From the NCBI GenBank assembly GCA_035526025.1, contig DATLDE010000005.1:32192-96191 (forward strand): a DNA stretch of 64,000 nt. Reading direction: 5' to 3'. The notes under the pieces are model-generated. The model was not told where the DNA came from. It searched no databases and was given only the letters and a program-made list of their open reading frames with translations. Of this stretch, positions 1 to 64,000 are shown in pieces. Position 1 is the stretch's first letter. Every line of letters begins with the position of its first letter. Origin of the DNA: Candidatus Limnocylindrales bacterium (GTDB taxonomy: Bacteria; Patescibacteriota; Microgenomatia; Levybacterales; UBA12049). The position numbers and the translations under genes are program-made.

Positions 1-1
1 T

Positions 2-1180
2 CTTTTAACTGTCATGGCGCTTGCTGGATATTCGTGGCTTGAGGTAGATAAATTCCGAAAGGCGATGGGTAAGAAAATCCCCGCCGAAATGAAAAAACAG
101 CAAGAATTATTTGTAAAAGGTTGCGTAGCCAATGGACTGACTGCAAAAAAAGCGGAAGAGTTTTTTGTGACAATTGCTCCTTTTGCCGGTTATGGATTTA
201 ACAAAGCTCATGCTGCATGCTATGCAACAATTGCTTTTAGAACTGCTTACTTAAAAGCCAATTATCCAGTGGAATTCATGACAGCTCTTCTAACAGCTGA
301 GTCGCGTAGCTCAACAGGGCCTGTTAAAAATGAAAAAGTTGCCCAAGCGATTTTGGAGTGTAAAAGACTGGGAATAACGGTATTACCCCCAGACATAAAT
401 AAATCAGAGCAGGATTTTTCAATTGAAGAGAAAACAAAAATACGTTTTGGTTTATCTGCTATTAAAAACGTTGGAGGTGCTGCAATTGAAGTAATTTTTA
501 ATACAAGATCTGAAAAACCATTTACAAGCCTAGCTGACTTCTGCATGCGGGTAAATCTCTCTACTGTAAATAAAAAAACTATGGAAAGCCTGATAAAAGC
601 TGGTGCTATGGATGAGTTTGGTAACAGGGCAGCATTACTGATTGGACTGTCAGACAATACCAGCAAAGCAAGTCAAATCAAAAAACAAGCAACAGATGGC
701 CAGAAATCATTGTTTGAAGATGAACCGGTAGATGCTTCTTCCAAGGTGTCAATGCAAACTTCAGAGATAGAAGATTTTTCAGAAGAAGAAAAGCTGGCTT
801 TTGAAAAAGAATTTCTGGGATTTTATCTATCCTCTCATCCACATCTTGAAACACTTTCAAATCTCAATCTCATTGTTTCCCATAAATTAGAATCTTTAAG
901 TGAAGAAAAAGAAGGTACCATCGTAAAGATAGGTGGAATTGTTGAAAGTGCAAAGAAAATTTTTACCAAAAAATCAAACAGCGAAATGGCATTTATCACA
1001 CTAGCCAATGAAAATGGAGTAAGTATAGAGTGCGTTATCTTCCCAAGAGTTTTTGAATTATACAAATCCTTACTTGTAAATGATAATGTAGTGGTTCTCA
1101 ATGGAAAGCTTGATTATAAAGATGAAAGGCCAGTTATAATCGCAGACAGCATCTACGACGCCAGGACACAGATAGGATAA
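2..1180 (+). CDS. dnaE: DNA polymerase III alpha subunit, C-terminal portion (5' end lies upstream of window)
   Basis: Open frame runs from the window edge with no upstream stop. The GYGFNKAHAACYATIAFRTAYLKANYPVEFMTALL motif and a C-terminal OB-like region are typical of DnaE. Its stop overlaps the next start (TAATG at 1178-1182). Confidence 0.85.
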   Translation, partial: LLTVMALAGYSWLEVDKFRKAMGKKIPAEMKKQQELFVKGCVANGLTAKKAEEFFVTIAPFAGYGFNKAHAACYATIAFRTAYLKANYPVEFMTALLTAESRSSTGPVKNEKVAQAILECKRLGITVLPPDINKSEQDFSIEEKTKIRFGLSAIKNVGGAAIEVIFNTRSEKPFTSLADFCMRVNLSTVNKKTMESLIKAGAMDEFGNRAALLIGLSDNTSKASQIKKQATDGQKSLFEDEPVDASSKVSMQTSEIEDFSEEEKLAFEKEFLGFYLSSHPHLETLSNLNLIVSHKLESLSEEKEGTIVKIGGIVESAKKIFTKKSNSEMAFITLANENGVSIECVIFPRVFELYKSLLVNDNVVVLNGKLDYKDERPVIIADSIYDARTQIG

Positions 1181-2625
1181 TGAAAATTCTACTAGAAAAA
1201 ATAAATAAACTCTCACCATTCTTTCTGGGTATTTGGGCTTTAATTTTGTCTTTGCTATATTCAATACTATCTATAGTGCGCCACAATAACTTTCAATCCG
1301 GAGCATTTGATCTTGGAATTTTTGATCAGGCAATTTGGCAATACTCCCGTTTTCTTTATCCATATAACACCATCAAAGAAAGATTTATCTTAGGAGACCA
1401 TCTAACTCTTAGTCTTCCTTTATTTGCGCCTCTTTTTTATATCTGGGGCGATGTAAGGATATTACTAATAACTCAAGCAATCTGGATTACTTGTTCTATA
1501 ATTCCAATATACAAAATTGCCAGGATAAGAAATTTTACCCCTCTTGTATCCCTTTGCGTAAGCTTTGCTTATAGTATTTTTTATGGAATCCAGTTTGGGG
1601 TATATTTTGATTGGCATCCGATTATTTTTGGAGTTGGTTTACTTGCTTGGCTTGCATACTTTTTTGAGGCTAAGAAAAAAAAGTTATTTTGGATCACATT
1701 GATTGCAATGCTCTTAACACAGGAAAATATGGGCATTGCTCTTGCATGTTTAGGGATAATATATTTTTTCCAAAAACAGCACAGAAAGAAAGCGATTTAC
1801 TTTTTTATTGGAGGAATCACGGCTACAGTTATCTCAGTTTTAATTATTAGTCATTTATCGCCTGTAGGATACCAATATAAACCAAAAATAGCACACGACC
1901 CTATCTCTATAGTAGAACAATTCTATGATACTCAGGATAAAAAACTTGTATGGTTATATTCATTTAGTGGATTTGCATTTTTACCACTTTTATCACCAGG
2001 AGGTATATTAGCTGTAATTTTTGATTTGTCCCAATATTTTGCTGCCGCCAGTGAATTTGGACACATGCTGACTCCATATCTACACCATAGAGCAATTTTA
2101 GGAGTTTTTTTGGCACTTGGTGTATTGGATTCATTACAGTTTCTTGAAAAACGAAAAATTAACCTTCTCTATATTGCTGCTCCCATGGTGCTAATTGCTC
2201 TTTTTTTTCAGTATTATTTTCATTTACCATTAAACAAGCTAGTAAAAAAAGAGTATTGGAATAGAGAATCTTGGATGGATGATACAGACAAATTACTAAA
2301 AATTGTACCTAAAAATGTAAGCATTGCTTCAACTCAGCACATAACACCCCACCTAAGTCAAAGAAAAGAAATATATCTTATTTGGCCTAGGAAAAAAAGT
2401 GGTTTAGACGCACAAAAATTATGTAAAAAAGAATCTTGCTGGTGGCTTGATATTGCTGGGAAGCCAAAATACTTGATTATTAATCTAGATAATCGTCAGT
2501 GGGTTACACAGCTTCTTGAAAGTCCCGAGAACTTTAAAAGTGCTGTAGTAAATATGGAAAAAACAGGAAAAATATCGTTAGAAAAAAATATTAATACAGC
2601 TTACATCTACAAAATAAACTACTAA
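1180..2625 (+). CDS. polytopic integral membrane protein, DUF2079/GT-C-fold-like (function unknown)
   Basis: 481 aa with more than 10 predicted TM helices. The N-terminal RHNNFQSGAFDLGIFDQAIWQ resembles DUF2079-type membrane proteins. The start ATG overlaps the dnaE stop. Family assignment is from memory only. Confidence 0.6.
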   Translation: MKILLEKINKLSPFFLGIWALILSLLYSILSIVRHNNFQSGAFDLGIFDQAIWQYSRFLYPYNTIKERFILGDHLTLSLPLFAPLFYIWGDVRILLITQAIWITCSIIPIYKIARIRNFTPLVSLCVSFAYSIFYGIQFGVYFDWHPIIFGVGLLAWLAYFFEAKKKKLFWITLIAMLLTQENMGIALACLGIIYFFQKQHRKKAIYFFIGGITATVISVLIISHLSPVGYQYKPKIAHDPISIVEQFYDTQDKKLVWLYSFSGFAFLPLLSPGGILAVIFDLSQYFAAASEFGHMLTPYLHHRAILGVFLALGVLDSLQFLEKRKINLLYIAAPMVLIALFFQYYFHLPLNKLVKKEYWNRESWMDDTDKLLKIVPKNVSIASTQHITPHLSQRKEIYLIWPRKKSGLDAQKLCKKESCWWLDIAGKPKYLIINLDNRQWVTQLLESPENFKSAVVNMEKTGKISLEKNINTAYIYKINY

Positions 2626-2639
2626 AATAACTTTTCTCC

Positions 2640-2668
2640 TTGACTTATTTTGAGCTTGCAATTAAAAT
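2640..2668 (+). promoter_or_regulatory. candidate sigma70-type promoter (TTGACT-17 nt-TAAAAT) at the head of the atp operon
   Basis: TTGACT at 2640-2645, a 17-nt spacer, then TAAAAT at 2663-2668. The first atpB ATG candidates (2667 and 2683) lie at or just downstream, implying a very short leader. Confidence 0.3.
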
Positions 2669-3566
2669 GAAAACTAATATTATGGCAGCTTTTGCTCCTG
2701 ACGTTATCACCCAATTAGGTCCAATACCAATAACAAATACACTACTACATACACTCACAGTTGATGCAGTGCTTGTTGTATTGGCAATATATGTATCAAA
2801 AAATATCACCAAAATTCCAAAAGGCGTACAGAACATCATGGAACCTGTAATTGAGGGAATGTACAATCTTACAGAATCAATTGCTACAAGTAAAAACGCG
2901 ACTACTCGCATTTTTCCGTTTATAATGACGTTTTTTCTCTTCATCTTTACTGCAAATTTCACCGGTCTTCTGCCAGGAGTCGGAACAATCGGGTTTTTTG
3001 AAGAAGGAGCTGCTCATTCCCAGGTAATTAATAAAGCTCATGCAACAGAATCAGCTGCACCAAAGGAAGAATCAAATCACGATGCACCTGCAACAACTGA
3101 AAAAACTGCAGAGCATGAAACAAAAGCAGAAACAACCGAAGCGACACTTGTCCCACTTTTTAGAGGCGCAACTAGTGATATCAATGTCACGCTCGCTCTT
3201 GCGATTGTATCCGTTGTTGCCACGCACATGCTCAGCATTCAGGTAACAGGAATTAAAGATTATCTGGGACGATATTTCTCACTTAACCCAATTAATTTGT
3301 ATGTAGGACTTTTGGAGTTGGTTGCTGAAGTAACTAAGATTATTTCTCTCTCTTTTAGATTATTTGGAAATATCTTTGCTGGGGAAATTGCGCTTCATAC
3401 TATTTCAAAACTTGTTGCATTTATCGCACCACTTCCCTTCTTGCTTCTAGAATCAATTGTAAGCGTGGTACAAGCGCTTGTTTTTTCAGTTTTGACACTC
3501 GTTTTTATGGCGGTATTAACTACACCCCATCATCATAGCGAGACCGGGGAGGTGAGTCACGGATGA
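2667..3566 (+). CDS. atpB: F0F1 ATP synthase subunit a, carrying an about 45-aa hydrophilic insertion
   Basis: The FRLFGNIFAGEIALHTIS motif contains the essential Arg of subunit a, and DINVTLALAIVSVV aligns to the E. coli PSADVNVTLSMALGVFIL segment. The track start at 2640 is a TTG, so an ATG start at 2667 or 2683 is more likely. The stop overlaps the atpE start (ATGA). Confidence 0.85.
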   Translation: MKTNIMAAFAPDVITQLGPIPITNTLLHTLTVDAVLVVLAIYVSKNITKIPKGVQNIMEPVIEGMYNLTESIATSKNATTRIFPFIMTFFLFIFTANFTGLLPGVGTIGFFEEGAAHSQVINKAHATESAAPKEESNHDAPATTEKTAEHETKAETTEATLVPLFRGATSDINVTLALAIVSVVATHMLSIQVTGIKDYLGRYFSLNPINLYVGLLELVAEVTKIISLSFRLFGNIFAGEIALHTISKLVAFIAPLPFLLLESIVSVVQALVFSVLTLVFMAVLTTPHHHSETGEVSHG

Positions 3567-3772
3567 ACACATTTACACTTACCGGAGGAGCCATTATCGT
3601 ATTTGGAGGGATGATGCCAGCCCTTGCGATCATGTGGATCGGAGGAAAAGCCATGGATGCAATAGGCCGAAATCCTGATGCAGCTGGAAAAATTCTTCCA
3701 CCGATGCTTTTGTCATTGGCGTTTGCTGAAGCTATTGCTATTTATTCTCTAATTTTAGCTTTTACCAAATAA
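3563..3772 (+). CDS. atpE: F0F1 ATP synthase subunit c
   Basis: 69 aa forming a two-helix hairpin. It has a GGxMxA-type glycine-rich helix 1 and a conserved carboxylate in helix 2 (AFAEAIAIYSLILAF). Confidence 0.9.
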   Translation: MNTFTLTGGAIIVFGGMMPALAIMWIGGKAMDAIGRNPDAAGKILPPMLLSLAFAEAIAIYSLILAFTK

Positions 3773-3897
3773 GCAACGAATAAATGCGGATTCTGGGATT
3801 CTTTTCAGAATTCGTATTGATTCGCATGTTTGATAATACTTTGTCTTATTTTACATGCGAATATATATGAATATTTTTATTCGTATATATAATTATT

Positions 3898-4407
3898 ATG
3901 GAAATATTAAATAATTTCGGATTTGAACCTATTCTTTTTGCAGCGCAAATAGTCAATTTTTTGATTATATTTTTTGTGCTTAAGAAATTTATGTACAAAC
4001 CCGTACTTAAATTGCTTGATGAAAGAAAGAAAAAAATAGCAGAAGGACTAAAACAAGCTGAAGAATCTGCCAGAATACTTGAGGAAACAACAAAAAAAGA
4101 AGAAGAAATCCTAAAGAAAGCACAACATGAATCCAAAAAGATTCTCGATGAAGCACGTAGTCAAAGTGAAATTATGCTAGCAGAAAGTGCCGCGGAAACA
4201 AAAAAACAGGTTGCGAAAATGATAAAAGACGCAAGAGATCAAATAACTAGTGAGTCTGAGGAAGCTTCGAAAAAATTGGAATTACAAGTTAGTAAGCTTG
4301 CTATAGAATTCCTTGAGAAATCACTTAAGGGATTATTCACAGACCGCGAACAAGAAATTGTTATGAAAAACGCTGTGAATAAAATGAAAGGTGAAAAAAA
4401 CAAATGA
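3898..4407 (+). CDS. atpF: F0F1 ATP synthase subunit b
   Basis: 169 aa with a single N-terminal TM helix followed by a long charged coiled-coil (KKIAEGLKQAEESARILEE...). Positioned between atpE and atpH. Confidence 0.85.
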   Translation: MEILNNFGFEPILFAAQIVNFLIIFFVLKKFMYKPVLKLLDERKKKIAEGLKQAEESARILEETTKKEEEILKKAQHESKKILDEARSQSEIMLAESAAETKKQVAKMIKDARDQITSESEEASKKLELQVSKLAIEFLEKSLKGLFTDREQEIVMKNAVNKMKGEKNK

Positions 4408-4760
4408 ACAAAAAACTATTAAAACAGCTATTGTTAATCTCATATAGAAATGGTGAACTGGACAGTGAAACAATTGCGAAAATATCAGAAAAACTTGATA
4501 GAACACAACTCAAGCAATATATTAGAGCATTAAAAAATGCAGAAAAACTACACAATGTATATATTGAGACTCCTTTTTCTGAGAATAAAACGATGATGGA
4601 TAGCTTCAAAAATATATTTCCGGACAAAAAAATACAGAATTTAGTAAATTCATCCTTGATTGTTGGTACCAAAATTTCTTATAATGACGACATCTTTGAA
4701 GTAAGCTTAAAAAATAACCTCGACCAGATAGTAAGAAACGTTGTAGAAGATTATGATTGA
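4404..4760 (+). CDS. atpH: F0F1 ATP synthase subunit delta (OSCP), short form
   Basis: Operon position, ATGA overlap with atpF and a delta-like C-terminus (SSLIVGTKISYNDDIFEVSLKNNL). At 118 aa it is shorter than the usual length of about 180 aa. Confidence 0.65.
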   Translation: MNKKLLKQLLLISYRNGELDSETIAKISEKLDRTQLKQYIRALKNAEKLHNVYIETPFSENKTMMDSFKNIFPDKKIQNLVNSSLIVGTKISYNDDIFEVSLKNNLDQIVRNVVEDYD

Positions 4761-6279
4761 TTCACAAGATATAATAAAACAGTTAGAGAAGAAATTATCC
4801 AGCACGTCTTTTGATGCCAAGACTGAACACGTTGGTACTGTTGAAGCAAACAATGATGGCGTAATAACAGCATCAGGGCTCTCAAAAGTCACAATGGGAG
4901 AAATGGTTGTGTTTGATAAGGGTGATCGTGGATTTGTTCTTAATCTGAGCGAGGACTCAGTATCAATTATTTTACTTAGCACAAAATCTGATATAAAAGA
5001 AGGAGATACAGTCAAAGCACTTGGAGAAATACTAAGTATCGAAGTTGATGAAGGGCTTCTTGGACGCGTAATCAATCCTATTGGTGCACCGCTTGATGGA
5101 AAACCCGGAATTAAAAAAGGAAAGAGAATGCCACTTGAGAGAATTGCAGCAGGAGTTGTTGAAAGAAGTCCAGTCGATACACCCCTCAAAACCGGTATTA
5201 AAGCTATTGACACAATGATTCCAATTGGACGTGGACAACGTGAGCTTATCATCGGAGACAGAGGCTTAGGAAAAACAGCTATCGCACTGGACGCAATTAT
5301 AAATCAACGCGTAACTACAAAGGGCCAAAAACCTGTTATATGTATTTATGTTGCAATTGGCCAAAAACAAAGCTCTGTCTCACAAGTTGTTGACCGTCTA
5401 AAACAAGAAAAATCAATTGACAACACAATAGTTGTTGTTGCAGGGGCATCAGATCCAGCATCGCTACAGTATTTGGCTCCTTTTGCTGGAACAAGTATCG
5501 CAGAGTATTTTATGGAAAAGGGAGAGGATGTTTTGATCGTATATGATGATCTCACAAAACACGCTTGGTCATATCGTCAGCTATCGTTAGTTCTCAAAAG
5601 ACCGGCAGGTCGTGAAGCATATCCAGGAGATATTTTTTACCTACATAGTAGACTACTTGAAAGATCAGTTAGACTAAATAAAGAACATGGCGGTGGATCA
5701 ATAACATCACTCCCGATCATCGAAACTCAAGCGAGTGATATCTCAGCATATATCCCGACAAACGTCATCTCAATCACTGACGGACAGATCTATCTACAGT
5801 CAGATTTATTTAATCTTGGTATCAGGCCTGCTATAAATCCAGGAAATTCTGTATCTCGTGTGGGAGGAGCTGCTCAAACAAAGGCAATTAAAGCAGTTGC
5901 CGGAAAACTTCGTCTGGAGTTAGCACAGTACAACGCTCTCGCAGCATTCGCGCAGTTTGGCTCAGAGCTTGATGAAGCAACCACGAAGCAGCTTGAGCGA
6001 GGTAAGAGAAGTGTTGAGATACTTAAACAACCTCAGTACTCGCCCCTTACAGAGGCATACGAAATAATCAGTATTTGGGCAGTGACAAATGGTTACTTGG
6101 ATGATATTCCAGTTGAGGAAGTTGGGAGATTTGAAAAAGAGCTTCATGAACATGTCACAATTCATTCCAAGAAATTACTTGAAAAACTAAATACTGGGGA
6201 CAAAATGGATGATGAAACACTAAGCACCTTGAAAAAATCTGTCGAAGATTTCAAGAAAGGAGCGGACTTTACAAAGTAA
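4753..6279 (+). CDS. atpA: F0F1 ATP synthase subunit alpha
   Basis: 508 aa. Has the Walker A motif GDRGLGKT and a beta-barrel N-terminal domain, in the canonical operon position. Confidence 0.95.
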   Translation: MIDSQDIIKQLEKKLSSTSFDAKTEHVGTVEANNDGVITASGLSKVTMGEMVVFDKGDRGFVLNLSEDSVSIILLSTKSDIKEGDTVKALGEILSIEVDEGLLGRVINPIGAPLDGKPGIKKGKRMPLERIAAGVVERSPVDTPLKTGIKAIDTMIPIGRGQRELIIGDRGLGKTAIALDAIINQRVTTKGQKPVICIYVAIGQKQSSVSQVVDRLKQEKSIDNTIVVVAGASDPASLQYLAPFAGTSIAEYFMEKGEDVLIVYDDLTKHAWSYRQLSLVLKRPAGREAYPGDIFYLHSRLLERSVRLNKEHGGGSITSLPIIETQASDISAYIPTNVISITDGQIYLQSDLFNLGIRPAINPGNSVSRVGGAAQTKAIKAVAGKLRLELAQYNALAAFAQFGSELDEATTKQLERGKRSVEILKQPQYSPLTEAYEIISIWAVTNGYLDDIPVEEVGRFEKELHEHVTIHSKKLLEKLNTGDKMDDETLSTLKKSVEDFKKGADFTK

Positions 6280-6288
6280 CATAAAAAT

Positions 6289-8545
<2,257 letters not shown>

Positions 8546-8572
8546 TCTCAATTTTAAATAATATTTTTACTT

Positions 8573-8998
8573 ATGCTTCTTGAAATTATAACTCCTGAAA
8601 AAACAGTATTGAATGAAGAAATAGATGAAATTCTGGTCCCTACAGAGAAAGGTCAAATTGGAATACTCCCCCATCACATCAATCTAATAACAAAGTTAAC
8701 TGCTGGTGAAATGATTATTAGAAGTAATGGTAAAGAACGCGCACTTGCCGTGACAGGTGGATTTCTGGAAGTTAAAAATCAAAAAGTGACAGTCCTTGCA
8801 GATTACGCAGAGCATGCTGATAAGATTGATACTGATCAAGCACTGGCCGCCAAAAATAGAGCGGAGGAAGTTCTTAAGAATAAAGATAAGGGAATCAATG
8901 AGCAGGATTTGAGAGCTGCACAGTCAGAATTAAGACGTGCATTACTTCAGCTTCATATCTCAGAAAATTACCGTAAAAAAATCCACAGAACTAGCTAG
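8573..8998 (+). CDS. atpC: F0F1 ATP synthase subunit epsilon
   Basis: 141 aa. N-terminal beta-sandwich (MLLEIITPEKTVLNEEIDEILVPTEKGQIGILPHH) and a C-terminal helical hairpin. Confidence 0.9.
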   Translation: MLLEIITPEKTVLNEEIDEILVPTEKGQIGILPHHINLITKLTAGEMIIRSNGKERALAVTGGFLEVKNQKVTVLADYAEHADKIDTDQALAAKNRAEEVLKNKDKGINEQDLRAAQSELRRALLQLHISENYRKKIHRTS

Positions 8999-9049
8999 GC
9001 CTTCACAATTTGCCATCTACTGCAATATTATCTACAATATCACTAATGT

Positions 9050-9125
9050 GCCGATGTAACTCAGTTGGTAGAGTAACTCTTTCGTAAAGAGTAAGTCGTG
9101 GGTCCGACTCCCACCATCGGCTCCA
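9050..9125 (+). tRNA. tRNA-Thr (anticodon CGT), CCA encoded
   Basis: Manual cloverleaf. Acceptor stem GCCGATG/CATCGGC, D-arm ACTC-AGTTGGTA-GAGT, anticodon stem ACTCT/AGAGT with loop TTCGTAA (anticodon CGT), T-arm GTGGG-TCCGACT-CCCAC, discriminator T plus CCA. Confidence 0.85.
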
Positions 9126-9175
9126 ATCCGAAAGAATTAAACACGAAATATCAATAAATATTTTATTATAAAATT

Positions 9176-9522
9176 ATGTTTTCTAAAAAAAATATTCAGG
9201 ACATTCCATTAGAAGAAACATCTCACTCATCTGGAACACGCAAGATGATTGTCGGAAAAGAAGAAACCTCTTCTGAGTATTTTGAAGCATACACCTATGG
9301 TTATTTACCGTCTGGGAAAAATGGGATATGCATGAACGTGAAAATGTTGTAGAAATTTGTTTTGTAACTAAAGGGAAGGGTGTTGTTCGGAATTCCAATG
9401 GTACAGAAGAAAGTTTTGTAACTGGTGATAGGTTTATTTTCCCACCTAATACAGGGCATGAGATTGAAAATAATTCAAATACTGATGCAGAATTCTATTT
9501 TATAAGATTTAAAGATAAATAA
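9176..9522 (+). pseudogene. small cupin-domain protein split by a +/-1 frameshift at an A5 run (9317-9321); pseudogene or homopolymer sequencing error
   Basis: Frame A (9176-9352) ends ...EYFEAYTYGYLPSGKNGICMNVKML*. Frame B (open from 9286, track ORF 9328-9522) reads ...HERENVVEICFVTKGKGVV...GDRFIFPPNTGHEIEN...EFYFIRF. Joined, they give a G(x)5HxH(x)3-4E(x)6G cupin motif 1 plus motif 2. Confidence 0.5.
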
Positions 9523-9533
9523 AATATTAATAT

Positions 9534-10235
9534 ATGAGATCTAGATTACGCTCAAATGTAAAAAAGCAATCAATTCACATACTGCTGTTAATTATAGGGA
9601 TTATAATTGTGGTACTCGCTACAGGTACTCATCTTTTAGTTGGCTTTGGTGTCGCTTTGGATATGATTAGAGGGACTGATAAAGATGAGCTTAAGGGGCA
9701 GAAGCTTAGCTATATTGCACCACCCAGCTTGAATCCACTCCACATTGCTACAAAAAAAAGGGGGATTAGCATTAACGGTTTATCAATATCAGACAGTGTT
9801 ACCATTGATTTATATCTGAATGGAACAAAAGTGGAAACGACAAAACCAAAAAAAGATGGCTCTTTTTCTTTTGAGAATGTAAAGCTTGATGAGGGAGAAA
9901 ATGAAATTAAAGCGAAAAGCGTTACAAAAGATGGTGTAGAAAGTGAATATTCAGAACGAATAAAAATAAAATATCTGAACAGAAATCCTGATTTGGAAAT
10001 TAGCAATCCAAAAGATGGACAAACATTCAAAAAAGATCAAAGCCCGATAAGAATCAGTGGTAAAACAGATCCAGGAGCAAAAGTATCAATAAATGATTTC
10101 TGGACCATAATAAGTGATGACGGAGAATTTTATTATATGTACAATTTAAAAGACGGAGGCAATGATCTGAAAGTAGTTAGTACCGACGAAGCAGGAAATA
10201 CAACTACAAAACAAATAAATATAAAAGTTGAGTAA
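9534..10235 (+). CDS. secreted or membrane-anchored protein with tandem bacterial Ig-like domains
   Basis: 233 aa. N-terminal TM/signal anchor (IHILLLIIGIIIVVLATG) followed by two repeats resembling Big-type Ig-like domains (…ISGKTDPGAKVSIN…; …KVETTKPKKDGSFSF…). Confidence 0.55.
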   Translation: MRSRLRSNVKKQSIHILLLIIGIIIVVLATGTHLLVGFGVALDMIRGTDKDELKGQKLSYIAPPSLNPLHIATKKRGISINGLSISDSVTIDLYLNGTKVETTKPKKDGSFSFENVKLDEGENEIKAKSVTKDGVESEYSERIKIKYLNRNPDLEISNPKDGQTFKKDQSPIRISGKTDPGAKVSINDFWTIISDDGEFYYMYNLKDGGNDLKVVSTDEAGNTTTKQINIKVE

Positions 10236-11447
10236 TTACTCCTGATCCATTAAACCGATTAAGACCCACATCCAGAGCATTATACTTGGATAAAACAAAC
10301 TATTTATGAAAAATGAATTTACTATTAACCCAGAAATGGAAGCAATTACAACAGGTGGAATAATCTTATTCCTTTTTTTATTAAGAAACAATGCTCTGAC
10401 GACTACTTTATAAAATAAAAAAAGATATGCAGACAGCCCAAATATTCCAGTAGTAGCAGCTATGAACAGGAAACTGTTATCTGTACCAGATGATGCATGG
10501 TCAGGATATTTTGGTGAAATTGGATGAAAGCCATAACTTTCCTGAGCATATCTATAAGCATTAAACCCAACCCCAATTACAGGGTTATCATAAATTATCC
10601 GTAAAGCATTACTGTATGTTTCGAGACGCGCAAAGCTAGAGGTTGTTCTGAAAATATTTGTATTCTCTTTATTAAATGTGGGAGACAAAATAATAAGAAA
10701 ACTAACGATGAGCACACTTGGTAGTAGTAAAAATTTCTTTTTTCCAATCAAAAAGAAGTAGGTAGTAATTGATACCAGAAGCATTATCAAAGCACTTCGA
10801 GAATATGTCAAAAATACTGCAACTAGCGTAAGAACAGACACGATACTTACTTTAATAGCTTTCGCTTTTTCCCTAAGAGAAAGGAAGCTATTTAAAAAAG
10901 CAGCCAAATATATTAAAAAAAGTACTAGAAATGCGCCTGCAAAATTTGGGTCCAGAAATGTTGAAAATAATCTATAATTATGCTCATCCCATCCTAGGTA
11001 ATATAGATTTCTTAGATTGGCGTATAAAAAATACTGAACAAATCCCAAAATCATAAAAATTACCCCAGAAATGAACAGATAACGTTGGCCATGCTTTACT
11101 GCAGGCTTATCAAGAATCAAAACTAAATAATAAATCAATGCATAAGAAACAAATCTAATCCAATAAAGCAATGAGGTAAAAATCTGTACACTTTGTAAGC
11201 TAATTGAATTTATTATCAAAGAAATTAAAGCAATCGCTGCGAAAAAAGCTAAAGGATTTGTTATATATGATTTCGCAATTCTCCGCTGCTTAAGAATGGA
11301 ATAAATGATAATGGTTGTAATACCTGATAATCCAACCAGAAGATCTATTGGTTTTAAAATGATGTTTTTCCCAATTTCAATTCTTAGCAACTCTCCAAGA
11401 GGTAAGGTAAGTAAAATGAGATAAAATAAAAATTTAAGAAAATTCAT
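10236..11447 (-). CDS. O-antigen ligase / Wzy_C-family polytopic membrane protein
   Basis: 403 aa with about 10 TM helices. Has the Wzy_C-like core (LTYSRSALIMLLVSITTYFFLI) and a later NPVIGVGFNAYRY loop motif. Confidence 0.55.
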   Translation of the reverse strand: MNFLKFLFYLILLTLPLGELLRIEIGKNIILKPIDLLVGLSGITTIIIYSILKQRRIAKSYITNPLAFFAAIALISLIINSISLQSVQIFTSLLYWIRFVSYALIYYLVLILDKPAVKHGQRYLFISGVIFMILGFVQYFLYANLRNLYYLGWDEHNYRLFSTFLDPNFAGAFLVLFLIYLAAFLNSFLSLREKAKAIKVSIVSVLTLVAVFLTYSRSALIMLLVSITTYFFLIGKKKFLLLPSVLIVSFLIILSPTFNKENTNIFRTTSSFARLETYSNALRIIYDNPVIGVGFNAYRYAQESYGFHPISPKYPDHASSGTDNSFLFIAATTGIFGLSAYLFLFYKVVVRALFLNKKRNKIIPPVVIASISGLIVNSFFINSLFYPSIMLWMWVLIGLMDQE

Positions 11448-12196
11448 TTACTTGCTTTTTGGAGCATAAACCACAGTTTGGATCTCACGAGAAATGAATG
11501 AAGGGACATCATTAATGCCAGTAATAATCCCGGAACCCCATCACGAAATCCTTGCTTTAAAAAATAGTTTTGAATAAATTTAGCAAGAGGATATATTATA
11601 ATCAAAAATGAAGAAGTTCTCACTTTTTTGTCATAAAGTTCTTTTGCTCTGATATCTGTATAGAGATTTATTTCGTGTAAAAAATTTTCAATAGTAACGT
11701 GAGGATAATGCATTAACGGATTGTTGAGTGTTGCTGTCATACCCACGACATTCCATTTTTCATGAACTACTCCTTCCCACTTTCCTGAATTTTTCTTTGC
11801 AAGCCTTAAGAACTTTTTATTTCCTGTTTCTCCATATTTTAATAATCTCCCCCAAATTACATCTTGTCTTTTTATAAAATACCCTGAGTATTTGTCACTG
11901 GGACTATTGGTATGTTGCATTATCTCAAACCATAAAGCAGGTGACACTTCTTCGTCTGCGTCGATGAATAATACCCAATCGTTTTTTGCTTTTTGCAATC
12001 CAAAATTTCGTTGTGCTGAAAAATCACCATCCAAAGAACGCTTATATACTTTTGCCCCAAGTTTCTCAGCAATTTTAACTGTATCGTCAGTTGAATCATC
12101 ATCAATAACGATCACTTCATCACACCATGAAAGACTTCGTAACGATCTCTTTAGCGACTTTTCTTCATTTTTAGTAATTATAATAGCAGATATCAT
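11444..12196 (-). CDS. family 2 glycosyltransferase (KdtX/WaaE-like)
   Basis: MISAIIITKNEEKSLKRSL...VIVIDDDSTDDT...FIDADE has the GT-A DxD architecture. 4-nt overlaps with both neighbours. Confidence 0.8.
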   Translation of the reverse strand: MISAIIITKNEEKSLKRSLRSLSWCDEVIVIDDDSTDDTVKIAEKLGAKVYKRSLDGDFSAQRNFGLQKAKNDWVLFIDADEEVSPALWFEIMQHTNSPSDKYSGYFIKRQDVIWGRLLKYGETGNKKFLRLAKKNSGKWEGVVHEKWNVVGMTATLNNPLMHYPHVTIENFLHEINLYTDIRAKELYDKKVRTSSFLIIIYPLAKFIQNYFLKQGFRDGVPGLLLALMMSLHSFLVRSKLWFMLQKASK

Positions 12197-13437
12197 TTTT
12201 TAACTTTCAGTATTTTAAATGTGCGATTAGTGTAATAAATTATAAAAGGTATGGCTATAATGGATCCCAAAAGAGCAGATATCCCTGCACCGAATAACTG
12301 ATATGACATTATAAATGGAACTATTGAAAGTATAAGTCCAAGAATATTTACCAATGTAATTACACTTGTATATTCTTGTTTTTTCATTGAGATAAATAGA
12401 GCAGTTGATGATAAAGAAACAGACTTTACAAAACCAAGGACGGCCAAAATCGGCAATACGCTTGCAATCCCTGACCACCTTTCACCAAGAATTGTTACGA
12501 AAAAACCGGGAAAAGATGCGAAAATAAAAGCAAATGGCAATGTAATTACAGAAATACACAGCACTGTTTTAAAATAAGCTGATTTCAAACGACTAGAATC
12601 GCCTGAAATCTTAATAAATATCGGAACTGTTACATGAACAAATACCCTACCTACCTCAATCAAGGGTGCCGCGGACAAAGAATATGCAAGTTGATAGATA
12701 CCCAAGAATTTTGCACCCAACAATCTTCCAACCATTATGTTATCTGCGTTGTGAAACAAATAATCAAATATACTGCTAGCTGTTATCCACTTTCCTCTGT
12801 TAAAAATCCTAACAATGTATTTTCTTTCAAAAACAAATGATGGCCGAGGAGTTACAACAATGAAAGATAGAATTAACTCCATAAATACCCCCGCAATGAG
12901 TCCAATTATAATTCCACTTGGATTTTTAGTTAAGTATGTAATTATAATAGAGATTACCGTATCGACAATTATCACTGAAAATCTATATAAAAAGTCTTTA
13001 GAAAACTTCAACTCTTTTTGTAATTTGACAATTGCAGGATTTATCATACCCCTCAAAAGCGGCACAATACTTATCATTTGTAAGAGCCCTAATGACTCCG
13101 GGGAATTAAAAAATGCTGATATAAATGGAGCGCTTGCTAAGATTAGCAAAAATATTACAATGCCTCTAAAAATTGAGACCACCCAAGCAGAATTAATATT
13201 GCGATCAATATCATCTTCTTGAATTAAGACTATATTTACGCCACTCTCTGTAATTACTTCTAATAGCCCTAAGGCCAATAATGCAATTCCATATGCTCCA
13301 AATTGCTCAGGAACCAAAATTCGCGCAAGAATAATTGCTTCAATAAATCCAAATCCTTTGGTTGCAACACGTAAAATTCCAAACCAGGATATTCCTTTTA
13401 TTGCGTCTTTTTTATAACCCATATTTAAATATACCAA
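12193..13437 (-). CDS. Wzx-type oligosaccharide/polysaccharide flippase (MOP superfamily)
   Basis: 414 aa with about 12 TM helices. The N-terminal KGISWFGILRVATKGFGFIEAIILARIL...GAYGIALLALGLLEVITESGVNIVLIQ is typical of polysaccharide biosynthesis protein/Wzx. Confidence 0.75.
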   Translation of the reverse strand: MVYLNMGYKKDAIKGISWFGILRVATKGFGFIEAIILARILVPEQFGAYGIALLALGLLEVITESGVNIVLIQEDDIDRNINSAWVVSIFRGIVIFLLILASAPFISAFFNSPESLGLLQMISIVPLLRGMINPAIVKLQKELKFSKDFLYRFSVIIVDTVISIIITYLTKNPSGIIIGLIAGVFMELILSFIVVTPRPSFVFERKYIVRIFNRGKWITASSIFDYLFHNADNIMVGRLLGAKFLGIYQLAYSLSAAPLIEVGRVFVHVTVPIFIKISGDSSRLKSAYFKTVLCISVITLPFAFIFASFPGFFVTILGERWSGIASVLPILAVLGFVKSVSLSSTALFISMKKQEYTSVITLVNILGLILSIVPFIMSYQLFGAGISALLGSIIAIPFIIYYTNRTFKILKVKK

Positions 13438-14350
13438 TTATCGTACCCAGTACCACTGCAAGATCAGATACTATCTGTAAAACAGGCAATATAATTATCG
13501 CTTTCAAGTCTTTTACATATTTATAGTTCTTCTCGATTGCCCAAATAAAATAAAAAAAAACTAGTAATGCTAAAGTAACTGAGAGCACATAGCTATCTCT
13601 TATTATAGCGAAATACAGCAATAAAATCCCCAAAATGTATCTAATAAAGATTATACCTACCTTAGGTCTAAAAGCCTTAGACTCTGCGTCACCTAATGAA
13701 AATCGATAAAACATATAAGATGCTTCTCTTAAATTTCTCCTGGGAATCCAATAAACAAAAGCTTGCTTACAAAATGCAATTGAGTAATTCATGTTTTTTA
13801 ATTTTCTTGCAAAAACATAGTCTTCATTATGAGAAAATTCTTCTGGAAATCCTCCTGACTTTTCCCACACACTTTTCCTAAATGCCATAGAGCGACTAGC
13901 AGGTAAAAAATTATCTGGATTTACTTTATCAGGCATGACAAGCACATAAGGCACCAGACATTTCTGGAAAATATTATTTGACGATCCTTTATAATACCCC
14001 GCCACAACATCCGTAGCGTTATTTTTAAAAGGTTTGACTATCTCCTCAATCCAATATTTATCCAATATGCACCCTGCATCTGAACAAACTATTATATCCC
14101 CTGTAGAATTCTTGATAGCTTTATTTCTACCTACAGACCTATTTCCAGGTTTGACTATTACTAAAAACTTTCCATTGTAGTCTTTGCTCTTTACTCTTTG
14201 ATCTTTGATCTTCTCAACAGTCTGGTCGCTACTTCCCCCATCAACAATTATTATCTCATCCGGCATTCTAGACTGAGCAAGTAATGATTCGAGTAGCTTA
14301 TTGATGGTTTTTTCTTCATTAAATACAGTTGTAATAAATGTTACATTCAT
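13412..14350 (-). CDS. family 2 glycosyltransferase with C-terminal membrane anchor
   Basis: The GT2 N-terminus MNVTFITTVFNEEKTINKLLESLLAQ...IIIVDGGSSDQT...VCSDAGC is followed by 2-3 C-terminal TM helices. The start was moved to ATG 14350, which overlaps the upstream gene's stop. The track start at 14410 is 20 codons upstream. Confidence 0.75.
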   Translation of the reverse strand: MNVTFITTVFNEEKTINKLLESLLAQSRMPDEIIIVDGGSSDQTVEKIKDQRVKSKDYNGKFLVIVKPGNRSVGRNKAIKNSTGDIIVCSDAGCILDKYWIEEIVKPFKNNATDVVAGYYKGSSNNIFQKCLVPYVLVMPDKVNPDNFLPASRSMAFRKSVWEKSGGFPEEFSHNEDYVFARKLKNMNYSIAFCKQAFVYWIPRRNLREASYMFYRFSLGDAESKAFRPKVGIIFIRYILGILLLYFAIIRDSYVLSVTLALLVFFYFIWAIEKNYKYVKDLKAIIILPVLQIVSDLAVVLGTIIGIFKYGL

Positions 14351-15393
14351 ATTTTCCAAAGTTCTAAATATGTTTTTGTTACTTTTTCCCATGTTTGATC
14401 TTTTGCCCATAAATATCCATTATTTACCATAGCTTCACTTTTCCAGGGATTATCAAGTACCGATTTTATGACATCATATATTTCACTTGCATCTTTACAG
14501 ATATATACAAAATTAGCAAACGGAGAATTTCGTAGATAATCTTCTTTCAATTTATTTTCATATACTGATATGACAATTTTTTTATGAATCAGCGCTTCTA
14601 GCATTAACAGATAAGATGAACAAAATACGATATCTGCGAATTCAATCGCTTCTGTTGAATCACTTACAAATTCTTTTACCTCGCCATATTTTTCAATTCG
14701 CGATGCTAAAGGCCCTTCTCCATAAGATTTGAAGTCAAAAGGTATTTTATTCTTCTTAAGTAAGTCTAATGATTTTAAATATGACATAATCCCCAAATCT
14801 TTTTCCAATCTTCCAATAAAAGTAATGGTTAAATTTGATTTCTGATTTTTGATTTCGCGTTCTGAGCCTGTCGAATGGAATGATTTTTGATTTTTTACTA
14901 AATTCACTCCTCCATATATTACAAAATTGGGTTTTGTATGATACCATTTTTTAATATATTCACCAACGCAAATATTTCCAGATGATAAATGCTCGCTGAT
15001 TTTTCTAATAATTATTGCTTTTTTATCAGGTGGAAACTTGGTCTCATGCCCATGAAACGTGGTAAAAACTTTTTTTGAAGGATTTATGATTTTAAATGGA
15101 AGATACCAGAAGAATACATCATGGCAATGAATTACGTCAGCATTTTTTAGTAATTTTTTAATCTCAAATAATTTTCTCCAAATTCTAAATTTTTTAAACC
15201 AATTATTTTCTCCAGAAACTATTCTCTTAACTGAAATGCCATCAATCTCTTTTGATTTTTCATTATTGTTTCCCTCTGCTATTACTGTGACTTTGTGACC
15301 GAGTTTTATTAAGTTTTTTCCTACCATTAATGCGTGTTTTTCAACTCCGCCAATTTGTGGACAGAATCTACGTGTAAAAAATATAATATTCAT
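14347..15393 (-). CDS. GT-B fold glycosyltransferase (GT4/GT1-like)
   Basis: 348 aa. N-terminal MNIIFFTRRFCPQIGGVEKHALMVGKNLIKLGHKVTVIA is typical of GT4 N-terminal domains. The C-terminal half is Rossmann-like. Confidence 0.7.
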   Translation of the reverse strand: MNIIFFTRRFCPQIGGVEKHALMVGKNLIKLGHKVTVIAEGNNNEKSKEIDGISVKRIVSGENNWFKKFRIWRKLFEIKKLLKNADVIHCHDVFFWYLPFKIINPSKKVFTTFHGHETKFPPDKKAIIIRKISEHLSSGNICVGEYIKKWYHTKPNFVIYGGVNLVKNQKSFHSTGSEREIKNQKSNLTITFIGRLEKDLGIMSYLKSLDLLKKNKIPFDFKSYGEGPLASRIEKYGEVKEFVSDSTEAIEFADIVFCSSYLLMLEALIHKKIVISVYENKLKEDYLRNSPFANFVYICKDASEIYDVIKSVLDNPWKSEAMVNNGYLWAKDQTWEKVTKTYLELWKI

Positions 15394-15414
15394 TGTGGTG
15401 AAAAGCTTTGGAGA

Positions 15415-16143
15415 TTATCTTACACTAAATGCTGGCCGTGCCTTAGTCCTTCCCAATATAACAAGATCTATATAATTTATAACACCATTTTTAGCATATT
15501 TTAGAAACACACTTAGATCATCATGTTTTCTTGTAGAAGTAAATACTTTCATATTTTTTATATATTTACATGAATTCATACCATATTCATTTTTAATTTT
15601 GAACGCCAAATCCCAGTCTTCGCTTGACATCAATTCTTCATTTATACCCCCGATTTTTTCATATGCATATTTTTTAACTGCCATATTAAATCCCCACATT
15701 ATTGGTTTTCCCAATGCATGATTAGCTATGTGGAAAAAATTATAAAAAGTAAAAATTACTTTATTGTAAAAATTATACTTATCAGGTAATGCTCTTCCAC
15801 CAATACATACAATTTTGGGGTCGCTCATGACTTTGATTATTTCTTCAAGCCAGTCTTTAGCTGCAAAACTATCCGAGTCTGTAAAAGCCAAAATCTCACC
15901 ATTTGCTTTTTTCAATCCGTATGCCCGGACTGATCCAATGCTTTTTAATCCATGCGTCTTATAAACAATAGCGCCCATTTTCCGCGCAATTTCAACTGTT
16001 TTGTCTGCTGATCCACCATCAACAACTATTATTTCGAATTGTTTCTTATCAAATGATTGATTAAGAAGCGAATCCAAGCATCTTGGGAGCCGTTCTTCCT
16101 CATTTAACGCAGGTATTACAATTGAAATTTTTGGATTTGTCAT
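15415..16143 (-). CDS. family 2 glycosyltransferase, polyprenyl-phosphate sugar synthase-like (DPM1/ArnC-like)
   Basis: ISIVIPALNEEERLPRCLDSLLNQ...IIVVDGGSADKT...TDSDS. Short (242 aa), soluble GT2. Confidence 0.75.
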   Translation of the reverse strand: MTNPKISIVIPALNEEERLPRCLDSLLNQSFDKKQFEIIVVDGGSADKTVEIARKMGAIVYKTHGLKSIGSVRAYGLKKANGEILAFTDSDSFAAKDWLEEIIKVMSDPKIVCIGGRALPDKYNFYNKVIFTFYNFFHIANHALGKPIMWGFNMAVKKYAYEKIGGINEELMSSEDWDLAFKIKNEYGMNSCKYIKNMKVFTSTRKHDDLSVFLKYAKNGVINYIDLVILGRTKARPAFSVR

Positions 16144-16250
16144 ATATAGGAATATGCTAGTATGCCCACAACAATTATATACATAATACGAATTAAAATA
16201 AACATGCTTATTAGTTGAATTGTTACCATCAAAAATAGTACAATTAGCGT

Positions 16251-17021
16251 GTGAAGGTATCTGTTGTCATTCCGGTCCACAATGAAGAAACATATATAGC
16301 CACATGTCTGGAAAGCCTACTAGATCAAACTGAACCTGCTGATGAAATTATTGTCGTTGACAACAATTCAACAGACAACACTGTAAAAATAATAAAAAAA
16401 TATCCCGTTAAACTTTTAAGGGAAAAAAGGCAGGGAACCACGATGGCACGCAATAAGGGCTTTGATAAGGCAATGCATGAGATAATCGCTCGAACAGACG
16501 GGGATACTATGCTCCCTCCAAACTGGATTAAACAAATCAAGCAAAAATTTGCAGATAAAAGCTTGGTAGGAATTTCCGGACCTGCTGAGTTTTATGATCT
16601 TCCGGAAATCATACAGAACTCACGTTGGCAATCCCAACCTGCCTGGCTCAAGCTAATTAAGACATATAACAAAGTTGTAAGGAAATTGCTTAAGCATGAT
16701 TGCTTGTATGGACCAAACTTTGCCATTCGTAAAAAAGGATGGGAACAAGTAAGATTATCCGTATGCACAGATGACAGTAAAGTCCATGAGGACATTGATT
16801 TGGCAATTCACCTTGCGCCATTTGGAAAAATTAAATTTTTTCATAGCCTTGTAGTAAAAACATCGGTGAGAAGATGGAAAAAGCCTGATGCATATATTGA
16901 ATATTTATATAGAGGGTTAAAATCAATAAGTAATCACAAAAAGATAGGCACTAAGGAAAGAAGCAAGCAACTTATGAAAAAAATGGTATCAAAAGCCTCC
17001 TTACTAATCAATTACAATTAA
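16251..17021 (+). CDS. family 2 glycosyltransferase
   Basis: MKVSVVIPVHNEETYIATCLESLLDQ...IIVVDNNSTDNT...TDGD. The start codon is GTG. Divergent from the 15415-16143 gene. Confidence 0.75.
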   Translation: MKVSVVIPVHNEETYIATCLESLLDQTEPADEIIVVDNNSTDNTVKIIKKYPVKLLREKRQGTTMARNKGFDKAMHEIIARTDGDTMLPPNWIKQIKQKFADKSLVGISGPAEFYDLPEIIQNSRWQSQPAWLKLIKTYNKVVRKLLKHDCLYGPNFAIRKKGWEQVRLSVCTDDSKVHEDIDLAIHLAPFGKIKFFHSLVVKTSVRRWKKPDAYIEYLYRGLKSISNHKKIGTKERSKQLMKKMVSKASLLINYN

Positions 17022-17038
17022 ATTATAATAAGTACTAT

Positions 17039-17785
17039 ATGAACAATCCCCCTCTTATATCATATATAGTCCCAGCGAGAAATGAGGAGGAATTCATAGG
17101 CAACTGTATAGCATCTCTCAAAAAGCAAGAGTTAGAGGATAACTTTGAAATCTTAGTTGTAGATAATGCATCGAATGACAATACAGCAATGGTCGCTACA
17201 CAATTAGGTGCAAGAGTTATCAAAGAGAAAACACCAGGGTTGTCGTATACAAGGTCAAAAGGACTTAACAGCGCAAATGGAGAGATAATTATTTTTGTAG
17301 ATGCTGATACAATTCTCCCGAAAAATTGGTCTAAAACAGTTGTAGGCTATATAAAAAAGAGTAAAAATGTCGTTGCAGTATCATGTGGATTTGTTTTTCA
17401 TGATGGGAGATTTTATGAAAATCTTGGGTGTTATTTTATTTTATTAATAAATCCTATATATAACATCACTCTTCAGCTTTTTGGTAAACCTAATCTTCTC
17501 CTAGGACAATCTTTCGCAATAAAAAAATCCGCTCTTGTTCATGCAGGGGGTGTGAATATGGATTTTCCATTTTATGCAGAAGACATTGCTATGGCAAAAA
17601 GGCTAAGCTCAGAAGGTGAAGTAAGATACCTATACTCGATTTTGGCACGTTCAAGCGCTAGGCGTTTTCATAAAATTGGTTTTTTTAGAACACTTTATTT
17701 ATACATGACCCCTATGATTCTTTTGATGCTAGGAAAGTACGACCGCGCAAAAAATTTTGCATCCAAGCACGATTACACTAAATAG
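17039..17785 (+). CDS. family 2 glycosyltransferase (DPM1/ArnC-like)
   Basis: ISYIVPARNEEEFIGNCIASLKKQ...ILVVDNASNDNT...VDADT. Confidence 0.75.
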   Translation: MNNPPLISYIVPARNEEEFIGNCIASLKKQELEDNFEILVVDNASNDNTAMVATQLGARVIKEKTPGLSYTRSKGLNSANGEIIIFVDADTILPKNWSKTVVGYIKKSKNVVAVSCGFVFHDGRFYENLGCYFILLINPIYNITLQLFGKPNLLLGQSFAIKKSALVHAGGVNMDFPFYAEDIAMAKRLSSEGEVRYLYSILARSSARRFHKIGFFRTLYLYMTPMILLMLGKYDRAKNFASKHDYTK

Positions 17786-17800
17786 CAATTTCCTACGGCG

Positions 17801-18394
17801 TTGACAGTCTCTTTCAAAACTGTGATAATTAAGTTTGTGGAAATTGCAAAAAAAGTTTATAATTTTGTCCTCGATACGATGCAAACAATACTTCTTGCTG
17901 CATCGATATTTCTTGTCGTCTATATTTTTTTATTCAGACCATTTCAGGTAAGTGGAGAATCAATGTTCCCAACTTATAAAAATAAAGAGTATATCTTAAC
18001 AAGTCTTATCCATATCCGGTTCCAGGAACTTAAAAAAGGTGATGTAATTGTCTTCAAATCTCCCACCGATCCGGATAAGGACTATATCAAAAGAGTTATG
18101 GCGAAAGAGGGAGATTCTGTGTATTTAAAAGAGGGTTCTGTTTATGTTAACAATCAAAAAGTTAACGAAACTAAATATCTTAAAGAGGATGTGAAGACTT
18201 ATGGCGGCAGCTTCTTAAAAGAAAATGAGCCTGTAACGGTACCACCTGGCAATTTCATTGTAATGGGAGACAACAGACCCTTTAGCTCTGACTCCAGAGA
18301 GTGGGGCTTTCTGACGAAAAATAAACTGATTGGAAAATCATTATTTGTCTATTGGCCGGTCAAAAATATGAGGTTAATTAGCAATCCCTTTTAA
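17801..18394 (+). CDS. lepB: signal peptidase I (S26 family)
   Basis: N-terminal TM helix, the catalytic Ser box VSGESMFPT, the K box (IKRVMAKEGD) and the GDNRPFSSDSREWG box. Confidence 0.85.
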   Translation: MTVSFKTVIIKFVEIAKKVYNFVLDTMQTILLAASIFLVVYIFLFRPFQVSGESMFPTYKNKEYILTSLIHIRFQELKKGDVIVFKSPTDPDKDYIKRVMAKEGDSVYLKEGSVYVNNQKVNETKYLKEDVKTYGGSFLKENEPVTVPPGNFIVMGDNRPFSSDSREWGFLTKNKLIGKSLFVYWPVKNMRLISNPF

Positions 18395-18398
18395 GTGG

Positions 18399-19223
18399 TT
18401 AATGGGTAAGAACTTCGTGAATTGATTTTAATTTTTGAGTAGTGACTTCTGGATCTCCCTTTATAACTATCGTAACCCTTGCAAGCTTACTTGATTGAAA
18501 AATCGCAACTTTATCAAAGCTATGCTTCTCCTCAATTTGCTTGGCCATTTGATCTTGTTCAGGAACCCAAATTTGATCTTTACTAGAAGCTGGTTCTTTT
18601 TGTTGAATATCCCCCTTAACTTGTCTTGCCAGCTCTTCTGTCTGACGAACTGTATAATTATCACGCAGGATTGTCTTAAAAACATCAAGCATTAGCTTAT
18701 GATCTCCAAGTGACAGTAAAGGACGTACATGCCCTTCAGTAATAACCCCGGCAACTAGCGCGTCTTTGACAGCGTCTGGTAACGATAGTAATCTGATGGT
18801 ATTGGAAACAGCAGGAACGCTTTTACCAACCCTTTTTGCAACTTCAGTTGTTCCTAGCCCAAATTCATCAATTAATCTCTTATATGCCAATCCTTTTTCA
18901 ATTGGATTAAGATCTTCACGCTGTACGTTCTCGACAATCGACATCTCAAGCATTCCCTGTGGTGTTGTATTCTTAACAACAACAGGTACTCTATCAAGTC
19001 CCAATACCTTTGCTGCTCTCCATCTACGCTCTCCCGCTATTATTTGATAACCTGCAGGTGTCCTGGCAACAACGATAGGTTCCAGGATTCCTTGTTCTCG
19101 GATTGATTCAACAAGGTCAGTGAGCGAATCGGGTGTTATTACGCCACGAGGCTGAAGCGGATTAGACTGAAGCTGGTTAGTCTCAAGGGAATGAATATCT
19201 GAAACGTCTTGGCTATTATCCAT
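18399..19223 (-). CDS. parB: ParB/Spo0J-family partition protein (no adjacent parA)
   Basis: 274 aa. Has the ParB N-terminal box (GILEPIVVAR...YQIIAGERRWRAAKVLGL) followed by an HTH (TTEVAKRVGKSVPAVSNTIRLLSLP). The start overlaps the rpmA stop by 8 nt. Confidence 0.8.
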   Translation of the reverse strand: MDNSQDVSDIHSLETNQLQSNPLQPRGVITPDSLTDLVESIREQGILEPIVVARTPAGYQIIAGERRWRAAKVLGLDRVPVVVKNTTPQGMLEMSIVENVQREDLNPIEKGLAYKRLIDEFGLGTTEVAKRVGKSVPAVSNTIRLLSLPDAVKDALVAGVITEGHVRPLLSLGDHKLMLDVFKTILRDNYTVRQTEELARQVKGDIQQKEPASSKDQIWVPEQDQMAKQIEEKHSFDKVAIFQSSKLARVTIVIKGDPEVTTQKLKSIHEVLTH

Positions 19224-19467
19224 TTAATACCTCTATGTATTTTTTACCTTTTAAGGTCTTAAAATTTACAATTCCTTCTTTTTGTGCAAATAGGGTGAAA
19301 TCACGTCCCGCTAAGACTCCTTCTCCTGGAAAAAATAAACTACCCTTTTGTCGAACAATAATACTTCCAGGCTTTGCTTTTTCTCCACCATAAAGCTTAA
19401 TACCACGTCTTTTTGGACGTGAATCTCTATTACCTTTTACTGAACCTTGTGCTTTTGTATGTGCCAT
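19216..19467 (-). CDS. rpmA: 50S ribosomal protein L27
   Basis: MAHTKAQGSVKGNRDSRPKRRGIKLYGGE...GSIIVRQKG is the canonical L27 sequence. Confidence 0.95.
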   Translation of the reverse strand: MAHTKAQGSVKGNRDSRPKRRGIKLYGGEKAKPGSIIVRQKGSLFFPGEGVLAGRDFTLFAQKEGIVNFKTLKGKKYIEVLNG

Positions 19468-19534
19468 ATTAAATATGTGAAAATCGATTAAATATTACGA
19501 CAATTTTTCACAACTGTCAAGAACTTTTATTTAA

Positions 19535-19879
19535 TTAATCAGTTTTTGATTCTTTTTTATCCTTACTTACTGAAATCTTTTCTATTTGAAGTTTGGTTAA
19601 ATGCTGTCTGTGTCCTGTTACTTTTCTATAACGTGCTTTTGCTTTGAATTTTGCTACTCTGATTTTTTTACCTTTTTTCTGTTCCAGAACTTTTGCGGTA
19701 ATTAATGCCCCTCCAACGTGTGGTTGACCGAGTTGAAATGCACCATCCTGCGCTAGAAGTAAAACTTTTTCAAATTTTACATTTGCGTCTTGTTCAACTG
19801 GAAGTTTATCAACCTCAATAATGGAACCTTCTGATACCTTATACTGCTTGCCACCTGTTTGTAAAACTGCGTATTTCAT
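19535..19879 (-). CDS. rplU: 50S ribosomal protein L21
   Basis: MKYAVLQTGGKQYKVSEGSIIEVDKL... is the canonical L21 N-terminus. Lies immediately upstream of rpmA. Confidence 0.95.
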   Translation of the reverse strand: MKYAVLQTGGKQYKVSEGSIIEVDKLPVEQDANVKFEKVLLLAQDGAFQLGQPHVGGALITAKVLEQKKGKKIRVAKFKAKARYRKVTGHRQHLTKLQIEKISVSKDKKESKTD

Positions 19880-19890
19880 AAAGATTATTA

Positions 19891-19919
19891 ATTATACCAA
19901 ATTTCTCATACTTCGGCAA
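19891..19919 (-). promoter_or_regulatory. candidate extended -10 promoter for rplU-rpmA-parB
   Basis: Read on the minus strand: TTGCCG (19919-19914), a 17-nt spacer, then TG-g-TATAAT (TATAAT at 19896-19891). The ATG at 19879 leaves only about 3-5 nt of leader, so the transcript would be near-leaderless. Confidence 0.3.
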
Positions 19920-19930
19920 CGCTCAGTATG
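19907..19930. repeat. hairpin (CATACT / AGTATG stem) with loop TCGGCAACGCTC; the loop motif recurs at 45529-45549
   Basis: Exact 14-nt match TCGGCAACGCTCAG to the reverse strand of 45531-45544. Both copies sit inside stems whose sequences differ but stay complementary. Confidence 0.5.
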
Positions 19931-19951
19931 ATCCTGAGTATGATCCTGAGC
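19925..19951. repeat. tandem direct repeat (AGTATGATCCTG) x2 plus a partial third unit
   Basis: 19925-19936 and 19937-19948 are identical 12-mers, followed by AGC. The first unit also forms the 3' strand of the hairpin at 19907-19930. Confidence 0.7.
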
Positions 19952-19963
19952 TTGTCGAATGGA

Positions 19964-21040
19964 TCATCTTATTTCCAGCACTCCTTTATTTCTGGAATTC
20001 CCGGTAATTGATGAAATCATACCTAAAAATATAAAATTCGATAGAAGAGAACTTCCCCCAAATGATACAAAAGGAAAAGTAATACCCACAATAGGCAAAA
20101 TACCCATATTCATAGCGATATTTACAAATCCTTGAATAAGTATAAAACCGAAAGCAACCGCAAGAAATGCTCTGTTGAATATCTCCTCATTTTCCCTAAA
20201 TAGGATATAAATTCTATATACAAGTAGTAAGAAAGCGATAATCACAATACTTGATCCTACAAATCCAAGTCCTTCAGCAATTGTTGCAAAAATAAAATCA
20301 GTATGTCTTTCAGGCAAAAATTTTAAAACAGATTGTGTTCCCTCAGATATTCCTTTTCCTAAAAATCCACCAGATCCAACTGCAATAATCGCCTGGATAC
20401 TGTTATACGAAGTACCCAGCGGATCAGGATTGGCATTTATAAATGTCAAAATTCTTTGTTTTTGATAACCATGCAAAATAGTCCAAATTAATGGAGAAAC
20501 GAGAATTATTGGCAAAGATAAAAGGCCAAACCACAGAAAAGGAAATCCGATAACTATTAACGCGAACATCCCGGCACCTATATACAAAAGCCCACTTCCC
20601 AGATCAGGCTGAAGAGCAATTAAAACAACAATTGGAATCATTAAAATAATTATTTTAATAAACGACGTAAAATTTATTTCCTGCAGATCTTCTATCAAAG
20701 AGGCAAATGATAAGGCCAGGAAAGGCTTAAGAATCTCTGAAAATTGCAATCTGACTCCAAAAATATCTATCCACCGACTAGCGCCTCTCGTTTCTATTCC
20801 GATAAACAATACTATTCCAAAAAGTATTAATGACATAATATATATCGGGATCTTAAACTGTTTTATGAAATCAATATTTGTTTGTGAAAAAAAAAGATAC
20901 GACAATATCCCAATAACCAATGAGAAACTCTGCGTTCTGAAATATCCAAAATTAACAGACAATAAGGTAGCCAATGAAATTGTAATTAGAACTGCAACCG
21001 GCACAAGGAGCCAGAAATCTATATGGAGTTTTGACTTCAT
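19964..21040 (-). CDS. rodA: SEDS-family peptidoglycan glycosyltransferase, RodA-like
   Basis: 358 aa with about 10 TM helices. Has SEDS motifs (RWIDIFGVRLQFSEILKP; ...TDFIFATIAEGLGFVG). A second SEDS paralog (ftsW) sits inside the dcw cluster. ATGA overlap with ileS. Confidence 0.75.
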   Translation of the reverse strand: MKSKLHIDFWLLVPVAVLITISLATLLSVNFGYFRTQSFSLVIGILSYLFFSQTNIDFIKQFKIPIYIMSLILFGIVLFIGIETRGASRWIDIFGVRLQFSEILKPFLALSFASLIEDLQEINFTSFIKIIILMIPIVVLIALQPDLGSGLLYIGAGMFALIVIGFPFLWFGLLSLPIILVSPLIWTILHGYQKQRILTFINANPDPLGTSYNSIQAIIAVGSGGFLGKGISEGTQSVLKFLPERHTDFIFATIAEGLGFVGSSIVIIAFLLLVYRIYILFRENEEIFNRAFLAVAFGFILIQGFVNIAMNMGILPIVGITFPFVSFGGSSLLSNFIFLGMISSITGNSRNKGVLEIR

Positions 21041-23883
21041 TTTATTCTTTTTACTTCAAAAGTACCTTTTGATATTGAGCTCACCAAAGCATTTTTCTTG
21101 ATATAATCTTCGAAACTTACTGGCCATTCTTCAATAATCAGATTTATCTTTTCATCAAGATCTGTGCCTACTTTTTTTCTTTCTTCCTGAACTGCGCGCA
21201 CAATTTCACGAGCTTGTCTTTCAGCTATTAAGCTCTCTGTAAGATTTACGTCAAGTTCCACTTTTGTTTCATTATCTTTGTTTCCATTCGCATATATAAT
21301 TTGCTTAACATTTAACTCATCCATAATGAGGTAATCTAGCTCTGTTCTGAATTTTGCTTCTTTTTTGCCTGGATATATAGTTATTTTTGCCAGTGGCTGC
21401 TTCACTTTAATTTGTTTTTCTTTTCGTTGGGCGAGACCCAGTTCAACAATTTTTCTAATATGCTTCATCTGCTCAACAAGTTCTTGATTCTTGGTTCCTG
21501 GTTCTTGGTTTGCGATGGGCCAATCAGACAAATGCACAGACTCTTCCCCGGTCAAATTTTGATAAATAGACTCTGAAATAAAAGGAGCAATTGGTGCCAA
21601 TAGCTTACAAACAGTTATCAGAACCTCATAAGTCGTTTCATAGAATGCCTGCTTATCATTCTCATCGGTTGCTGAAGGACCTACCCTATCACGGCTTCTT
21701 CTGATATACCAGGTAGAAAAATCAGTCACAAAGTCTTTTATATAATCAATTGCTTCAACTGTGTTATAACTGTCTAAACTTTTAGTAACATTTGAATTTA
21801 AATTACTTAATAAAACCATAATCCAATCATCTAATACATTCTTACTTCTTAATTCTTGTTTCTTAATTCTGTCTTGACTCCACGAGTCAAGATTTGCATA
21901 TGTTACAAAAAAATTATAAGTATTCCATAAAATCAGCATAGTTCCCCGAACTTGATTTCTGTACTGTTCTTCTGAAATTATTATGTCTTCCCCATTCATC
22001 ACAGGACTTCCCAACAGATAAAGTCGCAGAGCATCACCTCCATATTTATCAAGCATTTCTTTCGGATCTGGATAATTTTTGAAATTTTTACTCATTTTCC
22101 GTCCATCTGTCCCGAGAATAACTCCCTCAACCAGCACGTTCTTAAACGCAGGTGCTTCATATAAAGCTGCGCCTATTACATGCAAGACATAAAACCATGC
22201 ACGTATTTGACCAGTGTATTCGGCGATAAAATCAGGCGGAAAAAATTCCTCAAGTTTTTGTGATTTATCAAATGGAAAATGTCTTTCAGCAAAAGATGCA
22301 GAGCCAGCTTCTATCCAACTATCCAAAACCTCAGGCACTCTACTACTTAACTTCTTGCATTTTTTACATTTTACTTTTACTTCATCAATTTCAGGCTTGT
22401 GTAAATCCAGGATTTTCTGACCTGATGCTTCCTCCAGTTCCTGTATAGAACCCGGAACAAATAACTCTCCACAATCACATTCCCAAACAGGAACCGGACT
22501 CCCCCAGTACCGATTTCTTGATATATTCCAGTCAGGCGCATTCTCAAGACTTTTTAAGAATCGGCCTTCTTTAAAATGCTTTGGGAACCAATTAACTGAT
22601 TCATTTGTTTTCTTCATAAGAGGTTTTAAGTCCTGCACATTTACATACCATGCATTAATAGCGGCATAATAAAGCCTTGTATGACAGCGCCAACACAGGG
22701 GAACGCTATGCAAATAATCTTTAGTTTCGTATATCAGCTTACGGGATGTTAAATCGGCATTTACTGCTTTATTGGCTTTTAAGTAATACATTCCTCCAAA
22801 AATTGGCACATCTTCCTTGACTGTACCTTCTTCATCCAAATGAATTTCTATATGAATTTTATTCTCCTGCATTGCCTGAAGATCTTCTATTCCATACGCA
22901 GCCATTGTCACTATTCCTGTTCCCTCATCGGATGTAACAAAGCTTCCAGGAATAATTTCAAAAACTTTTTCTGAATCTTTTACTTTATTTTTATAGTAAT
23001 CGTAATGCGGGACAAATTTTTTCCCAACTAAAGTCGATCCTTTAAATGTATCAACTATTTTATAAGAGTTTTCCTCCCCCAATATTTTCAGTGTTGATTT
23101 TGCTAAAATATAATTTTCACCATTTTGTAAAACTTTTACATAGTCAATTTTCGGATTAAGGGCAAGAGCAGAAGTTGCTATTTTGGACCATGGAGTTGTA
23201 GACCACGCAAGTAAGTATGTACTCTTTTCACCCTCTAATTCATATTTATAGGTGGTAGCTGGATCACTCAATTCTTTATAGTTATCAGAATCCATGGCGA
23301 TCTCAAAATTGGAAACAGGAGTTGAGCAATGAGGACAATAAAGTGAAACTTTAAGACCTTTATAAACAAATCCTTTGTCATACATTTGTTTAAAAACCCA
23401 CATGACAGATTCCATATAATCTTTGTCCCACGTCTTGTAGGCATTTTTAAAATCTGCCCATCTCCCAATTCTATCTATGTACCATTCCCAATCTGCCGAG
23501 ACATCATCAACATATTCCTTACACTTATCGATAAATGTCTTGACCCCTACAACTTCTTCTATATCCCGTTTTCTTTTGATTTCAAGCTCATTCTCTACTT
23601 TATTTTCAATTGGAAGACCATGTCCATCCCAACCCCATACCCGCTCAACTCTATAACCTTTCATTGTCCAATACCTACCAAATAAATCTTTCGGAAGACT
23701 TGAGAGTAATGATCCATAATGAGGCATACCGGTTACAAAAGGAGGACCATCCAGGAAGTTCCATTTTTTTTCTTTGGGGCGACTGCTGACAGACTTTTCA
23801 AATATCTTATTTTTTTTCCAGTATTCTGTAATTTCTTTTTCCAGATCCGGGAAATTAACAGCAGGAGTAACAGGCTTGAACAT
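21037..23883 (-). CDS. ileS: isoleucyl-tRNA synthetase (type 2 / eukaryote-archaeal-like)
   Basis: 948 aa. Has the HIGH-class motif PPFVTGMPHYG, KMSKN (the KMSKS motif), the IleRS-specific WNISRNRYWGSPVPVWEC box and Zn-binding CWRCHT. Confidence 0.85.
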   Translation of the reverse strand: MFKPVTPAVNFPDLEKEITEYWKKNKIFEKSVSSRPKEKKWNFLDGPPFVTGMPHYGSLLSSLPKDLFGRYWTMKGYRVERVWGWDGHGLPIENKVENELEIKRKRDIEEVVGVKTFIDKCKEYVDDVSADWEWYIDRIGRWADFKNAYKTWDKDYMESVMWVFKQMYDKGFVYKGLKVSLYCPHCSTPVSNFEIAMDSDNYKELSDPATTYKYELEGEKSTYLLAWSTTPWSKIATSALALNPKIDYVKVLQNGENYILAKSTLKILGEENSYKIVDTFKGSTLVGKKFVPHYDYYKNKVKDSEKVFEIIPGSFVTSDEGTGIVTMAAYGIEDLQAMQENKIHIEIHLDEEGTVKEDVPIFGGMYYLKANKAVNADLTSRKLIYETKDYLHSVPLCWRCHTRLYYAAINAWYVNVQDLKPLMKKTNESVNWFPKHFKEGRFLKSLENAPDWNISRNRYWGSPVPVWECDCGELFVPGSIQELEEASGQKILDLHKPEIDEVKVKCKKCKKLSSRVPEVLDSWIEAGSASFAERHFPFDKSQKLEEFFPPDFIAEYTGQIRAWFYVLHVIGAALYEAPAFKNVLVEGVILGTDGRKMSKNFKNYPDPKEMLDKYGGDALRLYLLGSPVMNGEDIIISEEQYRNQVRGTMLILWNTYNFFVTYANLDSWSQDRIKKQELRSKNVLDDWIMVLLSNLNSNVTKSLDSYNTVEAIDYIKDFVTDFSTWYIRRSRDRVGPSATDENDKQAFYETTYEVLITVCKLLAPIAPFISESIYQNLTGEESVHLSDWPIANQEPGTKNQELVEQMKHIRKIVELGLAQRKEKQIKVKQPLAKITIYPGKKEAKFRTELDYLIMDELNVKQIIYANGNKDNETKVELDVNLTESLIAERQAREIVRAVQEERKKVGTDLDEKINLIIEEWPVSFEDYIKKNALVSSISKGTFEVKRIK
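21481..21508. repeat. imperfect heptanucleotide tandem repeat (TTCTTGG-like, about 4 units) inside ileS
   Basis: ttcttga ttcttgg ttcctgg ttcttgg, encoding NQEPGTKNQE on the minus strand. The same heptamer is repeated at 53957-53984. Confidence 0.6.
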
Positions 23884-23948
23884 GAATCTAATTCTAGTTC
23901 AAAACAGCATTTAATTCAAGGACTCTGTAAATTTTTATAGATAAAAAT

Positions 23949-24470
23949 TTAATACAAATTTTTGTGAAGAAATCGCGAGAGAGCAAATGCAACACCATGT
24001 TTTACCCCACTTGAGCGGGTTACAAGTCCTTTTGTGAATAATCCAAACATTCCGATGCCACTTCCCACTTTTTTTGTTCCAAAAAGTGAATCAACAGTTT
24101 CCTCCAGATTTTTACCTGTCAGTATTTCCTTCATTATTTTATCAGGCTGTGCAAGACCACCAGATGATCCAATACCTATCTCTCCTTTTTTATTTACTAT
24201 CACGACAATGGACTGCTCGAACCATCCATAGCTATATTTGTGAAGTCCCCCTTCGATCCCGACACCAAACGCAGCACCCTTTATTTTTGTTATAGATCTC
24301 CTCGCTCTATTCAGGGCTCCTTTATACATCTCGTCATTGCTCATAGGCTGATCTTTGACACCGGATGAGACTTCTACACCTATGACTTTTACATTTTTAA
24401 AGTGATGAGAAAAAACTTCCTCAACTGGTGTTATTTTCGTGGGATTGGTTGAACCGACTGCGATTATCAT
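23949..24470 (-). CDS. yjjX: inosine/xanthosine triphosphatase (YjjX/DUF84 non-canonical NTP pyrophosphatase family)
   Basis: 173 aa. MIIAVGSTNPTKI...VSSGVKDQPMSNDEMYKGALNRARR matches the YjjX family pattern. Confidence 0.65.
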   Translation of the reverse strand: MIIAVGSTNPTKITPVEEVFSHHFKNVKVIGVEVSSGVKDQPMSNDEMYKGALNRARRSITKIKGAAFGVGIEGGLHKYSYGWFEQSIVVIVNKKGEIGIGSSGGLAQPDKIMKEILTGKNLEETVDSLFGTKKVGSGIGMFGLFTKGLVTRSSGVKHGVAFALSRFLHKNLY

Positions 24471-24527
24471 AACATAATGAAAACTTTAACAAAGGGGTGG
24501 AGGAAATGCAAGATAAGAGGAAAATGT

Positions 24528-25682
24528 CTAATTCCTCTGTCTTAGGAATGCGGGGATGTCCCAATCGTCTTCTGGGTTTTCATCTTTTTTAGCTTCTTGC
24601 TGCGGAGGTTGCTGCTGTTGCTGAGCAGGTGTTTCTGAGCCATCAGGCTGATTACCTTGGGCTACTACATTTGGCTGGACTACTTCAGGCTCTGACTGCT
24701 GGACAACAAATTGCTGCATTCGCTGCTTGGCTTGGTCAAATCCTGTTGCCACAACTGTGATACGGATTTGGTCATGCATCGTGTCATCAATTGTCGCACC
24801 AAATATGATATTGGCATCAGGATCCGCGGCATTTGAAATAATCTTTGCAGCCTCATCAACCTCTGTCATGGTCAGATCCTGTCCACCGACTATATTGAAG
24901 AGCACTCCTCTTGCTCCATCCATAGATATCTCAAGAAGTGGAGATGATATCGCAGCTCTTGCTGCTGTCTGTGCCCGATTCTCCCCAATTCCTGTCCCGA
25001 TGCCCATAAGAGATGACCCAGCATCTGACATGATCGTACGCACATCGGCAAAATCAACATTTATAAGTCCAGGAAGTGTGATGATCTCTGAAATCCCCTG
25101 AACACCTTGTGTCAGAACCGAATCAGCTACTTTAAAAGCGTCAAGAAGTGACAATTTACGATCCACAACGTCAAGAATTCTCTGATTTGGGATAACGATC
25201 AATGTATCTGCTTTGTCTTTTAGATTCTCAAGACCCTCCTCAGCTGTCACCATACGCCTTGTGCCCTCAAAAAGGAAGGGCTTTGTGACAACTACAACTG
25301 TTAAGGCACCGAGTTCTTTTGCAATTTTGGCAACAATTGGAGTTGCTCCTGTACCAGTGCCTCCTCCCATACCAGCTGTCAAAAATACCATATCAGAGCC
25401 CTCCAGCATGTGTTTTATCTTTTCTTCTGACTCTTCTGCTGCAAGCCTTCCATTTTCCGGATCGCCACCGGAGCCAAGACCTTTTGTAATTGTTTCACCG
25501 ATTTGAACCTTTGTATCTGCTTTATTGAGAAGAAGAGCCTGCGCATCTGTATTGATTGCAACGAAGTCAACGCCTGAGATTGACCCATGCTCAATCATGG
25601 AGCCTATCGCATTACATCCTGCTCCACCAATACCCACAACGCGTATCTTGGCAAAGTTAGTAGATTGAGGTCTTATTAACAT
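24528..25682 (-). CDS. ftsZ: cell division GTPase FtsZ
   Basis: Has the tubulin signature [21 protein letters not shown] and a Q/P-rich C-terminal linker. Confidence 0.97.
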
Positions 25683-25753
25683 ATATAGTGTGGCTCTTTC
25701 CCAAATCCTACCAGATGTAATTTACAAATGCAATATAGGAAAAAGGTTGACAA

Positions 25754-27052
25754 TTAAGGAATAAATGATTTTATGAGGTTAACAACTCTTTTCATAATTT
25801 TTGAAGCTGCAAAGCCGGATGGCATTTGAACATTAAATTTGAAGTTGGAGGCTTTGGAAGTTGTGTTATGTGCGCCATATTCAATAAGACCGATTGCAGT
25901 TGAAAAAGCAGGATGCTGAACTTCATCAATTATTCCTTTAATGTTGGTTGGTAGGCCAATTCTTACAGGCATTGCAAGTGTTCTTCTGGCTGATTCCTTA
26001 ATTCCTACTGTAAGAGCGCCTCCTCCAGTTAATACAATACCAGCGGGTGTTTGACCTCCAAATCCACTTTTCTTTATTTCAAGTCCGATCATCGCACAAA
26101 TTTCATTAAGACGTGGCTTTATGATCCCATCAACCAAAGTCTTTTGGGAAACTTTCCTTATGTCTTCCTGCAGGTTTAATGAGCTTAGATCAATTTCATC
26201 ACTCGGACGACCGTCTCTTTTCTCATCATCTGATTCATCCATTCTAATACCTGGACGCCTAGCAGGATCTTGAGACAAATATAGCTTTATCTTCTCAGCG
26301 CTTTCTATAGAGAGTCTAAGCCCGATTGCTAGATCATTGGTCACGTGTCTTGCTCCAATAGCTAAGACGCTTGAGTATGCAACTGCTCCCTCAACATATA
26401 TAGAAATATCAGTTGTTCCAGCCCCAATATCAACAAGTATCACTCCCAATTCACGCTCAGTATCAGATAAAACAGCAAGAGAGCTTGCATATCCTGAAAA
26501 TGCAAAACTATCAACATCCACCCCGACCTCAGAAAACGCTTTCTCGAGATTTCTGATCGAGACACTATTTGCGGTTACGATATGAGTATCAACTTCAAGC
26601 CTAGTGCCGGACATCCCAACAGGATCTTTGATCCCTTCCTGCCCATCAACTACAAAACTACGTGGCAGGACATGGATTATCTCACGAGTTGAGGGAATCG
26701 AGACCGCCTTTGCCGCATCAATTACCCGACCCAGATCAGATGACGTTATCTCTCCTTCAGGGGCTGATACAGCGACCACACCACGTGAATTCTGGCATTC
26801 GATTTGTGAACCACCAAGTGACACAAGAACACGACTGGCTGAATACCCGGCCATTCTTTCTGCTGCTTCAAGAGAGGTATTAATAGCTCCTACTGCTTCT
26901 TCTATGTCTACAATTTGACCTTTTCTTATTCCCAAGGACTTTACTTCGGAGGCACCTAATACATTTATGATATTCTCAGTAATTTTGGCGATGACAGTTA
27001 CTACCTTATATGTTCCTACATCTATTCCTACAATTATTTTTCCTTCACTCAT
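25754..27052 (-). CDS. ftsA: cell division protein FtsA (actin-like ATPase)
   Basis: 432 aa. IVGIDVGTYKV has the actin-fold phosphate-1 motif. Lies immediately upstream of ftsZ. Confidence 0.9.
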   Translation of the reverse strand: MSEGKIIVGIDVGTYKVVTVIAKITENIINVLGASEVKSLGIRKGQIVDIEEAVGAINTSLEAAERMAGYSASRVLVSLGGSQIECQNSRGVVAVSAPEGEITSSDLGRVIDAAKAVSIPSTREIIHVLPRSFVVDGQEGIKDPVGMSGTRLEVDTHIVTANSVSIRNLEKAFSEVGVDVDSFAFSGYASSLAVLSDTERELGVILVDIGAGTTDISIYVEGAVAYSSVLAIGARHVTNDLAIGLRLSIESAEKIKLYLSQDPARRPGIRMDESDDEKRDGRPSDEIDLSSLNLQEDIRKVSQKTLVDGIIKPRLNEICAMIGLEIKKSGFGGQTPAGIVLTGGGALTVGIKESARRTLAMPVRIGLPTNIKGIIDEVQHPAFSTAIGLIEYGAHNTTSKASNFKFNVQMPSGFAASKIMKRVVNLIKSFIP

Positions 27053-27056
27053 ATAA

Positions 27057-27488
27057 TTATTGTCTTATGACAGGCTTATCAAAACGCAGATCGAGCTCCT
27101 TAAAGCCCTTACTTTCCATTGTAAGCCTAGTGAGTATAAATTGTAAAGAGGCTAATTGGGTAGGCAAATCCTTATTTGGAGAAAAGATTATTTTCGCTTT
27201 ATCTTTCAGAATCACAATCAGGTTATTATTTGCTACTACTATCTCGTTATAAGAAATATTTTTTTCTTTAAGTAGGCTTTTCAATTCCATAGACCTATCA
27301 TCCTTGTCTGAGGATGAATTCAACTTATAATTAATGGGTAAAGGGCTGATAAATAGGGGTTTATTTGAGAAAGTGAAGTAAATTAGAAGTCCTACTATTA
27401 GAAAAAGAACAAAAAGAACTGCAGACACAATAATTTTAATTGCATTTTTTCGCGAAGTTTTTCTATTTTTATGTTTCGTTTCTGACAT
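27057..27488 (-). CDS. ftsQ: FtsQ/DivIB-like cell division protein (minimal form)
   Basis: 143 aa with a single N-terminal TM helix and a short periplasmic domain ending LASLQFIL...LDLRFDKPVIRQ, like the FtsQ C-terminus. Positioned between murG and ftsA. Confidence 0.5.
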   Translation of the reverse strand: MSETKHKNRKTSRKNAIKIIVSAVLFVLFLIVGLLIYFTFSNKPLFISPLPINYKLNSSSDKDDRSMELKSLLKEKNISYNEIVVANNNLIVILKDKAKIIFSPNKDLPTQLASLQFILTRLTMESKGFKELDLRFDKPVIRQ

Positions 27489-28608
27489 TTTTTATCACTT
27501 CTATTATTTTATCTGCTGCATTAATATCAATCAGCTTTTTCCCCGCTTCAGCATTTTTTATATACATATCAATGTTATCAAACATCTTATCAACAAGTAA
27601 CAACAACTTTTCGGGAGTTAATGAATTTTGTTCTGCAATCTCTGCAATTCCTAAATTCTTAATAAACTCCGCGTTTTTCAATTGCTCCAGGTGCTGACCG
27701 TATGGAAGTGGTATTAAAATCGAAGGTTTTCCAAAATACATAAGTTCAGTTACAGTATTCATGCCTGACCTAGAAATAACTAAATCTGCTTTGTTCAAAA
27801 AATCTGCAACTTTGGATGGATCAATAAATTTATACAAACGATATCCTGATTGCAATTCCGGTGTCATATTTTCTCTTAATTTTACTAATCTCTCAAAATC
27901 CTTATACTCTGATGCTTCACCCACCTGATGAATAACATTATATTTTTCAAGCAACTTTTCGATACAACCCTCGATTAACACATTTATTGCGTGCGACCCG
28001 GAGCTTCCTCCTGTTATATAAATAGTTTTCTCATATGATTTATCTTGTGGGCCATTTTTTTTATAACTATCAGTTCTCATATCTCCAACTTCAAATTCTT
28101 TTCTCAAAGGATTACCCGTAATAACCGTTTTACTTTCTGGAAAAAATTTCCCGGATTGTTCCCAGGAAATACATATTTTTTTTGCTAAATTCGCAACCAT
28201 CTTGTTTGCAATACCAGCCTCAAGCGTCTGCTCATGAATTACGATGGGAATTCTCAGAATGGATGCTGACAATGTTATGGGTACAGATACATAACCCCCA
28301 AAAGACAACACAACATCAGGCTTAAATCTTGTCAAGATATTTGTGGCCTGTGCAAGTCCTACAGGAATTTTTAAAAGAGAGTTGATTGTGTAACGTGTGA
28401 ATTTCCTCTGAAGTCGGCCAGTCGTAAGAGGCTGAAAAGGAATGTTCAACTTTTTTGCAGTCTGATACTCAAGAGAAAATGATTGATCCCCTTCAAAGAC
28501 ATATTTTCGCCCGACCACCAATACTTCCCAATCTTTTGGCAATTTTTCAATGACCGCTAGAGCTGGCGCAAAATGCCCTCCTCCCCCTGCGACAATAATA
28601 AGTTTCAT
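27469..28608 (-). CDS. murG: undecaprenyldiphospho-muramoylpentapeptide beta-N-acetylglucosaminyltransferase MurG
   Basis: MKLIIVAGGGGHFAPALAV is the MurG N-terminal G-loop. Has the GT28 C-terminal domain and sits in the dcw context. Confidence 0.9.
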   Translation of the reverse strand: MKLIIVAGGGGHFAPALAVIEKLPKDWEVLVVGRKYVFEGDQSFSLEYQTAKKLNIPFQPLTTGRLQRKFTRYTINSLLKIPVGLAQATNILTRFKPDVVLSFGGYVSVPITLSASILRIPIVIHEQTLEAGIANKMVANLAKKICISWEQSGKFFPESKTVITGNPLRKEFEVGDMRTDSYKKNGPQDKSYEKTIYITGGSSGSHAINVLIEGCIEKLLEKYNVIHQVGEASEYKDFERLVKLRENMTPELQSGYRLYKFIDPSKVADFLNKADLVISRSGMNTVTELMYFGKPSILIPLPYGQHLEQLKNAEFIKNLGIAEIAEQNSLTPEKLLLLVDKMFDNIDMYIKNAEAGKKLIDINAADKIIEVIKNVRNET

Positions 28609-29333
28609 ATTTTATTTCTGAACCAATCTATTAAAATATTTGTGACCTTATTTCTAAATATTCCTTCTTTAATGCTATGCGGAGCATCATTTATAACAAC
28701 ATGGGTTAGTTTATTCTTATCTTTTATAGCATCTATGTAATTTTGAGTGGATTCATGGGGAACAATAATGTCTTTTTCTGATTCGATTACTAAAACATCT
28801 CCTCGGTAATTATTAATTGCCTGTAAAGCAAAAGTGTCTGCAGGCTTTTTAACTAACTTTCTCCAAGCAACTATTTCTGGGTTTTCACTTCCACTGAATA
28901 AATATTTAGATTTATGAAAATCTTCATTTGGATAATCTGCTGGCGCACGAAGAACAAGATTCCTAATCTTCTTTTTTGTTGAGAGAATCGAGATAAGATA
29001 TCCACCAAAACTTGATCCGATTACACTTATATTCTCGCTGTCTACTAGATCTACCCCCACCAAATGATCATACGCAGCCAAAACATCATTTGAAAACTCT
29101 TTGATCGTGAACTTCTTAATATCTCCTTCACTCTCCCCATGTCCACGCATATCAAATAGCATGCATACAAAACCAAGTTTGGATAATGCTTCTGCATATT
29201 GAAAGCTATTTTTCATATTACCTGTCCACCCATGCACAAAAAAAATTGCGGAATTTTTTTCTTTGGGTTTATCCGGATAAAATATAGTTCCGGCCAAATT
29301 ATATCCATCTACTTTAAATGAGAGCTTCTGCAT
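28605..29333 (-). CDS. alpha/beta-fold hydrolase inserted between ftsW and murG
   Basis: 242 aa. Has HGWTGN (oxyanion region), DMRGHGESEG, a nucleophile elbow GSSFGG and a C-terminal His region (PHSIKEG). Confidence 0.7.
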   Translation of the reverse strand: MQKLSFKVDGYNLAGTIFYPDKPKEKNSAIFFVHGWTGNMKNSFQYAEALSKLGFVCMLFDMRGHGESEGDIKKFTIKEFSNDVLAAYDHLVGVDLVDSENISVIGSSFGGYLISILSTKKKIRNLVLRAPADYPNEDFHKSKYLFSGSENPEIVAWRKLVKKPADTFALQAINNYRGDVLVIESEKDIIVPHESTQNYIDAIKDKNKLTHVVINDAPHSIKEGIFRNKVTNILIDWFRNKI

Positions 29334-29367
29334 TAAGTAATTATATCAAAACTCGGAGGTTAATTAA

Positions 29368-30435
29368 CTAATCTGACTGCTTGGCGATGTTGAGAAGAAT
29401 TCCAACTGAGGCGAGGTTGAGAATAAGAGCCGAACCACCGTATGAAATAAAAGGAAGCGGCACTCCTGTTAGCGGCAGAAGAGCTGTCATTGCTCCCAGA
29501 TTAATAACTATCTGTATCCCTATAAAAGTGATGATTCCGGCTGCTAAGAGCTTTCCGAATGAATCTCGGCAATTTGCGGAAATCTTAAATCCACAATAAA
29601 TCAAAAATGCGAAAACAATGATAAGTGCTGTTGCACCAACAAATCCAAATTCTTCAGCAATTATGGGAAATATTGAGTCAGTCACATTTTCAGGAAGATA
29701 TGCGTATTTTTGGAGCGAATTTCCGATACCCAGACCCCATATTCCCCCAGATCCCAGCGCTATAAGAATTTGTTTTGTATGATATGAGGTATCTCGGAAA
29801 GAATTCCCAAGATTTAAAAAACTTGTAAGCCTACTCATCCTATATGGTTCAGCTTTTATCAATAAAAACCCCACAAATGCTGCTACCGGAGCACCGAGTA
29901 TAAAATGAAACATATTGCCTCCTGAAAAAAAGTACATTGCAACAGCTTCAAATAAAATAATAGACGCTGTTCCCATATCAGGCTGAAGCATTACCAATAG
30001 AATAACAGACCCAAGTAGCAGTGAAAACGCTAAAAATCTATTTTTTTCTTTTGTTGAAAACCACGCTGCAAGATATATAGCAAGAGCAAGTTTAACAAAT
30101 TCTGATGGCTGAAGCCTAAACCCAAAAATATTTATCCATCTCGCTGCACCCTTTGCTGAAGAACCCGCTCCGGGAATAAAAACCAATATCAGAAGAACTA
30201 ATGACACAATTAATAGGGGCAATGCTAAATTAAACAACTTTTTATAGTCAAAAAAATAAAAAAATGCTAGTCCTATGTATCCCAAAATAATCCAGAGGAC
30301 TTGATCTTTAAAATATCCATATTTGTCTCCGAACAATTCATACGCAATAACTGATGATGAATTGAAGATCATAAGAAGACCAAAAAAAGTAAGTGCGGTA
30401 ACAGTTCCCGCGAGCAGTATGTCGAACCGTTTCAT
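29368..30435 (-). CDS. ftsW: SEDS-family lipid II flippase/peptidoglycan polymerase FtsW
   Basis: SEDS motifs (ARWINIFGFRLQPSEFVKLAL; DSIFPIIAEEFGFVGA) in the dcw position between mraY and murG. The start was moved to ATG 30435 (MKRFDILLAG), which abuts the mraY stop. The track start at 30519 would overlap mraY by 85 nt. Confidence 0.85.
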   Translation of the reverse strand: MKRFDILLAGTVTALTFFGLLMIFNSSSVIAYELFGDKYGYFKDQVLWIILGYIGLAFFYFFDYKKLFNLALPLLIVSLVLLILVFIPGAGSSAKGAARWINIFGFRLQPSEFVKLALAIYLAAWFSTKEKNRFLAFSLLLGSVILLVMLQPDMGTASIILFEAVAMYFFSGGNMFHFILGAPVAAFVGFLLIKAEPYRMSRLTSFLNLGNSFRDTSYHTKQILIALGSGGIWGLGIGNSLQKYAYLPENVTDSIFPIIAEEFGFVGATALIIVFAFLIYCGFKISANCRDSFGKLLAAGIITFIGIQIVINLGAMTALLPLTGVPLPFISYGGSALILNLASVGILLNIAKQSD

Positions 30436-31439
30436 TAGATATTTGAAATGAAGATACCAAGAATAGCTAGAAAAAATCCAATTAGCCAAAGACGCATGAC
30501 GATTTTTGGCTCTTCCCAACCTCTTTGCTGAAGGTACAAATGCATAGGCGCTGCTGGTAAAATCCTACGCCCCAGATACTTCTTTCCCAACAGCTGTATA
30601 AGAGAAAAGCTAACTTCAACAACAAATATACCACCAATTATAATAAGTGCCAGAACTTTGCCGGTTAAAAGACCAGTGACAGCCAGAACCGCCCCGAGAG
30701 ATAGAGATCCTACGTCGCCAAGCCAAAGACGCGCTTTGTAAATATTAAAATATAAAAATGCGGTCAAAGTTCCTATCAAAACTGCGAGAAAAATTCCAAG
30801 TGATTCGTCAAGTGCTGCAGAATTAATAACTAAAAATGCCACAAGACATATCAGGAGAAGTCCTGAAGCTAGACCATCAAGCCCATCCGTAATATTAAAG
30901 GCGTTTACAAATGCCACAATAACAAACGCTGCAAAAGGTATGAATACAGCCCCTAAAAATAGTTTTCCTATTCCATGAATATAAACAAAATCATAATGAA
31001 GCTGTATATAAAATATAAAAGCTATTATAAACGCGAGTACCCACTGGATGATAATCTTGTGGCGAAATCTTAATCCAAACCAATTATTATTTGCTCCCAC
31101 CAACTTTTTAATATCATCATATAATCCCAATAATCCAAAACTAATAAATGCAAAGAACAAAACAAAAATTTCCCAAGGCAACACTTTTGTGTTAAAAATG
31201 CCGTAGGCCCAAAACGTACATATAGTTACAACTAATATTATGAGAATTCCTCCACCGAATGGAGTACCGACTTTCCATGAATTGAATTTATCAAAAAGAG
31301 GAGTTCTCTTATTGAACATATCTCGTGTTGCTTGGTGTGCTCTTCGTAATTTTATGCGATAAAGAAAGTCAATAAAAGGCACGATAAGTATGGCCGTTAC
31401 AAAAAATGAGGATATGATTAGCCCGAGTAGTCGCTCCAT
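30435..31439 (-). CDS. mraY: phospho-N-acetylmuramoyl-pentapeptide transferase MraY
   Basis: 334 aa with about 10 TM helices. Has MraY motifs (NAFNITDGLDGLA; PAAPMHLYLQQRGW). Confidence 0.9.
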   Translation of the reverse strand: MERLLGLIISSFFVTAILIVPFIDFLYRIKLRRAHQATRDMFNKRTPLFDKFNSWKVGTPFGGGILIILVVTICTFWAYGIFNTKVLPWEIFVLFFAFISFGLLGLYDDIKKLVGANNNWFGLRFRHKIIIQWVLAFIIAFIFYIQLHYDFVYIHGIGKLFLGAVFIPFAAFVIVAFVNAFNITDGLDGLASGLLLICLVAFLVINSAALDESLGIFLAVLIGTLTAFLYFNIYKARLWLGDVGSLSLGAVLAVTGLLTGKVLALIIIGGIFVVEVSFSLIQLLGKKYLGRRILPAAPMHLYLQQRGWEEPKIVMRLWLIGFFLAILGIFISNI

Positions 31440-31468
31440 GTAGATTAATTATAGCCATTTATTTTTAG

Positions 31469-32221
31469 TTAATCAACTAATTTTAGGAATATTTTTTCAG
31501 CTTCTTCTAATTCCTCTTTTGTATTTACGCCTCGCCAGGACATATTACCTTCTCTAAGAGTTTCCAGGACCTCATTATTTTTGATTGCTATATCAATCAA
31601 GCTTGTTAGGTAATATTCACCAGTTATTGGACTTTTTTGAATATGTCTAATGTATTTTTTAAGAAAACTGACCTTAACCATATAGCACGCTGGGTTAACT
31701 TCTGTAATTTTTCGAATTTTTTCAGTTGCATCTTTTTCCTCAACAATTGCAGTTACTTTCCCATTCTTACCTCTTACTATCCGTCCCAATCCAAAAGGAT
31801 TATCTGCATTAATAGTCAGGAAAGTAAGACTAGAATCAGATAAAAAATGCGCTTCGGACAACTTCGCAATCGTTTTCTCTTTATAAAAGTGAGAATCATC
31901 ACCTTGAATTATTAAAACATCTGTAATAGATTCATCAATTACAGGCATCGCTGCTTTAACGGCATTTGCTGTACCTAATCGCTTTTTTTGCTCAGCAAAA
32001 ACAATTTTCGAATCTTTCAAAACATCTTTTACAGATTCTTTTGCAAATCCAACAACTACAACTATTTGCTTAAATTCCATTTTTTCCAACAAATGAATAG
32101 AATGCAAGATCAAGGGTTTATCAGCAAGCAATAACGCCACTTTATTGGTTTTTCCGGACTTCATCCTTGTTCCACGGCCTGCAGCCAGAATTATCGCACC
32201 TAATTTTCTAATACTTTTCAT
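31469..32221 (-). CDS. sugar-1-phosphate nucleotidyltransferase (GlmU N-terminal-domain-like)
   Basis: 250 aa. LGAIILAAGRGTRMKS is the nucleotidyltransferase G-loop. It has no hexapeptide acetyltransferase domain. Confidence 0.7.
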   Translation of the reverse strand: MKSIRKLGAIILAAGRGTRMKSGKTNKVALLLADKPLILHSIHLLEKMEFKQIVVVVGFAKESVKDVLKDSKIVFAEQKKRLGTANAVKAAMPVIDESITDVLIIQGDDSHFYKEKTIAKLSEAHFLSDSSLTFLTINADNPFGLGRIVRGKNGKVTAIVEEKDATEKIRKITEVNPACYMVKVSFLKKYIRHIQKSPITGEYYLTSLIDIAIKNNEVLETLREGNMSWRGVNTKEELEEAEKIFLKLVD

Positions 32222-32223
32222 AC

Positions 32224-33552
32224 TTATTCCTCAGTTACTCTTTGTATGTTTGCGCCAAGTGTTGCTAATCTTTTCTCAAAACTCTCATATCCCCGATCCA
32301 ATTTTTCAATTCCGAAAATTATCGAAGTTCCTCTTGCTACCAATGCAGCCAATACTACAGCTGCTCCCGCTCTTATGTCAAGAGTTGTCATAATTGCGTT
32401 ATGGAGCTTTTTGGGACCGATTATTTTAACAGCATGATAATTCTCAGGAGTGTCATCTTCCAGATTAAAATTATAAGTTTTCTGAGGATCATTAATTTCA
32501 GGATTAAATAATTTTGCTTTTGCACCCATTCTTTTTAAATCTTTTATGTATCCCAACTTGCTCTCAAATACCGTTTCATGAATAATTGACTCCCCATCAG
32601 CCTGTGTCATAAGTACTCCCCATAAAGCCTGCCAGTCCGTAAGAAATCCTGGATGTATTCCAGTTGTGATATCAACAGATTTCAATTTACCATTGGCAAA
32701 AAAACGCATTCCGTTTTCTTTTTTTTCGATGCCAGCTCCGGTTTCTTCAAGCTTTTCAAGAAAAGGTCCAATAGCTGTTTTGTCTGCATCTTTTATGAAA
32801 ATATCTCCTCCTGTTATAATCGCAGCAATTGCAAATGTAGCAACTTCGATTCTGTCTGGACTTATGGTGAATTCCGCACCATGTAATTTATTTACACCAA
32901 TAATTGTGATTTGTCGATCTCCAGTTCTTTTAACTTTTGCCCCCATTAAATTTAATAATAAAATAACATCATCTATTTCTGGCTCTTCCGCCGCGTTATT
33001 CAATATTGTTGTGCCTGATGCCAAGACCGCTGCTAAAATCATGGTTTCCGTTCCCGTGTGTGTGTTCTTTTGAAACGTATAATCAACTCCTTTTAATCCG
33101 CTAGTTTTTGCATGGAAATAGCCATCTTCACTATGATATATAACATCCACATCCATCAATTTAATTCCATCAATTGTTCTGTCAATCGGCCTTGCTCCCA
33201 AACGGCATCCCCCAGGATTTGGAATTATTGCCTCGTGAACCCTTGCAAGTAATGGTGCAATAAACATAGATGATGTTCTGGCAAGAACAGCTTTATCAAG
33301 AGGTATTGAGAAACCTGAAATCTTTTTCATTTGAACAGTGACTGTATGACCTTTAAGGATTACAGAAGCTCCTAAGTCCTTCATAATATCCATCATTACG
33401 AAGAAGTCTGAAATTAGCGGCACATTATGGATTACAACCTTTTCATCAGTCAAGCATGCAGCTACAAGTGTTTTTAAGGCAGCATTTTTTGCACCGGTTA
33501 CACTTATTTTTCCGATTAATTTATTTCCCCCTTTAATTACAAACTTTTCCAT
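32224..33552 (-). CDS. murA: UDP-N-acetylglucosamine 1-carboxyvinyltransferase MurA
   Basis: MEKFVIKGGNKLIGKISVTGAKNAALK is the MurA N-terminus, and the catalytic Cys lies in the PNPGGCRLGARPIDR loop. Confidence 0.92.
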   Translation of the reverse strand: MEKFVIKGGNKLIGKISVTGAKNAALKTLVAACLTDEKVVIHNVPLISDFFVMMDIMKDLGASVILKGHTVTVQMKKISGFSIPLDKAVLARTSSMFIAPLLARVHEAIIPNPGGCRLGARPIDRTIDGIKLMDVDVIYHSEDGYFHAKTSGLKGVDYTFQKNTHTGTETMILAAVLASGTTILNNAAEEPEIDDVILLLNLMGAKVKRTGDRQITIIGVNKLHGAEFTISPDRIEVATFAIAAIITGGDIFIKDADKTAIGPFLEKLEETGAGIEKKENGMRFFANGKLKSVDITTGIHPGFLTDWQALWGVLMTQADGESIIHETVFESKLGYIKDLKRMGAKAKLFNPEINDPQKTYNFNLEDDTPENYHAVKIIGPKKLHNAIMTTLDIRAGAAVVLAALVARGTSIIFGIEKLDRGYESFEKRLATLGANIQRVTEE

Positions 33553-34968
33553 CTATTCAAACCTCAATTGCGAGTGTAATTTATATACATCCCCTGCTCC
33601 CATAGTCACTATGACACTGTCAGACCTAAATCTCTTTTCGTTCAAGTATTTTACCACATCAGTTAGCGTTGCCATATACTTCACATCCTTATGAACATTT
33701 CTCAGTCTATCAGTGAGAACTACTGATGAAATGCTAAGATCTGGCTTTTCTCTAAGGGACGGATATATATCACAGACAATTATTTGATCTACAGAGCTGA
33801 ATGAGCTAATAAATTCTTCGAACAATTTCTTTGTTCGTGAGTATGTATGTGGTTGAAATATTGCAATTAATTTTTTTTTCGGGTACTGATGCCTTAATGC
33901 TTTTAAAGTTTTTTTAATTTCTGTTGGATGATGAGCATAATCATCATACACGCTTGCACCAGTCGACAGATGTCCAATAAATTCCAATCTTCTTTTGGAT
34001 CCGGAAAACGCGCGCAATCCTTTTTTTATTTTTTCAATAGAAATTCCCATTTCTATACATGCTATTATTGATGCTTGGGCATTTAAGGCATTATGCTCAC
34101 CAACAGCTTTAACCATAAATTCACCTATTACAGTTCCATATGAACTTACTGAAATGAACATATGATCTCCAGAGAAATGAACATTTTCCAGAATGTAATT
34201 ATTATCTTTATTAAATCCATATGTGATGAATTTACATTTTGATTCAGTTAACAACTTTTTAACTTCAGGGTCATCACCACAGCAAATTAGTATTGAGTTT
34301 TTTTCCAGTCGATTAACAAAAACAATAAATTCATCCCGAATATCTTCGATTGATGCATATACATCCGGATGATCAAATTCGATATTTGTGATAACTAAAA
34401 TTTTGGGAAATTGCCACAAAAATTTTGCTTTCTTGTTAAAACGCGGTTCAGTTGCGTATTCATCTGCCTCTGCAATAAAATATTTTCCTGATCCCAGATG
34501 CCCTGGCGCACCAAGTGAGGGAATGTCACTAGTTCCGATTAAATATGATGGGTCCATTTTATTTACTTTTAAAATTGTCGCAAGTATAGCGCTTGTGGTA
34601 GTCTTCCCATGTGTTCCGGCAACTGAAACTCCTGTAAACATTTTACCAAAAATCTCACCTGTCATAAACATTCCTACAGCTTCCCCCTGTGTTATAACTT
34701 TAATTTTTTTATCCGCTGCTGTAATTGCTTCAATGTTTTCATATCCACCATGAGCTCCGGTTATAATTACCAGATCTTGATTTTGGATATTTTCTTTTGA
34801 GAATAATTTAATATCTTTTATTCCAGCATCTTTTAGAGGTTTGTCTGTTATGAATTCATCAATCACATCTGACCCTGAAACAATAAAACCTGCTTCTTTG
34901 GCGATAATAGCAAGAGGTGTCATGCCAACGCCCTTTATTCCTACAAAATGAATTTTTAATTTTTTCAT
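33553..34968 (-). CDS. murC: UDP-N-acetylmuramate--L-alanine ligase MurC
   Basis: IHFVGIKGVGMTPLAIIAKEAGFIVSGSD is the MurC N-terminal domain. Has the Mur ligase P-loop GTHGKTTT and the DDYAHHPTEI motif. Confidence 0.9.
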   Translation of the reverse strand: MKKLKIHFVGIKGVGMTPLAIIAKEAGFIVSGSDVIDEFITDKPLKDAGIKDIKLFSKENIQNQDLVIITGAHGGYENIEAITAADKKIKVITQGEAVGMFMTGEIFGKMFTGVSVAGTHGKTTTSAILATILKVNKMDPSYLIGTSDIPSLGAPGHLGSGKYFIAEADEYATEPRFNKKAKFLWQFPKILVITNIEFDHPDVYASIEDIRDEFIVFVNRLEKNSILICCGDDPEVKKLLTESKCKFITYGFNKDNNYILENVHFSGDHMFISVSSYGTVIGEFMVKAVGEHNALNAQASIIACIEMGISIEKIKKGLRAFSGSKRRLEFIGHLSTGASVYDDYAHHPTEIKKTLKALRHQYPKKKLIAIFQPHTYSRTKKLFEEFISSFSSVDQIIVCDIYPSLREKPDLSISSVVLTDRLRNVHKDVKYMATLTDVVKYLNEKRFRSDSVIVTMGAGDVYKLHSQLRFE

Positions 34969-35612
34969 ACCATACTTATCACGGTTGCAAATCTGTCATA
35001 TTTGTCGCCACGTCTATACGAATATAATAACTCGCTGTTACACTTAGTACACAGATCTATATCTTCTATGTTTTCTTGGATTATTCCCTCGTCTAATAAC
35101 ATTTGTTGTGCAATTTTTCGAAGATCCAAAAGCCTGCCATTTACTTCATAGCATTTTTTTTCAATACCTGGCCCTATTCCTACAAAAATATTTTTTGAAT
35201 CGCTTTTAAATTCTTTTTTAAATTTTTCGATTGTGTTTTTTATTATTCCCTTGAGTAATCCTTTCCTACCTGCATGGGCAACACCTATGACTTGATTTAT
35301 AGGGTCAAAAAATAGAATTGGCAGACAATCGGCAGTTACAACGCAAAGTGAAATATTTTTCTTAGCTGTTACCAATCCATCCGTATTCTCAATTAATAAT
35401 TTATCAAAATTGTTTACAACTTCTACATTTCCACTGTGAATTTGATTCATACAAATCGCTGAGTCGGGCAATTTCACGTGCTTTAAAAACTTTGTAAGAT
35501 TTTCCCGGTTAATCAAGTTATCATCGTTTTTTATAGTCCCAAACTTTTTAGTTGAGATAGCATGGGAAATGTTTTTGAAATGTGAAAAAACTTTAAATTT
35601 ATAAATATCCAT
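34965..35612 (-). CDS. pgeF: YfiH/PgeF (DUF152) purine nucleoside phosphorylase / peptidoglycan editing factor family
   Basis: HSGNVEVV...CVVTADCLPILFFDP...GVAHAGRKG are the DUF152 catalytic His/Cys/His motifs. Confidence 0.8.
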   Translation of the reverse strand: MDIYKFKVFSHFKNISHAISTKKFGTIKNDDNLINRENLTKFLKHVKLPDSAICMNQIHSGNVEVVNNFDKLLIENTDGLVTAKKNISLCVVTADCLPILFFDPINQVIGVAHAGRKGLLKGIIKNTIEKFKKEFKSDSKNIFVGIGPGIEKKCYEVNGRLLDLRKIAQQMLLDEGIIQENIEDIDLCTKCNSELLYSYRRGDKYDRFATVISMV

Positions 35613-35631
35613 GATTCTTACTTCTTTATTC

Positions 35632-36873
35632 CTACTTCTTAATTCTTTTATTTATTGCTTCCAACGCTACCTGCTTCTCATCCCACGGCTCTTCTCCTTG
35701 TCCATAATTTATTGATTTTTCATGTCCTTTTCCGGTGAGTATAATCACATCTCCCTTTGTGGCAAGAGAAACTGCAAATTCGATTGCGTCTCTTCTATTT
35801 GGAATTGATATTATATATTTATTTTTTGAATCCAGATATACTTCAGAATTTTTGACTGCAAGATAATTAACAATTCCGAATTCAGGACTTTTGATGCCTG
35901 AAATAATTTCGCTGTTAATTTCTTCTACTGTCTCGTTTCTTGGGTCTTCTGCGGTTAAAATCATAATGTCGCTAAAATCAGATGAAATCTTGCCCATCTC
36001 TGACCTCTTGTACTTATCTCTTTTTCCTGCTGCACCAAATACATGAATAAGTTTATTTTTTGTGATTTTTTTAGCTTCTGGAAGGATAACTGAAAAAGAA
36101 TTTGGAGTATGGGCAAAATCATTAATCACGAGGAATTCCTTATCATAAACTATTTCCTGCCTACCTGATGGTGCTACAAAACTCGCAACTCCTTTTCGGA
36201 TTTCATCATCAGGTATATTGAGCTGCTTCAATACAGCTATGGCAGCAAGAGAATTATAAGCATTAAATTTTCCAAGAAGCTTTGTTTTAAATGTAAAATT
36301 ATGTGGATTTATTTTTGCATCATTTTTAAAACCATAGGTTATTATTTTTTTATTTCTTAATATTTTTTTCATCAACACATATGACTTATCATCTTTATTG
36401 AGAATTGCAATCTTTGCGCTTTTTAACAATCTTGATTTGGCTAGAGCGTATTTTTCATAAGTTTTGTGATAATCAAGATGCTCATTTGTTATATTTGTCA
36501 GAACTCCTACCTCAATTGGTATTCCATAAGCTCTGTATTGATCAAGTGCGTGTGATGTGATTTCCAGAACTACATATTCGACACCCAATTTTTTTGATTT
36601 TTTTAGATATGATTGAAGCGCAAATCTACCAGGAGTTGTAACGTGGAAACCTATATCAGATTCTTTATTGCTTATTATTGCCCCAACTGAGGAAATAAGT
36701 GAAGCCTTATACCCTGCTTTATTTAAAACATGATAAATAAGACTTGCTGTAGTTGTCTTACCATCAGTTCCTGTGACACCAATCACTTTTAGTTTTCTTG
36801 CCGGGAACCAATACATGATGTTGGCAAGCAATGCTTGAGATAAATGATATTGATTTTTTGCAGTTTGCCACAT
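35632..36873 (-). CDS. murE: UDP-MurNAc-L-Ala-D-Glu--2,6-diaminopimelate (or L-Lys) ligase MurE with reduced N-terminal domain
   Basis: Mur ligase P-loop GVTGTDGKTTT, GRQEIV...VINDFAHTPNSF (the MurE-type DxAHTPDAL box) and a C-terminal domain. Only about 30 aa precede the P-loop. Confidence 0.7.
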   Translation of the reverse strand: MWQTAKNQYHLSQALLANIMYWFPARKLKVIGVTGTDGKTTTASLIYHVLNKAGYKASLISSVGAIISNKESDIGFHVTTPGRFALQSYLKKSKKLGVEYVVLEITSHALDQYRAYGIPIEVGVLTNITNEHLDYHKTYEKYALAKSRLLKSAKIAILNKDDKSYVLMKKILRNKKIITYGFKNDAKINPHNFTFKTKLLGKFNAYNSLAAIAVLKQLNIPDDEIRKGVASFVAPSGRQEIVYDKEFLVINDFAHTPNSFSVILPEAKKITKNKLIHVFGAAGKRDKYKRSEMGKISSDFSDIMILTAEDPRNETVEEINSEIISGIKSPEFGIVNYLAVKNSEVYLDSKNKYIISIPNRRDAIEFAVSLATKGDVIILTGKGHEKSINYGQGEEPWDEKQVALEAINKRIKK

Positions 36874-36874
36874 A

Positions 36875-37453
36875 TTATCTTATATAACGATGAATAAATT
36901 CCTGTATCAATCCATAATTTTGATAATACAAATATATATTTAAAAGAATAAGCCCTGGAAATATTACTAATTTTTCAATATATCCTCCAGTCAGAATTCT
37001 AAAATGCCGGATTGGGGGCAAACCGAACTTAACAGGTATAGGTAAGAGCCATGGTACGCCCTCTTTGGTAAAAGTATCCATAACAAGATGTGAGAAAAAA
37101 CCAATCATAAACGCTGACCATATGATATCCATATTTAGAGATGGGAAGCTAGGTTTTAAAACTTCTTGCAAAAAACGAAATCCTGCTCCAAAAATTACAA
37201 TCCCTATAACTGAATGAGAGAGAAACCTATGCCCTCCTAAGATTTTTCCGAAAAATCGGCCAAACATTCCCCCAATTGGAAGATTACGCCAAAAAGGAGC
37301 AGTAGATTGATCGACATCAGGCGCTATACCTCCTATCATATTTGCAATGAGAGCAACAAGGGCCGTGGCAAGGGTAATTTTTGGGAGAGGATTACTTACG
37401 ATTACTACTCCCATCGCAGTAAATGCTGCCAGATCATGAGTTCTTCCTGTCAT
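36875..37453 (-). CDS. membrane-bound metal-dependent hydrolase, DUF457/YdjM-like
   Basis: 192 aa. MTGRTHDLAAFTAMGVV..., four TM segments and conserved His/Asp residues. Confidence 0.5.
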   Translation of the reverse strand: MTGRTHDLAAFTAMGVVIVSNPLPKITLATALVALIANMIGGIAPDVDQSTAPFWRNLPIGGMFGRFFGKILGGHRFLSHSVIGIVIFGAGFRFLQEVLKPSFPSLNMDIIWSAFMIGFFSHLVMDTFTKEGVPWLLPIPVKFGLPPIRHFRILTGGYIEKLVIFPGLILLNIYLYYQNYGLIQEFIHRYIR

Positions 37454-37549
37454 AATTTATCCCAATCCTGAGCTAGTCGAAGGATCGTGGACTATAAGTA
37501 TATCAAAAATAGAGCACACAATACCAAAATTTATGTTAAAATAATTATT

Positions 37550-37885
37550 ATGAAACCGATAATAAACTACGAAGATTTTTCAAAGCTGGATATACGTGTT
37601 GGAACTGTAATTGACTGTATTGAGAAAGAAGGATCGGATAAGCTTCTCAGGCTTACAGTTGACTTTGGCGAAGAAGGAACTCGAAATATCCTTTCTGGAA
37701 TAAAGCAATGGTACAAGCCTACTGACCTCATAGACAAACAATTCGTATTTGTTTTCAACCTTGCACCAAGAAAAATAATGGGAGAAGAATCTGAGGGAAT
37801 GATATTGGCAGCTGATGGTAAAAATGGCAAACCACAGCCCCTTAAACCTAAATCAAAAGCTCCCAATGGTTCCGCGATTTTATAA
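37550..37885 (+). CDS. csaA: tRNA-binding domain protein (CsaA/Trbp111/MetRS C-terminal OB-fold-like)
   Basis: IINYEDFSKLDIRVGTVIDCIEKEGSDKLLRLTVDFGEEGTRNILSGIKQWYKPTDLIDKQFVFVFNLAPRKIMGEESEGMILAADG is a canonical tRNA_bind domain. Start taken at ATG 37550 (MKPIINYE). The track ORF begins at 37487. Confidence 0.75.
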   Translation: MKPIINYEDFSKLDIRVGTVIDCIEKEGSDKLLRLTVDFGEEGTRNILSGIKQWYKPTDLIDKQFVFVFNLAPRKIMGEESEGMILAADGKNGKPQPLKPKSKAPNGSAIL

Positions 37886-37931
37886 ACTATATTGTTGATT
37901 TTTATGCAATTTTAGTATAAACTCTCGTCTT

Positions 37932-39005
37932 ATGAGACTTGAGAATAGATATAATTTAAATTCTCACATTGAAAATAAACTGCGTCCACCACACTCACCT
38001 GACGTAAGAAAATATACAATTTTTGATTTTAGGCAAGTTGGAAGCAAAGAAAAACAACCATTTGTAAACCTACTTCCAGGAAAAGTTACATTTTGGCCTG
38101 AAGATCACTCTGTTATTGTACAAGGAGATAAACGGTCGCTAAGACCTAAGGAGCAAGCTTTATTACGCCAATTGCTAGAACAACCCAATTGCATAATTTC
38201 CTCTGAGGAATTAAGTGGAAAAATCTGGCCCAATAGACCATATAGGCCAACGCAGTTACCACTGCTAGCGCTACAGTTGCGAAGAAAAATTGAGCCAACT
38301 CCAAAAAAACCAGTTATCATTCAAACGGTTAAAGGGGAAGGTTATAGATTTGGCGATAAACGTGAAACTAGAACAGAAGTTGAAATAAAAATTGCAAAAG
38401 ACATCGTCTATCTGCCCGATCAAAGAAAAATTGTGGTAAATGGAAAAGAAAAAAAATTGTCAAAGCCTCAAGATGCATTTTTAGAAATGCTCATCGAAAA
38501 AAATCATGAATCTGTCTCCGGTGAAGAAATATACGATCATGCATGGCCGAGTGAACAATATAGCTTAGTCCGGCTATCAACGCTTGTTAGAAGTTTACGT
38601 GAAAAATTAGAACCAGATCCGCTCAAACCAACAATTATTCTAAGGGTTCGAGGAGAGGGCTATAAACTCGCTGATTTAGATTCGTCTAAAGAAAAAGAGC
38701 TAGAGCTTGCAGTAGGTAAATTAAGATATTCTCATGGACAAAGAAATATTACTTTAGGTAAAGATGTAGTCGTACTAACAGAGAGGGAGCATTCAGTACT
38801 ACTGGCATTCTGCGCAAGTCCAGGCGAAATAATGACTCGCGATGAATTAAAAAGAAGAGCTTGGGGAGATGACTCAAATGTTCAAATAGTAAACGTCAAT
38901 AATTATGTGACGAAAATAAGAAATAAATTAGGCAAAGATTCGATTAGAAAACATTTTGGAATAGGATATAGCCTCAATCTAGCTGAAGGTTTTGATAATA
39001 AATAG
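37932..39005 (+). CDS. DNA-binding protein composed of three tandem OmpR/PhoB-type winged-helix (Trans_reg_C) domains, with no receiver domain
   Basis: Three repeats of about 90 aa, each ending in the wHTH wing signature: ...ISSEELSGKIWPNRPY...LALQLRRKIE...IIQTVKGEGYRFGD; ...VSGEEIYDHAWPSEQY...LVRSLREKLE...IILRVRGEGYKLAD; ...MTRDELKRRAWGDDSNVQIVNVNNYVTKIRNKLG...IRKHFGIGYSLNL. Confidence 0.7.
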   Translation: MRLENRYNLNSHIENKLRPPHSPDVRKYTIFDFRQVGSKEKQPFVNLLPGKVTFWPEDHSVIVQGDKRSLRPKEQALLRQLLEQPNCIISSEELSGKIWPNRPYRPTQLPLLALQLRRKIEPTPKKPVIIQTVKGEGYRFGDKRETRTEVEIKIAKDIVYLPDQRKIVVNGKEKKLSKPQDAFLEMLIEKNHESVSGEEIYDHAWPSEQYSLVRLSTLVRSLREKLEPDPLKPTIILRVRGEGYKLADLDSSKEKELELAVGKLRYSHGQRNITLGKDVVVLTEREHSVLLAFCASPGEIMTRDELKRRAWGDDSNVQIVNVNNYVTKIRNKLGKDSIRKHFGIGYSLNLAEGFDNK

Positions 39006-39024
39006 CTTGAACCGCAACATAGCT

Positions 39025-40704
39025 CTATTCACTCGGTGGTATTCCATAATAAGTGAACATATTTTTTGCTGCTGTGAAGAAAATTGGCGCTGCTGTTTCG
39101 GCTCCATAAATTGACGTCGTTGGTCTATCGATAACTACAAGCATAAGGAATTTGGGGTCGTCTGCAGGTGCAAACCCAATGAATGACGCAATTGTTTTAT
39201 TCGCATCATAATGACCTTCGACAGGAATCTGTGCTGTTCCTGTTTTACCTGCTATCCTGTATCCTTTTGGTTTGGCAAATTTGGACTCTCCATTGTCTAC
39301 TGCATTTACCATCATTTCAGTTACTACATGTGCTGTTCTTTCTGATACTGGCTTCCCAAGCAGTTTTGGTTTTATTTCAATACTTTCTCCGTCAACTGTA
39401 GTGATTTTACTTACAACATGCGGCTCCATTCTATTTCCATTATTTGCAATTGCTGAAAACGCAGTGAGTAGTTGAATAGGGGTAACTGTTATCCCCTGTC
39501 CAAAACTCGATGTTGCCAAATCAATTGGGTACCAACTATCACGGGGTCTAATACTTGGCACTACTTCTCCCTGAAGATCTATTCCTGTTTGCTCTCCGAA
39601 TCCAAATTTATTTATGTAAGACATCATTCGGTCAAGTCCCAGTGACTGCCCTATATAAACCATTCCGGTATTATCTGAGCGCTTTATTACATCTGTCATT
39701 GTTCCCTGTGTAACGTATTTATTGTTCCAGGTGCGTATTTCATATCCACCGATTTCAACAGGGCCTGAGCAGATAGGACATTTTGTGTCAGGCTTTATTA
39801 GTCCAGCATCAAGACCTGCAGCCATAACCAACGGTTTGAATGTAGAACCAGGCTCATATGTATCAGAAATAAGTGGATCCCTATAAAGCTTGTCTGAGTA
39901 TTCTTGATACTCCTTTGGATCAAATGTTGGAAATGAAGACATGGCTATCATAGCACCAGTCTTTGGATCCATAATTGCTGCCATCCCTCCTGTAGCCCCA
40001 TACCTCTCTACACCGTCTTTTAAAGTCTCATCAAGCATGAACTGTATGGATCTGTTGATATTAAGCGTGAGGCTTCTCCCATCAGATTGTCCTGTTTTTC
40101 CCTCGAGCTTAGAGAGTATAGGCCTTCCCGCAGCGTCATGAATAACAACAGCATGGGTTGATTTTCCCCTCAATTGCCTATCATAAAACCCTTCCAATCC
40201 AAAATAACCTTTATCGCTTCCATTATCGTCTTTCCCCACAAATCCAAAAAGCTTTGCTGACATTGATGCCTCAGGATAGAAACGACTGGACTGTTTTTCA
40301 AAACCCACCCCTTTAAATTTTAAAGACTCTATCTTTTCTTTGGCCTTATGGTCAATATGATTTTTTATTGGTACCCAAAAACGATCGAGCTTAAGCTGAG
40401 CACTAATTGTTGAAGATTCCGTTTTCAGTATCGGTGCGAGCGCATCAGAAAGTTCACTCTTATCCTCTACTTCTTTAGGGTTTGCAAAAACTAAGTATGA
40501 AAGCTTGTTGGCAACAACGCTATAATCATCACTTGTTTTAATTTCGCCTCTCTCAGCTGGTAATAATATATTTCTTCCATATTGGGACTGAGCAATTGAT
40601 TGAAGTTCAGATGCTCGCACAACCTGCCAATAAAATAATCTCGCAGTCACGAGAAAAAAAAGCACAAAAAATGCGAATAAACTAAATTTATAACGCCAAC
40701 TCAT
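39025..40704 (-). CDS. ftsI: penicillin-binding protein 2/3-type peptidoglycan D,D-transpeptidase FtsI
   Basis: 559 aa. N-terminal TM helix, dimerisation domain, the transpeptidase motifs STFK (YEPGSTFKP), SDN (KRSDNTG) and KTGT (AGKTGTAQ). Confidence 0.9.
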   Translation of the reverse strand: MSWRYKFSLFAFFVLFFLVTARLFYWQVVRASELQSIAQSQYGRNILLPAERGEIKTSDDYSVVANKLSYLVFANPKEVEDKSELSDALAPILKTESSTISAQLKLDRFWVPIKNHIDHKAKEKIESLKFKGVGFEKQSSRFYPEASMSAKLFGFVGKDDNGSDKGYFGLEGFYDRQLRGKSTHAVVIHDAAGRPILSKLEGKTGQSDGRSLTLNINRSIQFMLDETLKDGVERYGATGGMAAIMDPKTGAMIAMSSFPTFDPKEYQEYSDKLYRDPLISDTYEPGSTFKPLVMAAGLDAGLIKPDTKCPICSGPVEIGGYEIRTWNNKYVTQGTMTDVIKRSDNTGMVYIGQSLGLDRMMSYINKFGFGEQTGIDLQGEVVPSIRPRDSWYPIDLATSSFGQGITVTPIQLLTAFSAIANNGNRMEPHVVSKITTVDGESIEIKPKLLGKPVSERTAHVVTEMMVNAVDNGESKFAKPKGYRIAGKTGTAQIPVEGHYDANKTIASFIGFAPADDPKFLMLVVIDRPTTSIYGAETAAPIFFTAAKNMFTYYGIPPSE

Positions 40705-40709
40705 TTTTA

Positions 40710-41006
40710 TTATTCAGCCTGCGTGGATTTTATTGCTAGTGGCAGGGGCGTAGATAAGTATACCTGATTTTTTGACTCGATAAATCCCTTCTCCCTTGCA
40801 CTCACAGAAATCTTGGTCAAAGATGATTTCTCGAGATATCTTTCTTCGAGCTGCGCATTGGATTTCTTGTACTCTTCTATCTTCTCTTCATAACCAATCA
40901 ATTCAACGCCAGTTGTGGAAATACTATTTTCTATTGTAACTCTGGCTACTGCTAGAGAGATGATGATCAGAAATATAAAAATAATTAATCTTTTTGGTCT
41001 TTTCAT
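40710..41006 (-). CDS. ftsL: FtsL/DivIC-like septum formation protein
   Basis: 98 aa. A single TM helix plus a short coiled coil (KIEEYKKSNAQLEERYLEK). Positioned between rsmH and ftsI. Confidence 0.55.
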   Translation of the reverse strand: MKRPKRLIIFIFLIIISLAVARVTIENSISTTGVELIGYEEKIEEYKKSNAQLEERYLEKSSLTKISVSAREKGFIESKNQVYLSTPLPLAIKSTQAE

Positions 41007-41893
41007 AGTTTTTCTATCACTCTTAATTTTGAACTTCTACTTTTTTTATTTCTTCGTATCTCGTCCTCAGACGGAATGACAGGTTTTTTTGTAATTATTT
41101 TCCCTATTAAATCTTTTTCAAAATCCTTAAACTGATTTTTTACTATTCTATCTTCAAGTGAATGAAAAGAGATAACAGCTAGCCTCCCACCCTTTTCAAT
41201 CAATCCAAAAGCTTTTGGCAAGCTAATTTTTAAGCAATTAATTTCATCATTAATTGCTATTCTCAGCGCCTGAAATACTTTTGTTGCCGGATTAATTTTA
41301 AAATTTCCCCTATATTCACCTTTTACAATTTCTACCAACTCTGATGTTGTTGAAATTAAACTTACTTTTCGTGCCTGGATAATTCGCTCAGCTATAGAAT
41401 GAGCACTGTACTCCTCTCCAAGTTTGATAAATAATTCAACTAACTCCCTTTTTGACAATATATTTATAAGATCCTGGGCCTTAACACCAAGATCCCGGTC
41501 CATTCGCATATCAAGCGGTCCATCTTGCTGAAAGCTAAATCCTCTTTCAGCAATTTGCAACTGATGACTTGATACGCCAAGATCAAAAACAATTCCATTT
41601 ACATTTTCAAATCCCAAATCGCGCGCGATCTTATCAATATCTTTAAAATTTCCTTTTACCACAACCAAATTATCATTCCTGCCCAAATCTTTTATCTTCA
41701 AACCTAAATCATTATTTACGAAATCCAATGCATCCTGGTCAACATCCATTCCCAACACTTTCCCACCAAGCCTCAATATCTCCAATGTATGTCCGCCTCC
41801 GCCCAATGTCGCATCAATATACTTATTCTCAGGTAGAACGTTCAAATATTCAATTGTTTCTTTTAGTAATACACTTTCGTGATAATCACTCAC
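41003..41893 (-). CDS. rsmH: 16S rRNA (cytosine1402-N4)-methyltransferase RsmH/MraW
   Basis: Has the SAM-binding motifs YIDATLGGGGHTLEIL, VFDLGVSSHQL and AVISFHSLEDRIVK. Confidence 0.92.
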   Translation of the reverse strand: MSDYHESVLLKETIEYLNVLPENKYIDATLGGGGHTLEILRLGGKVLGMDVDQDALDFVNNDLGLKIKDLGRNDNLVVVKGNFKDIDKIARDLGFENVNGIVFDLGVSSHQLQIAERGFSFQQDGPLDMRMDRDLGVKAQDLINILSKRELVELFIKLGEEYSAHSIAERIIQARKVSLISTTSELVEIVKGEYRGNFKINPATKVFQALRIAINDEINCLKISLPKAFGLIEKGGRLAVISFHSLEDRIVKNQFKDFEKDLIGKIITKKPVIPSEDEIRRNKKSRSSKLRVIEKL

Positions 41894-41930
41894 TTCTGCC
41901 CTTTCTATGTTATTAGTTATTTGTTATAAG

Positions 41931-42389
41931 TTATTCGATTTCTCCGGACAGTCTTTCTGCAATTGACTCTATCTTTTCATTTAAATCATTCTGATGCTCA
42001 ACCCACCCTTTCTTATTCCAAACCTCAACAAATCGTTCAATTCCTGCAAAGACAATTTCATTATCAATTTTCGCAAATTCTCTTAAATATTCAGGTATCA
42101 CGAACCTTCCTTTATTGTCCAACTCAATGTCTGTTGCATTTCCCAAAAGAAATCTTTGCAATTCCCGTGTATTTTTATTTGTAAAAGGTCTACCTGTTGT
42201 CCCTTCAAGTAAAGTCTTCCAGTTATCAAGCGAAACAACGATCAAGCAATTCTCAAATCCTTTTGTAATTATCAACCTATCACCCAACACTTCTCTAAAT
42301 TTCTTAGGAAGTGATGCCTGATGTTTTTCACTTACTTTACTTTCATACTGCCCGATTAACATATTTACTGCCTCTACTTTTATTTCCAA
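41931..42389 (-). CDS. mraZ: transcriptional regulator MraZ
   Basis: 152 aa with a duplicated MraZ/SpoVT-AbrB fold (MLIGQYESKV...KGRFVIPEYLRE). First gene of the dcw cluster. Confidence 0.88.
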   Translation of the reverse strand: MEIKVEAVNMLIGQYESKVSEKHQASLPKKFREVLGDRLIITKGFENCLIVVSLDNWKTLLEGTTGRPFTNKNTRELQRFLLGNATDIELDNKGRFVIPEYLREFAKIDNEIVFAGIERFVEVWNKKGWVEHQNDLNEKIESIAERLSGEIE

Positions 42390-42475
42390 ATATAATTCGT
42401 TATGTGTGCTTTGCAGACGAACTACATTTTCCTACTTTTACCTACAATTAATATTTTGAACCTAATATAGCAGGT

Positions 42476-42524
42476 TGTCAACAGACATTGTTGCCTGTCT
42501 AGTGGTTCCAACCAAGTGGAACAA
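42476..42524. promoter_or_regulatory. inverted and direct repeats upstream of mraZ (possible MraZ operator/promoter region)
   Basis: GTTCCA-ACCAAG-TGGAAC is a perfect 6-bp inverted repeat at 42505-42522. It overlaps direct AGTGG repeats at 42501-42505 and 42515-42519. CAACA-gacat-TGTTG lies at 42478-42492. A TTGACA is present on the minus strand at 42481-42476 but has no properly spaced -10. Confidence 0.3.
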
Positions 42525-42576
42525 CAAAATGTAGTGTAGTATATGTAAGAAATGTGTAAGAGTAGAGATTTGAGGA

Positions 42577-43077
42577 TTATTCTAGCTTAAGTGTTTTTTC
42601 AGATTGCAAGATCTTTCCACCATCTTTATTTAACTTCAAGGTCAAACTGACAGACTTAACTCCACTGTCGTATCTACAAACATTTTTTGAACAGCTTCCA
42701 AGATCCAACCATTCAGATTCATATGTACTCTTTCCGGACTCAACTTTTGCATCTCCAGTGATCCCACGTTGAACTCTCGGTTCCCCACCCTCACCCTGCT
42801 CTTGGGCCGTAGAATCTGCTTCATATGTAAGCTCGTATTCTAAGGATTTTATACCATTTAGCTTGGTTATCTCAAACTTTACAGCTTTACCATCTGGCTT
42901 AACTGTTAAAGTCAGGCCAAGCTCTTCAGCGCTTATGGTTTGGACTGTCAGATCTTCAACAACTGATTCTTCTTTTACTTTTGGCTTACCAACAAATAAT
43001 AGATATCCAGTTACAAGAAGCAAAACTGCAACCACACCTGCGGCAATTTTCCCATTTCTAGTCTTCAAAAATTTCAT
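42577..43077 (-). CDS. hypothetical secreted/membrane-anchored protein
   Basis: 166 aa. N-terminal signal anchor (IAAGVVAVLLLVTGYLLFV) followed by a beta-rich domain with two Cys residues. No family recognised. Confidence 0.5.
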   Translation of the reverse strand: MKFLKTRNGKIAAGVVAVLLLVTGYLLFVGKPKVKEESVVEDLTVQTISAEELGLTLTVKPDGKAVKFEITKLNGIKSLEYELTYEADSTAQEQGEGGEPRVQRGITGDAKVESGKSTYESEWLDLGSCSKNVCRYDSGVKSVSLTLKLNKDGGKILQSEKTLKLE

Positions 43078-43109
43078 AGTTAAATATTACTTTAATCTTA
43101 TTATTCCTG

Positions 43110-44030
43110 TCAAGCCGCATTTAAGCTCAATTCGGTGATTATACCATTTGCAAATTCCCGATTTGGTGCTACCACAACTGGAACATTAATCCCATGTTGA
43201 GCAAATGATTTATATTTTCTAGTACCCAAACTCGTACCATCAGCAACGACCATTACTCCTCCAAGTTCCATTACCAGACCGTAAGTTGGTGCCATCTCCA
43301 AATTTCCCATTAGAGACACATTCCCTTTTCTAGTTACCTCCAACTGCGCATCTATGGCTTCATTAATAAAAAGTGCAGTTCTGGCAGCCTGAGAACGGTA
43401 CGCACATTGCATTAGAGGAAATCTAGTTTTATTCTCAGGATTTTCAAATACATTACTTAGTATTGGCCAATTTATATCAAGATCTATAATGCTTTCCTCA
43501 GATAGCTCTCCAGTTTGCTTTCTTTCAAGCCGAACAGGTTCCCCCGTTTCAATATCAACCTTAAAACATCCTTCTCCCTTTACAGCAAGTAATAATTCTG
43601 GCTTTGGTGAATGAATCATAATTCCAGATACTAAATAATCATCGTATGTAGGATCATCTCCTTCCAAAACGCTAACCATTGTCCCATACATTGAATCCCC
43701 ACGCTTTTCCCTATATTCTCCCGACCCGTCCAGACCGTCCAGAATTACTGTATGCTCTGGTTCATTTCCATATGTAACTGTACCATGTTCTTCTGAGAAA
43801 ACCTGCAAAGGAATTTTTAATATTTTTAAAGAATCAAGTACTACTTCTTCTGCTTTTACATCCATGACCAAAGCAGTCTCTCCAAATTGATTTTGCTGGA
43901 AATTAGCTTTCCCTCCATCTCCTAAGCTTTCGTGTAAATAGTAGGTTTTTTTAATCCATCAATCACCGCAGCAGCAAAATCTTCTTTTGTTGGGGGAAAT
44001 TCACGCTCTCTGGGTTGCTCAGGAATCATT
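43110..44030 (-). pseudogene. inositol monophosphatase/FBPase-family (FIG superfamily) gene, apparently frameshifted at a T7/A7 homopolymer (43946-43952); pseudogene or assembly indel
   Basis: Downstream frame (track ORF 43110-43871, TTG start): VMDVKAEEVVLDSLK...FSEEHG...VILDGLDGSGEY (the DPxDGT-like motif)...MELGGVMVVADGTSLG. The same frame stays open and homologous (ESLGDGGKANFQQNQFGETAL) up to a stop at 43959-61. A second frame begins at ATG 44030, overlaps the glyQS stop as TAATG and ends at 43922. Adding one A to the A7 run would fuse the two frames. Confidence 0.55.
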
Positions 44031-45508
44031 TATGATAGCTTTTTCTTAAAATAAGAATCTAATTCTTTTATTGCTAAACGCTCCTGCTTGGTTGTATCGC
44101 GATCACGAACTGTGACGGTATCATCCTCAAGAGTCTGGAAATCAACAGTTATGCACCATGGAGTTCCGATCTCATCCTGTGCCAGATATCTCTTTCCTAT
44201 ATTTCCCCGGTCATCAAATGCAACCATAAAGTCGTTTTTCAGACTATCATATAAACCTTTTGCTTTATCAATTAGCTCAGGCTTATTCCCAAGAAGCGGA
44301 AAAACAGCAACTTTATACGGAGCAAGACGCGGATTGATTTTTAATACTGTTCTTTTCTCTTCCTCAACATATCCATCAGCAAGCACCATAAGAAGCAGCC
44401 TATTTATACCAACAGCTGGCTCTATAACATGTGGGACTAGTTTCTTTCCAGTCTGGGGATCAGTAATAACAAGCTCCTTATTTGAAGCTTTATTATGTTG
44501 AGTCAAATCATAATCGGTTCTATATGCAAGTCCCCAAAGCTCTTTAAACCCAAATGGAAATTTGTATTCCATGTCTTCAGTTCGCATACTATAGAATGAA
44601 CGCTCCTCGTCTTTATGTTCACGCCACCTGAGATTTTCCTTATCAATTCCCAATTTTTCTGTGGCAAATTCCCACATATTTTTCTTCCAATTCTCAAAAA
44701 GCTCTTTCCAGTCTGATTTCTCAGGGTCGAAGAAATACTCAATTTCTCCTTGCTCAAACTCTATAGTTCTAAATATGGAGTTCCCAGGTGTTATTTCATT
44801 TCGGAAGCTCTTACCAAGCTGCGCAATACCAAACGGTAGACTCACCCGGGTTGAGTCTATAACATTTTTAAAGTTGGTGAATATAAGCTGTGCTGTTTCA
44901 CCTCTAAGATATCCCATTCCCTGATCCCCTTCTACAATTCCTAACTGGACGGGAAATAATAAATTAAACTTTCGGACTTTAGTCCAATTATTGTCTTTTT
45001 TTGGTGTTGCTTTGCATTTGGGACATGGGATATTATGCTGACGGATGATAGAATCAAACTGCTTCTCACTCAGTCCTTCAACTTTTTTTGTTGATACATA
45101 CTCATTAATAATATCCTTACCCAAACCTTCTTCTATAAAATCTGCTCTGTCTGCATAACCAATTAGACCCTTATGATTTGATTCTATAAAGTCCTCAACG
45201 AGGTGATCAGCTCTCATGCGGGCTTTGCATTTTTTGCAATCAACCATCGCATCGGCAAACCCTGCGACGTGTCCTGAAGCCTCCCATATTTTGTGGTGAG
45301 AGATGATACTCCCATCAAGTCCAACCATATCTGATCTTTTTTGAACAAAATACTCCCACCAGAGATTTTTGATATTCCTGAGAAGCTCAGTGCCTGCAGG
45401 ACCATAATCGTAGGTATTGGCAAGGCCACCGTAGATCTCGCTCCCCGGATAAATAAATCCGCGTCTTTTAGCAAGAGATACAATTTTTTCCATGGTTTTT
45501 TCAGTCAT
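44030..45508 (-). CDS. glyQS: glycyl-tRNA synthetase, dimeric class II (GlyQS)
   Basis: 492 aa. The N-terminal IVSLAKRRGFIYPGSEIYGGLANTYDYGPAG and class II motifs are typical of alpha2 GlyRS. Confidence 0.9.
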   Translation of the reverse strand: MTEKTMEKIVSLAKRRGFIYPGSEIYGGLANTYDYGPAGTELLRNIKNLWWEYFVQKRSDMVGLDGSIISHHKIWEASGHVAGFADAMVDCKKCKARMRADHLVEDFIESNHKGLIGYADRADFIEEGLGKDIINEYVSTKKVEGLSEKQFDSIIRQHNIPCPKCKATPKKDNNWTKVRKFNLLFPVQLGIVEGDQGMGYLRGETAQLIFTNFKNVIDSTRVSLPFGIAQLGKSFRNEITPGNSIFRTIEFEQGEIEYFFDPEKSDWKELFENWKKNMWEFATEKLGIDKENLRWREHKDEERSFYSMRTEDMEYKFPFGFKELWGLAYRTDYDLTQHNKASNKELVITDPQTGKKLVPHVIEPAVGINRLLLMVLADGYVEEEKRTVLKINPRLAPYKVAVFPLLGNKPELIDKAKGLYDSLKNDFMVAFDDRGNIGKRYLAQDEIGTPWCITVDFQTLEDDTVTVRDRDTTKQERLAIKELDSYFKKKLS

Positions 45509-45528
45509 ATTTCAGTATATTCAATATA

Positions 45529-45549
45529 ACCCTGAGCGTTGCCGAGGGT
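45529..45549. repeat. hairpin (ACCCT / AGGGT stem) with loop CGGCAACGCTC, 20 nt upstream of glyQS; second copy of the motif at 19907-19930
   Basis: Minus-strand reading ccctCGGCAACGCTCAGggt. The stem sequence differs from locus 1 but the complementarity is maintained. Confidence 0.5.
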
Positions 45550-45834
45550 CATAGGGGTATTATAGCAAAAAATTAGTCCGCTGTAGTTGATTAACTCAAA
45601 TTGGATGTATATCACTTTTTTGCTGTCTCGGAGGCCTTACCTCATGAGCCACTCTACTTGCGTGTCCTAACAAATTAATGTAAAACCTTGTTCTTAATTT
45701 AGGAGGAGTATTTTCCCCTATCGGAAGTAGTGGTAAATTGTTGCGTTTTCTATTAATTGGCGAACCTCCCGCTCCCTCTCTATTCCTTTCATTCATATAC
45801 TTATTATAACTTATGTGTCAATCCAAAGGATTAG

Positions 45835-46377
45835 TTACTGCATTTTTACGAAGATGTTGCGGCTTCTGAGTTTGCGCTCCAGGATATTTTCAATAAAATT
45901 CTCAGTATCCAAAGTCGCAAAACTCGCATTATTCCAATAACCAAGAATTGTCAAAAGTTGCATTTCAAATTCATTGATGATTGTTTTTTGATCCACATCA
46001 ACAAGGCAAAGCTTATCCAATGCATTTTTTAGCAAAAAGAAAATACGCATGTTTTCCTGATTCTCAGGACAGAGCCCATCAACAAGCTCACACAGATGAA
46101 GTGCGTGACCGACACTTTCTAAATCACTTTTTATCTCCGAAAAATTATTAATTGTTTCAGCTTCTGTAAGAATTGGGAAAGCATTACCCTGATAAAGGCT
46201 CAACATAGAGTGATTTATTGGCTCAATGTGTCCGGCACGACGTGAGGTAATTTTCCTGACTCCTGCCGCTTTTACATAGATCTTTCCATTTGTCTTGGTC
46301 AAAACAGTTAAGATCCTGTCGGAGTCTTTATAATTTCGCCTTTTAATTATTATTCCCTCTGTCTTAAAATTTCTCAT
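45835..46377 (-). CDS. recO: DNA repair protein RecO (short form)
   Basis: 180 aa. N-terminal OB-fold pattern EGIIIKRRNYKDSDRILTVLTKTNGKIYVKAAGVRK...GHIEP. Confidence 0.6.
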   Translation of the reverse strand: MRNFKTEGIIIKRRNYKDSDRILTVLTKTNGKIYVKAAGVRKITSRRAGHIEPINHSMLSLYQGNAFPILTEAETINNFSEIKSDLESVGHALHLCELVDGLCPENQENMRIFFLLKNALDKLCLVDVDQKTIINEFEMQLLTILGYWNNASFATLDTENFIENILERKLRSRNIFVKMQ

Positions 46378-46383
46378 ATAAAA

Positions 46384-48390
46384 TTAGATTTTAAGTTTGA
46401 ATTCTTTATCTGTAAGCAGGGGGAATGTTTCTATTGTTTTTCCATTTACAATATTTGTATAAACATTGCCGCCCGTACCAGGCTGTTTCTGGATGAGAAC
46501 TGGCAAGGGCGAACCGCTCTTCAATTTAAATGGAAGTTTATACGTCAAGGTAAATGTTTTGGTTCCTTTTGGTCTTACTGTCAAAAATCCTTCAAACACT
46601 GTCTTTCCCAGATCCTCAGAGGTAACGAGCTTGACTTGTGAACCTTTACTATCTATCAGCTCACTACCTTTTGGCACATATACTCTTATCCAATCCCTAT
46701 ACTCAGCGTTGAGACAAAGTCCTCCCCGCTCCAAATTACAATCTGATGGTGGATAGGGATTTTTATATTTTATTGTAAGCGTTTTTGTTATTTCTCCATT
46801 TTTAATCGTGTAGTTATTTTCAACCTCTTCCTGCATAAAGATATTCACTTTTGCTCCTGAAAAGCTGGTTTCATTTATATGGAGATAATCACCCTCAAAA
46901 TCCAAAATTTTACCCGCAGCATTAAGGCCTTCAATTCCTTTTTGAGCTTCCTCATTAAATAAGTAGGCCATTATGTGCTTTTCATTTGTTCCCTGGATGA
47001 ATGATTGAAATAGAGGACCCCAATACTGCTTAGGTGAGGAAGTAAGAGCCTTATTCATAATCGCAGATAATAAATCTCCAAGTAGTCCCTTCCTGTCTGT
47101 TTTAATGTAATTCACTGGACGTGAAATATTATCTTCTAGTGCATAAATTACTGACGGACAATCACAACGGGGATCGCTCTTTGTGTTAAAAGTAACCCCA
47201 TTTGCAGTGATAGTATCATCAAGAATTTTAATCGTATTAACAAGAACATATGTATCAATTGCGATAATTCCATCAACCTCTACCTTCTTTGCGGATGTAT
47301 CATACATAGATTTAAATGTTTTCATGGATTCAATAAAATCAGGAGATAGATTACTGTCTCTTAAATTGAATGAATTAACCTTGGTCAAATACTTAACTAT
47401 CGGAGCAGGGGCTCTTTTTTTATTTGGGATAGAATCATCCAGAACATAAATATCTTCTGAGCGATCAAGCTTTATAATACCCTTATCGATTTTTATAATT
47501 GCATAACCTGTGAGAAACCCACCAGTCGGACGGAGTTCTTTATCATTCTGAAAGAGTACCAGATATTTCTTTTCTTCATTTTCTCCCAAAAGAGTTGGCA
47601 AAACTTTGACCAATGGTTTGGCATCACTTACGAATGTAGCCCCGTCATCTGTAAGACTTCGGATAGTTGCCAATTGGGTTTGGACTTTCTTGCCAAAAAT
47701 AAAGCTAGGATAGTGCTTGGGATTTACTTTATCAATCTCTTTCTTGATTAAATCCAGCTTTTCTGAAATCTTATCAATTTGTGGGGTTATCTTTCCGATA
47801 GTAAGAACTGCTGTCTTGATTCTGTCTTCAGTTGAGCCTGCGTTACTTTCCTTTCCTTTAAGCCCCAAGACATCAGCATATGGTTTTATGGCATCTGTTG
47901 CTATAGTTGCGCTATCAAGTCCATGCTTACCGGCATTCAACATATGATCTACATCGTTGTAATACCAGCTTGCAATTGGGACAATTTTAAGCGGAACTAA
48001 AAAATGAAAATTTCTCTGAGTTTCTGCTAGTGATTTTTTAGTTTTTTCAATTTCTACTGATGCAGCTTCTATATCCTGACTTTTAAGAGCCGCAGAAACC
48101 AATTTAGCCTGACGATAAGTCTTGAGACCTGATTTGTAAGTAAGATATGAAGGAACACCAATGAGAAGAAGTATGAGAGCAACTATAGAGAGCGCAATCG
48201 GATACCTCTTGCTCATTTTGAATTTGGCCCTTTTTTTTCTATTGGTCATAAAAGTACCATTACTTTCTGCCTTTGCAAAATCCTGCTTCTCCTTAACCTG
48301 TTTTTCGGTCCGAACAGTTCCGCCCTTGTCTGAATTTGTGGCAGTACTGGTGTTTTTCGGCGCTAATTCGATCTTGTCAAATCCACCCAT
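46384..48390 (-). CDS. DUF4012-family large extracytoplasmic protein with N-terminal membrane anchor
   Basis: 668 aa. Has a TM helix (IALSIVALILLLIGVP) and the motif KKYLVLFQNDKELRPTGGFLTGYAIIKID, which I recall as the DUF4012 signature. Confidence 0.55.
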   Translation of the reverse strand: MGGFDKIELAPKNTSTATNSDKGGTVRTEKQVKEKQDFAKAESNGTFMTNRKKRAKFKMSKRYPIALSIVALILLLIGVPSYLTYKSGLKTYRQAKLVSAALKSQDIEAASVEIEKTKKSLAETQRNFHFLVPLKIVPIASWYYNDVDHMLNAGKHGLDSATIATDAIKPYADVLGLKGKESNAGSTEDRIKTAVLTIGKITPQIDKISEKLDLIKKEIDKVNPKHYPSFIFGKKVQTQLATIRSLTDDGATFVSDAKPLVKVLPTLLGENEEKKYLVLFQNDKELRPTGGFLTGYAIIKIDKGIIKLDRSEDIYVLDDSIPNKKRAPAPIVKYLTKVNSFNLRDSNLSPDFIESMKTFKSMYDTSAKKVEVDGIIAIDTYVLVNTIKILDDTITANGVTFNTKSDPRCDCPSVIYALEDNISRPVNYIKTDRKGLLGDLLSAIMNKALTSSPKQYWGPLFQSFIQGTNEKHIMAYLFNEEAQKGIEGLNAAGKILDFEGDYLHINETSFSGAKVNIFMQEEVENNYTIKNGEITKTLTIKYKNPYPPSDCNLERGGLCLNAEYRDWIRVYVPKGSELIDSKGSQVKLVTSEDLGKTVFEGFLTVRPKGTKTFTLTYKLPFKLKSGSPLPVLIQKQPGTGGNVYTNIVNGKTIETFPLLTDKEFKLKI

Positions 48391-48463
48391 CTATATATCT
48401 TACGAAAATATATCCAAATATGTCAACTTGACAAGACTGGGGCAAATATGTTTCTAGGCTTCA

Positions 48464-49129
48464 TTACAACGCTCCGCGTCCTGAGATCATAGCCCAAGGA
48501 GTTTTGAGGATAATCCATAAGTCATATATAACCGATCGGCGCTTTGCATAATTTGCATCCATCTGTATTCTTTTATCAAAATTAATTTCACTGCGTCCCG
48601 TGACCTGCCAAAAGCCAGTAATTCCTGGTTTAACACTCAACACAACCTTCACGGCTCCACGGGTATGTGGGTATTTTTTTTGCTGTTCTTCGAGCTCATC
48701 AGGATAATAAGCACGTGGACCAACAATACTCATCTCACCATTTAGTACATTAAAAAATTGCGGCAATTCATCCAATGAAAATTTCCTGATAACTCTTCCC
48801 ACCTTAGTTACGCGTGGATCATCTTTTAACTTATAACTTCCTTTCTTATACTGGCTATATAGATCTGCATATTTTGGATCCTGTCTTAGAATAGTATGGG
48901 CATTTTTTACCATGGATCGAAATTTATACATCTTGAATTTTTTTCCATTTTTCCCAACCCTTTCAGGAGTGTCAGCAAGTATAGTTCCCTCCGACTCAGT
49001 TTTTATTGCAAGTGCAACTAGAAAAATAACTGGAGAAAAAATTAGAAGTAGTAAAATTGAAAACAATATATCAACAGATCTCTTGGCAAAATCATAAAAT
49101 GGACTTAATTGTATGTCAATTTTTGGCAT
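48464..49129 (-). CDS. small monotopic phosphoglycosyl transferase (Bac_transf; PglC/WecP/WbaP-C-terminal-like), polyprenyl-phosphate sugar-1-phosphate transferase
   Basis: 221 aa. Re-entrant N-terminal helix plus KMYKFRSM...DELPQFFNVLNGEMSIVGPRA, which are the catalytic motifs of bacterial sugar transferases. Confidence 0.85.
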   Translation of the reverse strand: MPKIDIQLSPFYDFAKRSVDILFSILLLLIFSPVIFLVALAIKTESEGTILADTPERVGKNGKKFKMYKFRSMVKNAHTILRQDPKYADLYSQYKKGSYKLKDDPRVTKVGRVIRKFSLDELPQFFNVLNGEMSIVGPRAYYPDELEEQQKKYPHTRGAVKVVLSVKPGITGFWQVTGRSEINFDKRIQMDANYAKRRSVIYDLWIILKTPWAMISGRGAL

Positions 49130-49130
49130 T

Positions 49131-50216
49131 TTATATTAAATGCTCGTGGTCTGTTCCTTTAAGATTTTCAACGAATTTTTTAATTTTTGGTATAGATCTT
49201 TTTGGACACATTAGCAATACATCATCAGTGTTTATAATTACCATTTCTGACAAATCTATACCTATGCAAAGCTTCTTCTCATAATTAAACATCAATACGT
49301 CTTGTGTATCCCTTAACTCAATATTTCCACGGGTTACATTTTCCTCTTTATGATTCTCAAGAGCTTCTTTAAGAGCATCCCATGCTCCTATATCACTCCA
49401 ACCGATATCTGCAGAAATTACAAATCCTGATTTCGGATTAATTTTTTCCAGAATAGCATGATCAAAAGAAATTTTTTCAATCGTGGGATAAACTCTATTT
49501 AAAACATCCTCATATTTTTCAGTCCCAAAAGCTTGACTAATTTCATTAAGTTGCTTAAATAGATCGGGTGAAAACTGTTCAAAAAGTTTCCATAAAAATT
49601 TTGGGGTGGTCGCAAAATAACCTAGATTCCACGCGTGCTGATTATCTTTGGAAAATTTTTCAGCATCTTCAATAGGTGGCGCGTATTTAAATCCTTCAAA
49701 TTTATGAATTGGGAGACCATCTATTTCTTTCAACTCACTACCAAATTTAATATATCCGACATTTTGATTTCCGTAACGAGGTTTTTGCCCAATAAAAATT
49801 ATTTTTTCAGGATCTTCTATTATTAATTTTTCAGCTGCCCTAAGCATTTTGCGAAAAAGCCCCTCTTCTTTAACAAGATGATCGCTACCCCAAAGCAGGA
49901 CAAGAGGTTCATCAGGACTAGATTTAACCAACTGTGCAATAACCAAACCAACTGCTGGTCCGACATCACGCATTTCCGGCTCAACAATTATATTTTCTTT
50001 TGGGAGCAAAGGAAGCTGTTCAAGAGTAGTGTCGTAATATTTTTTACCTGTTGAAATGAAAATATCTTTCCAATCAAAATCGGGGAATAATTTGCGAACT
50101 GCAATCTGCAGCATTGTTTGTTCATCCACAATTTTTCCGAATTGTTTGGGAGTATTTTTTCTCGAAAGTGGCCAAAGTCTTGTACCCACACCTCCTGCAA
50201 AAACAACAATTTTCAT
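49131..50216 (-). CDS. manC: mannose-1-phosphate guanylyltransferase (GDP-mannose pyrophosphorylase)
   Basis: MKIVVFAGGVGTRLWPLSRKNTPKQF is the G-loop of the ManC/GMPP family. 361 aa, with no C-terminal PMI domain. Confidence 0.75.
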   Translation of the reverse strand: MKIVVFAGGVGTRLWPLSRKNTPKQFGKIVDEQTMLQIAVRKLFPDFDWKDIFISTGKKYYDTTLEQLPLLPKENIIVEPEMRDVGPAVGLVIAQLVKSSPDEPLVLLWGSDHLVKEEGLFRKMLRAAEKLIIEDPEKIIFIGQKPRYGNQNVGYIKFGSELKEIDGLPIHKFEGFKYAPPIEDAEKFSKDNQHAWNLGYFATTPKFLWKLFEQFSPDLFKQLNEISQAFGTEKYEDVLNRVYPTIEKISFDHAILEKINPKSGFVISADIGWSDIGAWDALKEALENHKEENVTRGNIELRDTQDVLMFNYEKKLCIGIDLSEMVIINTDDVLLMCPKRSIPKIKKFVENLKGTDHEHLI

Positions 50217-50237
50217 AATTCAATATCCATTATAATA

Positions 50238-51341
50238 TCAAATCAATTTATTCACAACTGACAAGAAATTTTTTTTAAAACTTTCAAAATTAAATCTTTC
50301 TGAGTTAATTATGCATTCATTAGGTCTGAACTTTATTTTTTCAAATCTCACGATCGATTCCATCAAAGACTCCTTATTCTGCTCATCAAAAAACAATCCC
50401 GTACTGCCGTCAATTACTATTTCGCGGGCTCCTCCTTTTTTAAAAGCAATTACTGGCTTGCCATGCATTCCTGCCTCTACCATAACAAGCCCAAAATCTT
50501 CTACTCCAGGAAATATCAACGCTTTACAATTTTTGTAATAATCAATAAGGTCAGCATCATTTATTGCTCCGATAAATTCTACACTAGAACCCGCTATTTT
50601 TTCAAGATCATTTTTCCAGCTCCCTTCTCCTACAATTTTTAAATTAAATTTAAGTTCATTAGCAGCTTCAATGACGAGATCAATTCGCTTATACTTTGTG
50701 AATTTTGAAAGCCTTGAAACCACAAGAAAATAATTTTCCTGATTCCTGATTCTTACCTGCCTGCCTGATTGGAGGGATTCTTGATTCTTTTTTAGAATTG
50801 CCGGTGGATAAACTAACTGCGATTCTCTTCCATAATATTTCTTAATTCTCCTCTGCACCTCTTTGGATATTCCGATATATGCATCAGGCCTTGAAGAGGC
50901 TATGATATCCCATTTTTGAAGCCTTGAAATAATCGGTTTTGACAAAATTTTTAGAAAATCAGTCTGAAAGTAATCATCATACCCACTCCATAAATATCTT
51001 GTAGGCGTGAGACAATAGCAAATGTGGATTGTCCCTGGTTTGGTAATTATTCCTTTTGCTGATTCTGAAGTAACTGAAATGACTAGATCATATTTATCAA
51101 AAACAAGGCTTTCAAACACCAATGGCATCAAAGGCGAAACAAATTCATGGTTTGAGGATGCGAATGGTATTTTCTGGAGAAAGGAAGTTCTAACATCAAA
51201 TACTTTAGCCCATTTTGCTGTATTTTTTTCATAGACCGAAGTATAAAGAGGTGCATCTGGAAATAACTTATGAAAAGCAAGAAGCACTCGCTCAGCACCA
51301 CCCCATTTATTAACTCTATCGTAAACTAATGCTACTTTCAT
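50238..51341 (-). CDS. family 4 glycosyltransferase (GT-B)
   Basis: MKVALVYDRVNKWGGAERV... is a GT4 N-terminal domain, and the C-terminal domain has GVEDFGLVMVEAGMHGKPVIA (the EX7E region). The ORF stays open to 51398, but the GT domain starts at 51341. Confidence 0.75.
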   Translation of the reverse strand: MKVALVYDRVNKWGGAERVLLAFHKLFPDAPLYTSVYEKNTAKWAKVFDVRTSFLQKIPFASSNHEFVSPLMPLVFESLVFDKYDLVISVTSESAKGIITKPGTIHICYCLTPTRYLWSGYDDYFQTDFLKILSKPIISRLQKWDIIASSRPDAYIGISKEVQRRIKKYYGRESQLVYPPAILKKNQESLQSGRQVRIRNQENYFLVVSRLSKFTKYKRIDLVIEAANELKFNLKIVGEGSWKNDLEKIAGSSVEFIGAINDADLIDYYKNCKALIFPGVEDFGLVMVEAGMHGKPVIAFKKGGAREIVIDGSTGLFFDEQNKESLMESIVRFEKIKFRPNECIINSERFNFESFKKNFLSVVNKLI

Positions 51342-52428
51342 ATACAGCCAGTGTCTCTTTTGCCATTTTTCTCCAGGAAAATTCTTTTGAGCGCTCAAGT
51401 CCTTTCTTTATATTTTTATCAAGTATATTTTGCTCAAGACTAAAAACATCGTTTATTTTGTTCTTTATATCCTCAATAGAATATGGATCAAAATATATTG
51501 CAGCATCTAGACAAACTTCTCGCAGCGAAGGAATGTCAGACGCAATAACCTGACATGCTGATGCCATAGCCTCAAGCACCGGTAACCCAAAACCTTCCAT
51601 GAGAGACGGAGATATAAGTGCAATTGCGTTTTGATAATAACCAGCGAGTTCTTTGTCAGTGACATTATTCCGGACTACAACTCCTGAGTAATTTTCTTTT
51701 AAGATTTTCTCATTTAATTTTTTATAAAAAAAATCATCCTTTCCAACCAGCACCAATTGTATGTTTTCATGGTCTTCCTTTCTGAATAAAGAAAAGGCTT
51801 TTATTAATCTGTCAAGATTTTTGTGTGGATATGCATTCCCAACATATAAAAAATATTTTGTTTTATCAACAATTTGTACTTTATCTTTTTTTTGTATTTT
51901 TTCATCAAATCCTTCATAAGTGACAATAATTTTTTCTTGCTTAACTCCCAGGGTTTCTATCAAGTCGTCTTTCACGGCATTCAGCGGTACTATGATTTTT
52001 TGGGCTTTATTAACTGCATTCTTAACCACATAATCATATCCAAGTTTCTTGAGTTGATATAAATACAAAGGAAGCTTTGAGGCTTTACCTGTTGGGAAAT
52101 GATTTATGATCAAATCGTGAATCGTGATGACAAATGGATTTTTATATCCAACAGGAATAGAGAAATATGGAAAATGAACCAAATCCAAATTCTCTTTATT
52201 CAAAATTTGAGGAAGTTTTAACTGCTCATCAAGCGTATGCCAACGAATGTCCACCCGGACAACTTTGAACTTTGAACTTTGAACTTTGAACTTGTCAGCA
52301 TCTGCAGACCTCATAAACAAAACATAATCATTTGTTTTGTCAATTTCGGCTAAATTGTAAACCAAATTCCTGATATACCTCCCAACTCCTGTCTCGCTCC
52401 AAAGCCGCGCGTCAATACCAATTTTCAT
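51316..52428 (-). CDS. family 4 glycosyltransferase (GT-B) containing an in-frame heptanucleotide repeat tract
   Basis: MKIGIDARLWSETGVGRYIRNL... is a GT4 N-terminus, and the C-terminal has PSLMEGFGLPVLEAMA. Four perfect AACTTTG units encode KFKVQSSKFKV near the N-terminus. Confidence 0.8.
   Translation of the reverse strand: MKIGIDARLWSETGVGRYIRNLVYNLAEIDKTNDYVLFMRSADADKFKVQSSKFKVVRVDIRWHTLDEQLKLPQILNKENLDLVHFPYFSIPVGYKNPFVITIHDLIINHFPTGKASKLPLYLYQLKKLGYDYVVKNAVNKAQKIIVPLNAVKDDLIETLGVKQEKIIVTYEGFDEKIQKKDKVQIVDKTKYFLYVGNAYPHKNLDRLIKAFSLFRKEDHENIQLVLVGKDDFFYKKLNEKILKENYSGVVVRNNVTDKELAGYYQNAIALISPSLMEGFGLPVLEAMASACQVIASDIPSLREVCLDAAIYFDPYSIEDIKNKINDVFSLEQNILDKNIKKGLERSKEFSWRKMAKETLAVYESSISLR
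52261..52294. repeat. heptanucleotide microsatellite (AACTTTG)x4 plus one imperfect unit, inside GT4 coding sequence
   Basis: aactttg at 52261-67, 52268-74, 52275-81 and 52282-88, then aacttg. Confidence 0.85.
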
Positions 52429-52449
52429 AAAATAAGTATAACATAGTGG

Positions 52450-53364
52450 CTAAGTAGTGTTTCTTTTGTGAAGAAAACTTATTCCACATTCAACTATCCA
52501 ATTTATAATTTTAGGATATTTTCCTGAATAGTTTTTTTTATAAAAAATCCTCATCGCTTCAAATCGATGTCCTTGCATGATCCTTCTTCGCTCCTTGTCT
52601 GCTGTTGATATGTGATGCGATTGTTTTTTAATACCACTTGATACTCCGCCATAATGAAGAATGCTTACGTCTGGGATATAATAAATTTTAAACCCGAGTT
52701 TTTTAATATCATAACAAAATTGCAAATCCTCGCCATAGAAAAAGTATTCTTCATCCCACCATCCAATTTTTTCACCAACATCCCGACGGACCAACAAAAA
52801 CGCACCAGAAATTGCATCAACCTCGTGAATTGTATTAATGTTTTTAAATCCTTGTATATACCCACTGAACAATTTAGACTTTGAAAACACTTTTTCAAGT
52901 TTTGAAAAATGCGAGAGCGCATTCCATGGAGTAGGAAATCCACGATGCGATGAGTCATCGATTCCGCCTGTAGGTAACACCACCTTACAAGTTGCGGCCC
53001 CAGCATCTTTATGTTCATCCATAAACTCTATCATTCGTGAAAGTGTATTTGGGTATACAATCGTATCCGGATTGAGAAACAATATATACCGCCCATGTGC
53101 ATTTTTAAGAGCATTGTTGTTACCTTTTGCAAAACCGATGTTTCCTCCATTATCTTCAACTAAGAACGTTTTAATTTTTGTCTTATTAGCATAATCTTTA
53201 AATGATTTCAGAGAATCATCAGGTGATGCGTTATCAGCTACAATTACTTCAAAATTTCCTGACTTTACATCTTCTGGATAATTTTTTTCAATAGATGCAA
53301 TAGCGTCAAGCGTCAACTGCTTTGTATTATAATTTAAGATAATTATTGAAAGATCCACGACCAT
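52450..53364 (-). CDS. family 2 glycosyltransferase
   Basis: LSIIILNYNTKQLTLDAIASI...VIVADNASPDDS...FLNPDT. Confidence 0.8.
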   Translation of the reverse strand: MVVDLSIIILNYNTKQLTLDAIASIEKNYPEDVKSGNFEVIVADNASPDDSLKSFKDYANKTKIKTFLVEDNGGNIGFAKGNNNALKNAHGRYILFLNPDTIVYPNTLSRMIEFMDEHKDAGAATCKVVLPTGGIDDSSHRGFPTPWNALSHFSKLEKVFSKSKLFSGYIQGFKNINTIHEVDAISGAFLLVRRDVGEKIGWWDEEYFFYGEDLQFCYDIKKLGFKIYYIPDVSILHYGGVSSGIKKQSHHISTADKERRRIMQGHRFEAMRIFYKKNYSGKYPKIINWIVECGISFLHKRNTT

Positions 53365-53369
53365 AATTA

Positions 53370-54611
53370 TTAATTCTTAATTCTTAATTCGCTATAAACC
53401 CGTTCCAAGTCTTTTGCTATTCTTTTCCATGTGTAATTTTCTTCAATTAATTTCCTCCCATTTTTTGCAATATTCTCATAAAGATTATTATCTTCTAAGA
53501 CTTCAACAGTTTTTTTTGCTAATTCTTTAGCATCTTCAGCAACCATAATATTTTCACCGTCTTTTGCGCCTACTGCGTTAGCGCTAAGTGAAGTAGCTAC
53601 AACAGGTGTTCCGCAACACATACTTTCAAGAATCTTATAGCTAGTTCCGCCACCCACCCTGATAGGAGCCAACAATACATCTGCCTCCTGAAACAACTCT
53701 TCCGTTGGTCTGGTTGAAGACTCTTCATCAAATATGACATCTGGTTCGTTTGTTAAGCTCCTTATATTATCCGGAATATTTCTCCCTACAACCCAGAGCT
53801 TAATCTCGTCATCCTGAAGCGTAGCTGAAGGATCTAGAATCTTCGCTTTACTCAGAATGACAGTTTTAATTTTAGGAAATATTTCATCAATTATAAATTT
53901 CGCTGCATCCCTATTTTGAATCCACCTGAAGTCACCAATGAACAACACTCTTTTGATTCTTGGTTCTTGGTTCTTGGTTCTTTGTAGAAAAGTAAACTTT
54001 TCTAAATCGACCCCATTGGAGACAATAGTTGGATCAACTCCTGTATTTTTCATTACTTTTTTGTCATCCTCTGAAACAGCAATTAATTTTGTTGCTCTCG
54101 CCCAACATGATTCCTCCTCTTTTCTTATTTTGAGAATGTCTATATTAAATAATGGTTTTAAAAAAAATGGAGACTGGTCTGCATACCTTTGATAAACCTG
54201 GTACTCGATGTTGTGCTCTGCCAAAACAACAGGAATTGAAGAATTAGGAAGATTTTGCATAACATAATAAGTCTCAACGTGAATCAAATCATATTTTTTA
54301 TTTTTTAATTCTATTGAGATTTCTTGATTCATTTTCTGACTTTTGTGCCCTGTTACAAGAAATGAGTTTGAGGAAAAAACTGACTTAAATACATTTTTAA
54401 TTGTCCATTGCTTTCCCCTATTAACTGTAATTACTTTTTTACATATTTTTTTAACTCCTAGAATGTCATCCTCTGACTGATTTTCACGCTTTTCACAAAT
54501 GAGTGTTATCTCATGCTTTCCTGCCAATTCTTTTATAAGATTAAACAGCCGTACATGACCTCCAGAATGAAGCGGATAAGGAAGAAAGGACGAGACTAAT
54601 AAAATCTTCAT
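53370..54611 (-). CDS. family 4 glycosyltransferase (GT-B)
   Basis: MKILLVSSFLPYPLHSGGHVRLFNLIKELAGKHEITL is a GT4 N-terminus, and the C-terminal has ...LLAPIRVGGGTSYKILESMCCGTPVVAT. Contains a TTCTTGG x3 repeat. Confidence 0.8.
   Translation of the reverse strand: MKILLVSSFLPYPLHSGGHVRLFNLIKELAGKHEITLICEKRENQSEDDILGVKKICKKVITVNRGKQWTIKNVFKSVFSSNSFLVTGHKSQKMNQEISIELKNKKYDLIHVETYYVMQNLPNSSIPVVLAEHNIEYQVYQRYADQSPFFLKPLFNIDILKIRKEEESCWARATKLIAVSEDDKKVMKNTGVDPTIVSNGVDLEKFTFLQRTKNQEPRIKRVLFIGDFRWIQNRDAAKFIIDEIFPKIKTVILSKAKILDPSATLQDDEIKLWVVGRNIPDNIRSLTNEPDVIFDEESSTRPTEELFQEADVLLAPIRVGGGTSYKILESMCCGTPVVATSLSANAVGAKDGENIMVAEDAKELAKKTVEVLEDNNLYENIAKNGRKLIEENYTWKRIAKDLERVYSELRIKN
53957..53984. repeat. 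heptanucleotide tandem repeat (TTCTTGG)x3 plus an imperfect unit, inside GT4 coding sequence
   Basis: ttcttgg at 53957-63, 53964-70 and 53971-77, then ttctttg. Encodes TKNQEPRI on the minus strand. Confidence 0.8.
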
Positions 54612-54645
54612 AAACTAATTATAGCAGAGGGAATATCAAATAATC

Positions 54646-56115
54646 CTATAAATTAAGTGCGGTTTTGTTATCATTTATACAATTTTTAAGATCAATAATC
54701 ACATAATTTGCAGTTTTTTTGACTACTTTGCATTTTTTCATCCACATATTTGTAGTTTCATCATAATTCACCGAGACGAGGTGGGTCGCTCCTTCTGAAA
54801 TAAACTGAGGTATTTTATCTCCACCGTATGTAAAACCATAGCGATTTGTCTGGTAGAGAAATGCAGAATCAAAATCAAGTGGTGCTATAACTTTTGCGTC
54901 TTTTGGCAATAATTTATCTACTGCTTGACCAGCCTCAACCATCGCAGGATTATTAATATTAAAATATCCCCTAACTTCAAACCAGCCAAAAGCTAACATA
55001 AATAGCACCAATGAAGCTGCAACGCCAGTATTTATAACTCTTTGATAAAACTTTGCTTTAGTAAAGATAAGATAATCTATACCTTTTGCTATGAAAATAC
55101 TACCAATTGTAACTAAGGGCATTTGGTAATAATCATGCGTTACATTACCCTTGGCTATTATCGTGAAGAAAACGAAAATAGATATCAGCCATAAGTAATA
55201 AAAAAATCCTTCTTTCTCACTATTCCCTTTTATTATTCCAAGCCAGAATAAAACAAATCCCCCGGTCGCAAATATCAGACGATTCATACGGTCATATATT
55301 AAATATCTGAAGAAAGCGCCTTTAAAACGTATATTTCCCTGATTAAAAAGCCATGTTGTCCCAAACATTCCCTCTGGATACTGAGCAATATGATTTCGCC
55401 ATAACAGAAATGGAATTAAGGCAATAGCAGCTGCGACATAAATAGAATATTGTTTGTAAAAAATAAATTTCCATTTTCTTAGGATCAAATAACTTATTGG
55501 CAAGATTAGAACCAAACCGTAAGGTTTTGTAAGTATGGTAATCGCAAAAACTACTCCAGCTAGAATTGCAATTAGAATTTTTTCCGTCTTCACCCAATGT
55601 GTTACAAGTAGCAAAGTCAGAACGCTGGCAAAAATATGTAATGGGTCAGGCATAATCACTCGACCATAATATATGTTGTAGGGAAGGAATCCGAAAACAA
55701 AAGCAGATAGTAGTCCTATACGTTTTGACGAATACTCTTTTGCTAAAAAATACAGTACTACAGTTGTTAGGGATGATACTAGGATACTAACAAGCCTTCC
55801 CCACTGTTCAATAGTGAAATTACCAAATGCAGTGTATGCAAAATAGACAAGCGAATTGTAGATTGGGAATTCAGCAAAAAAGTATCTTTTAGGATTTGGT
55901 AGCTGTCTTTCGTTTAGTGAGTTTAGGGCATCAAATTTTGGATAAAAAGGAGTATAACCTTCTTTTATAAAGTTTCGAGTTACTGCTGCTGTATCTGCTT
56001 GACGCCAACTGTGCCAGTCTGCAACTGGATTGTTAAATTTGTAAAGTCGCACAACAAAACTTCCGATGAATATTGCCAATAGCGTAAGTACTATTAAAAA
56101 TTTGTTATATTTCAT
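54646..56115 (-). CDS. GT-C fold glycosyltransferase, GT39/GT83 (PMT/ArnT-like) family
   Basis: 489 aa with about 11 TM helices. The first loop, FNNPVADWHSWRQADTAAVTRNF, resembles the conserved loop 1 of ArnT/PMT-type polyprenyl-phosphate-sugar-dependent transferases. Confidence 0.6.
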   Translation of the reverse strand: MKYNKFLIVLTLLAIFIGSFVVRLYKFNNPVADWHSWRQADTAAVTRNFIKEGYTPFYPKFDALNSLNERQLPNPKRYFFAEFPIYNSLVYFAYTAFGNFTIEQWGRLVSILVSSLTTVVLYFLAKEYSSKRIGLLSAFVFGFLPYNIYYGRVIMPDPLHIFASVLTLLLVTHWVKTEKILIAILAGVVFAITILTKPYGLVLILPISYLILRKWKFIFYKQYSIYVAAAIALIPFLLWRNHIAQYPEGMFGTTWLFNQGNIRFKGAFFRYLIYDRMNRLIFATGGFVLFWLGIIKGNSEKEGFFYYLWLISIFVFFTIIAKGNVTHDYYQMPLVTIGSIFIAKGIDYLIFTKAKFYQRVINTGVAASLVLFMLAFGWFEVRGYFNINNPAMVEAGQAVDKLLPKDAKVIAPLDFDSAFLYQTNRYGFTYGGDKIPQFISEGATHLVSVNYDETTNMWMKKCKVVKKTANYVIIDLKNCINDNKTALNL

Positions 56116-56129
56116 CTAAATAGTATAGT

Positions 56130-59100
56130 TCATTTGATAAGCTTTAAATTTCCGTCTTTATCAAATTCAAATACTCTACCACTTGGATTATTTCCTATTT
56201 CTTTTTTTGCCTGTTCAATAGATGAAGAAGATCTAGTCACCAAATTATTCTCTTTATAAGTGAACCAGGTTGCATCCTGAACTCCTACCGGAAAAATCCA
56301 AGCATTTTTATAGCGTTGCGGAACATTGACGAAGTAAAATATTGGTTTCTTAATTACTCCTAGCTTCATATCTTCGTATCCATCATTCATGTATTGGAGG
56401 AAGTTGTTGGTAATAAGTCCGGCTATTCTCCAATCTCTATTCTCTTTCTGCAACTGGTTATACTGGAAAATAAGAAAAAAAGCAGGTATTGCCCAAATCA
56501 CTATGACCGCAAATATCTTATTAAATGATTTAAGGTATGCATAAATTTTTTGAAAAACAAAAACCACAAATAATATCGCACCAAATGACGCTAAGTATGT
56601 ATATCTTGGTGCAATATTTCCAAGTCCTAAAAATGGTAAAAGAGGAATTATAAAAAATAGTAAACTAATTACAATAATATCTTTATCATGCTTTTTAATA
56701 TGTCTTATATTTTTCTTAAAAATATAAACTGCTAGATAAGAAAAAACAGCTATTACTACAAAAGCAAATACCATATTTGTTCTTAGACTTGATCTCATAA
56801 ACTCATTTACTTGAAGAAATGGAGAGCCAACAAAAATATAGCCAAGCGAACTAATTGCATTACCAAAAAAATTAAAAGGCAATTTTAATAGATTATATTT
56901 ATAATCACCTGCTGACCAAAAACTATTCGAAATTAGCTTCATGAAAAAGTATAAAATCAATGAGGCAACATAAAAAATATAGTGCTTATTTACTAATTGT
57001 TTATTTACTAATTTAGAGGAGACAATTCCATAACTTACAACTAGAATCGGAGTAATCACGCCATATTCATGAAATAGTGGGGCTACAAAACTAAATAGTA
57101 CTGAAATAATTAAGTATAGATTTTTCTTACCTTCTTTCCATTTCAGATATAACCAAAACGATAGCATCGTAAAAAAAGTTGCAAATAAATGCCCGACAGC
57201 TGAAATCCAAAATATAGTTTCAGCATGTGAGGCAAGCAAGAGAAATATAAACGCAGTAACAAATGATAGTAATTTATCTTTAAGAATTTTTTGCGTTATC
57301 AAGAATATCAAAATGGTGATCGCAACATGCAAGCTCAGGGAAACAAGATGATAAACAACCGGACTTATTCCACCAAATTGAGAATTATACAATATATAAA
57401 AGTATGTTTTCATTCCTGGTCTGTAGAAGAATTCACTTGAATTGAAAAAGAAATTAGACAAAATATTAAATTTAGACGAACAATTCGCTACGCCTCCTTG
57501 AGTGAGTTGCTTACAATCTGAAACCCATTTTATCCATGTGAAATCATCCGCTACAAAGAAATGGTTTAACATCTCCCAGAAAAAAATAAGCGCTGTAACG
57601 CCAAAATAAATGAAAATTGCAGGGACTGAAAATAACATATCTTTAATTTCATGTATCAGATCAATAGATTTCTTTCTATACTGAACCAGTATTCCAATAG
57701 TTAGCCCTACTAGAATCCAAAGTGTATAGGAAATTTTTGAAGCCTCAAATACATCAATTAGCGAGGCGTTGAGCCATAAACCGAAAATGCCAGCGGTTAC
57801 ACCAATCACAAAACTGCGAGTGAGCTTATCCTCAATCAAAGGCATAATTTTAGCAAAATAAATTGCATAAATTAGAAATATTAAACTAAATAATCCAAAA
57901 CCCATCAACCCTGTTTCGCCAAGAAATCTAAAGTAATTTCCATCAGTTGCCAATGTGATGGACGAGTATCCGCTTCCAAAGAATATATTTCTCTTGAATG
58001 CTTTAATTGCATTAGGCCATTCAGCCTGAAGTCGTGTAGTAATTGATGCATCTAGGGCACTTGCTTTTTGGATAATAAAATCGCCTTGTAAATTCTGGAC
58101 ATCTATTGATTTGGCAGTCCCCTTTTGCGTATTAATGATAACATTCTTCGTATTACCAATTTTCTTAGCATTAGTTGATAGAGATCCCGCATACAAATCA
58201 GGACCTGAAGGCTGGACATTGTTAATCACAAATTTTCCATTAACACTATCTCCATATCCAATTACTTTTCCTGTCCGTGCATCAACAATCCTATTAACAG
58301 ATGAGAATGTGGCCGAGTAACGTGCATAAAGCCCAGTGAATGTCCGCAGCATAACGAAACTTATAATGACAACTGGGATTATCCATTTTTTTTGCTTTTG
58401 TAAAATTAACATGAATATTACTGCCAGAAGATACATCAAAAAGGATGTTCGCGATTGTGTCATTAAAAGAGTTATGAATCCCAGTACACTGATGATCAAT
58501 AATCCAAAACGCCCAAACCAATTTTTATAACCAAAAATCAAGCTACCAATCAAAGGAATTAGCATCACAAGATAAGCTCCAAAATCATAATGTCCTGCAA
58601 AAGTTGATTGTAGCCTGCCCGCTGCATCAAGAACTAGTGGAATTCCTTTAGCGAATTCCTCATTCATAGTAGAAAATGCAGGAAATCTTTGGGGGATAAA
58701 GCGCTGACCAAACCCATACAAGACGACAGTCAGAAACACGCCCACGATTATAGGTATAAAAAATTTAATACTTTTCTTGTCTTTAATCGCTGCATATGCA
58801 ATAAAAAACAACGACATATACTCAATGTGCCTTGCATAAAAAAGTAATGCGTTCCTGGAGTATATTCTCGGGTCACCAGTAATGGTAGGGTCATTCAGAT
58901 GGGGGAAAATATATATCAAACCCAACAAAGTAGATATAAAACCAGTAAGCCAAAATGCAAAAATGGCAATCGTTAAAGGAGTTTTGAAGGATTCTTTTTT
59001 TCGAATAACCTGGATTAGATAAATTATTACAAAAAGCAATACAATAAAATCTTCAGCTCTTACATAGACATTTACATGGGTTAACCCAATTAATGGTATT

Positions 59101-59183
59101 TTAGGATACAAAGGAATAAATGCCACTAAAAATAACGTGAAAACCAGAAAAATATTATTTTTTAATAAAGATAATAATTTCAT
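56130..59183 (-). CDS. giant polytopic membrane protein: N-terminal Wzy_C (O-antigen ligase/polymerase/O-OTase-like) domain fused to a second C-terminal multi-TM domain
   Basis: N-terminal half: more than 10 TM helices with MTQSRTSFLMYLLAVIF (Wzy_C core), a predicted periplasmic loop of about 130 aa, then RNIFFGSGYSSITLATDGNYFRFLGETGLMGF. C-terminal half: about 12 further TM helices (FVADDFTWI..., HEYGVITP...) of unknown family, with a 90-aa soluble C-terminal tail. Start taken at ATG 59183 (MKLLSLLK). The track ORF extends to 59246, overlapping the upstream GT2. Confidence 0.65.
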   Translation of the reverse strand: MKLLSLLKNNIFLVFTLFLVAFIPLYPKIPLIGLTHVNVYVRAEDFIVLLFVIIYLIQVIRKKESFKTPLTIAIFAFWLTGFISTLLGLIYIFPHLNDPTITGDPRIYSRNALLFYARHIEYMSLFFIAYAAIKDKKSIKFFIPIIVGVFLTVVLYGFGQRFIPQRFPAFSTMNEEFAKGIPLVLDAAGRLQSTFAGHYDFGAYLVMLIPLIGSLIFGYKNWFGRFGLLIISVLGFITLLMTQSRTSFLMYLLAVIFMLILQKQKKWIIPVVIISFVMLRTFTGLYARYSATFSSVNRIVDARTGKVIGYGDSVNGKFVINNVQPSGPDLYAGSLSTNAKKIGNTKNVIINTQKGTAKSIDVQNLQGDFIIQKASALDASITTRLQAEWPNAIKAFKRNIFFGSGYSSITLATDGNYFRFLGETGLMGFGLFSLIFLIYAIYFAKIMPLIEDKLTRSFVIGVTAGIFGLWLNASLIDVFEASKISYTLWILVGLTIGILVQYRKKSIDLIHEIKDMLFSVPAIFIYFGVTALIFFWEMLNHFFVADDFTWIKWVSDCKQLTQGGVANCSSKFNILSNFFFNSSEFFYRPGMKTYFYILYNSQFGGISPVVYHLVSLSLHVAITILIFLITQKILKDKLLSFVTAFIFLLLASHAETIFWISAVGHLFATFFTMLSFWLYLKWKEGKKNLYLIISVLFSFVAPLFHEYGVITPILVVSYGIVSSKLVNKQLVNKHYIFYVASLILYFFMKLISNSFWSAGDYKYNLLKLPFNFFGNAISSLGYIFVGSPFLQVNEFMRSSLRTNMVFAFVVIAVFSYLAVYIFKKNIRHIKKHDKDIIVISLLFFIIPLLPFLGLGNIAPRYTYLASFGAILFVVFVFQKIYAYLKSFNKIFAVIVIWAIPAFFLIFQYNQLQKENRDWRIAGLITNNFLQYMNDGYEDMKLGVIKKPIFYFVNVPQRYKNAWIFPVGVQDATWFTYKENNLVTRSSSSIEQAKKEIGNNPSGRVFEFDKDGNLKLIK

Positions 59184-59184
59184 A

Positions 59185-60063
59185 TTAAAATTGAATTGCC
59201 TGTCTAAATGTTGTCGTAAGATACTTATTTCTTGTAATATAACCAATTGTGATTGCTACATATGCCTTAACGTATAACATTGCCTTCACAAGGATATATT
59301 CCATATTACTTCTGTGCTTTTTATAAAAATAAAGAAGCCCTTTGTAGATATTTGCTACTGCGAAACTTCGGCTTGAACTTCCCTGATCCTGGTGGATTAC
59401 TGAAACATCAGGATAGAAAAATGTTCTAAATCCAGCTTTTTTTGCACGATAACAAAGTTCCATATCTTCTATATACATAAATATTTTTTCATCAAAACCC
59501 GATAATTTATCAAAGACATCTTTTCTCATCATGAACATCGCACCTTTTACCCAATCTACTTCGGTAACTTTATTAAAACTTTTATCAATCAATCCAAACT
59601 TTTGCATACCTAATAGAAGTAAAAAAGTATTGAACAATGTATAAAATTTTCCCGCTGATGATTGCTTCTCCCCATTAACATTAGTTAGCTGTCCCCCGAG
59701 AATTGATACATCTATATTTTTATCCATGTACTCTACCATTCTAACTATTCCTTTATCCATAACAGTTGTATCATTATTGAGAAACAACAGATATTTTCCT
59801 TTTGCTTCTTTTGCTCCGATATTACAACCTTTTGCAAATCCTTCATTTTTCTTATTATTTATAACTTTTATATTTTTAATACTATCTTTTGCTATTTTAA
59901 TGTTTATAAAATCTAATGAGTCATCTTCAGATCCATTTTCAACAATTATCAGCTCAAATTTGTTTTTTTCAAAATCGTCATTATATAACTTATATAGTGA
60001 GTCAATACAATTAATCGTCAGATGAGATTTTTTATAATTAATACTTATTATTGAAAGCATCAT
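59185..60063 (-). CDS. family 2 glycosyltransferase
   Basis: MMLSIISINYKKSHLTINCIDSL...LIIVENGSEDDS...FLNNDT. Confidence 0.75.
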   Translation of the reverse strand: MMLSIISINYKKSHLTINCIDSLYKLYNDDFEKNKFELIIVENGSEDDSLDFINIKIAKDSIKNIKVINNKKNEGFAKGCNIGAKEAKGKYLLFLNNDTTVMDKGIVRMVEYMDKNIDVSILGGQLTNVNGEKQSSAGKFYTLFNTFLLLLGMQKFGLIDKSFNKVTEVDWVKGAMFMMRKDVFDKLSGFDEKIFMYIEDMELCYRAKKAGFRTFFYPDVSVIHQDQGSSSRSFAVANIYKGLLYFYKKHRSNMEYILVKAMLYVKAYVAITIGYITRNKYLTTTFRQAIQF

Positions 60064-60067
60064 AAAA

Positions 60068-60661
60068 CTATCGGAACCATGCAGCGCGACCAAGCTTATA
60101 ATTCAATTCTTTTAACACTCTTTCTTTTATTATTTTAGCTGGAACTCCACCAACCATTTCAAATTCTTTAACGTCTTTTGTCACCACTGACCCTGCTGCA
60201 ATAACCGCACCTTTTCCGATATTCACACCTGGAAGTATGATGGATCGTGGTCCGATAAAGACATAGTCTCCAATACGCACAGGTGCATTTATCCCTCCAA
60301 AATGCGGATCTTCAATATCATGTTGGGAATTATATATCATCACATCCGACGCAATATCGACATGATTTCCAATACTTAGCTTGTCTCTTCCATCCAGAAC
60401 TATTCCTTCTCCGATAATTGTTCCATTCCCAATCGTTATATTCCTTGGGTTATAAAAACGTGCGCCCATGTGAATTGCGGACCCTGACCCAATTTGAACA
60501 CCTGCCAATCTATAAAAAAACCTCCTGATAATATGTGAAGGGAAATGCCCCACTATATGAAGTAAAAGAACTATCAGTTCCCACATGGTAGTATTTGCTC
60601 TATTTACGCTTTTATCCAACACCTCGTGCGTTGAAAGTTCTTTTCCGGTTTTGTCTATCAT
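60068..60661 (-). CDS. left-handed beta-helix (hexapeptide-repeat) sugar O-acetyltransferase with N-terminal TM segment
   Basis: IGEGIVLDGRDKLSIGNHVDIASDVMI...IGPRSIILPGVNIGKGAVIAAGSVVTKDV contains LbH hexapeptide repeats. Confidence 0.75.
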   Translation of the reverse strand: MIDKTGKELSTHEVLDKSVNRANTTMWELIVLLLHIVGHFPSHIIRRFFYRLAGVQIGSGSAIHMGARFYNPRNITIGNGTIIGEGIVLDGRDKLSIGNHVDIASDVMIYNSQHDIEDPHFGGINAPVRIGDYVFIGPRSIILPGVNIGKGAVIAAGSVVTKDVKEFEMVGGVPAKIIKERVLKELNYKLGRAAWFR

Positions 60662-61773
60662 AATTTGCCTCCTATCTCCTCAAGTACATTCAGGGTTTCT
60701 TTTGCTGTTTTTTCCCAACTGAATTTAGCCACTTGTTTTTTCCCTTTTTCGATTAATTCTTTTCTTAGCTTCTCATCATCAATTAGCTTAGTCATTTTAT
60801 CAGTAATGTCATCAACGTTTTCAGGATCTATGTAAAGACAGGCATCTCCTCCAGCTTCTGGAAGACTACTTACATTACTTGCAACAACTGGACACTCATT
60901 TTTCATTGCTTCAAGAACAGGTAGACCAAATCCTTCATAAAGACTTGGCAGAACCATGCAAACTGCGTTCTTGTAGAGAATTGGTAACTCATCATTATCA
61001 ACGTTATGTAAAAATCTTACTCTCTCTTCAATCCCTAGCTCTAAAGGTTTTTTTAATATTTCCTCATATAACCATCCTTTTTTTCCTACAATAACGAGAT
61101 CAAGATTTTTTTCAGACAATTTTGAAAAAGCCTCAATAAGTTTTCCAATATTCTTTCTCGGCTGAATTGTGCCTACAAAAAGTATATATTTACCTTCCAA
61201 TTTATATTTTGTTTTAAGTTGCGTCATACCATATACATGTGGCTTCAGTGACGTAAATTTTCTGATACCAGGATATGTTACGCTTACTCTCTCAGGAGCC
61301 ACTCCATACTCTTTAATTATATCATTTTTACTTGAGTTGCTTATAGTTATGATTTTTTTTGCTTTCTTGACAGAATAAGATGTCCAATTTTTAAGCTGAA
61401 TCAAATCATGCTTATTAAATAATTCCGGAAAATATAGAAATGATAGATCCATTACTGAAATAATTGATGGAACCGGAGAAAAGCGGGGACCATAATGCGA
61501 AGGGGAAAAAAACACTTCTGGTCTTGGACGATGTAAGTACAGATCTAGAGGAAGCCTCCCTTGTGTCCACATCCTTCCAGGCTTTATAACTCTATATTTC
61601 CAGTTATTATTTTCTTTAGGAAAATCAGGAAGTGGCCTGTTTTTTAAGTAAATTACAAATTCTATCTCTTGAACTACTAATTTTGAAAAATGCATCAATA
61701 ACTCATAGGCGTACGCACCAATTCCCACACGATTTGTTATATTTGCTTCATTACCATCAATTCCTATAATCAT
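60658..61773 (-). CDS. family 4 glycosyltransferase (GT-B)
   Basis: MIIGIDGNEANITNRVGIGAYAYELL is a GT4 N-terminus, and the C-terminal has PSLYEGFGLPVLEAM. Confidence 0.8.
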   Translation of the reverse strand: MIIGIDGNEANITNRVGIGAYAYELLMHFSKLVVQEIEFVIYLKNRPLPDFPKENNNWKYRVIKPGRMWTQGRLPLDLYLHRPRPEVFFSPSHYGPRFSPVPSIISVMDLSFLYFPELFNKHDLIQLKNWTSYSVKKAKKIITISNSSKNDIIKEYGVAPERVSVTYPGIRKFTSLKPHVYGMTQLKTKYKLEGKYILFVGTIQPRKNIGKLIEAFSKLSEKNLDLVIVGKKGWLYEEILKKPLELGIEERVRFLHNVDNDELPILYKNAVCMVLPSLYEGFGLPVLEAMKNECPVVASNVSSLPEAGGDACLYIDPENVDDITDKMTKLIDDEKLRKELIEKGKKQVAKFSWEKTAKETLNVLEEIGGKL

Positions 61774-61819
61774 ATTATTAAGAGATTAGAAACTAAGTAC
61801 TTCTCAATATTATATCAAT

Positions 61820-62353
61820 CTAAATTCCGGGATATACGACTTGCAACTTTTTACTATCAATATGCAGAAACTCTTCCGCATCCGCTTTTGTTGAATTAGA
61901 TATGCAAAGAATTTGATCGCACTCAAGCCTCACCCATTTCAATCTTCTTTTCTGAGTATCGACAATCATCTTATCTGTTTCTTCCGGACGCTTATACACA
62001 ATAAGATCATATAGTATTGTAATTTTTCTTGCTTTTTTTGTCGGGGGCTGCGTCCAATCAGAAGATAAAAAAACATCTACCTCTCCAATCAGATCCTCAA
62101 TCGGCATAATATGAAGTTTATTCCAAAGTAAATCAAGAAGTTTTGGAGGAAATCTAAATTTCCTTATTTTGTATTTAGCCCTGTTATTCCTAATTTTTAA
62201 TTCTAGATTATTAATTCTTCTTAGGCTTGAATAAAACAATATGTATTCATTATCGGTATCGATATTAAGCATATTCTCTACGAGATTTTTGACATAATTT
62301 GCAACCCCTGTGTTGCTATAAGCCAACTGAGATATGTCAATACCTATTTTCAT
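61820..62353 (-). CDS. GT4 glycosyltransferase N-terminal domain only (truncated paralog / possible gene remnant)
   Basis: MKIGIDISQLAYSNTGVANYVKNL...LQVVYPGI matches only a Glyco_trans_4-type N-terminal domain. It stops where the donor-binding C-terminal domain would begin, and no C-terminal domain ORF follows. Confidence 0.5.
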   Translation of the reverse strand: MKIGIDISQLAYSNTGVANYVKNLVENMLNIDTDNEYILFYSSLRRINNLELKIRNNRAKYKIRKFRFPPKLLDLLWNKLHIMPIEDLIGEVDVFLSSDWTQPPTKKARKITILYDLIVYKRPEETDKMIVDTQKRRLKWVRLECDQILCISNSTKADAEEFLHIDSKKLQVVYPGI

Positions 62354-62391
62354 ATATATATTCTATCAGAAAAATACCAAGGGGTAGAATT

Positions 62392-62982
62392 TTATTTTTT
62401 TACGCAGTCAAAGAAAATATCTCCACTGAATACGTATTGATACCAAATACTTAGAATTAAAAAACCCAAAACAATCAACACGCCCTTACCCTTTTTATCA
62501 CGCATAAAGCCCCAAATACCATATATTGAAAATACTAGATAAGGAAAGCTAATCAATATTAATCTCGCATCATAACTTATTGAACCTCCAAAGATCTCGA
62601 CCAATGGAAGCATTAACAATAACGCTAACATCATAAGCTTATATTTAAATTTGGATCTAACTAAATACCAAAAACCACAAAATATTCCAAAATACCCAAC
62701 TATTGAAAAGAACATAACCCCAAACCGTATATCCCAAAAATGAAAGTAGTTTGAAAAAATACTATTTACAAAAAATACAGGCTTGTTATGAAACAGCCTT
62801 ACGAGTTCTGGTGAAAAACCAATATCATTATGTACTGCATCTTCAAGCCTAAGACCCATCTGAGGATATGAGAAGTGAAACTTATCTGAAAAATCTCTGC
62901 AAGCATTCCACATTCGAAAAGTATTTAATTCGTAAAGAATGAAAATTGTTAATAAAATTTTTTTAATCATTATAAATTCCAT
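62392..62982 (-). CDS. hypothetical integral membrane protein
   Basis: 196 aa with 4-5 TM helices. No family recognised. Confidence 0.45.
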   Translation of the reverse strand: MEFIMIKKILLTIFILYELNTFRMWNACRDFSDKFHFSYPQMGLRLEDAVHNDIGFSPELVRLFHNKPVFFVNSIFSNYFHFWDIRFGVMFFSIVGYFGIFCGFWYLVRSKFKYKLMMLALLLMLPLVEIFGGSISYDARLILISFPYLVFSIYGIWGFMRDKKGKGVLIVLGFLILSIWYQYVFSGDIFFDCVKK

Positions 62983-64000
62983 ATCTCAGCATAAATATCG
63001 TTATTATTGCCCGGCAAATATGCTCTATCTATTATTTGTTCGTTGTTAACATTCCCATAATTTGGCCTTATATAGAGCACTTTCTTCTTTTCCCATTCCT
63101 TAGGCTTAACCCATGAAGACTCTACAACCAATAACTCTACTGAATCCATATAAAAATTTACATAATGTTCTGTGAAGTTTAAATTTTTGTCAATCACTAA
63201 ATAGTCATACTTTCCTTTATGTTTAATTATTTTTTCAACAATTTGCTTATTACCAGCTCCCCAATCTAAAGCATTGACCTTTGGGTAATGGTTGTAGTAA
63301 AAATGCGCATAGATTAAAAAGTCATACATAGCAATGATGACTAAGAATACTAGAAATATTTTTTTAAACTTTTTTAGATTTATATAAAAAATAACAATTC
63401 CAAGGGATATTAAAATTGTAATAGGCAAAATCAATAAAAGTGACCTCAGACTATGCGGGCTAGGTCGTGCAAGCGCCGCGGGAAGTGGAGCAAGGGAAAT
63501 AAGCCCTATAACTACATATTTATATGCATTTCTTTTCTGCTTAATCAGCCATGATGTTCCCAAAATCAAGAATGGCAACTGCCATCTATAAAGCAACCCA
63601 AACCCTGGTATTTGGTGACGACCATTACCGTCTCCATTACTAAATAAATAGTCAAAAGAGAAAAAAGAAATATAATTTTTAACATAAACCATAGGATACA
63701 CAAATAATTTCTGGGTTGTAGTATCAGCCTTATATTCTGAAAATGCAGATGTTTGAACAAATCTTTCAGATCCTTTGGATGTTAGCGAGAATTGAATTAT
63801 AGGAATAATCAAAATTATAAATATCACTCCGCATCGTATAATTTTTTTTCTGAGCTTTGGTAGCTTTATAAAAAATGCAGTCAATAAAATTAACCAGCTC
63901 AGGGGAGAGATGATTCTAAATGTATGATATGTATATGCGCTTAATGCAAAAAGAATAAATCCACCCACAAAGTACTTTGCTTTATTATTTCCCCAAAACA
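62970..64000 (-). CDS. integral membrane protein, partial (5' end beyond window), possibly GT-C-like
   Basis: The frame stays open through position 64000 with no stop after the GTG at 63968. It is multi-TM, with a soluble C-terminal tail of about 90 aa. Confidence 0.5.
   Translation of the reverse strand, partial: FWGNNKAKYFVGGFILFALSAYTYHTFRIISPLSWLILLTAFFIKLPKLRKKIIRCGVIFIILIIPIIQFSLTSKGSERFVQTSAFSEYKADTTTQKLFVYPMVYVKNYISFFSFDYLFSNGDGNGRHQIPGFGLLYRWQLPFLILGTSWLIKQKRNAYKYVVIGLISLAPLPAALARPSPHSLRSLLLILPITILISLGIVIFYINLKKFKKIFLVFLVIIAMYDFLIYAHFYYNHYPKVNALDWGAGNKQIVEKIIKHKGKYDYLVIDKNLNFTEHYVNFYMDSVELLVVESSWVKPKEWEKKKVLYIRPNYGNVNNEQIIDRAYLPGNNNDIYAEIWNL

Follow-up and report, generated by a model that had tools for sequence, protein, structure and literature searches.

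A hairpin unit with a conserved loop and variable stems near rplU and glyQS as a probable miniature insertion element

The small dispersed repeats (SDRs) of heterocystous cyanobacteria, described by Elhai and colleagues in 2008, are reportedly about 21–27 nt long, mobile as judged by the comparison of orthologous regions and present in both spacers and genes, and the mechanism that mobilises them is said to be unknown. RAYT transposases move the REP and REPIN elements (Bertels & Rainey 2011, PMC3116915), and SDR5 inserts into HIP1 sites (PMC4390886). Rickettsia palindromic elements (RPEs) are found as in-frame insertions in unrelated protein-coding genes of a reduced genome, and some MITEs, Correia for example, supply σ70-like promoters to neighbouring genes (PMC10969869). 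Here we describe a motif, present in a 64,000-nt stretch of DNA (the window) and in related genomes, that is probably the core, conserved from copy to copy, of a palindromic insertion element of very small size, REP/REPIN-, RPE- or SDR-like in character.

The 14-mer TCGGCAACGCTCAG occurs twice in the window, at positions 19913–19926 (+) and 45532–45545 (−), and no third copy was found there with up to three mismatches allowed. The original prediction had reported both copies, placing the second one base off (at 45531–45544), and had assigned them to spacers, where they indeed lie, one between rodA and rplU and the other 23 nt 5′ of the glyQS ATG (45508). Its view that such a repeat is very unlikely by chance was, however, overstated: the window contains 112 repeated 14-mers, TCGGCAACGCTCAG being the most GC-rich of them, and 11% of Markov-1 shuffles of the window hold some repeated 14-mer with at least nine G+C. 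What significance the 14-mer has therefore comes from the location of its two copies, both outside genes, and from the larger family to which they belong. The shuffles speak for a coincidence of two GC-rich 14-mers; against it, both copies fall within the non-coding part of the window, which makes up about 4%, both are kept at orthologous sites in another species, and the window has three more related units. Given that the pattern CTGAGC.{0,2}T.G.CGA has four copies in the window (A, B, A′ and C, see below) against 0.03 expected, the family-level counts effectively refute this coincidence, to which we attach next to no probability.

Each copy of the 14-mer forms the loop and core of a hairpin unit, A at rplU and A′ at glyQS (Table 1). 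The units are about 25 nt long and follow the pattern (T)GTCAT-YC-TGAGC-N3-5-CGAA-GR-AT(GAC), whose core is the 14-mer; a stem of 5–9 bp and of variable sequence closes the loop GAGC-N3-5-CGA, and the ends are often (G)TCAT/ATGA(C). At least five copies are present in the window, two of them inverted in the rodA/rplU spacer (A and B) and the others at glyQS (A′), at a YdjM-like gene (C) and, in frame, in a glycosyltransferase gene (D); nhmmer recovers the window copies. Copy number is modest, with five units in 64 kb, one of which is intragenic, and few at the other loci examined. Units occur singly (20–25 nt) or as inverted doublets able to fold into a longer hairpin, and the insertions measure 31–66 nt. 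Both 14-mers belong to one sub-family, with the loop GTTGCC, and they lie on opposite strands because the rplU copy is the right-hand unit of a doublet, the glyQS copy being a single unit. The right arm of unit B overlaps the rodA stop codon (19964–19966), and the gene on the other side of unit C starts at 37551.

Table 1. Genes, hairpin units, insertions and predicted expression signals in the window
Feature	Position	Strand	Description
RodA/FtsW-family gene	19964–21040	−	Pfam
rplU	19535–19879	−	Pfam; rpmA and parB downstream
Class-II GlyRS gene (glyQS)	44030–45508	−	Pfam
recO	45835–46377	−	Pfam
rodA/rplU insertion	19906–19963	−	58 nt between the rodA TGA and the rplU extended −10; units B and A as an inverted doublet; flanks ATGA...ATGA
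Unit A hairpin	19906–19931	−	TCATACT-GAGCGTTGCCGA-AGTATGA on the gene strand; 25/26 kept in L001
Unit B hairpin	19940–19967	+	ATGATCC-TGAGCTTGTCGAAT-GGATCAT; inverted partner of A, 14 nt away; 17/25 in L001 (decayed)
rplU promoter-like site	19891–19919	−	−35 TTGCCG (19919–19914) from unit A; 17 nt; TGgTATAAT (−10 19896–19891); 11 nt to ATG at 19879
glyQS insertion	45510–45553	−	44 nt, made up of 38 nt and one copy of the duplicated TATGAC (other copy 45504–45509); between leaderless promoter and ATG
Unit A′ hairpin	45525–45553	−	UAUGACCCU-CGGCAACGCUC-AGGGUUAUA on the mRNA strand; begins where the glyQS transcript is predicted to start
glyQS extended −10	45559–45567	−	TGCTATAAT; 6 nt upstream of the uORF ATG
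glyQS uORF	45505–45552	−	MTLGNAQGYIEYTEI followed by a stop; 15 codons; ATG is the predicted original leaderless start; TGA overlaps the glyQS ATG (ATGA)
Unit C with 11-nt tail	37454–37490 (unit 37461–37490)	−	CCACGATCC-TTCGACTAGCTCA-GGATTGGG; 5′ of the YdjM-like ATG (37453)
Unit D	14860–14879	−	TCCATTCGACAGGCTCAGAA; in frame (..FHSTGSE..), inter-domain linker of the GT4 gene 14347–15393

The arms pair as had been claimed, TCATACT with AGTATGA at the first locus (19906–19912 and 19925–19931) and TATAACCCT with AGGGTCATA at the second (45525–45533 and 45545–45553, with one mismatch). When the flanking stems were folded, the hairpins were individually weak (−3 to −5 kcal/mol as DNA, z > −1); the A+B doublet is the most stable fold of the rodA/rplU spacer (−11.4 kcal/mol, z −2.8). 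Covariation was examined by swapping the right arms among copies and refolding them with the loop held open. The mean energy of twelve copies was −6.9 kcal/mol with their real arms and −2.9 kcal/mol with swapped ones (0 of 5000 permutations), and for the six copies that had been found without a stem criterion, the true pairing alone, out of 720, reaches the observed value. The proposal of a fixed loop with compensating stems is thus borne out at the level of the family. Among the viral matches to a 17-mer of the motif, stem covariation was not significant (2.6 versus 2.3 pairs).

L21 homologues assign the organism of the window to Saccharimonadia (CPR). Judged by the corresponding, precisely empty sites of close relatives with the same genes, both loci are lineage-specific insertions. 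The rodA/rplU site is filled only in the window and in contig L001 (GCA_040384045.1; 46 nt), and is empty in L163, L165-168 and L083-L093; in eleven relatives, the rodA stop is followed by 4–5 nt, TTTGGTATAAT and the rplU ATG (AAGATGA-GTAA-TTTGGTATAAT). The glyQS site carries 44–45 extra nt in the window and in L327, a contig of the same assembly, and is empty in L324, L325 and L003-L006, which have the leaderless geometry TGnTATAAT-N6-ATG. An insertion of 31–35 nt at the YdjM-like gene is present in the window, L324 and L327, the site being empty in L326 (TGCTATAAT-TAAACTCT-ATGACC). The window also has a perfect 12-nt tandem duplication, two copies of AGTATGATCCTG at 19925–19948 (+), between units A and B, which is missing from the L001 insertion.

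Further sites vary in the same manner. Unit D has an orthologous copy in L166/L167 and is absent from L165; the FtsL/PBP spacer has a unit in L005 and is empty in the window; a unit doublet occupies the DUF4012/recO spacer in L324 only; the recO coding region has a 22-aa in-frame insertion (..SLSDPEFTEGKSKGLRQAQA..) in L327 only; and a unit is present in the metK leader of L165. In all, eight sites are polymorphic among six genomes, and these comparisons show that units have been gained by insertion, or lost, at many positions of a single Saccharimonadia clade, in spacers as well as in frame within genes. These genomes are roughly equidistant (75–91% amino-acid identity) and the presence/absence pattern fits no simple tree, so that loss, recombination and repeated gain are not separable. 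The original prediction had offered three readings of the motif, to be followed up in related genomes; units do occur there at orthologous sites (L001, L327) and at extra sites elsewhere, and the family, together with its empty and filled sites, singles out the small dispersed repeat as the right one.

Several of these loci have features of their own. In L005 (6914–7023) the FtsL/PBP unit sits within a larger inverted repeat (GGGTATCAAAAG ... CTTTGATACCC), and a composite or nested element is possible. The metK leader of L165 (2263–2462, −) resembles a riboswitch followed by an intrinsic terminator, and its unit, TTATGCT-TCGACTTTGCTC-AGCATAA, is located between the terminator and the ATG. RecO of L327 (2763–3416) has a second small lineage-specific insertion, LPAGRQG, encoded by the palindromic CTGCCTGCCGGTAGGCAAGGT, which may represent another mini-repeat family. 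The GlyRS of the window is 95% identical to that of L324 (8444–9907), the neighbouring genes being 75–86% identical; in L327 (3720–5497) GlyRS is only 56% identical and is split into two ORFs, with the promoter and the inserted leader conserved. Recombination or gene replacement at glyQS is suggested.

Wherever the empty counterpart of a filled site is known, which holds for four sites, a direct repeat of 4–7 nt that contains ATGA marks the boundaries: TATGAC at glyQS, ATGAG in L005, ATGA at rodA/rplU and, in L324 and L327, TTATGA at the YdjM-like gene. In the window, the flanks of the YdjM-like site are ACGA/ATGA, as against TTATGA/TTATGA in these two relatives. Doublets have the terminal inverted repeats TGTCAT...ATGACA, and single units are without them. 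No obvious target duplication was found at the canonical doublets in viral contigs, so that, instead of a true target duplication of 5–6 bp, the ATGA repeats may represent the ATGA(C) terminus of the element itself or a product of survivorship.

At rplU, the predicted placement of TTGCCG exactly 17 nt from a TG-extended TATAAT was confirmed at the sequence level by a consensus scan. In the empty-site relatives, the −35 is TGGAAA, which matches the −35 consensus at four of six positions, as does TTGCCG. We infer that unit A has replaced the ancestral rplU −35 (TGGAAA to TTGCCG) at the 17-nt position. The same arrangement, conserved in L001, would be expected if the motif were a portable promoter module composed of a −35 box and upstream sequence. 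Yet the glyQS copy, read in that orientation, would direct transcription away from glyQS and lacks a good −10, TATAGC at 16 nt and TATTAT at 13 nt being the candidates; units B, C and D lack a matching −10 altogether; and the empty-site relatives already possess an extended −10 together with a −35 (TGGAAA) that is just as good. We consider such a module improbable.

Many genes of the window have an extended −10, TGnTATAAT, 6–9 nt before the ATG and no Shine-Dalgarno sequence; such spacers are located at 29334–29367, 31440–31468, 52429–52449, 54612–54645, 17022–17038 and 45797–45834. Leaderless mRNAs are therefore probably common, and the arrangement suggests that they may be pervasive in the window organism. 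At glyQS we infer leaderless transcription combined with coupling through the uORF (Table 1), and the YdjM-like uORFs of L324 and L327 (MILRLVQDSIAL followed by a stop) have the same ATGA overlap. No intrinsic terminator (a GC-rich stem and a T run) was found at either 14-mer locus. A small ORF lies between recO and glyQS (45596–45796, −, 66 aa; L324 8197–8370 and L327 3453–3626, 57 aa); its position is conserved, it has its own TATAAT-6nt-ATG promoter, and it has no Pfam match. A non-coding RNA between recO and glyQS with the motif as its promoter was considered and rejected: the region is this conserved small ORF and gave no RNA match.

Beyond the clade, GTCATTCTGAGCGAAGCGAAGAATC occurs with an inverted partner in the Falkowbacteria contig L016, and the same unit architecture is seen in the GC-rich metagenome contig L130 and in L096; inverted doublets are present in L016, L130, L324 and L355. 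The 19-mer CTGAGCGAAGCGAAGGATC was found in 37 IMG/VR contigs against about 0.5 chance matches, an expectation derived from a control in which the reversed 17-mer had 15 matches and the real 17-mer 35. The 19-mer is preceded by GTCATC in 27 of the 37 contigs, and about ten of them, such as L355, carry inverted doublets. No transposase was found beside 20 viral copies, and several capsid genes were. In three unrelated phage contigs (L344 5527, L349 6964 and L357 1767) a canonical unit lies 6–30 nt downstream of the major capsid protein gene.

Other searches were less productive. The 14-mer has at least 120 matches in IMG/VR, and those listed resemble chance coding matches in GC-rich contigs. 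A tandem-unit query of a plasmid database gave only three weak matches, the matches in Obg genes (L139/L150) were dismissed as chance, and those in L039 and L113 have an nhmmer E of about 0.5. The Gracilibacteria contig L039 (4717–4816) shares with unit D the exact 16-mer CATTCGACAGGCTCAG, which is there enclosed by a perfect 12-bp inverted repeat and located next to long perfect hairpins. Full-text literature searches with DNA strings and with the encoded junk-ORF peptides returned nothing relevant. Presumably, unit sequences underlie common junk-ORF peptides (LRQAQ, SLS.., PE..EG), the recO insertion of L327 being the sole support for this here.

The distribution of the family also bears on a proposed role as a protein-binding site, namely an operator at which a transcription factor or ParB would co-regulate rplU-rpmA-parB and glyQS. 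Two identical copies adjoin the promoters of translation genes, parB belongs to the rplU operon, and a gene encoding three winged-helix domains is found 450 nt from unit C. However, both sites are insertions that are absent from close relatives with the same operons, family members reside in coding regions and phage contigs, and the winged-helix gene is absent from L327, which retains the units. Furthermore, the motif is neither palindromic nor similar to parS, a 16-bp palindrome close to TGTTNCACGTGAAACA. The ParB and winged-helix readings find no support, and an operator of either kind appears very improbable. The winged-helix gene itself (37932–39005, +) encodes three OmpR/PhoB-type (Trans_reg_C) domains and no receiver, and it is missing from the syntenic region of L327.

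A more serious alternative is that the hairpin is primarily a functional cis-acting element of RNA or single-stranded DNA, i.e. a stabiliser of mRNA ends, a processing site or the site of a loop-reading factor, which has spread by selection for function and not by selfish transposition. In its favour, (i) the units are better conserved after insertion (22–23 of 24 positions) than the adjacent tails (5–6 of 11), (ii) CPR genomes and GC-rich phage contigs have the loop in common but vary in the stems, (iii) units A′ and C start at predicted transcript 5′ ends, (iv) unit B sits directly on the rodA stop codon, (v) units in phage contigs often follow major capsid genes, and (vi) of seven Saccharimonadia copies, six carry the TTCG..GCTCAG form on the gene strand. 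However, the hairpins are weak, most viral loci have the opposite orientation relative to genes, and both the copies in coding regions and the uneven occupancy of orthologous sites speak against a function that is required; the arrival of identical units at new sites is left unexplained. Rfam, at gathering and at permissive thresholds, gave nothing relevant (E ≤ 10 for the two loci, E ≤ 1 for the canonical copies), and neither a T-box nor an L21 leader was among its matches. A tRNA or tmRNA origin was likewise rejected, as ARAGORN finds only a tRNA-Thr in the window and nothing at the unit sites. That the loop is so strongly conserved, between phyla and in units once inserted, is as compatible with a host function as with selfish spread, but as the primary explanation a cis-acting element seems unlikely to us.

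For the insertion element that we favour, the following mechanism can be envisaged. A trans-acting enzyme would recognise the hairpin and insert it, as in the REPIN/RAYT system or in single-strand transposition of the IS200/IS605 type; alternatively, a small staggered-cut transposition would leave a repeat of about 5–6 bp. No transposase or RAYT-like domain was found among the 30 window ORFs scanned. Selection would then retain only those insertions that preserve expression. At rplU, the unit would have put TTGCCG exactly in the place of the ancestral TGGAAA, 17 nt from the extended −10. The leaderless start codon would have been duplicated at glyQS and, in the relatives, at the YdjM-like gene. 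A short uORF would now begin at the promoter-proximal ATG, and the overlap of its UGA with the true AUG would permit termination-reinitiation; the transcripts would also gain a 5′-terminal hairpin.

A broader and more tentative proposition, which we consider doubtful, is that the hairpin represents an undescribed cross-phylum class of ultra-small mobile elements that occurs in CPR bacteria and in GC-rich soil bacteria, as well as in their phages. An enzyme or host factor of wide distribution would recognise the conserved loop, and the element would survive preferentially at the start codons of organisms with leaderless mRNAs, where the ATGA duplication would build a coupled uORF and a 5′-terminal hairpin. 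If true, this would be a general route for selfish DNA to rewire expression in streamlined genomes. That the core turns up in phage contigs of unrelated hosts much more often than expected by chance suggests a conserved recognition system. As the genomes of CPR bacteria and Saccharimonadia are regarded as extremely streamlined, a dynamic family of 25-nt units in promoters, at leaderless starts and, in frame, in housekeeping proteins constitutes a source of regulatory and protein variation that goes unnoticed in automated annotation or is wrongly called as small ORFs. Duplicated start codons, for their part, offer a testable case of a leaderless gene tolerating an insertion between promoter and ATG by means of uORF termination-reinitiation.

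Compared with the systems outlined at the beginning, the element is probably a further case of the miniature palindromic insertion elements. It is not assignable to REP/REPINs, SDRs or RPEs, because the 30 window ORFs include no RAYT or parent IS, the loop and not the stem is conserved, single units have no terminal inverted repeats, and the size is far below that of RPEs. With the SDRs, as these are said to behave, it shares very small units acting as mobile insertions in both spacers and genes; it differs from them in host phylum and, reportedly, in sequence. Whereas SDR5 inserts into HIP1 sites (PMC4390886), the units described here are found at sites containing ATGA.

The likeness to REP/REPINs extends to short imperfect palindromes (A, A′, B and C, with their 5–9 bp stems) that occur as singlets and as inverted doublets with a long fold, to compensatory changes that keep the hairpin, to a location mostly in short spacers beside gene ends, to singlets resembling decayed doublets, and to excision and insertion polymorphism (PMC3116915). 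Apart from the lack of a RAYT in the scanned ORFs, the differences are that the unit starts with (T)GTCAT and not with the GTAG of REPs, that its loop is conserved and its stem varies, that its copy number is low with some copies in frame within genes, and that its core is found in very distant lineages, whereas REP families are lineage-specific. In-frame insertion in unrelated ORFs, here the GT4 linker and recO of L327, recalls the RPEs, which at about 100–150 bp are much larger than the present units and insertions. MITEs, in turn, are usually at least 50 bp long with defined terminal inverted repeats and a target duplication of fixed length, whereas the single units here span 20–44 nt, lack such repeats and have no known parent IS; the promoter supply known from MITEs is paralleled by the −35 to −10 spacing at rplU, but not at the glyQS copy or at units B, C and D. 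Finally, the IS200/IS605 elements have distinct left- and right-end hairpins and cleavage sites outside the hairpins, and no TnpA was found among the window ORFs scanned; by analogy, nonetheless, the units would resemble them in hairpin-dependent recognition, in insertion beside a short specific target, here ATGA, a further copy of which marks the opposite end, in canonical doublets without a clear target duplication, and in a strand bias within the replichore.

Follow-up and report, generated by a model that had tools for sequence, protein, structure and literature searches.

[quoted passage not shown] Its ORFs match the families that an earlier note had named from the sequence, in the order listed there. 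The co-directional genes start with mraZ-rsmH, end with ftsA-ftsZ and are tightly packed, with intergenic gaps of -20 to +71 nt. Two plus-strand genes break in at 37487-39005, splitting the cluster into a first block, mraZ-rsmH-ftsL-ftsI, and a second, ydjM-murE-pgeF-murC-murA-glmU(N)-mraY-ftsW-hydrolase-murG-ftsQ-ftsA-ftsZ. The precursor genes within the cluster are murC, murE, mraY and murG, fewer than the full dcw precursor set. In protein searches, the window MurE is identical to HUQ85004.1, and the closest relatives are Levy-, Gottesman-, Roizman-, Woese- and Daviesbacteria MAGs. By these matches, the contig comes from an ultra-small uncultured CPR bacterium of the Microgenomates, related to Levybacteria, and its NCBI label, Limnocylindrales, is wrong.

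Table 1 Genes of the dcw cluster and its upstream neighbour, with family evidence
Feature	Coordinates	Strand	Evidence
dcw cluster	24528-42389	- (ftsZ end to mraZ start)	ORFs matched to Pfam and NCBIfam families
Conserved bitopic protein just upstream of mraZ, 166 aa	42577-43077	-	TM helix, residues 8-26
mraZ, first gene	41931-42389	-	PF02381, E 3.8e-22
rsmH (mraW), 16S rRNA methyltransferase	41003-41893	-	PF01795, E 3.4e-94
FtsL-like bitopic protein, 98 aa	40710-41006	-	TIGR02209 only, E 1.3e-4, below cut-off
ftsI, class B penicillin-binding protein	39025-40704	-	PBP_dimer and Transpeptidase domains
Three tandem OmpR/PhoB-type winged-helix domains, no receiver domain	37932-39005	+	PF00486 (Trans_reg_C) in 3 stretches
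Stand-alone tRNA-binding domain protein	37487/37550-37885	+	PF01588 (tRNA_bind)
YdjM/DUF457-family membrane protein	36875-37453	-	PF04307, E 2e-21; three predicted TM segments
Short MurE, 413 aa, two-domain Mur ligase	35632-36873	-	TIGR01085, 359 bits, model positions 70-471 only
pgeF (peptidoglycan editing factor/YfiH family)	34965-35612	-	TIGR00726, 158.8 bits
murC, full three-domain ligase	33553-34968	-	TIGR01082, 398 bits (cut-off 335)
murA	32224-33552	-	TIGR01072, 444 bits
GlmU N-terminal (uridyltransferase) domain alone, 250 aa	31469-32221	-	TIGR01173 positions 3-237 of 452, E 2e-59
mraY	30435-31439	-	PF00953; TIGR00445, 178 bits, just under cut-off 192
ftsW (SEDS)	29368-30519	-	TIGR02614, 337.5 bits, equal to cut-off
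Alpha/beta hydrolase, 242 aa	28605-29333	-	PF00561, PF12146, PF00326
murG	27469-28608	-	PF03033 and PF04101; TIGR01133, 240.6 bits (cut-off 250)
FtsQ-like bitopic protein, 143 aa (tentative)	27057-27488	-	TM helix, residues 13-31; between murG and ftsA
ftsA	25754-27052	-	PF14450 and PF02491
ftsZ, last gene	24528-25682	-	PF00091 and PF12327

Among the divisome genes, ftsI, ftsW, ftsA and ftsZ are matched by family, the top NCBIfam match of ftsI being of SpoVD/PBP2 type. The FtsL-like protein, which has a sub-threshold family match, lies between rsmH and ftsI, carries a single predicted TM helix (residues 2-20) and is 77% identical in L081. FtsQ is tentatively assigned from its place in the cluster and a single TM helix, with a weak tie to proteins that bear a POTRA domain: the protein has no Pfam match, and its weak homologs in L025 and L039, 267-295 aa long, match POTRA_1 below threshold (E 0.01-0.02). 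The earlier labels for these two proteins thus fit by position and membrane topology but lack a family match. The listed TTG start of ftsW overlaps mraY by 85 nt, and the true start is therefore probably near 30492; relatives of FtsW have 356-374 aa. At the other end of the cluster, mraZ orthologs hold the same place in about 50 relatives. Most Levybacteria-like loci have a homolog of the 166-aa bitopic protein, for which no Pfam match was found, in the interval from proS to mraZ, and this gene may belong to the cluster of the lineage.

The genes between murE and mraY are assigned by model scores. PgeF exceeds its equivalog cut-off (141.15 bits), and MurA exceeds a cut-off of 392.7 bits while scoring 88 bits as AroA. 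The GlmU-like protein scores 202 bits against a cut-off of 367 for two-domain GlmU and has no Hexapep match. It shares the N-terminal pyrophosphorylase domain of bifunctional GlmU but lacks the left-handed beta-helix acetyltransferase domain. Orthologs of this single-domain form occur in L081, L083, L167, L168, L004, L011, L012, L014 and L015. Elsewhere, glmU is split, with a separate acetyltransferase gene, in L006 and L009, whereas L007 and L005 have a full archaeal-type GlmU and L168 has an adjoining GNAT gene.

MurE clearly belongs to its family, scoring well above the cut-off of 257 bits and above the murC (108), murD (103) and murF (79) models, but it departs from the three-domain architecture: PF01225 and model positions 1-69 are missing. 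Three-domain MurE proteins (Escherichia coli 1E8C, Thermotoga maritima 4BUB, Mycobacterium tuberculosis 2WTZ) have the central ATP-binding and C-terminal domains in common with the window protein, which lacks their N-terminal domain of about 85 residues and has no more than a conserved helix, some 20 residues long, ahead of the P-loop (residues 32-41); alignment to 4BUB starts at residue 88. An AF2 model (pLDDT 84.7) has MurE structures as its best PDB matches, with TM scores of 0.78-0.86 when query-normalised and 0.67-0.73 when target-normalised. In the alignment, an EDPR motif occupies the position of the E. coli motif DNPR; the motif does not settle amino-acid specificity (meso-DAP or Lys). 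More than 100 homologs have the short form of about 410 aa, and absence of the N-terminal domain is a class-wide Microgenomates trait, not an artefact. The minimal MurE, FtsL and FtsQ of the earlier note are borne out. Across Microgenomates, MurF likewise lacks its UDP-substrate-binding N-terminal domain, in place of which Levybacteria MurF carries a five-helix membrane domain. In solved Mur ligases the N-terminal domain helps to bind the UDP-MurNAc-peptide (PMC10214165). The late cytoplasmic pathway for wall precursors may be altered in Microgenomates.

Several inserted genes distinguish the window and its nearest relatives. The triple winged-helix protein is rare (4 representatives at E<=1e-30), and its gene, absent from the clusters of L081, L083, L167 and L168, is an insertion specific to the window genome. 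The tRNA-binding protein, likely starting at the ATG at 37550 (111 aa), had been labelled CsaA; it scores higher as a stand-alone domain of the MetRS C-terminal type (TIGR00399 metG_C_term, 115 bits, against 62-71 bits for CsaA models), and we replace that label. Its orthologs, of 109-111 aa, occupy the corresponding site, again opposite in strand to the cluster, in L081, L083, L167, L168, L013 and L028. The YdjM/DUF457 gene is present in L081, L168, L001, L002 and L013 and missing from L083 and L167. The alpha/beta hydrolase, with neither a signal peptide nor a TM helix predicted, occupies the same position in L081, L083 and L168 (46-68% identity; dN/dS 0.17) and is a marker of the window's sublineage; it is only distantly related to the hydrolase adjoining murF in other Levybacteria.

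The same gene order recurs in four independent NCBI and JGI assemblies (L081, GCA_040384045.1; L083 and L084, two JGI samples; L167, GCA_029260965.1), in which MurE is 71-80% identical. MraY is 91-93% identical in L081 and L083, and identities in relatives are as high as 93% (MraY) and 88% (MurA). All nine of the 15 cluster genes with estimable synonymous divergence have dN/dS of at most 0.22, indicating purifying selection; for ftsL, ftsI, ydjM, glmU(N), mraY and murG, synonymous divergence was saturated and gave no dN/dS.

Comparison with about 60 Microgenomates loci reveals a common backbone, mraZ-rsmH-ftsL-ftsI-murE-(pgeF)-murC-(murB)-murA-(glmU/glmS)-(ddl)-(murF)-mraY-(murD)-ftsW-murG-ftsQ-ftsA-ftsZ, from which we define a Microgenomates-type dcw layout. 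In the window, and in the 44 loci in which both murC and murA were observed, ftsI is directly followed by the segment murE-(pgeF)-murC-(murB)-murA, with mraY coming after it; murB lies between murC and murA in half of these loci (22/44). In 44 relatives the gene that murA follows is murC or murB, and pgeF separates murE from murC in 22 of 49. Of the optional genes, ddl-murF lies ahead of mraY in L020, L023, L027, L037 and L090, and murD between mraY and ftsW in L026, L029, L041, L049, L053 and 11 metagenome loci; the L093 cluster holds nearly the whole gene set. The comparison across relatives, which the earlier note had called for, shows a conserved order and not random shuffling; unrelated gene orders were not seen in close relatives.

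In the canonical cluster of E. coli or Bacillus type, the order is mraZ-rsmH-ftsL-ftsI-murE-murF-mraY-murD-ftsW-murG-murC-(murB)-ddl-ftsQ-ftsA-ftsZ. Both clusters place mraZ first and ftsZ last, show operon-like tight packing and share the relative order of mraZ, rsmH, ftsL, ftsI, murE, mraY, ftsW, murG, ftsQ, ftsA and ftsZ. The window differs in that murC directly follows murE rather than murG, murA, pgeF and the GlmU N-domain gene are added, murF, murD, murB and ddl are missing, and two opposite-strand genes and two hydrolase-family genes are inserted. The earlier description of the cluster as non-canonical thus holds, as does the observation that precursor-supply genes, murA and a UDP-GlcNAc pyrophosphorylase domain, lie inside a division cluster. 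We regard it as a lineage variant of the known dcw cluster, not a new kind of system. A 17-gene 'complete' dcw cluster with murA and murB has been inferred for the ancestors of Bacteria and of Terrabacteria, in a study that gave Acetohalobium (Halanaerobiales) as the sole extant example and that CPR bacteria lay outside (Leonard et al. 2022, PMC8871954). Both that cluster and ours contain murA; between them, L023, L029, L090 and L093 account for all 17 genes within a single cluster, the Microgenomates murC-murB-murA block lies between murE and murF, and the window has 13 of the 17.

The four missing genes are absent beyond the cluster itself. None of murB, murD, murF and ddl was found in the 64-kb window by a Pfam scan of all larger ORFs or by tblastn, and HMMs built from relatives, together with E. 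coli DdlB, matched only murC and murE among all six-frame segments of at least 40 aa (E<=10). Their absence from the cluster, claimed earlier, thus extends to both strands of the window, including the plus strand, where the earlier note had left murD, murF and ddl to be sought. In L081, L083 and L167, too, the cluster and the 10 kb to either side of it contain none of the four. Microgenomates MurF and MurD protein queries gave no match on contigs with a window-clade MurE among the best 120 or 80 matches listed, and a metagenome scan with MurD gave no window-clade contig among the matches listed; no murB, murD, murF or ddl of the window's sublineage was recovered. These negatives are weak because only the best 120 or 80 matches are covered and the MurD and MurF lists do not overlap either. 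L168, whose MurE is 64% identical to that of the window, has the window backbone plus the hydrolase and retains C-terminally truncated relics of murB (residues 1-228 of 325) and murF (residues 1-393 of 529) in the very cluster slots where these genes belong. Because relatives carry murA, GlmU and GlmS together with murB, ddl, murF and murD, the gene comparison indicates that these four were secondarily and recently deleted from the cluster in the window's sublineage.

We consider it probable that the locus is a Microgenomates-type layout from which four wall genes were later deleted, with the missing steps encoded elsewhere in the genome. By analogy with Levybacteria, whose murD sits outside the cluster next to murI, the MurB, Ddl, MurF and MurD steps are most likely encoded elsewhere in the window's genome: murI-murD pairs outside the dcw cluster occur in L086 (Levybacteria) and L088, and murI adjoins murD in about 14 loci. 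Real loss, with host-derived intermediates or muropeptides, or non-homologous or multifunctional enzymes, serving instead of the four proteins, would fit the lack of any trace in the window and around the cluster in three relatives, the lack of a window-clade MurD or MurF among the database matches listed, the truncated relics of L168, which suggest genes decaying rather than moving, and the host dependence typical of CPR bacteria. It is nevertheless unlikely, given that MurA, MurC, MurE, MraY and MurG are strongly conserved (76-93% identity), with dN/dS of 0.04-0.06 for the first three (MraY and MurG being too saturated for an estimate), that the product of MurA is useless without MurB and that MurE has no substrate if MurD is gone. 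MurC, moreover, scores above its own equivalog cut-off and below that of Mpl, the tripeptide salvage ligase; murD genes scattered away from the cluster are known within this class, and the negative searches have low power. Also unlikely is a sublineage lacking all four enzymes in which lipid II would be completed through host salvage or unrecognised enzymes, possibly working at the membrane rather than on UDP-linked intermediates in solution.

The earlier note had instead proposed that murA and a UDP-sugar pyrophosphorylase-like gene took over the murF, murD and ddl slots, coupling precursor supply directly to the division operon. Both genes do lie between murC and mraY, and genes for UDP-GlcNAc supply (glmU, glmS) recur inside the dcw clusters of Microgenomates. 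However, murA and glmU stand alongside murB, ddl, murF and murD in L007, L020, L023, L029, L090 and L093, so they did not replace murF, murD and ddl; their presence and the gene loss are separate events, and the murD slot between mraY and ftsW has simply closed up. As the Terrabacteria ancestor is inferred to have carried murA within its cluster (PMC8871954), murA here reflects retention, not innovation. The swap is very improbable. We give almost no credence to mis-assembly, chimeric binning or frameshifted gene calls. The wrong taxon label of the source MAG does suggest that a CPR contig was put in the wrong bin, but mis-binning leaves gene order inside a contig unchanged, four independent NCBI and JGI assemblies have the identical order, the tight junctions (0-34 nt) leave no space for the missing genes and short MurE occurs in hundreds of sequences.

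In the favoured reading of deletion from a Microgenomates-type cluster, the GlmU uridyltransferase domain would form UDP-GlcNAc, MurA would catalyse the first committed step, MurC would add L-Ala and MurE probably the third residue, with proofreading by PgeF. MraY and MurG would make lipid I and lipid II, FtsW and FtsI would carry out septal polymerisation and cross-linking, and FtsL, FtsQ, FtsA and FtsZ would serve the divisome. The ordinary Microgenomates layout places the murC-(murB)-murA block and UDP-GlcNAc supply genes between murE and murF/mraY, and the window's sublineage has a reduced version after deletion of murB, ddl, murF and murD, the four missing steps presumably coming from genes elsewhere in the genome, like the murI-murD pairs of other Levybacteria.

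Known Mur chimeras include MurC-MurB in Verrucomicrobia and MurC-Ddl in Chlamydiae (Shirakawa et al. 2023, PMC10214165). The window has no fused genes, whereas a Pfam-verified MurC-MurB fusion is found in L006, and further relatives carry GlmU(N)-MurC (L029) and MurF-hydrolase (P0160) fusions, neither of which is among the chimera types in that study.

Few bacterial gene arrangements are as conserved as the division and cell wall (dcw) cluster, which is used for reasoning on early cell-envelope evolution. The gene order and coordinates that the earlier note had read for the cluster in the window are borne out by ORFs at exactly those positions, and the families hold in both Pfam and NCBIfam. 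Adjacent minus-strand genes of the cluster are separated by −20 to +71 nt, and two transcription units are predicted. Labels have been softened in two cases: the FtsL and FtsQ assignments are supported by position and one transmembrane helix, with sizes as previously given, and the plus-strand gene called csaA does encode a tRNA-binding domain, which scores better as a MetRS C-terminal-type domain than as CsaA. Scanning the cluster for promoters and terminators returned 80 promoter-like sites, compared with 65.6 ± 9 in shuffled sequence, which is not above expectation.

[quoted passage not shown]
Feature	Position	Strand	Basis or remark
mraZ	41931-42389	-	Pfam/NCBIfam
rsmH	41003-41893	-	Pfam/NCBIfam
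FtsL-like, 98 aa	40710-41006	-	position and one transmembrane helix
ftsI	39025-40704	-	Pfam/NCBIfam
three tandem OmpR/PhoB-type winged-helix domains, no receiver domain	37932-39005	+	interrupts cluster
small tRNA-binding-domain protein	37550-37885	+	interrupts cluster
YdjM/DUF457 membrane protein	36875-37453	-	Pfam/NCBIfam
murE	35632-36873	-	Pfam/NCBIfam
pgeF	34965-35612	-	Pfam/NCBIfam
murC	33553-34968	-	Pfam/NCBIfam
murA	32224-33552	-	Pfam/NCBIfam
GlmU N-terminal half, 250 aa	31469-32221	-	Pfam/NCBIfam
mraY	30435-31439	-	Pfam/NCBIfam
ftsW	29368-30519	-	Pfam/NCBIfam
alpha/beta hydrolase, 242 aa	28605-29333	-	Pfam/NCBIfam
murG	27469-28608	-	Pfam/NCBIfam
FtsQ-like, 143 aa, bitopic	27057-27488	-	position and one transmembrane helix
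ftsA	25754-27052	-	Pfam/NCBIfam
ftsZ	24528-25682	-	Pfam/NCBIfam

The window MurE has the same sequence as HUQ85004.1, an NCBI protein from a MAG labelled Candidatus Limnocylindrales. Its relatives are from Levy-, Gottesman-, Roizman-, Woese- and Daviesbacteria, along with many obviously wrong labels, and the contig (G+C approximately 35%) is therefore that of a Microgenomates (CPR/Patescibacteria) bacterium, probably mis-binned in the Limnocylindrales-labelled MAG. Public MAG records with these CPR contigs often carry the labels Limnocylindrales, Gammaproteobacteria, Methylomirabilota, Xanthomonadales or Bathyarchaeia, evidently reflecting wrong taxonomy or mis-binned contigs.

In four independent assemblies, MurE is 71-80% identical to that of the window. 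These assemblies, hereafter L081 (GCA_040384045.1), L083 and L084 (from two JGI samples) and L167 (GCA_029260965.1), share the order mraZ-rsmH-ftsL-ftsI-[tRNA-binding gene, opposite strand]-(ydjM)-murE-pgeF-murC-murA-glmU(N)-mraY-ftsW-(hydrolase)-murG-ftsQ-ftsA-ftsZ, where glmU(N) denotes the uridyltransferase half of glmU; random shuffling among relatives, which the earlier note had kept in view, is thus not what we see. In all four, murB, murD, murF and ddl were not found within 10 kb. Protein identity of the window to L081 and L083 is 91-93% for MraY, 77-88% for MurA, 76-80% for MurE and 62-68% for the hydrolase. Relative to L081, dN/dS could be obtained in 9 of 15 cluster genes, where it is 0.03-0.22 at saturated synonymous sites; ftsL, ftsI, ydjM, glmU(N), mraY and murG gave no estimate because their synonymous divergence is too saturated. 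We conclude that this gene order is real, that it is inherited and functional, and that it does not stem from misassembly. The triple winged-helix gene, located between ftsI and the tRNA-binding gene, is not in any close relative and is therefore a private insertion in the window; no repeats mark it as a mobile element. Its product is rare, with four proteins at E ≤ 1e-30 in a library of 1.84 billion representatives and one full-length homolog (50% identity).

The absence of murB, murD, murF and ddl from the cluster stands in Pfam, six-frame HMM and tblastn searches alike. Pfam detects neither another Mur ligase nor any MurB or Ddl among the remaining larger ORFs of the window, which encode ATP synthase, many glycosyltransferases, DUF4012, RecO, two aminoacyl-tRNA synthetases, a second SEDS protein and ParB. 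HMMs made from relatives' MurB, MurD and MurF, together with an E. coli DdlB query, matched murC and murE only when run against all six-frame segments of at least 40 aa in the window (E ≤ 10), so that murD, murF and ddl are missing from its plus strand too, where the earlier note had left room for them. The DdlB sequence readily picked up Ddl in relatives, and tblastn against the window agrees that none of the four genes is there.

Annotation with window proteins and in-house HMMs covered 80 murE-centred genome loci, 80 murD-centred metagenome loci and several further contigs (together numbered with the prefix L). The Microgenomates backbone is constant: mraZ-rsmH-ftsL-ftsI-murE-(pgeF)-murC-(murB)-murA-(glmU, glmS, a hydrolase)-(ddl)-(murF)-mraY-(murD)-ftsW-murG-ftsQ-ftsA-ftsZ, with DUF4012-recO-proS and a conserved 166-aa membrane protein usually ahead of it. 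Counting only loci where both flanking genes were observed, murB lies between murC and murA in 22 of 44 and pgeF between murE and murC in 22 of 49, while murF and glmU(N) each occur between murA and mraY in 8 of 25. The ddl gene is directly upstream of murF in L020, L023, L027, L037 and L090, and murD sits between mraY and ftsW in L026, L029, L041, L049, L053 and 11 metagenome loci. Two examples are murC-murB-murA-glmU(full)-x-glmS-hydrolase-murF in L007 and rsmH-ftsL-ftsI-murE-murC-murB-murA-murF-mraY-murD-ftsW...murG-ftsQ-ftsA-ftsZ in L093. Because murA and the UDP-GlcNAc supply genes share one cluster with murB, ddl, murF and murD, they did not replace them, and the earlier proposal that murA and a nucleotidyltransferase were swapped in for murF, murD and ddl is wrong. 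The window cluster is a variant of a well-known kind of cluster, not a swap.

The main published dcw reconstruction, by Leonard et al. (PMC8871954), inferred a 17-gene cluster for the Terrabacteria ancestor, extant only in Halanaerobiales, and excluded CPR bacteria. The window has 13 of these 17 genes, whereas its Microgenomates relatives jointly show all 17 in one cluster; unlike in that reconstruction, their murC-murB-murA block is shifted to follow murE. Microgenomates thus retain a super-cluster that includes murA and follows a fixed order of its own, and UDP-GlcNAc supply genes are repeatedly embedded in this super-cluster. We found no account of CPR dcw gene order in the literature. Some loci also carry fused genes, including a Pfam-verified MurC-MurB fusion (L006:3360-5666, 768 aa) and a fusion of the GlmU uridyltransferase domain to MurC (L029:11196-13187, 663 aa); L062:11231-13519 encodes a 762-aa MurC with an extension. 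Fusions in the window's relatives extend to CPR bacteria the list of Mur chimeras, including MurC-MurB, compiled by Shirakawa et al. (PMC10214165).

A sister genome, L168 (GCA_964391315.1, MurE 64% identical), has the window backbone, including the opposite-strand tRNA-binding gene, ydjM, pgeF and glmU(N), as well as the window's hydrolase at the same site between ftsW and murG. Between its murC and murA lies a 220-aa MurB fragment (L168:13389-14051; residues 1-228 of 325) with no MurB_C domain, and directly before mraY a 397-aa MurF fragment (L168:17097-18290; residues 1-393 of 529) with no C-terminal domain; no frame contains the missing C-terminal parts, nor is there space for them. In genomes with MurE at least 71% identical, murB and murF have both disappeared, and the junctions that remain measure 0-29 nt. 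The copies of murB and murF in the cluster thus decayed and were recently deleted on the branch to the window, and one sublineage is caught deleting them: the L168 relics look like gene decay in progress. The window's cluster is the ordinary Microgenomates one following recent deletion of four genes.

Are the four steps encoded elsewhere, or were they lost from the genome? We consider it probable that they lie elsewhere. In Levybacteria with murD-less clusters (L004, L011, L012, L014, L015), MurD proteins do exist, and these Levybacteria-type murD genes are far from the dcw cluster, adjoining the glutamate racemase gene murI (L086, 9186-11380; L088; approximately 14 loci of L087-L166); this retention of murD outside the cluster speaks against real loss. 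So does a divergent MurF-like ligase at a different site, between ftsI and murE, in L012, L014, L015 and L005. MurA, MurC, MurE, MraY and MurG are among the best-conserved cluster genes, which would make little sense were the intervening reactions missing, and MurC scores above the MurC cut-off but below that of Mpl, the tripeptide salvage ligase. Real loss of the four steps is accordingly improbable, although the best 120 matches each for MurF and MurD included none on a window-clade contig; the two lists share no contigs either, and this carries little weight. Of similarly little weight, a metagenome MurD-alignment scan gave no window-clade contig among the matches listed, where none of the window's proteins reached 75% identity. 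The closest relative in the genome collection is no higher than 66% identical. On our analysis, the indirect evidence favours dispersal over loss; were the four steps truly absent from the genome, this lineage, which is free-standing and not intracellular, would offer a natural example of a partial Mur pathway.

The murI-murD pairing places D-Glu supply beside the D-Glu ligase. In L003 and L085, a pair of murD and short murE is remote from any dcw genes. Reading through the L003 murD (8600-9990, Gottesmanbacteria MAG) takes three or more frame changes, probably a long-read homopolymer error and not a pseudogene; the L003 MurD query protein was a hand-made reconstruction across them.

The nucleotidyltransferase, described previously as UDP-sugar pyrophosphorylase-like, is by NCBIfam the uridyltransferase half of GlmU; from homology and context, it likely makes UDP-GlcNAc for MurA and MurG. 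In L006 and L009, the split glmU(N) is followed by a separate acetyltransferase, a hexapeptide-repeat protein (L006:7752-8378; L009:10410-11072), and glmS; L168 has a GNAT-family acetyltransferase (16143-16595) next to glmU(N), and a full archaeal-type GlmU takes its place in L007 and L005. No acetyltransferase adjoins the window's glmU(N). A 197-aa hexapeptide transferase in the window (60068-60661) was rejected as the missing half, its similarity being of the generic repeat kind. The 242-aa hydrolase, cytoplasmic by sequence, is conserved between ftsW and murG in L081, L083 and L168. In other Levybacteria murF is accompanied by a separate hydrolase family, which is joined to MurF as a fusion in database protein P0160 (738 aa, alpha/beta hydrolase); orthology of the window hydrolase to that family was rejected at 24% identity over 89 aa.

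Along with the L168 relics, the two-domain MurE deserves attention as a side observation. It is minimal, as first read: 31 residues precede the P-loop, the N-terminal domain is missing, TIGR01085 matches at positions 70-471 and alignment to T. maritima MurE begins at residue 88. Its AlphaFold model (pLDDT 84.7) gives TM scores to solved MurE structures of 0.78-0.86 by the query and only 0.67-0.73 by the longer targets. More than 100 homologs of 405-420 aa have an invariant N-terminal 'MWQ..KN.YH' helix, and the median MurE ORF in dcw context is 410 aa, compared with approximately 520 aa in the nearest non-CPR relatives (Chloroflexi); the short MurE is therefore a class-wide trait. It may offer a simple test case of a Mur ligase working without the substrate-anchoring domain. 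Microgenomates MurF likewise lacks the canonical N-terminal domain, and in Levybacteria (529-545 aa) approximately five predicted transmembrane helices in the first 155 residues replace it (L007:19074-20663, L004:14751-16376, L011:16031-17656). We found no description in the literature of MurE without its N-terminal domain, or of these Microgenomates or Levybacteria MurF forms.

The 166-aa protein (window 42577-43077) is bitopic and always lies just ahead of mraZ, closing a string of NTP-transferase, Bac_transf, DUF4012, recO, proS, 166-aa protein and mraZ that is syntenic across Levybacteria-like genomes (in the window, upstream to 50216). At the other end, ftsZ-ileS adjacency recurs in L025, L031, L098 and L105. 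In the window (19964-23883), the gene for a second SEDS protein, RodA-like (TIGR02210, 302 bits), overlaps the end of ileS by 4 nt, a short way downstream of both ftsZ and an ITPase gene; neither MreB nor another class B PBP was seen in the window. The region is flanked by two large glycosyltransferase blocks (10236-17785 and 48464-63968) that also encode a PMT-family protein and Wzy-like proteins, one of them 1038 aa long, a content suggestive of extensive synthesis of surface glycans.

Follow-up and report, generated by a model that had tools for sequence, protein, structure and literature searches.

OmpR/PhoB effector domains are the commonest output module of bacterial two-component systems, and in canonical OmpR/PhoB regulators phosphorylation is needed to line up two of these domains head-to-tail on a direct repeat. 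The sites bound by the family are direct repeats with a 10-11 bp period that are bound by effector domains in head-to-tail order; with its C-terminal sheet, the upstream domain packs against the N-terminal sheet region of its downstream neighbour, and in PhoP the wing Arg (T-x-R-G-x-GY) enters the minor groove (PMC4832192). Our literature searches yielded neither a paper that describes Trans_reg_C domains in repeats nor experimental work on arrays of such domains.

Within the 64-kb stretch of DNA that we analysed, here called the window, one ORF encodes a 357-aa protein (P0001) in which Pfam detected three Trans_reg_C domains (PF00486; 145 bits in total). The protein sequence comes from the metagenome-assembled, tiny genome of a Levybacteria-like CPR bacterium, and an identical NCBI entry is named winged helix-turn-helix domain-containing protein. 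The gene and the parts of its product, with Pfam scores for each domain scored singly, are:

37932..39005, + strand: coding sequence of the receiver-less triple winged helix-turn-helix (wHTH) protein, 357 aa plus stop, three PF00486 matches
37932..38063, + strand: N-terminal leader, aa 1-44, predicted disordered, no Pfam hit, pLDDT <50 for residues 1-40
38064..38357, + strand: wHTH domain 1, aa 45-142, 52.3 bits, EPDP-loop type, wing Lys in place of Arg
38364..38675, + strand: wHTH domain 2, aa 145-248, 48.5 bits, EPDP-loop type, wing Arg kept
38685..38981, + strand: wHTH domain 3, aa 252-350, 52.4 bits, terminal type

The ORF is a single uninterrupted frame that starts with ATG, and the start at 37932 is supported because orthologues open with the same M-x-L-E. 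The preliminary description of this DNA had proposed a protein of three OmpR/PhoB wHTH domains and nothing else. When the segments were searched separately, each repeat alone scored above the PF00486 gathering score of 26.2 bits, and with the structure model and the Foldseek matches in agreement we conclude that the three domains are genuine. Also as proposed, receiver, BTAD/TPR and transmembrane parts are absent: a Pfam search of the whole protein taken to E<=1 returned no family besides PF00486 (no receiver PF00072, no BTAD, no TPR) and no family match to residues 1-45, and the maximum 19-residue Kyte-Doolittle mean is 0.97, i.e. there is no TM segment. Moreover, NCBIfam response-regulator models aligned only through their C-terminal ~100 positions, with scores far under the cut-off.

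The protein has a pI of 9.5. The three domains span 86% of the chain with inter-domain gaps of 2-3 residues, while the spacing from the last strand of a domain to the first strand of the domain that follows is 8-11 residues; across four orthologues, the gaps between domain models are 0-3 residues. The composition of the gene is native (GC 0.364, GC3 0.240), and recent horizontal transfer was rejected on this ground. A defence or phage origin was also rejected, with 0 PADLOC hits and a sole PHROG hit, which matches a response-regulator-like profile in its wHTH part. In the leader, the motifs M-x-LE, PPH and EK-PFVN are kept among orthologues. The idea that the leader (45 aa) is a vestigial half wHTH was rejected: KLRPPHSPDVRKYTIFDFRQVGSKEK only looks like KLEPDPLKPTIILRVRGEGYKLADLDSSKEK by eye, the similarity is not significant against shuffles (p = 0.38 in P0001, 0.08-0.95 in the other proteins), and the domain-HMM scores are <0.

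In the AlphaFold model (mean pLDDT 84.3), a four-strand sheet, three helices and a beta-hairpin wing follow each other in this order three times, giving three OmpR/PhoB effector folds behind a disordered 40-residue leader; an earlier model from a 2-sequence alignment was set aside (pLDDT 59). The best Foldseek matches were the DNA-binding domains of YycF/VicR, KdpE, PhoB, OmpR and ToxR (TM 0.8-0.89, rmsd 1.6-2.0 A). The structure prediction that had been suggested, to see whether the three wHTH units pack in tandem, thus gave three separate folds with 0-3-residue gaps, but the relative orientation of the domains is not reliable in this model (pTM = 0.48).

Every domain carries the landmarks L-S/T-x-x-E-x-x-LL, a Trp after helix 2, LRxKL in helix 3 and a GxGY wing. 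In the model of domain 1, the strands lie at residues 45-69, the helices at 72-83, 91-98 and 108-120, and the hairpin at 130-140. Domain 2 is the closest paralogue of domain 1 and, according to the domain score matrix, is the one missing from the two-domain orthologue P0003. Domain 3 has a short helix 3-to-wing loop, no wing Arg and a canonical recognition helix (V-x-V-x-x-x-V-x-K-I-R-x-KL), and when P0001 is compared with P0002 it is conserved best (d3-d3 292; d1 242, d2 228). The wing signature that had been assigned to each repeat is found in domain 1 (QTVKGEGYRF) and domain 2 (LRVRGEGYKL), whereas domain 3 retains only G-x-GY (KHFGIGYSL) without T-V-R. The wing residue is accordingly Lys in domain 1, Arg in domain 2 and Phe in domain 3, and the terminal-type domain lacks the Arg in 4/4 orthologues.

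The genes around the wHTH ORF encode YdjM, CsaA, MurE, FtsI, FtsL, RsmH and MraZ, and the wHTH gene is convergent with ftsI. No cognate histidine kinase was found among its neighbours or at the related loci L008 and L009. Two elements lie immediately upstream:

37550..37885, + strand: csaA-like tRNA-binding gene, PF01588, 91.8 bits, likely true start ATG 37550
37895..37921, + strand: promoter-like element TTGATT-N15-TATAAA, with 10 nt between it and the ATG, found by sequence alignment

The description of csaA and the wHTH gene as the sole + strand genes of their surroundings was true and even understated, in that all other large ORFs from 18399 to 63968 are on the minus strand. csaA is the upstream same-strand neighbour of the wHTH gene, and the two may be co-transcribed. 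The TTGATT-N15-TATAAA element has the same spacing in L008 and L009, and from its sequence we infer that it may act as a promoter; the generic sigma-70 scan missed it because its spacer is 15. Around the wHTH gene, the hits of the generic promoter/terminator scan were no more numerous than in shuffles.

The same slot, i.e. csaA followed by a wHTH gene convergent with ftsI, is occupied by orthologues in three other assemblies, in one of which the orthologue has two domains only (P0003). P0002 and P0004 are 48% and 29% identical to the 357-aa protein, respectively, and both are collinear with it; because they stem from independent assemblies and occupy the same position, we conclude that the gene is real and not a fusion artefact. 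The wHTH orthologues are 29-34% identical compared to 62-79% for the neighbours and, thus, evolve much faster. In the closest relative (L005; FtsI 90% identical) the slot is empty, with 36 bp between ftsI and csaA, while in L004 the slot is filled by an unrelated 197-aa ORF. By contrast, each of the five related loci has a csaA orthologue of 111 or 108 aa at the corresponding position. Therefore, an insertion of the wHTH gene together with csaA is not supported: the ancestral arrangement already has csaA on the opposite strand, and the wHTH gene alone occupies a variable slot. Similarly, the position beside ftsI is kept in four assemblies but not in L005 or L004, and the gene is not part of the core dcw cluster. 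It is also dispensable, since it is missing from the closest relative. Full-length orthologues of 29-48% identity in the same slot argue for purifying selection on the fold; the fast evolution also fits relaxed constraint.

The family comprises four representatives at E <1e-30 among 1.84 billion. A scan of GTDB representatives with the family alignment gave no further orthologues, a metagenome scan for more orthologues gave ordinary response regulators only, and in a profile search of the word-indexed database all hits besides P0001, P0002 and P0004 were canonical regulators. Close paralogues (P0005, P0013 and P0016) lie in genomic contexts unrelated to dcw.

With moderate confidence, we favour the explanation that the 357-aa protein is a sensor-less, constitutively active, sequence-specific DNA-binding protein that acts as a head-to-tail single chain; DNA binding, the head-to-tail geometry and constitutive activity are what we infer. 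In favour are the three full-length PF00486 domains, the folds with their Foldseek matches, the canonical landmarks in every domain, the basic pI, the short linkers here and across the wider class, the persistence of full-length orthologues in the slot, the native composition and the conserved promoter-like motif. By analogy, the very short C-to-N linker is compatible with the head-to-tail packing of OmpR/PhoB domains. Fused with tiny gaps, the three effector domains would form a pre-assembled tandem array, and the chain would therefore span three successive major grooves, i.e. about 30-33 bp with three adjacent half-sites at a 10-11 bp period; these half-sites need not be identical because the recognition helices differ. 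The divergent C-terminal domain, with its short loop and no wing Arg, probably makes an anchor contact that is conserved. Instead of a signal, the quantity of protein expressed from the gene's own promoter would determine activity. Against this explanation we counted the replacement of the wing Arg in domains 1 and 3, the unusually hydrophobic recognition helix of domain 1 (LPLLALQL), the pTM of 0.48, the absence of the gene from L005, its fast evolution, the literature searches that gave no experiments on such arrays and an operator search in which the sole triple repeat fits MraZ better (see below).

The proposed role of the protein as a regulator of the dcw genes, and the suggestion that a triple direct repeat upstream of mraZ could be its operator, bear on two elements in the mraZ leader:

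42422-42445: GTAG array of three boxes, 10-bp period, from the looser repeat scan
42544-42561: TCTTACA-N4-TCTTACA direct repeat, 11-bp period

In 3.5 kb of intergenic DNA, a strict scan (7-mers, >=6/7 matches, period 10-12) detected no triple direct repeat, and in a looser scan the GTAG array was the only one at a 10-12 bp period. A triple repeat upstream of mraZ does, therefore, exist, but its geometry and position match those of the MraZ operator, i.e. three or four 4-nt boxes with 6-nt spacing at the mraZ promoter, the reported box being GTG(G/T) (PMC12957436) as compared to GTAG here. The array is present in four genomes. Because of this geometry, and because the array is conserved in L004 although the slot there holds no wHTH gene, we attribute the array to MraZ, which appears to explain it better than the wHTH protein does. 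The TCTTACA-N4-TCTTACA repeat was rejected as a wHTH operator because it is conserved in L004 as well, has no third repeat and does not correlate with domain number. Thus, apart from the array that fits MraZ better, no operator for the wHTH protein was found in the 3.5 kb. A role as a second regulator devoted to the dcw operon, working through either element together with MraZ or in opposition to it, would account for the location of the gene inside the dcw cluster in four assemblies, for the equal numbers of GTAG boxes and domains, and for a TCTTAC repeat that has the layout of PhoP sites (7-bp motif and 4-bp spacer; PMC4832192) and occurs once in the 64 kb. However, at least one such match was obtained in 27/100 shuffles, and the conservation of the repeat across genomes is a stronger signal than its single occurrence; three GTAG boxes and two TCTTAC repeats are also found in L008, where the protein has two domains; and both elements are kept in L004. 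With paralogues outside dcw and the gene missing from the closest relative, we found no evidence for this role and consider it rather improbable.

Slightly less improbable, but still unlikely, is an architectural or nucleoid-associated binder of low specificity, the wHTH units of which coat, bend or bridge AT-rich DNA. A basic protein in a small, AT-rich genome, a varying domain number (2-3 in the family, up to 7 in the wider class), recognition helices that diverge fast between orthologues and an empty operator search are all in line with such a binder; however, a core chromatin protein would not normally be missing from the closest relative, the family is very rare, and the recognition helix of domain 3 is canonical and better conserved. 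The fast divergence relative to the flanks would also be expected of a decaying or neutral accessory gene, or of domains that now make protein-protein instead of DNA contacts, as would the presence, absence and replacement of genes in the slot, the loss of a domain from one orthologue, the truncation of the third domain in P0005 and the loss of wing Arg residues. Nevertheless, intact and undisrupted ~350-aa frames persist in lineages in which the neighbouring genes are only ~70% identical, each domain still scores 48-52 bits in Pfam, orthologues share the start and the promoter-like motif and the model is confident, and we regard either version of this reading as improbable. Finally, nothing beyond the origin of the sequence from a metagenome-assembled genome speaks for a fusion of separate genes through an error of assembly or annotation; such an artefact is effectively refuted by the unbroken ORF, by the same three-domain protein in independent assemblies (JGI, ENA/NCBI, Logan) and by orthology domain by domain (d1-d1, d2-d2, d3-d3).

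The architecture itself had been called unusual, which is overstated: in metagenomic sequence space, proteins with several Trans_reg_C domains are numerous. Among the best 150 cluster representatives, a list in which the three-domain query favours multi-domain proteins, 91 have two domains, 18 have three and eight have 4-7 (117/150 with 2-7), and the domains cover >=70% of the protein in 39/150. The linkers are short throughout the class (median 8 aa, interquartile range 3-13; 163 adjacent pairs). Besides the orthologue P0004, three domains are present in P0009 and P0011, 4-5 in P0006 and six in P0111; P0015, P0030 and P0055 combine 2-3 wHTH domains with a STAND NTPase and TPR. In total, tandem OmpR-type arrays are widespread and apparently unstudied, and the three-domain architecture is uncharacterised rather than unique.

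It is conceivable, if doubtful, that wHTH arrays in general are unrecognised modular single-chain DNA readers and that the Levybacteria dcw member might act on the division cluster alongside MraZ. Each unit would then read a half-site of ~10-11 bp, the domain count would set the operator length, and phosphorylation-driven dimerisation would be bypassed, for which poly-zinc-finger proteins offer a loose analogy. The arrays concerned range from the 2-3 units seen here up to 6-7 units elsewhere among bacteria, some of them fused to STAND NTPase sensors. Levybacteria have ~1-Mb genomes and few regulators. To our knowledge, CPR bacteria have few regulators in general, and we know of no cultured models in a Levybacteria-like lineage. 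The gene thus flags one candidate transcription factor for CPR bacteria, and if arrays are read in this way Levybacteria would have very few transcription factors, the dcw-embedded member among them. More generally, three domains hard-wired with almost no linker are a natural test of the head-to-tail model assembled by phosphorylation, because the single-chain model predicts a ~30 bp footprint over three phased half-sites with no signal needed, and tandem arrays would be a tractable system for modular DNA recognition. The practical importance is limited by the tiny size of the subfamily, its dispensability in the nearest relative and the lack of a functional tie to cell division.

Compared to known systems, the 357-aa protein shares the domain family and the fold of each unit with OmpR/PhoB regulators (PhoB, OmpR, KdpE, PhoP, WalR/YycF/VicR, MtrA); however, it lacks a receiver, a phospho-acceptor Asp and an adjacent kinase, and it carries three effector domains per chain where these regulators carry one and dimerise upon phosphorylation. 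Membrane-anchored ToxR/CadC, the DNA-binding domains of which are both among the structural matches in Foldseek, and SARP/AfsR proteins likewise have an OmpR-type wHTH without a phosphorylatable receiver. By contrast, ToxR/CadC combine a single N-terminal wHTH with a TM segment and a periplasmic sensor, and SARP/AfsR proteins a single wHTH with BTAD (with or without NB-ARC and TPR), whereas the 357-aa protein has three wHTH domains, no TM segment and PF00486 only. MraZ is a DNA-binding regulator of the same cluster with a triple direct-repeat operator at a 10-bp period, but its AbrB/SpoVT-like fold (PF02381) is unrelated and its boxes occur with or without the wHTH gene. With its tandem PF00486 domains and short linkers, the 357-aa protein belongs to the class of metagenomic multi-Trans_reg_C proteins, in which P0001-P0004 form a tiny, fast-evolving branch set apart by a conserved disordered 40-aa leader and a terminal-type last domain, while the rest of the class is found in unrelated contexts or is equipped with NTPase and TPR sensor modules.

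37932-39005, plus strand: wHTH gene, a single ORF of 357 codons

The product of this gene, P0001, had three matches to PF00486 (Trans_reg_C; 145 bits in total) in a Pfam search of the whole protein, with no second family at E<=1. When the three segments (d1, d2 and d3) were searched separately, each scored above the gathering score of 26.2 (52.3, 48.5 and 52.4 bits); no family matched residues 1-45, also searched separately. NCBIfam response-regulator models aligned to P0001 solely by their C-terminal ~100 positions and far below cut-offs, so it has no receiver domain; moreover, no hydrophobic segment was detected, the highest 19-residue hydropathy being 0.97, and with a pI of 9.5 the protein is basic. 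Thus, Pfam, NCBIfam and hydropathy bear out the receiver-less protein with three wHTH domains and no TM segment of the preliminary description. The wing signature said to close each repeat was found overall, d3 excepted, which retains just G-x-GY.

AlphaFold gave a poor model of P0001 from a two-sequence alignment (pLDDT 59) and a mean pLDDT of 84.3 from a 24-sequence alignment of multi-wHTH proteins. The latter model contains, three times over, a sheet of four strands, three helices and a C-terminal hairpin, with residues 1-40 disordered and low confidence at the d1-d2 junction (residues 144-148). In Foldseek searches against the PDB, it matched exclusively OmpR/PhoB-type effector domains (YycF/VicR/WalR, KdpE, PhoB, OmpR, ToxR and CadC; TM 0.8-0.89, rmsd 1.6-2.0 A, ~100 residues), and no PDB chain spanned two or all three domains. 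Three wHTH folds are thus predicted, while their tandem packing is not reliably predicted, the pTM of just 0.48 leaving inter-domain orientation without a reliable prediction. By family, P0001 is a predicted OmpR/PhoB-type wHTH DNA-binding protein in the form of a receiver-less tandem array.

In the window (GC ~36%), the dcw block on the minus strand reads mraZ, rsmH, ftsL and ftsI, followed by the wHTH gene and csaA on the plus strand and, again on the minus strand, ydjM, murE, a Cu-oxidase_4 gene (PF02578), a Mur ligase gene, murA, mraY, ftsW, murG and ftsA. The FtsI of a Candidatus Levyibacteriota MAG, a member of the Patescibacteria/Microgenomates group, shares 76% identity with that of the window, and a fragment in the related dcw locus L005, from a MAG labelled Lysobacterales, shares 90%. 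The identical protein at NCBI carries the label 'Candidatus Limnocylindrales bacterium' (Chloroflexota), which is ill-suited to these neighbours. Gene content, GC and the nearest FtsI point to Levyibacteriota (CPR), and the NCBI label probably reflects an error of MAG taxonomy or binning. Two ORFs as called mechanically probably begin too far upstream: csaA would start at ATG 37550 (MKPIINY, 111 aa; region 37487-37550), as in its orthologues, and mraZ at ATG 42362 (MLIGQYE, DNA-conserved in four loci; region 42362-42389). The convergent wHTH gene and ftsI have stop codons just 19 bp apart (39006-39024), no terminator-like hairpin is visible in this interval, and the two transcripts may overlap.

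HMMER, run exhaustively against 1.84 billion representatives, returned just four proteins with E below 1e-30. P0002 (358 aa, 48% identity to P0001) is encoded on a contig with the order YdjM(-), tRNA_bind(+), wHTH(+), transpeptidase(-); P0004 (29% identity, three domains) occupies the csaA-[gene]-ftsI slot within full dcw clusters, and P0003 (34% identity, two domains only) fills that slot in a further dcw cluster. The gene thus recurs beside ftsI in relatives and, because P0002-P0004 sit in an equivalent slot, we conclude from this synteny that the three-domain fusion is genuine and old; independent assemblies carrying orthologues exclude an assembly artefact, including an artefactual fusion. 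Linkers in this family measure 0-3 residues. Together, these data establish the architecture, fold, linker lengths and conservation of the P0001 family.

Domain-by-domain scores between P0001 and P0002 support orthology of d1 with d1, d2 with d2 and d3 with d3; d1 has its closest paralogue in d2 and vice versa, and P0003 combines a d1-type with a d3-type domain. In every orthologue the d3 type stands apart, with a short loop in place of the E-P-D-P loop ahead of the wing and no wing Arg. A by-eye likeness of the conserved N-terminal leader to the tail of a fourth domain had no statistical support and was rejected.

The closest relative, L005, has 36 bp and no wHTH gene between ftsI and csaA, and in the locus L004 (Levyibacteriota MAG) the slot holds an unrelated 197-aa ORF (7680-8273, minus strand) with no Pfam, PADLOC or PHROG match. 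Since each of the five loci has csaA on the opposite strand, the wHTH gene alone is variable, and a head-on insertion of a csaA-wHTH pair does not hold. GC and GC3 of the wHTH gene are native. Between the window and the related loci L008 and L009, FtsI, CsaA, MurE, RsmH and MraZ share 62-79% identity and FtsL 51-62%, whereas the slot proteins share only 29-34%, so the slot protein evolves several-fold faster. From these comparisons, the subfamily that occupies this variable position of the Levybacteria dcw cluster is tiny, fast-evolving and dispensable. On both sides of L005 csaA (959-994 and 1361-1469) there is a short palindromic AT-rich repeat (GAATTAAGG...CCTTAATTC, TTAATTCTTAATTC), which recurs between genes in L009 (11768-12050), L004 (~4727) and the window (~53370); it may represent a small element of REP or MITE type, and a connection with slot-gene loss in L005 is possible.

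Both plus-strand genes have candidate promoter elements:
37895-37921, plus strand: promoter-like TTGATT-N15-TATAAA in the 46-bp spacer, ending 10 nt before the wHTH ATG
37534-37542, plus strand: extended -10-like TGTTAAAAT, 7 nt upstream of the csaA ATG

The first has the same motif and spacing in L008 and L009 and is probably the wHTH gene's own promoter, with a very short leader; extended -10 motifs comparable to that of csaA also precede csaA in L004, L005 and L009. A generic promoter scan flagged neither. The -10-like elements 7-10 nt from the ATG of csaA (TGTTAAAAT) and the wHTH gene (TATAAA, 37916-37921) have equivalents in L004, L005, L008 and L009, and no Shine-Dalgarno is visible at either start, which together suggest leaderless or near-leaderless mRNAs in this Levybacteria-like lineage.

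Four genomes (the window, L008 12150-12400, L009 12470-12730 and L004 4095-4290) share the mraZ leader (42422-42561) block by block:
42544-42561, minus strand: TCTTACA-N4-TCTTACA direct repeat
42522-42534, minus strand: palindrome CTACATTTTGT(A/T)G
42475-42481, minus strand: -35 element TTGACAA
42453-42460, minus strand: -10-like TTCAAAAT
42422-42445, minus strand: GTAGG-N5-GTAGG-N5-GTAG triple repeat, 10-bp period

The GTAG array, the sole triple direct repeat in 3.5 kb of window intergenic DNA (shuffle mean 0.055), lies directly downstream of the conserved promoter elements; it is kept in L004, where the slot lacks a wHTH gene, and L008, with a two-domain protein, keeps 3/3 boxes. Because of this position, of conservation irrespective of the wHTH gene and of a geometry like that reported for MraZ operators (three or four 4-nt boxes with 6-nt spacers; PMC12957436), the triple repeat found upstream of mraZ is best assigned to MraZ as a putative operator. 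The reported MraZ box is GTG(G/T); the GTAG boxes look like a CPR variant. TCTTACA-N4-TCTTACA has a 7+4 layout, as is typical for sites of the OmpR family (PMC4832192), but is equally conserved in L004 and has two repeats only in every genome compared; its link to the wHTH protein is unsupported rather than disproved, as the L004 contig is just 10.8 kb long and that genome may have a paralogue elsewhere.

That the wHTH protein is a dcw-specific regulator, as the preliminary description proposed, is suggested by synteny; however, the leader repeats persist where the slot lacks the gene, the nearest relative lacks it, and paralogues occur in widely varying contexts (mobile-element-like islands, a Gram-negative-type MipA/sulfatase locus, a 4-Mb genome), so we consider dcw regulation quite unlikely. 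Neighbours of the three-domain paralogue P0005, in an island of mobile- or conflict-like appearance (L010 1-17026), include an RHS/YD-repeat toxin, Fic, a PLD-like nuclease, HTH_3 regulators and a TraG/DUF87 ATPase. For the wHTH gene itself, no support emerged for an origin in defence systems or phage.

An architectural DNA binder of low specificity would accord with fast evolution and varying domain number, but sits poorly with the gene's rarity and dispensability and is improbable. Fast divergence could also indicate a decaying or neutral gene, or domains now serving protein-protein contacts; intact ORFs, strong domain scores and the conserved promoter-like motif make this very unlikely. In total, the triple wHTH gene is genuine, while its interpretation is supported in part only, and the receiver-less tandem array is an architecture widespread in metagenomes, though apparently uncharacterised.

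We infer DNA binding, geometry and targets as follows. All characterised OmpR/PhoB sites are direct repeats on which effector domains bind head-to-tail, with the upstream unit packing its C-terminal sheet on the N-terminal sheet region of its downstream neighbour (PMC4832192). Each unit's C-terminus thereby lies near the N-terminus of the next, which fits a covalent array with near-zero linkers that would pre-assemble the DNA-bound state. P0001 would be a constitutive single-chain binder across ~three helical turns; because the recognition helices of d1-d3 differ, its half-sites may differ in sequence, which fits the failed search for a simple triple repeat.

Counting domains in the 150 best representatives, using a domain HMM built from the search matches, showed that multi-Trans_reg_C proteins are numerous, even allowing for the skew of this list to multi-domain proteins by the three-domain query:

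Trans_reg_C domains per protein (150 best representatives)
1 domain: 33 representatives
2 domains: 91 representatives
3 domains: 18 representatives
4-7 domains: 8 representatives

With 117/150 having 2-7 domains in this query-enriched list, the architecture is not the rarity it was taken for; no description of tandem Trans_reg_C arrays was found in the literature searched, an absence of evidence of limited scope. The wHTH domains make up >=70% of the protein in 39/150, and linkers across the class have a median of 8 residues (interquartile range 3-13, 163 pairs). By Pfam, P0004, P0005, P0009, P0006 and P0111 consist of Trans_reg_C only, with 3, 4-5 or 6 domains. Very long arrays occur in P0008, P0036, P0065, P0111 and P0116; examples are six wHTH and nothing else in P0111 (692 aa), seven in a 1064-aa protein, and seven scattered through the giant P0008 (6306 aa). 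In P0015, P0030 and P0055, two or three N-terminal wHTH domains precede a STAND NTPase and TPR repeats (Pfam). Such wHTH(2-3)-STAND/AAA NTPase-TPR proteins form a large group, including many ~1000-aa matches, which resembles AfsR or MalT in layout but shows a duplicated wHTH and no BTAD match.

Follow-up and report, generated by a model that had tools for sequence, protein, structure and literature searches.

A gene of the FBPase/IMPase superfamily next to glyQS is interrupted where a homopolymer run lacks a single A

Introduction

Two groups of phosphatases are the closest described relatives of the protein considered here. The class I FBPases (pig liver, 1EYI/2F3D; E. coli Fbp, 2GQ1) are its best Foldseek matches, and the archaeal FBPase/IMPase enzymes (MJ0109, 1DK4; AF2372, 1LBV/6B64; PH1897, 1VDW) are its best matches at the sequence level. 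The gene for this protein contains a frameshift at a homopolymer, and two kinds of described system bear on such a site. One is the programmed -1 ribosomal frameshifting of the dnaX/IS3 type, with which the locus shares an in-phase A_AAA_AAN heptamer and a -1 shift into a conserved downstream frame. The other comprises the poly(A) frameshifts of Buchnera and Blochmannia and the G7 'savior' indel of the herpesvirus thymidine kinase gene, where a homopolymer indel likewise interrupts a gene that is otherwise intact. Low-level slippage may yield some full-length product from frameshifted homopolymer genes, and the bacterial cases of productive transcriptional slippage on record involve runs of about 9 (PMC5009743). 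Heptamers that lack stimulators operate in E. coli at 2–10 times the background of 0.055% (PMC4066793).

Layout of the locus

The window is the whole 64,000-nt stretch of DNA that was analyzed. The features that matter here are the phosphatase gene, its neighbor glyQS, and a second gene with a similar lesion.

43110..44029, minus strand: whole ancestral phosphatase gene, 306 aa if the run is A8 (Pfam, orthologs, AlphaFold2, Foldseek)
43922..44029, minus strand: phosphatase 5' fragment, ATG 44029, 35 codons, TAG 43924-43922 (ORF and ortholog match)
43946..43952, no strand assigned: lesion, A7 on the coding strand and T7 on the plus strand (ortholog DNA alignment, frame switch)
43110..43958, minus strand: phosphatase 3' fragment in the -1 frame, stop TGA 43112-43110 (ORF and ortholog match)
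44030..45508, minus strand: glyQS (glycine-tRNA ligase, 492 aa), TAA 44032-44030 (Pfam, tblastn)
9176..9522, plus strand: cupin gene split at the A5 run 9317-9321, 115 aa with one added A (protein search)

The T7 run of the plus strand (43946-43952) is flanked by G and A. Translation from ATG 44029-44027 gives a 35-codon ORF, MIPEQPREREFPPTKEDFAAAVIDGLKKPTIYTKA; codons 1–28 are homologous to ortholog residues 1–28 and codons 29–35 (PTIYTKA) are out-of-frame. The main (-1) frame is closed upstream by TGA 43959-43961, exactly where a preliminary description of this DNA had placed a stop. The first possible start in this frame is TTG 43871, which gives a 253-aa protein, and the frame extends 5' of this TTG as WIKKTYYLHESLGDGGKANFQQNQFGETAL. 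The source public record holds HUQ85013.1 (locus tag VM077_01705); its CDS (P0001) begins at ATG 43865, is 251 aa long, and is labeled hypothetical protein.

Adding one A to the A7 run fuses both fragments into a single 306-aa ORF. The run reads TTA AAA AAA CC as found and TTA AAA AAA ACC (A8) when repaired, and the junction peptide TYYLHESLGDGGK would require a change to the -1 frame. The preliminary description had proposed a gene split by a 1-nt change of frame in the T7 run and a fusion product of about 306 aa, and both proposals agree with the sequence. The locus holds one gene of the FBPase/IMPase superfamily, whose reading frame is lost where an A run is short of a single A.

The junction between glyQS and the phosphatase gene reads TCA TAA ATG. 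The glyQS stop (TAA 44032-44030) abuts the phosphatase start (ATG 44029-44027) with a 0-nt spacer. The preliminary description had the second frame opening at the glyQS stop through a TAATG overlap with an ATG at 44030. The start does follow directly after glyQS, but the overlap does not exist: the sequence is TAAATG, stop and start are adjacent, and the ATG is at 44029. The same TAA|ATG arrangement with a 0-nt spacer is found in the window and in L001–L005, which represent three ortholog lineages. This arrangement suggests translational coupling between glyQS and the phosphatase gene. That ATG 44029 has no Shine-Dalgarno sequence in front of it was rejected as proof of coupling because most window genes lack one.

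Orthologs are uninterrupted at the lesion site

The repaired 306-aa protein was searched against 5.8 billion proteins. The family is rare, with 29 matches at E ≤ 0.001, and its members are often annotated as hypothetical protein. The search returned the annotated 251-aa protein at 100% identity and 82% coverage. The intact matches of the repaired protein are 298–314 aa long, and the closest three (P0002–P0004, 306–309 aa) are 66–67% identical and cover 99–100% of the repaired query.

The two fragments match consecutive parts of the same ortholog. The 35-aa ORF matches residues 1–28 of P0004 (19/28 identical, 68%; E = 9e-11), and this match ends exactly at the run, at the run's two lysines. For the part of the main frame 5' of its first start, the match is to P0004 residues 28–54 (18/27 identical, 67%; E = 2e-11), as expected from the earlier claim that homology continues 5' of the TTG start. 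Because both pairwise matches meet at the A run, the frame switch is pinned to it (codons 27–28). The N-terminal ~55 residues are present in 21 of 21 full-length aligned relatives, all of them single ORFs. In the alignment these 55 residues are as conserved as the rest of the protein and include the near-invariant positions L26, H33, G37, G40, N47, G50, and L54.

Orthologous loci carry the gene as a single ORF, the comparison that the preliminary description had recommended. Uninterrupted ORFs of 306–309 aa are present in L001, a 159-kb JGI contig that carries P0004, and in two further lineages, L004 (Logan, P0003) and L005 (ENA, P0002). L001 and the window share one gene order: DUF4012, recO, a small ORF, glyQS, the phosphatase gene, a gene for a 165-aa protein, mraZ, and rsmH. 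The window GlyRS is 82% identical to L004 and 57% identical to L001 by tblastn, and the syntenic ortholog glyQS is matched by the Pfam HGTP_anticodon and GlyRS insertion domains. Farther afield, glyQS is absent beside the phosphatase gene in the 25 more distant loci (L006–L030), which are mostly labeled Patescibacteria or DPANN archaea.

At the lesion site the three ortholog lineages read TTG CTA AAA ACG (L001/L002/L003), TTG GTA AAA ACT (L004), and TTG AAA AGA GCT (L005). In the DNA alignment with these orthologs, the window has a gap of one base within the run (TTA AAA AAA -CC). Because the orthologs are uninterrupted and the window has a single-base gap, the ancestral state is one ORF and the window is short one base of an A8 run.

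The phosphatase family and its fold

The fused 306-aa form scores 27.7 bits against Pfam PF00459 (Inositol_P), a marginal pass of the cutoff of 27, and the annotated 253-aa form scores 24.9 bits, below the cutoff. The alignment of the frames to IMPase/FBPase models, suggested in the preliminary description, thus separates the two forms. The phosphatase does not reach the cutoff of PF00316 (FBPase; 21 bits versus 34.8), and most of its homologs have precomputed matches to PF00459 and/or PF00316. The best NCBIfam match is PRK12676, bifunctional FBPase/IMPase (4.8e-11), and class 1 FBPase is also matched. These scores lie below the curated equivalog cutoffs (PRK12676, 42.2 bits versus 264; FBPase models, ≤26 bits versus 349–576). 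By its sequence, the putative phosphatase is a member of a divergent clade outside every named equivalog.

The AlphaFold2 model of the repaired protein, computed with the family alignment, has a pLDDT of 92.3 and a pTM of 0.91. A single helix (residues 15–41) crosses the junction at residue 28. Foldseek assigns the FBPase and IMPase folds at a probability of 1.0. Its top matches are class I FBPases (E = 1.6e-15, TM 0.69), and archaeal IMPase/FBPase enzymes and histidinol-phosphate phosphatase (HPP) are matched at a TM of 0.83 by target. The AlphaFold2 model and the Foldseek matches together identify the layered α/β sandwich fold of FBPase/IMPase. A split gene encoding two polypeptides that assemble was considered and rejected: ancestral residues 29–55 (43958-43872) contain no ATG, GTG, or TTG start in their own frame, and the break falls inside a helix.

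The motifs S79-E80-E81-H82 and D98-G-L-D101-G102-S103 are invariant in 23 family members, with Gly in place of the usual Pro, and N243/E245 are also among the invariant residues of the family alignment. In the family profile SEEH and DGLDGS align with the metal-binding motifs of 1VDW, 1DK4, and 2GQ1. Residues 33–125 align with E. coli Fbp residues 45–133, and within this region residues 33–55 (H33, G37, G40, N47, G50, L54) align with E. coli FBPase from residue 45. This alignment puts residues 36–55 against the loop of class I FBPase that is mobile and serves catalysis. The motifs and the modeled fold indicate that the ancestral product was probably a metal-dependent sugar-phosphate phosphatase with the FBPase/IMPase fold.

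The protein differs from both groups of described enzymes. Class I FBPase aligns with the protein at the LG.sG..N..GE...D region, at the EE pair, and at the D.LDGS metal motif, and we take the C-terminal GNLE..P....E.GG to resemble the FBPase YE..P....E.AGG motif. However, the phosphatase is only 14–16% identical to class I FBPase, is ~30 residues shorter, scores 26 bits against an NCBIfam cutoff of 477, has DGLDGS in place of DPLDGS, and shows no evidence of the AMP allosteric site. The archaeal FBPase/IMPase enzymes are matched by profile over nearly the full length (1VDW, 4.4e-10; 1DK4, 6.2e-08) with a target-normalized TM of up to 0.83–0.84. In contrast to these enzymes, the phosphatase has a longer N-terminal helix and insertions (306 aa versus about 252), and the WD.AAG motif is missing.

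Relatives in the phosphatase family come from DPANN archaea and Patescibacteria. Family members in the genome collection are from almost exclusively Patescibacteria-like and DPANN-like MAGs. Separately from the frameshift, the family could be a candidate for an unrecognized FBPase of these reduced Patescibacteria/DPANN-like genomes.

A truncated copy of the phosphatase gene is present in L025 (L025:3989-4335; CAZCNP010000003.1, a 159-kb contig). Residues 4–88 of this frameshifted remnant are in one frame and residues 88–115 in a second one. The frame changes at CTGGGAAAAATCC, and beyond the end of the remnant lies an ORF of 266 aa that is unrelated to it. The phosphatase family has evidently been lost in some lineages.

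A cupin gene carries the same kind of lesion

The preliminary description noted the same problem in the cupin gene at 9176-9522, and one A is indeed missing there. With one more A in the A5 run at 9317-9321 (GGGAAAAATGGG), the two ORFs at 9176-9352 and 9328-9522 become one. A single alignment of the repaired cupin (115 aa) with P0030 (116 aa) covers residues 1–113 at 64% identity, and both proteins read SGKKWDMH across the junction. Pfam scores are 40.6 bits for the fused form and 39.8 for the 3' ORF, and it is the exhaustive protein search that shows the frameshift. A second relative, P0031 (119 aa), is 71% identical to the repaired cupin over residues 1–82 and then diverges. Beyond residue 82 it reads EIGLFSRQTQ where the repaired cupin reads GDRFIFPPNT, an out-of-frame-like difference, and its sequence may represent a second, independent frameshift in the cupin family.

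Origin of the frameshift

The repaired phosphatase gene shows no sign of damage apart from the missing base. The mean identity to the outgroup is 48.7% for the repaired protein and 47.2–48.6% for the intact orthologs. In the family alignment the repaired protein has zero private changes at invariant columns and one private change at columns that are at least 85% conserved, the same as the intact orthologs. No further decay, relaxed constraint, or extra stop was found in the repaired gene. Because the repaired gene is otherwise undamaged and its divergence is not faster, the lesion is either very recent or a consensus error.

Long A/T runs elsewhere in the window lie in intact genes. About 60–64 intact genes contain 98 A/T runs of at least 7 that are in frame (75 A/T7, 21 A/T8, and 2 A/T9), and because these runs are in frame the assembly is judged good at homopolymers. 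Both lesions are located in accessory genes and 0 in core genes (ATP synthase, the cell-wall/division cluster, glyQS, recO), which fill most of the window and hold most of its A/T runs. Decayed copies exist elsewhere for both families, the L025 remnant for the phosphatase and P0031 for the cupin. Two broken genes in ~66 are in line with the usual pseudogene share of bacterial genomes. The 251-aa product is flagged as present in Logan re-assemblies of public read sets. The pattern of A7 or A8 plus 32 flanking bases found no same-species contig in genome_contigs or metagenome_contigs, and exact-product look-ups of P0001, the window GlyRS, and the downstream 166-aa protein put no second assembly on record. 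Since no same-species contig was found, A7 is supported only by one record and the unverified Logan flag.

The explanation that we favor, with modest confidence, is a real and recent loss-of-function allele, either a young pseudogene or an allele that is still segregating. One A would have been lost from the A8 tract by a slipped-strand replication error in the sampled population. The gene hit would be a dispensable accessory gene, with a lesion that is very young or an allele that segregates. Ribosomes starting at ATG 44029 would read 28 native codons, continue out of frame for 7 more, and terminate at TAG 43922-43924. Translation is predicted to yield only this 35-aa peptide and, perhaps, a protein of 251/253 aa made from an internal start. 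This protein would begin at residue 54–56 and is probably inactive because helix 1 and the stretch aligned with the mobile loop are missing. A trace of full-length protein could arise by unprogrammed -1 slippage on A_AAA_AAA or by RNA polymerase stuttering.

The alternatives concern either the state of the DNA or the use that is made of it. An assembly or sequencing artefact is possible, if rather doubtful: the organism would have A8 in the phosphatase gene and A6 in the cupin gene, both genes would be intact, and the consensus would have under-called two homopolymers. Both lesions consist of one base too few in an A run, which is how an under-called homopolymer classically looks, and the repaired genes are otherwise perfect, with neither extra stops nor excess substitutions; the absence of secondary decay is equally expected from an assembly error. 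Failure at 1 of ~22 A8 runs and 1 of ~175 A6 runs would be a low, length-dependent error such as occurs in a polished long-read assembly. Against this, the 98 other coding A/T runs of 7–9 are in frame, both A/T9 runs included, which leaves room only for a low error rate. With 5–6 A's an error would be surprising, since accurate platforms seldom produce consensus errors at runs of this length; the lesions are in accessory genes and spare the run-rich core genes; and Logan, whose k-mer assembly depends on accurate reads, flags the truncated product. MAG TPA records with such locus tags may belong to the soil catalogue of Illumina/MEGAHIT assemblies in PMC10640626, and if this is the source, a minority error path would not win an assembly-graph bubble. 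The preliminary description had put an assembly indel first among its options. On this circumstantial evidence (the runs, the A5/A6 site, and the accessory genes), a real mutation is at least as likely as an artefact. A third view of the DNA is that the A tract is a contingency locus, reversibly on (A8) or off (A7) within the population. Slipped-strand mispairing between A7 and A8 is reversible in principle, and the lesion is clean in a gene that is otherwise intact. Such a switch is nevertheless very unlikely, as the A tract is unconserved in orthologs, 21 other coding A/T8 runs in the window make the tract nothing special, and a cytoplasmic metabolic enzyme is unlike the surface or restriction-type functions that are typical of contingency loci.

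The remaining alternatives take A7 as functional. A7 could be the working state of the gene, with -1 ribosomal frameshifting on A_AAA_AAA or transcriptional slippage fixing the amount of full-length enzyme and so limiting expression as in dnaX or IS3 elements; we regard this as very unlikely. There is a similarly slim chance that A7 is genuine and maintained and that recoding throttles a metabolic enzyme after glyQS-coupled translation in a small-genome bacterium. If this were true, -1 slippage on A_AAA_AAA or polymerase stuttering would supply a small and constant quantity of the full-length FBPase-like enzyme, and to our knowledge no such case is described in this lineage. A programmed frameshift was among the options listed in the preliminary description, but the orthologs are uninterrupted and have no slippery heptamer, and the window shows no stimulatory RNA structure 3' of the run. 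The attraction of recoding is that A_AAA_AAA is in the X_XXY_YYZ phase of ATG 44029 (TT[A AAA AAA] CCT), a -1 shift leads into the conserved frame, a partly Shine-Dalgarno-like GGTGAT lies 9 nt 5' of the run, and the phosphatase gene shows no decay. The phase of the heptamer is automatic when one A is lost from TTA AAA AAA ACC, however, and hence it is not independent evidence. Heptamer and frameshift are conserved in none of the three ortholog lineages, and GGTGAT is not conserved in orthologs. Most window genes lack a Shine-Dalgarno sequence, which makes it less likely that GGTGAT acts as a stimulator. The downstream 86 nt fold at -15.8 kcal/mol versus a shuffle mean of -15.1 (z = -0.25), and 71 of 200 shuffles fold at least as well. 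The levels of stimulator-less heptamers in E. coli and the slippage runs of ~9 nt also count against recoding at A7, and the lesion site of the cupin gene has no X_XXY_YYZ heptamer. Compared with dnaX/IS3, the locus lacks a downstream hairpin or pseudoknot, its heptamer and frameshift are unconserved in orthologs, and its unshifted product is a useless 35-aa peptide rather than a second functional protein. Compared with rescue of the Buchnera/Blochmannia type, the tract is A7 where the reviewed bacterial cases are ~9 or more, and the phosphatase frameshift shows no sign of upkeep across relatives. At most a trace of adventitious rescue is expected, not a designed recoding site. The annotated 251/253-aa ORF could instead be a true, shorter functional enzyme with the upstream similarity as a leftover. 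This ORF has TTG and ATG starts, GGAGAG is located 6 nt 5' of TTG 43871, and the public record annotates the gene in this way. The likelihood of a short enzyme is minimal: all 21 full-length relatives carry the N-terminal ~55 residues with their near-invariant positions, the 24.9 bits of the short form fail the Pfam cutoff of 27 that the fused form passes, helix 15–41 is an integral and confidently modeled part of the structure, and GGAGAG is dictated by the conserved FGE codons.

The lesion is a commonplace frameshift at a homopolymer, in an accessory gene that relatives conserve, and recoding is without evidence. The 251-aa hypothetical protein is a frameshifted copy of a 306-aa phosphatase with a predicted FBPase/IMPase fold, which matters for annotation and for metabolic reconstruction. 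Annotation should mark it as either a frameshifted pseudogene or a possible sequencing error, and it should count as a working enzyme only if the reads bear this out.

Other features of the window

Every other gene examined in the window is intact. A mechanical search for open frames that overlap and contain homopolymers produced 16 candidates, of which the large ones at 16248-17785 and 29368-31448 are adjacent intact genes. Apparent gaps in the gene map at 6.3–7.1, 13.4–14.3, 30.5–31.5, 51.4–52.4, and 59.2–60.1 kb are occupied by atpG, mraY, and three glycosyltransferase genes, all intact. An Rfam search of the window returned a tRNA-Thr as its sole match.

The G+C content of the window is 35.5%, and metagenome contigs are its nearest relatives. 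The record is named Candidatus Limnocylindrales bacterium, and this organism label, or the binning of the 280-kb contig, looks doubtful.

A Shine-Dalgarno core of even 4 nt is present at about 11 of 64 window genes. Many starts are preceded by a TATAAT-like box ~5–12 nt upstream (GGCTATAATTAATCTAC ATG, TGGTATAATTAATAATCTTT ATG, CTGCTATAATTAGTTT ATG). Start regions that served as examples in this Shine-Dalgarno/TATAAT survey are at 31439, 19879, 54611, and 29333. The pattern suggests leaderless or very short-leader mRNAs in the window organism.

Glycosyltransferase genes are unusually dense in the window (13412-14410, 14347-15393, 16251-17785, 50238-53364, and 59185-60093) and are interleaved with the cell-wall/division cluster and the ATP synthase operon. 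Several of the glycosyltransferase predictions overlap by 60–90 nt, and these probably have over-extended start codons.
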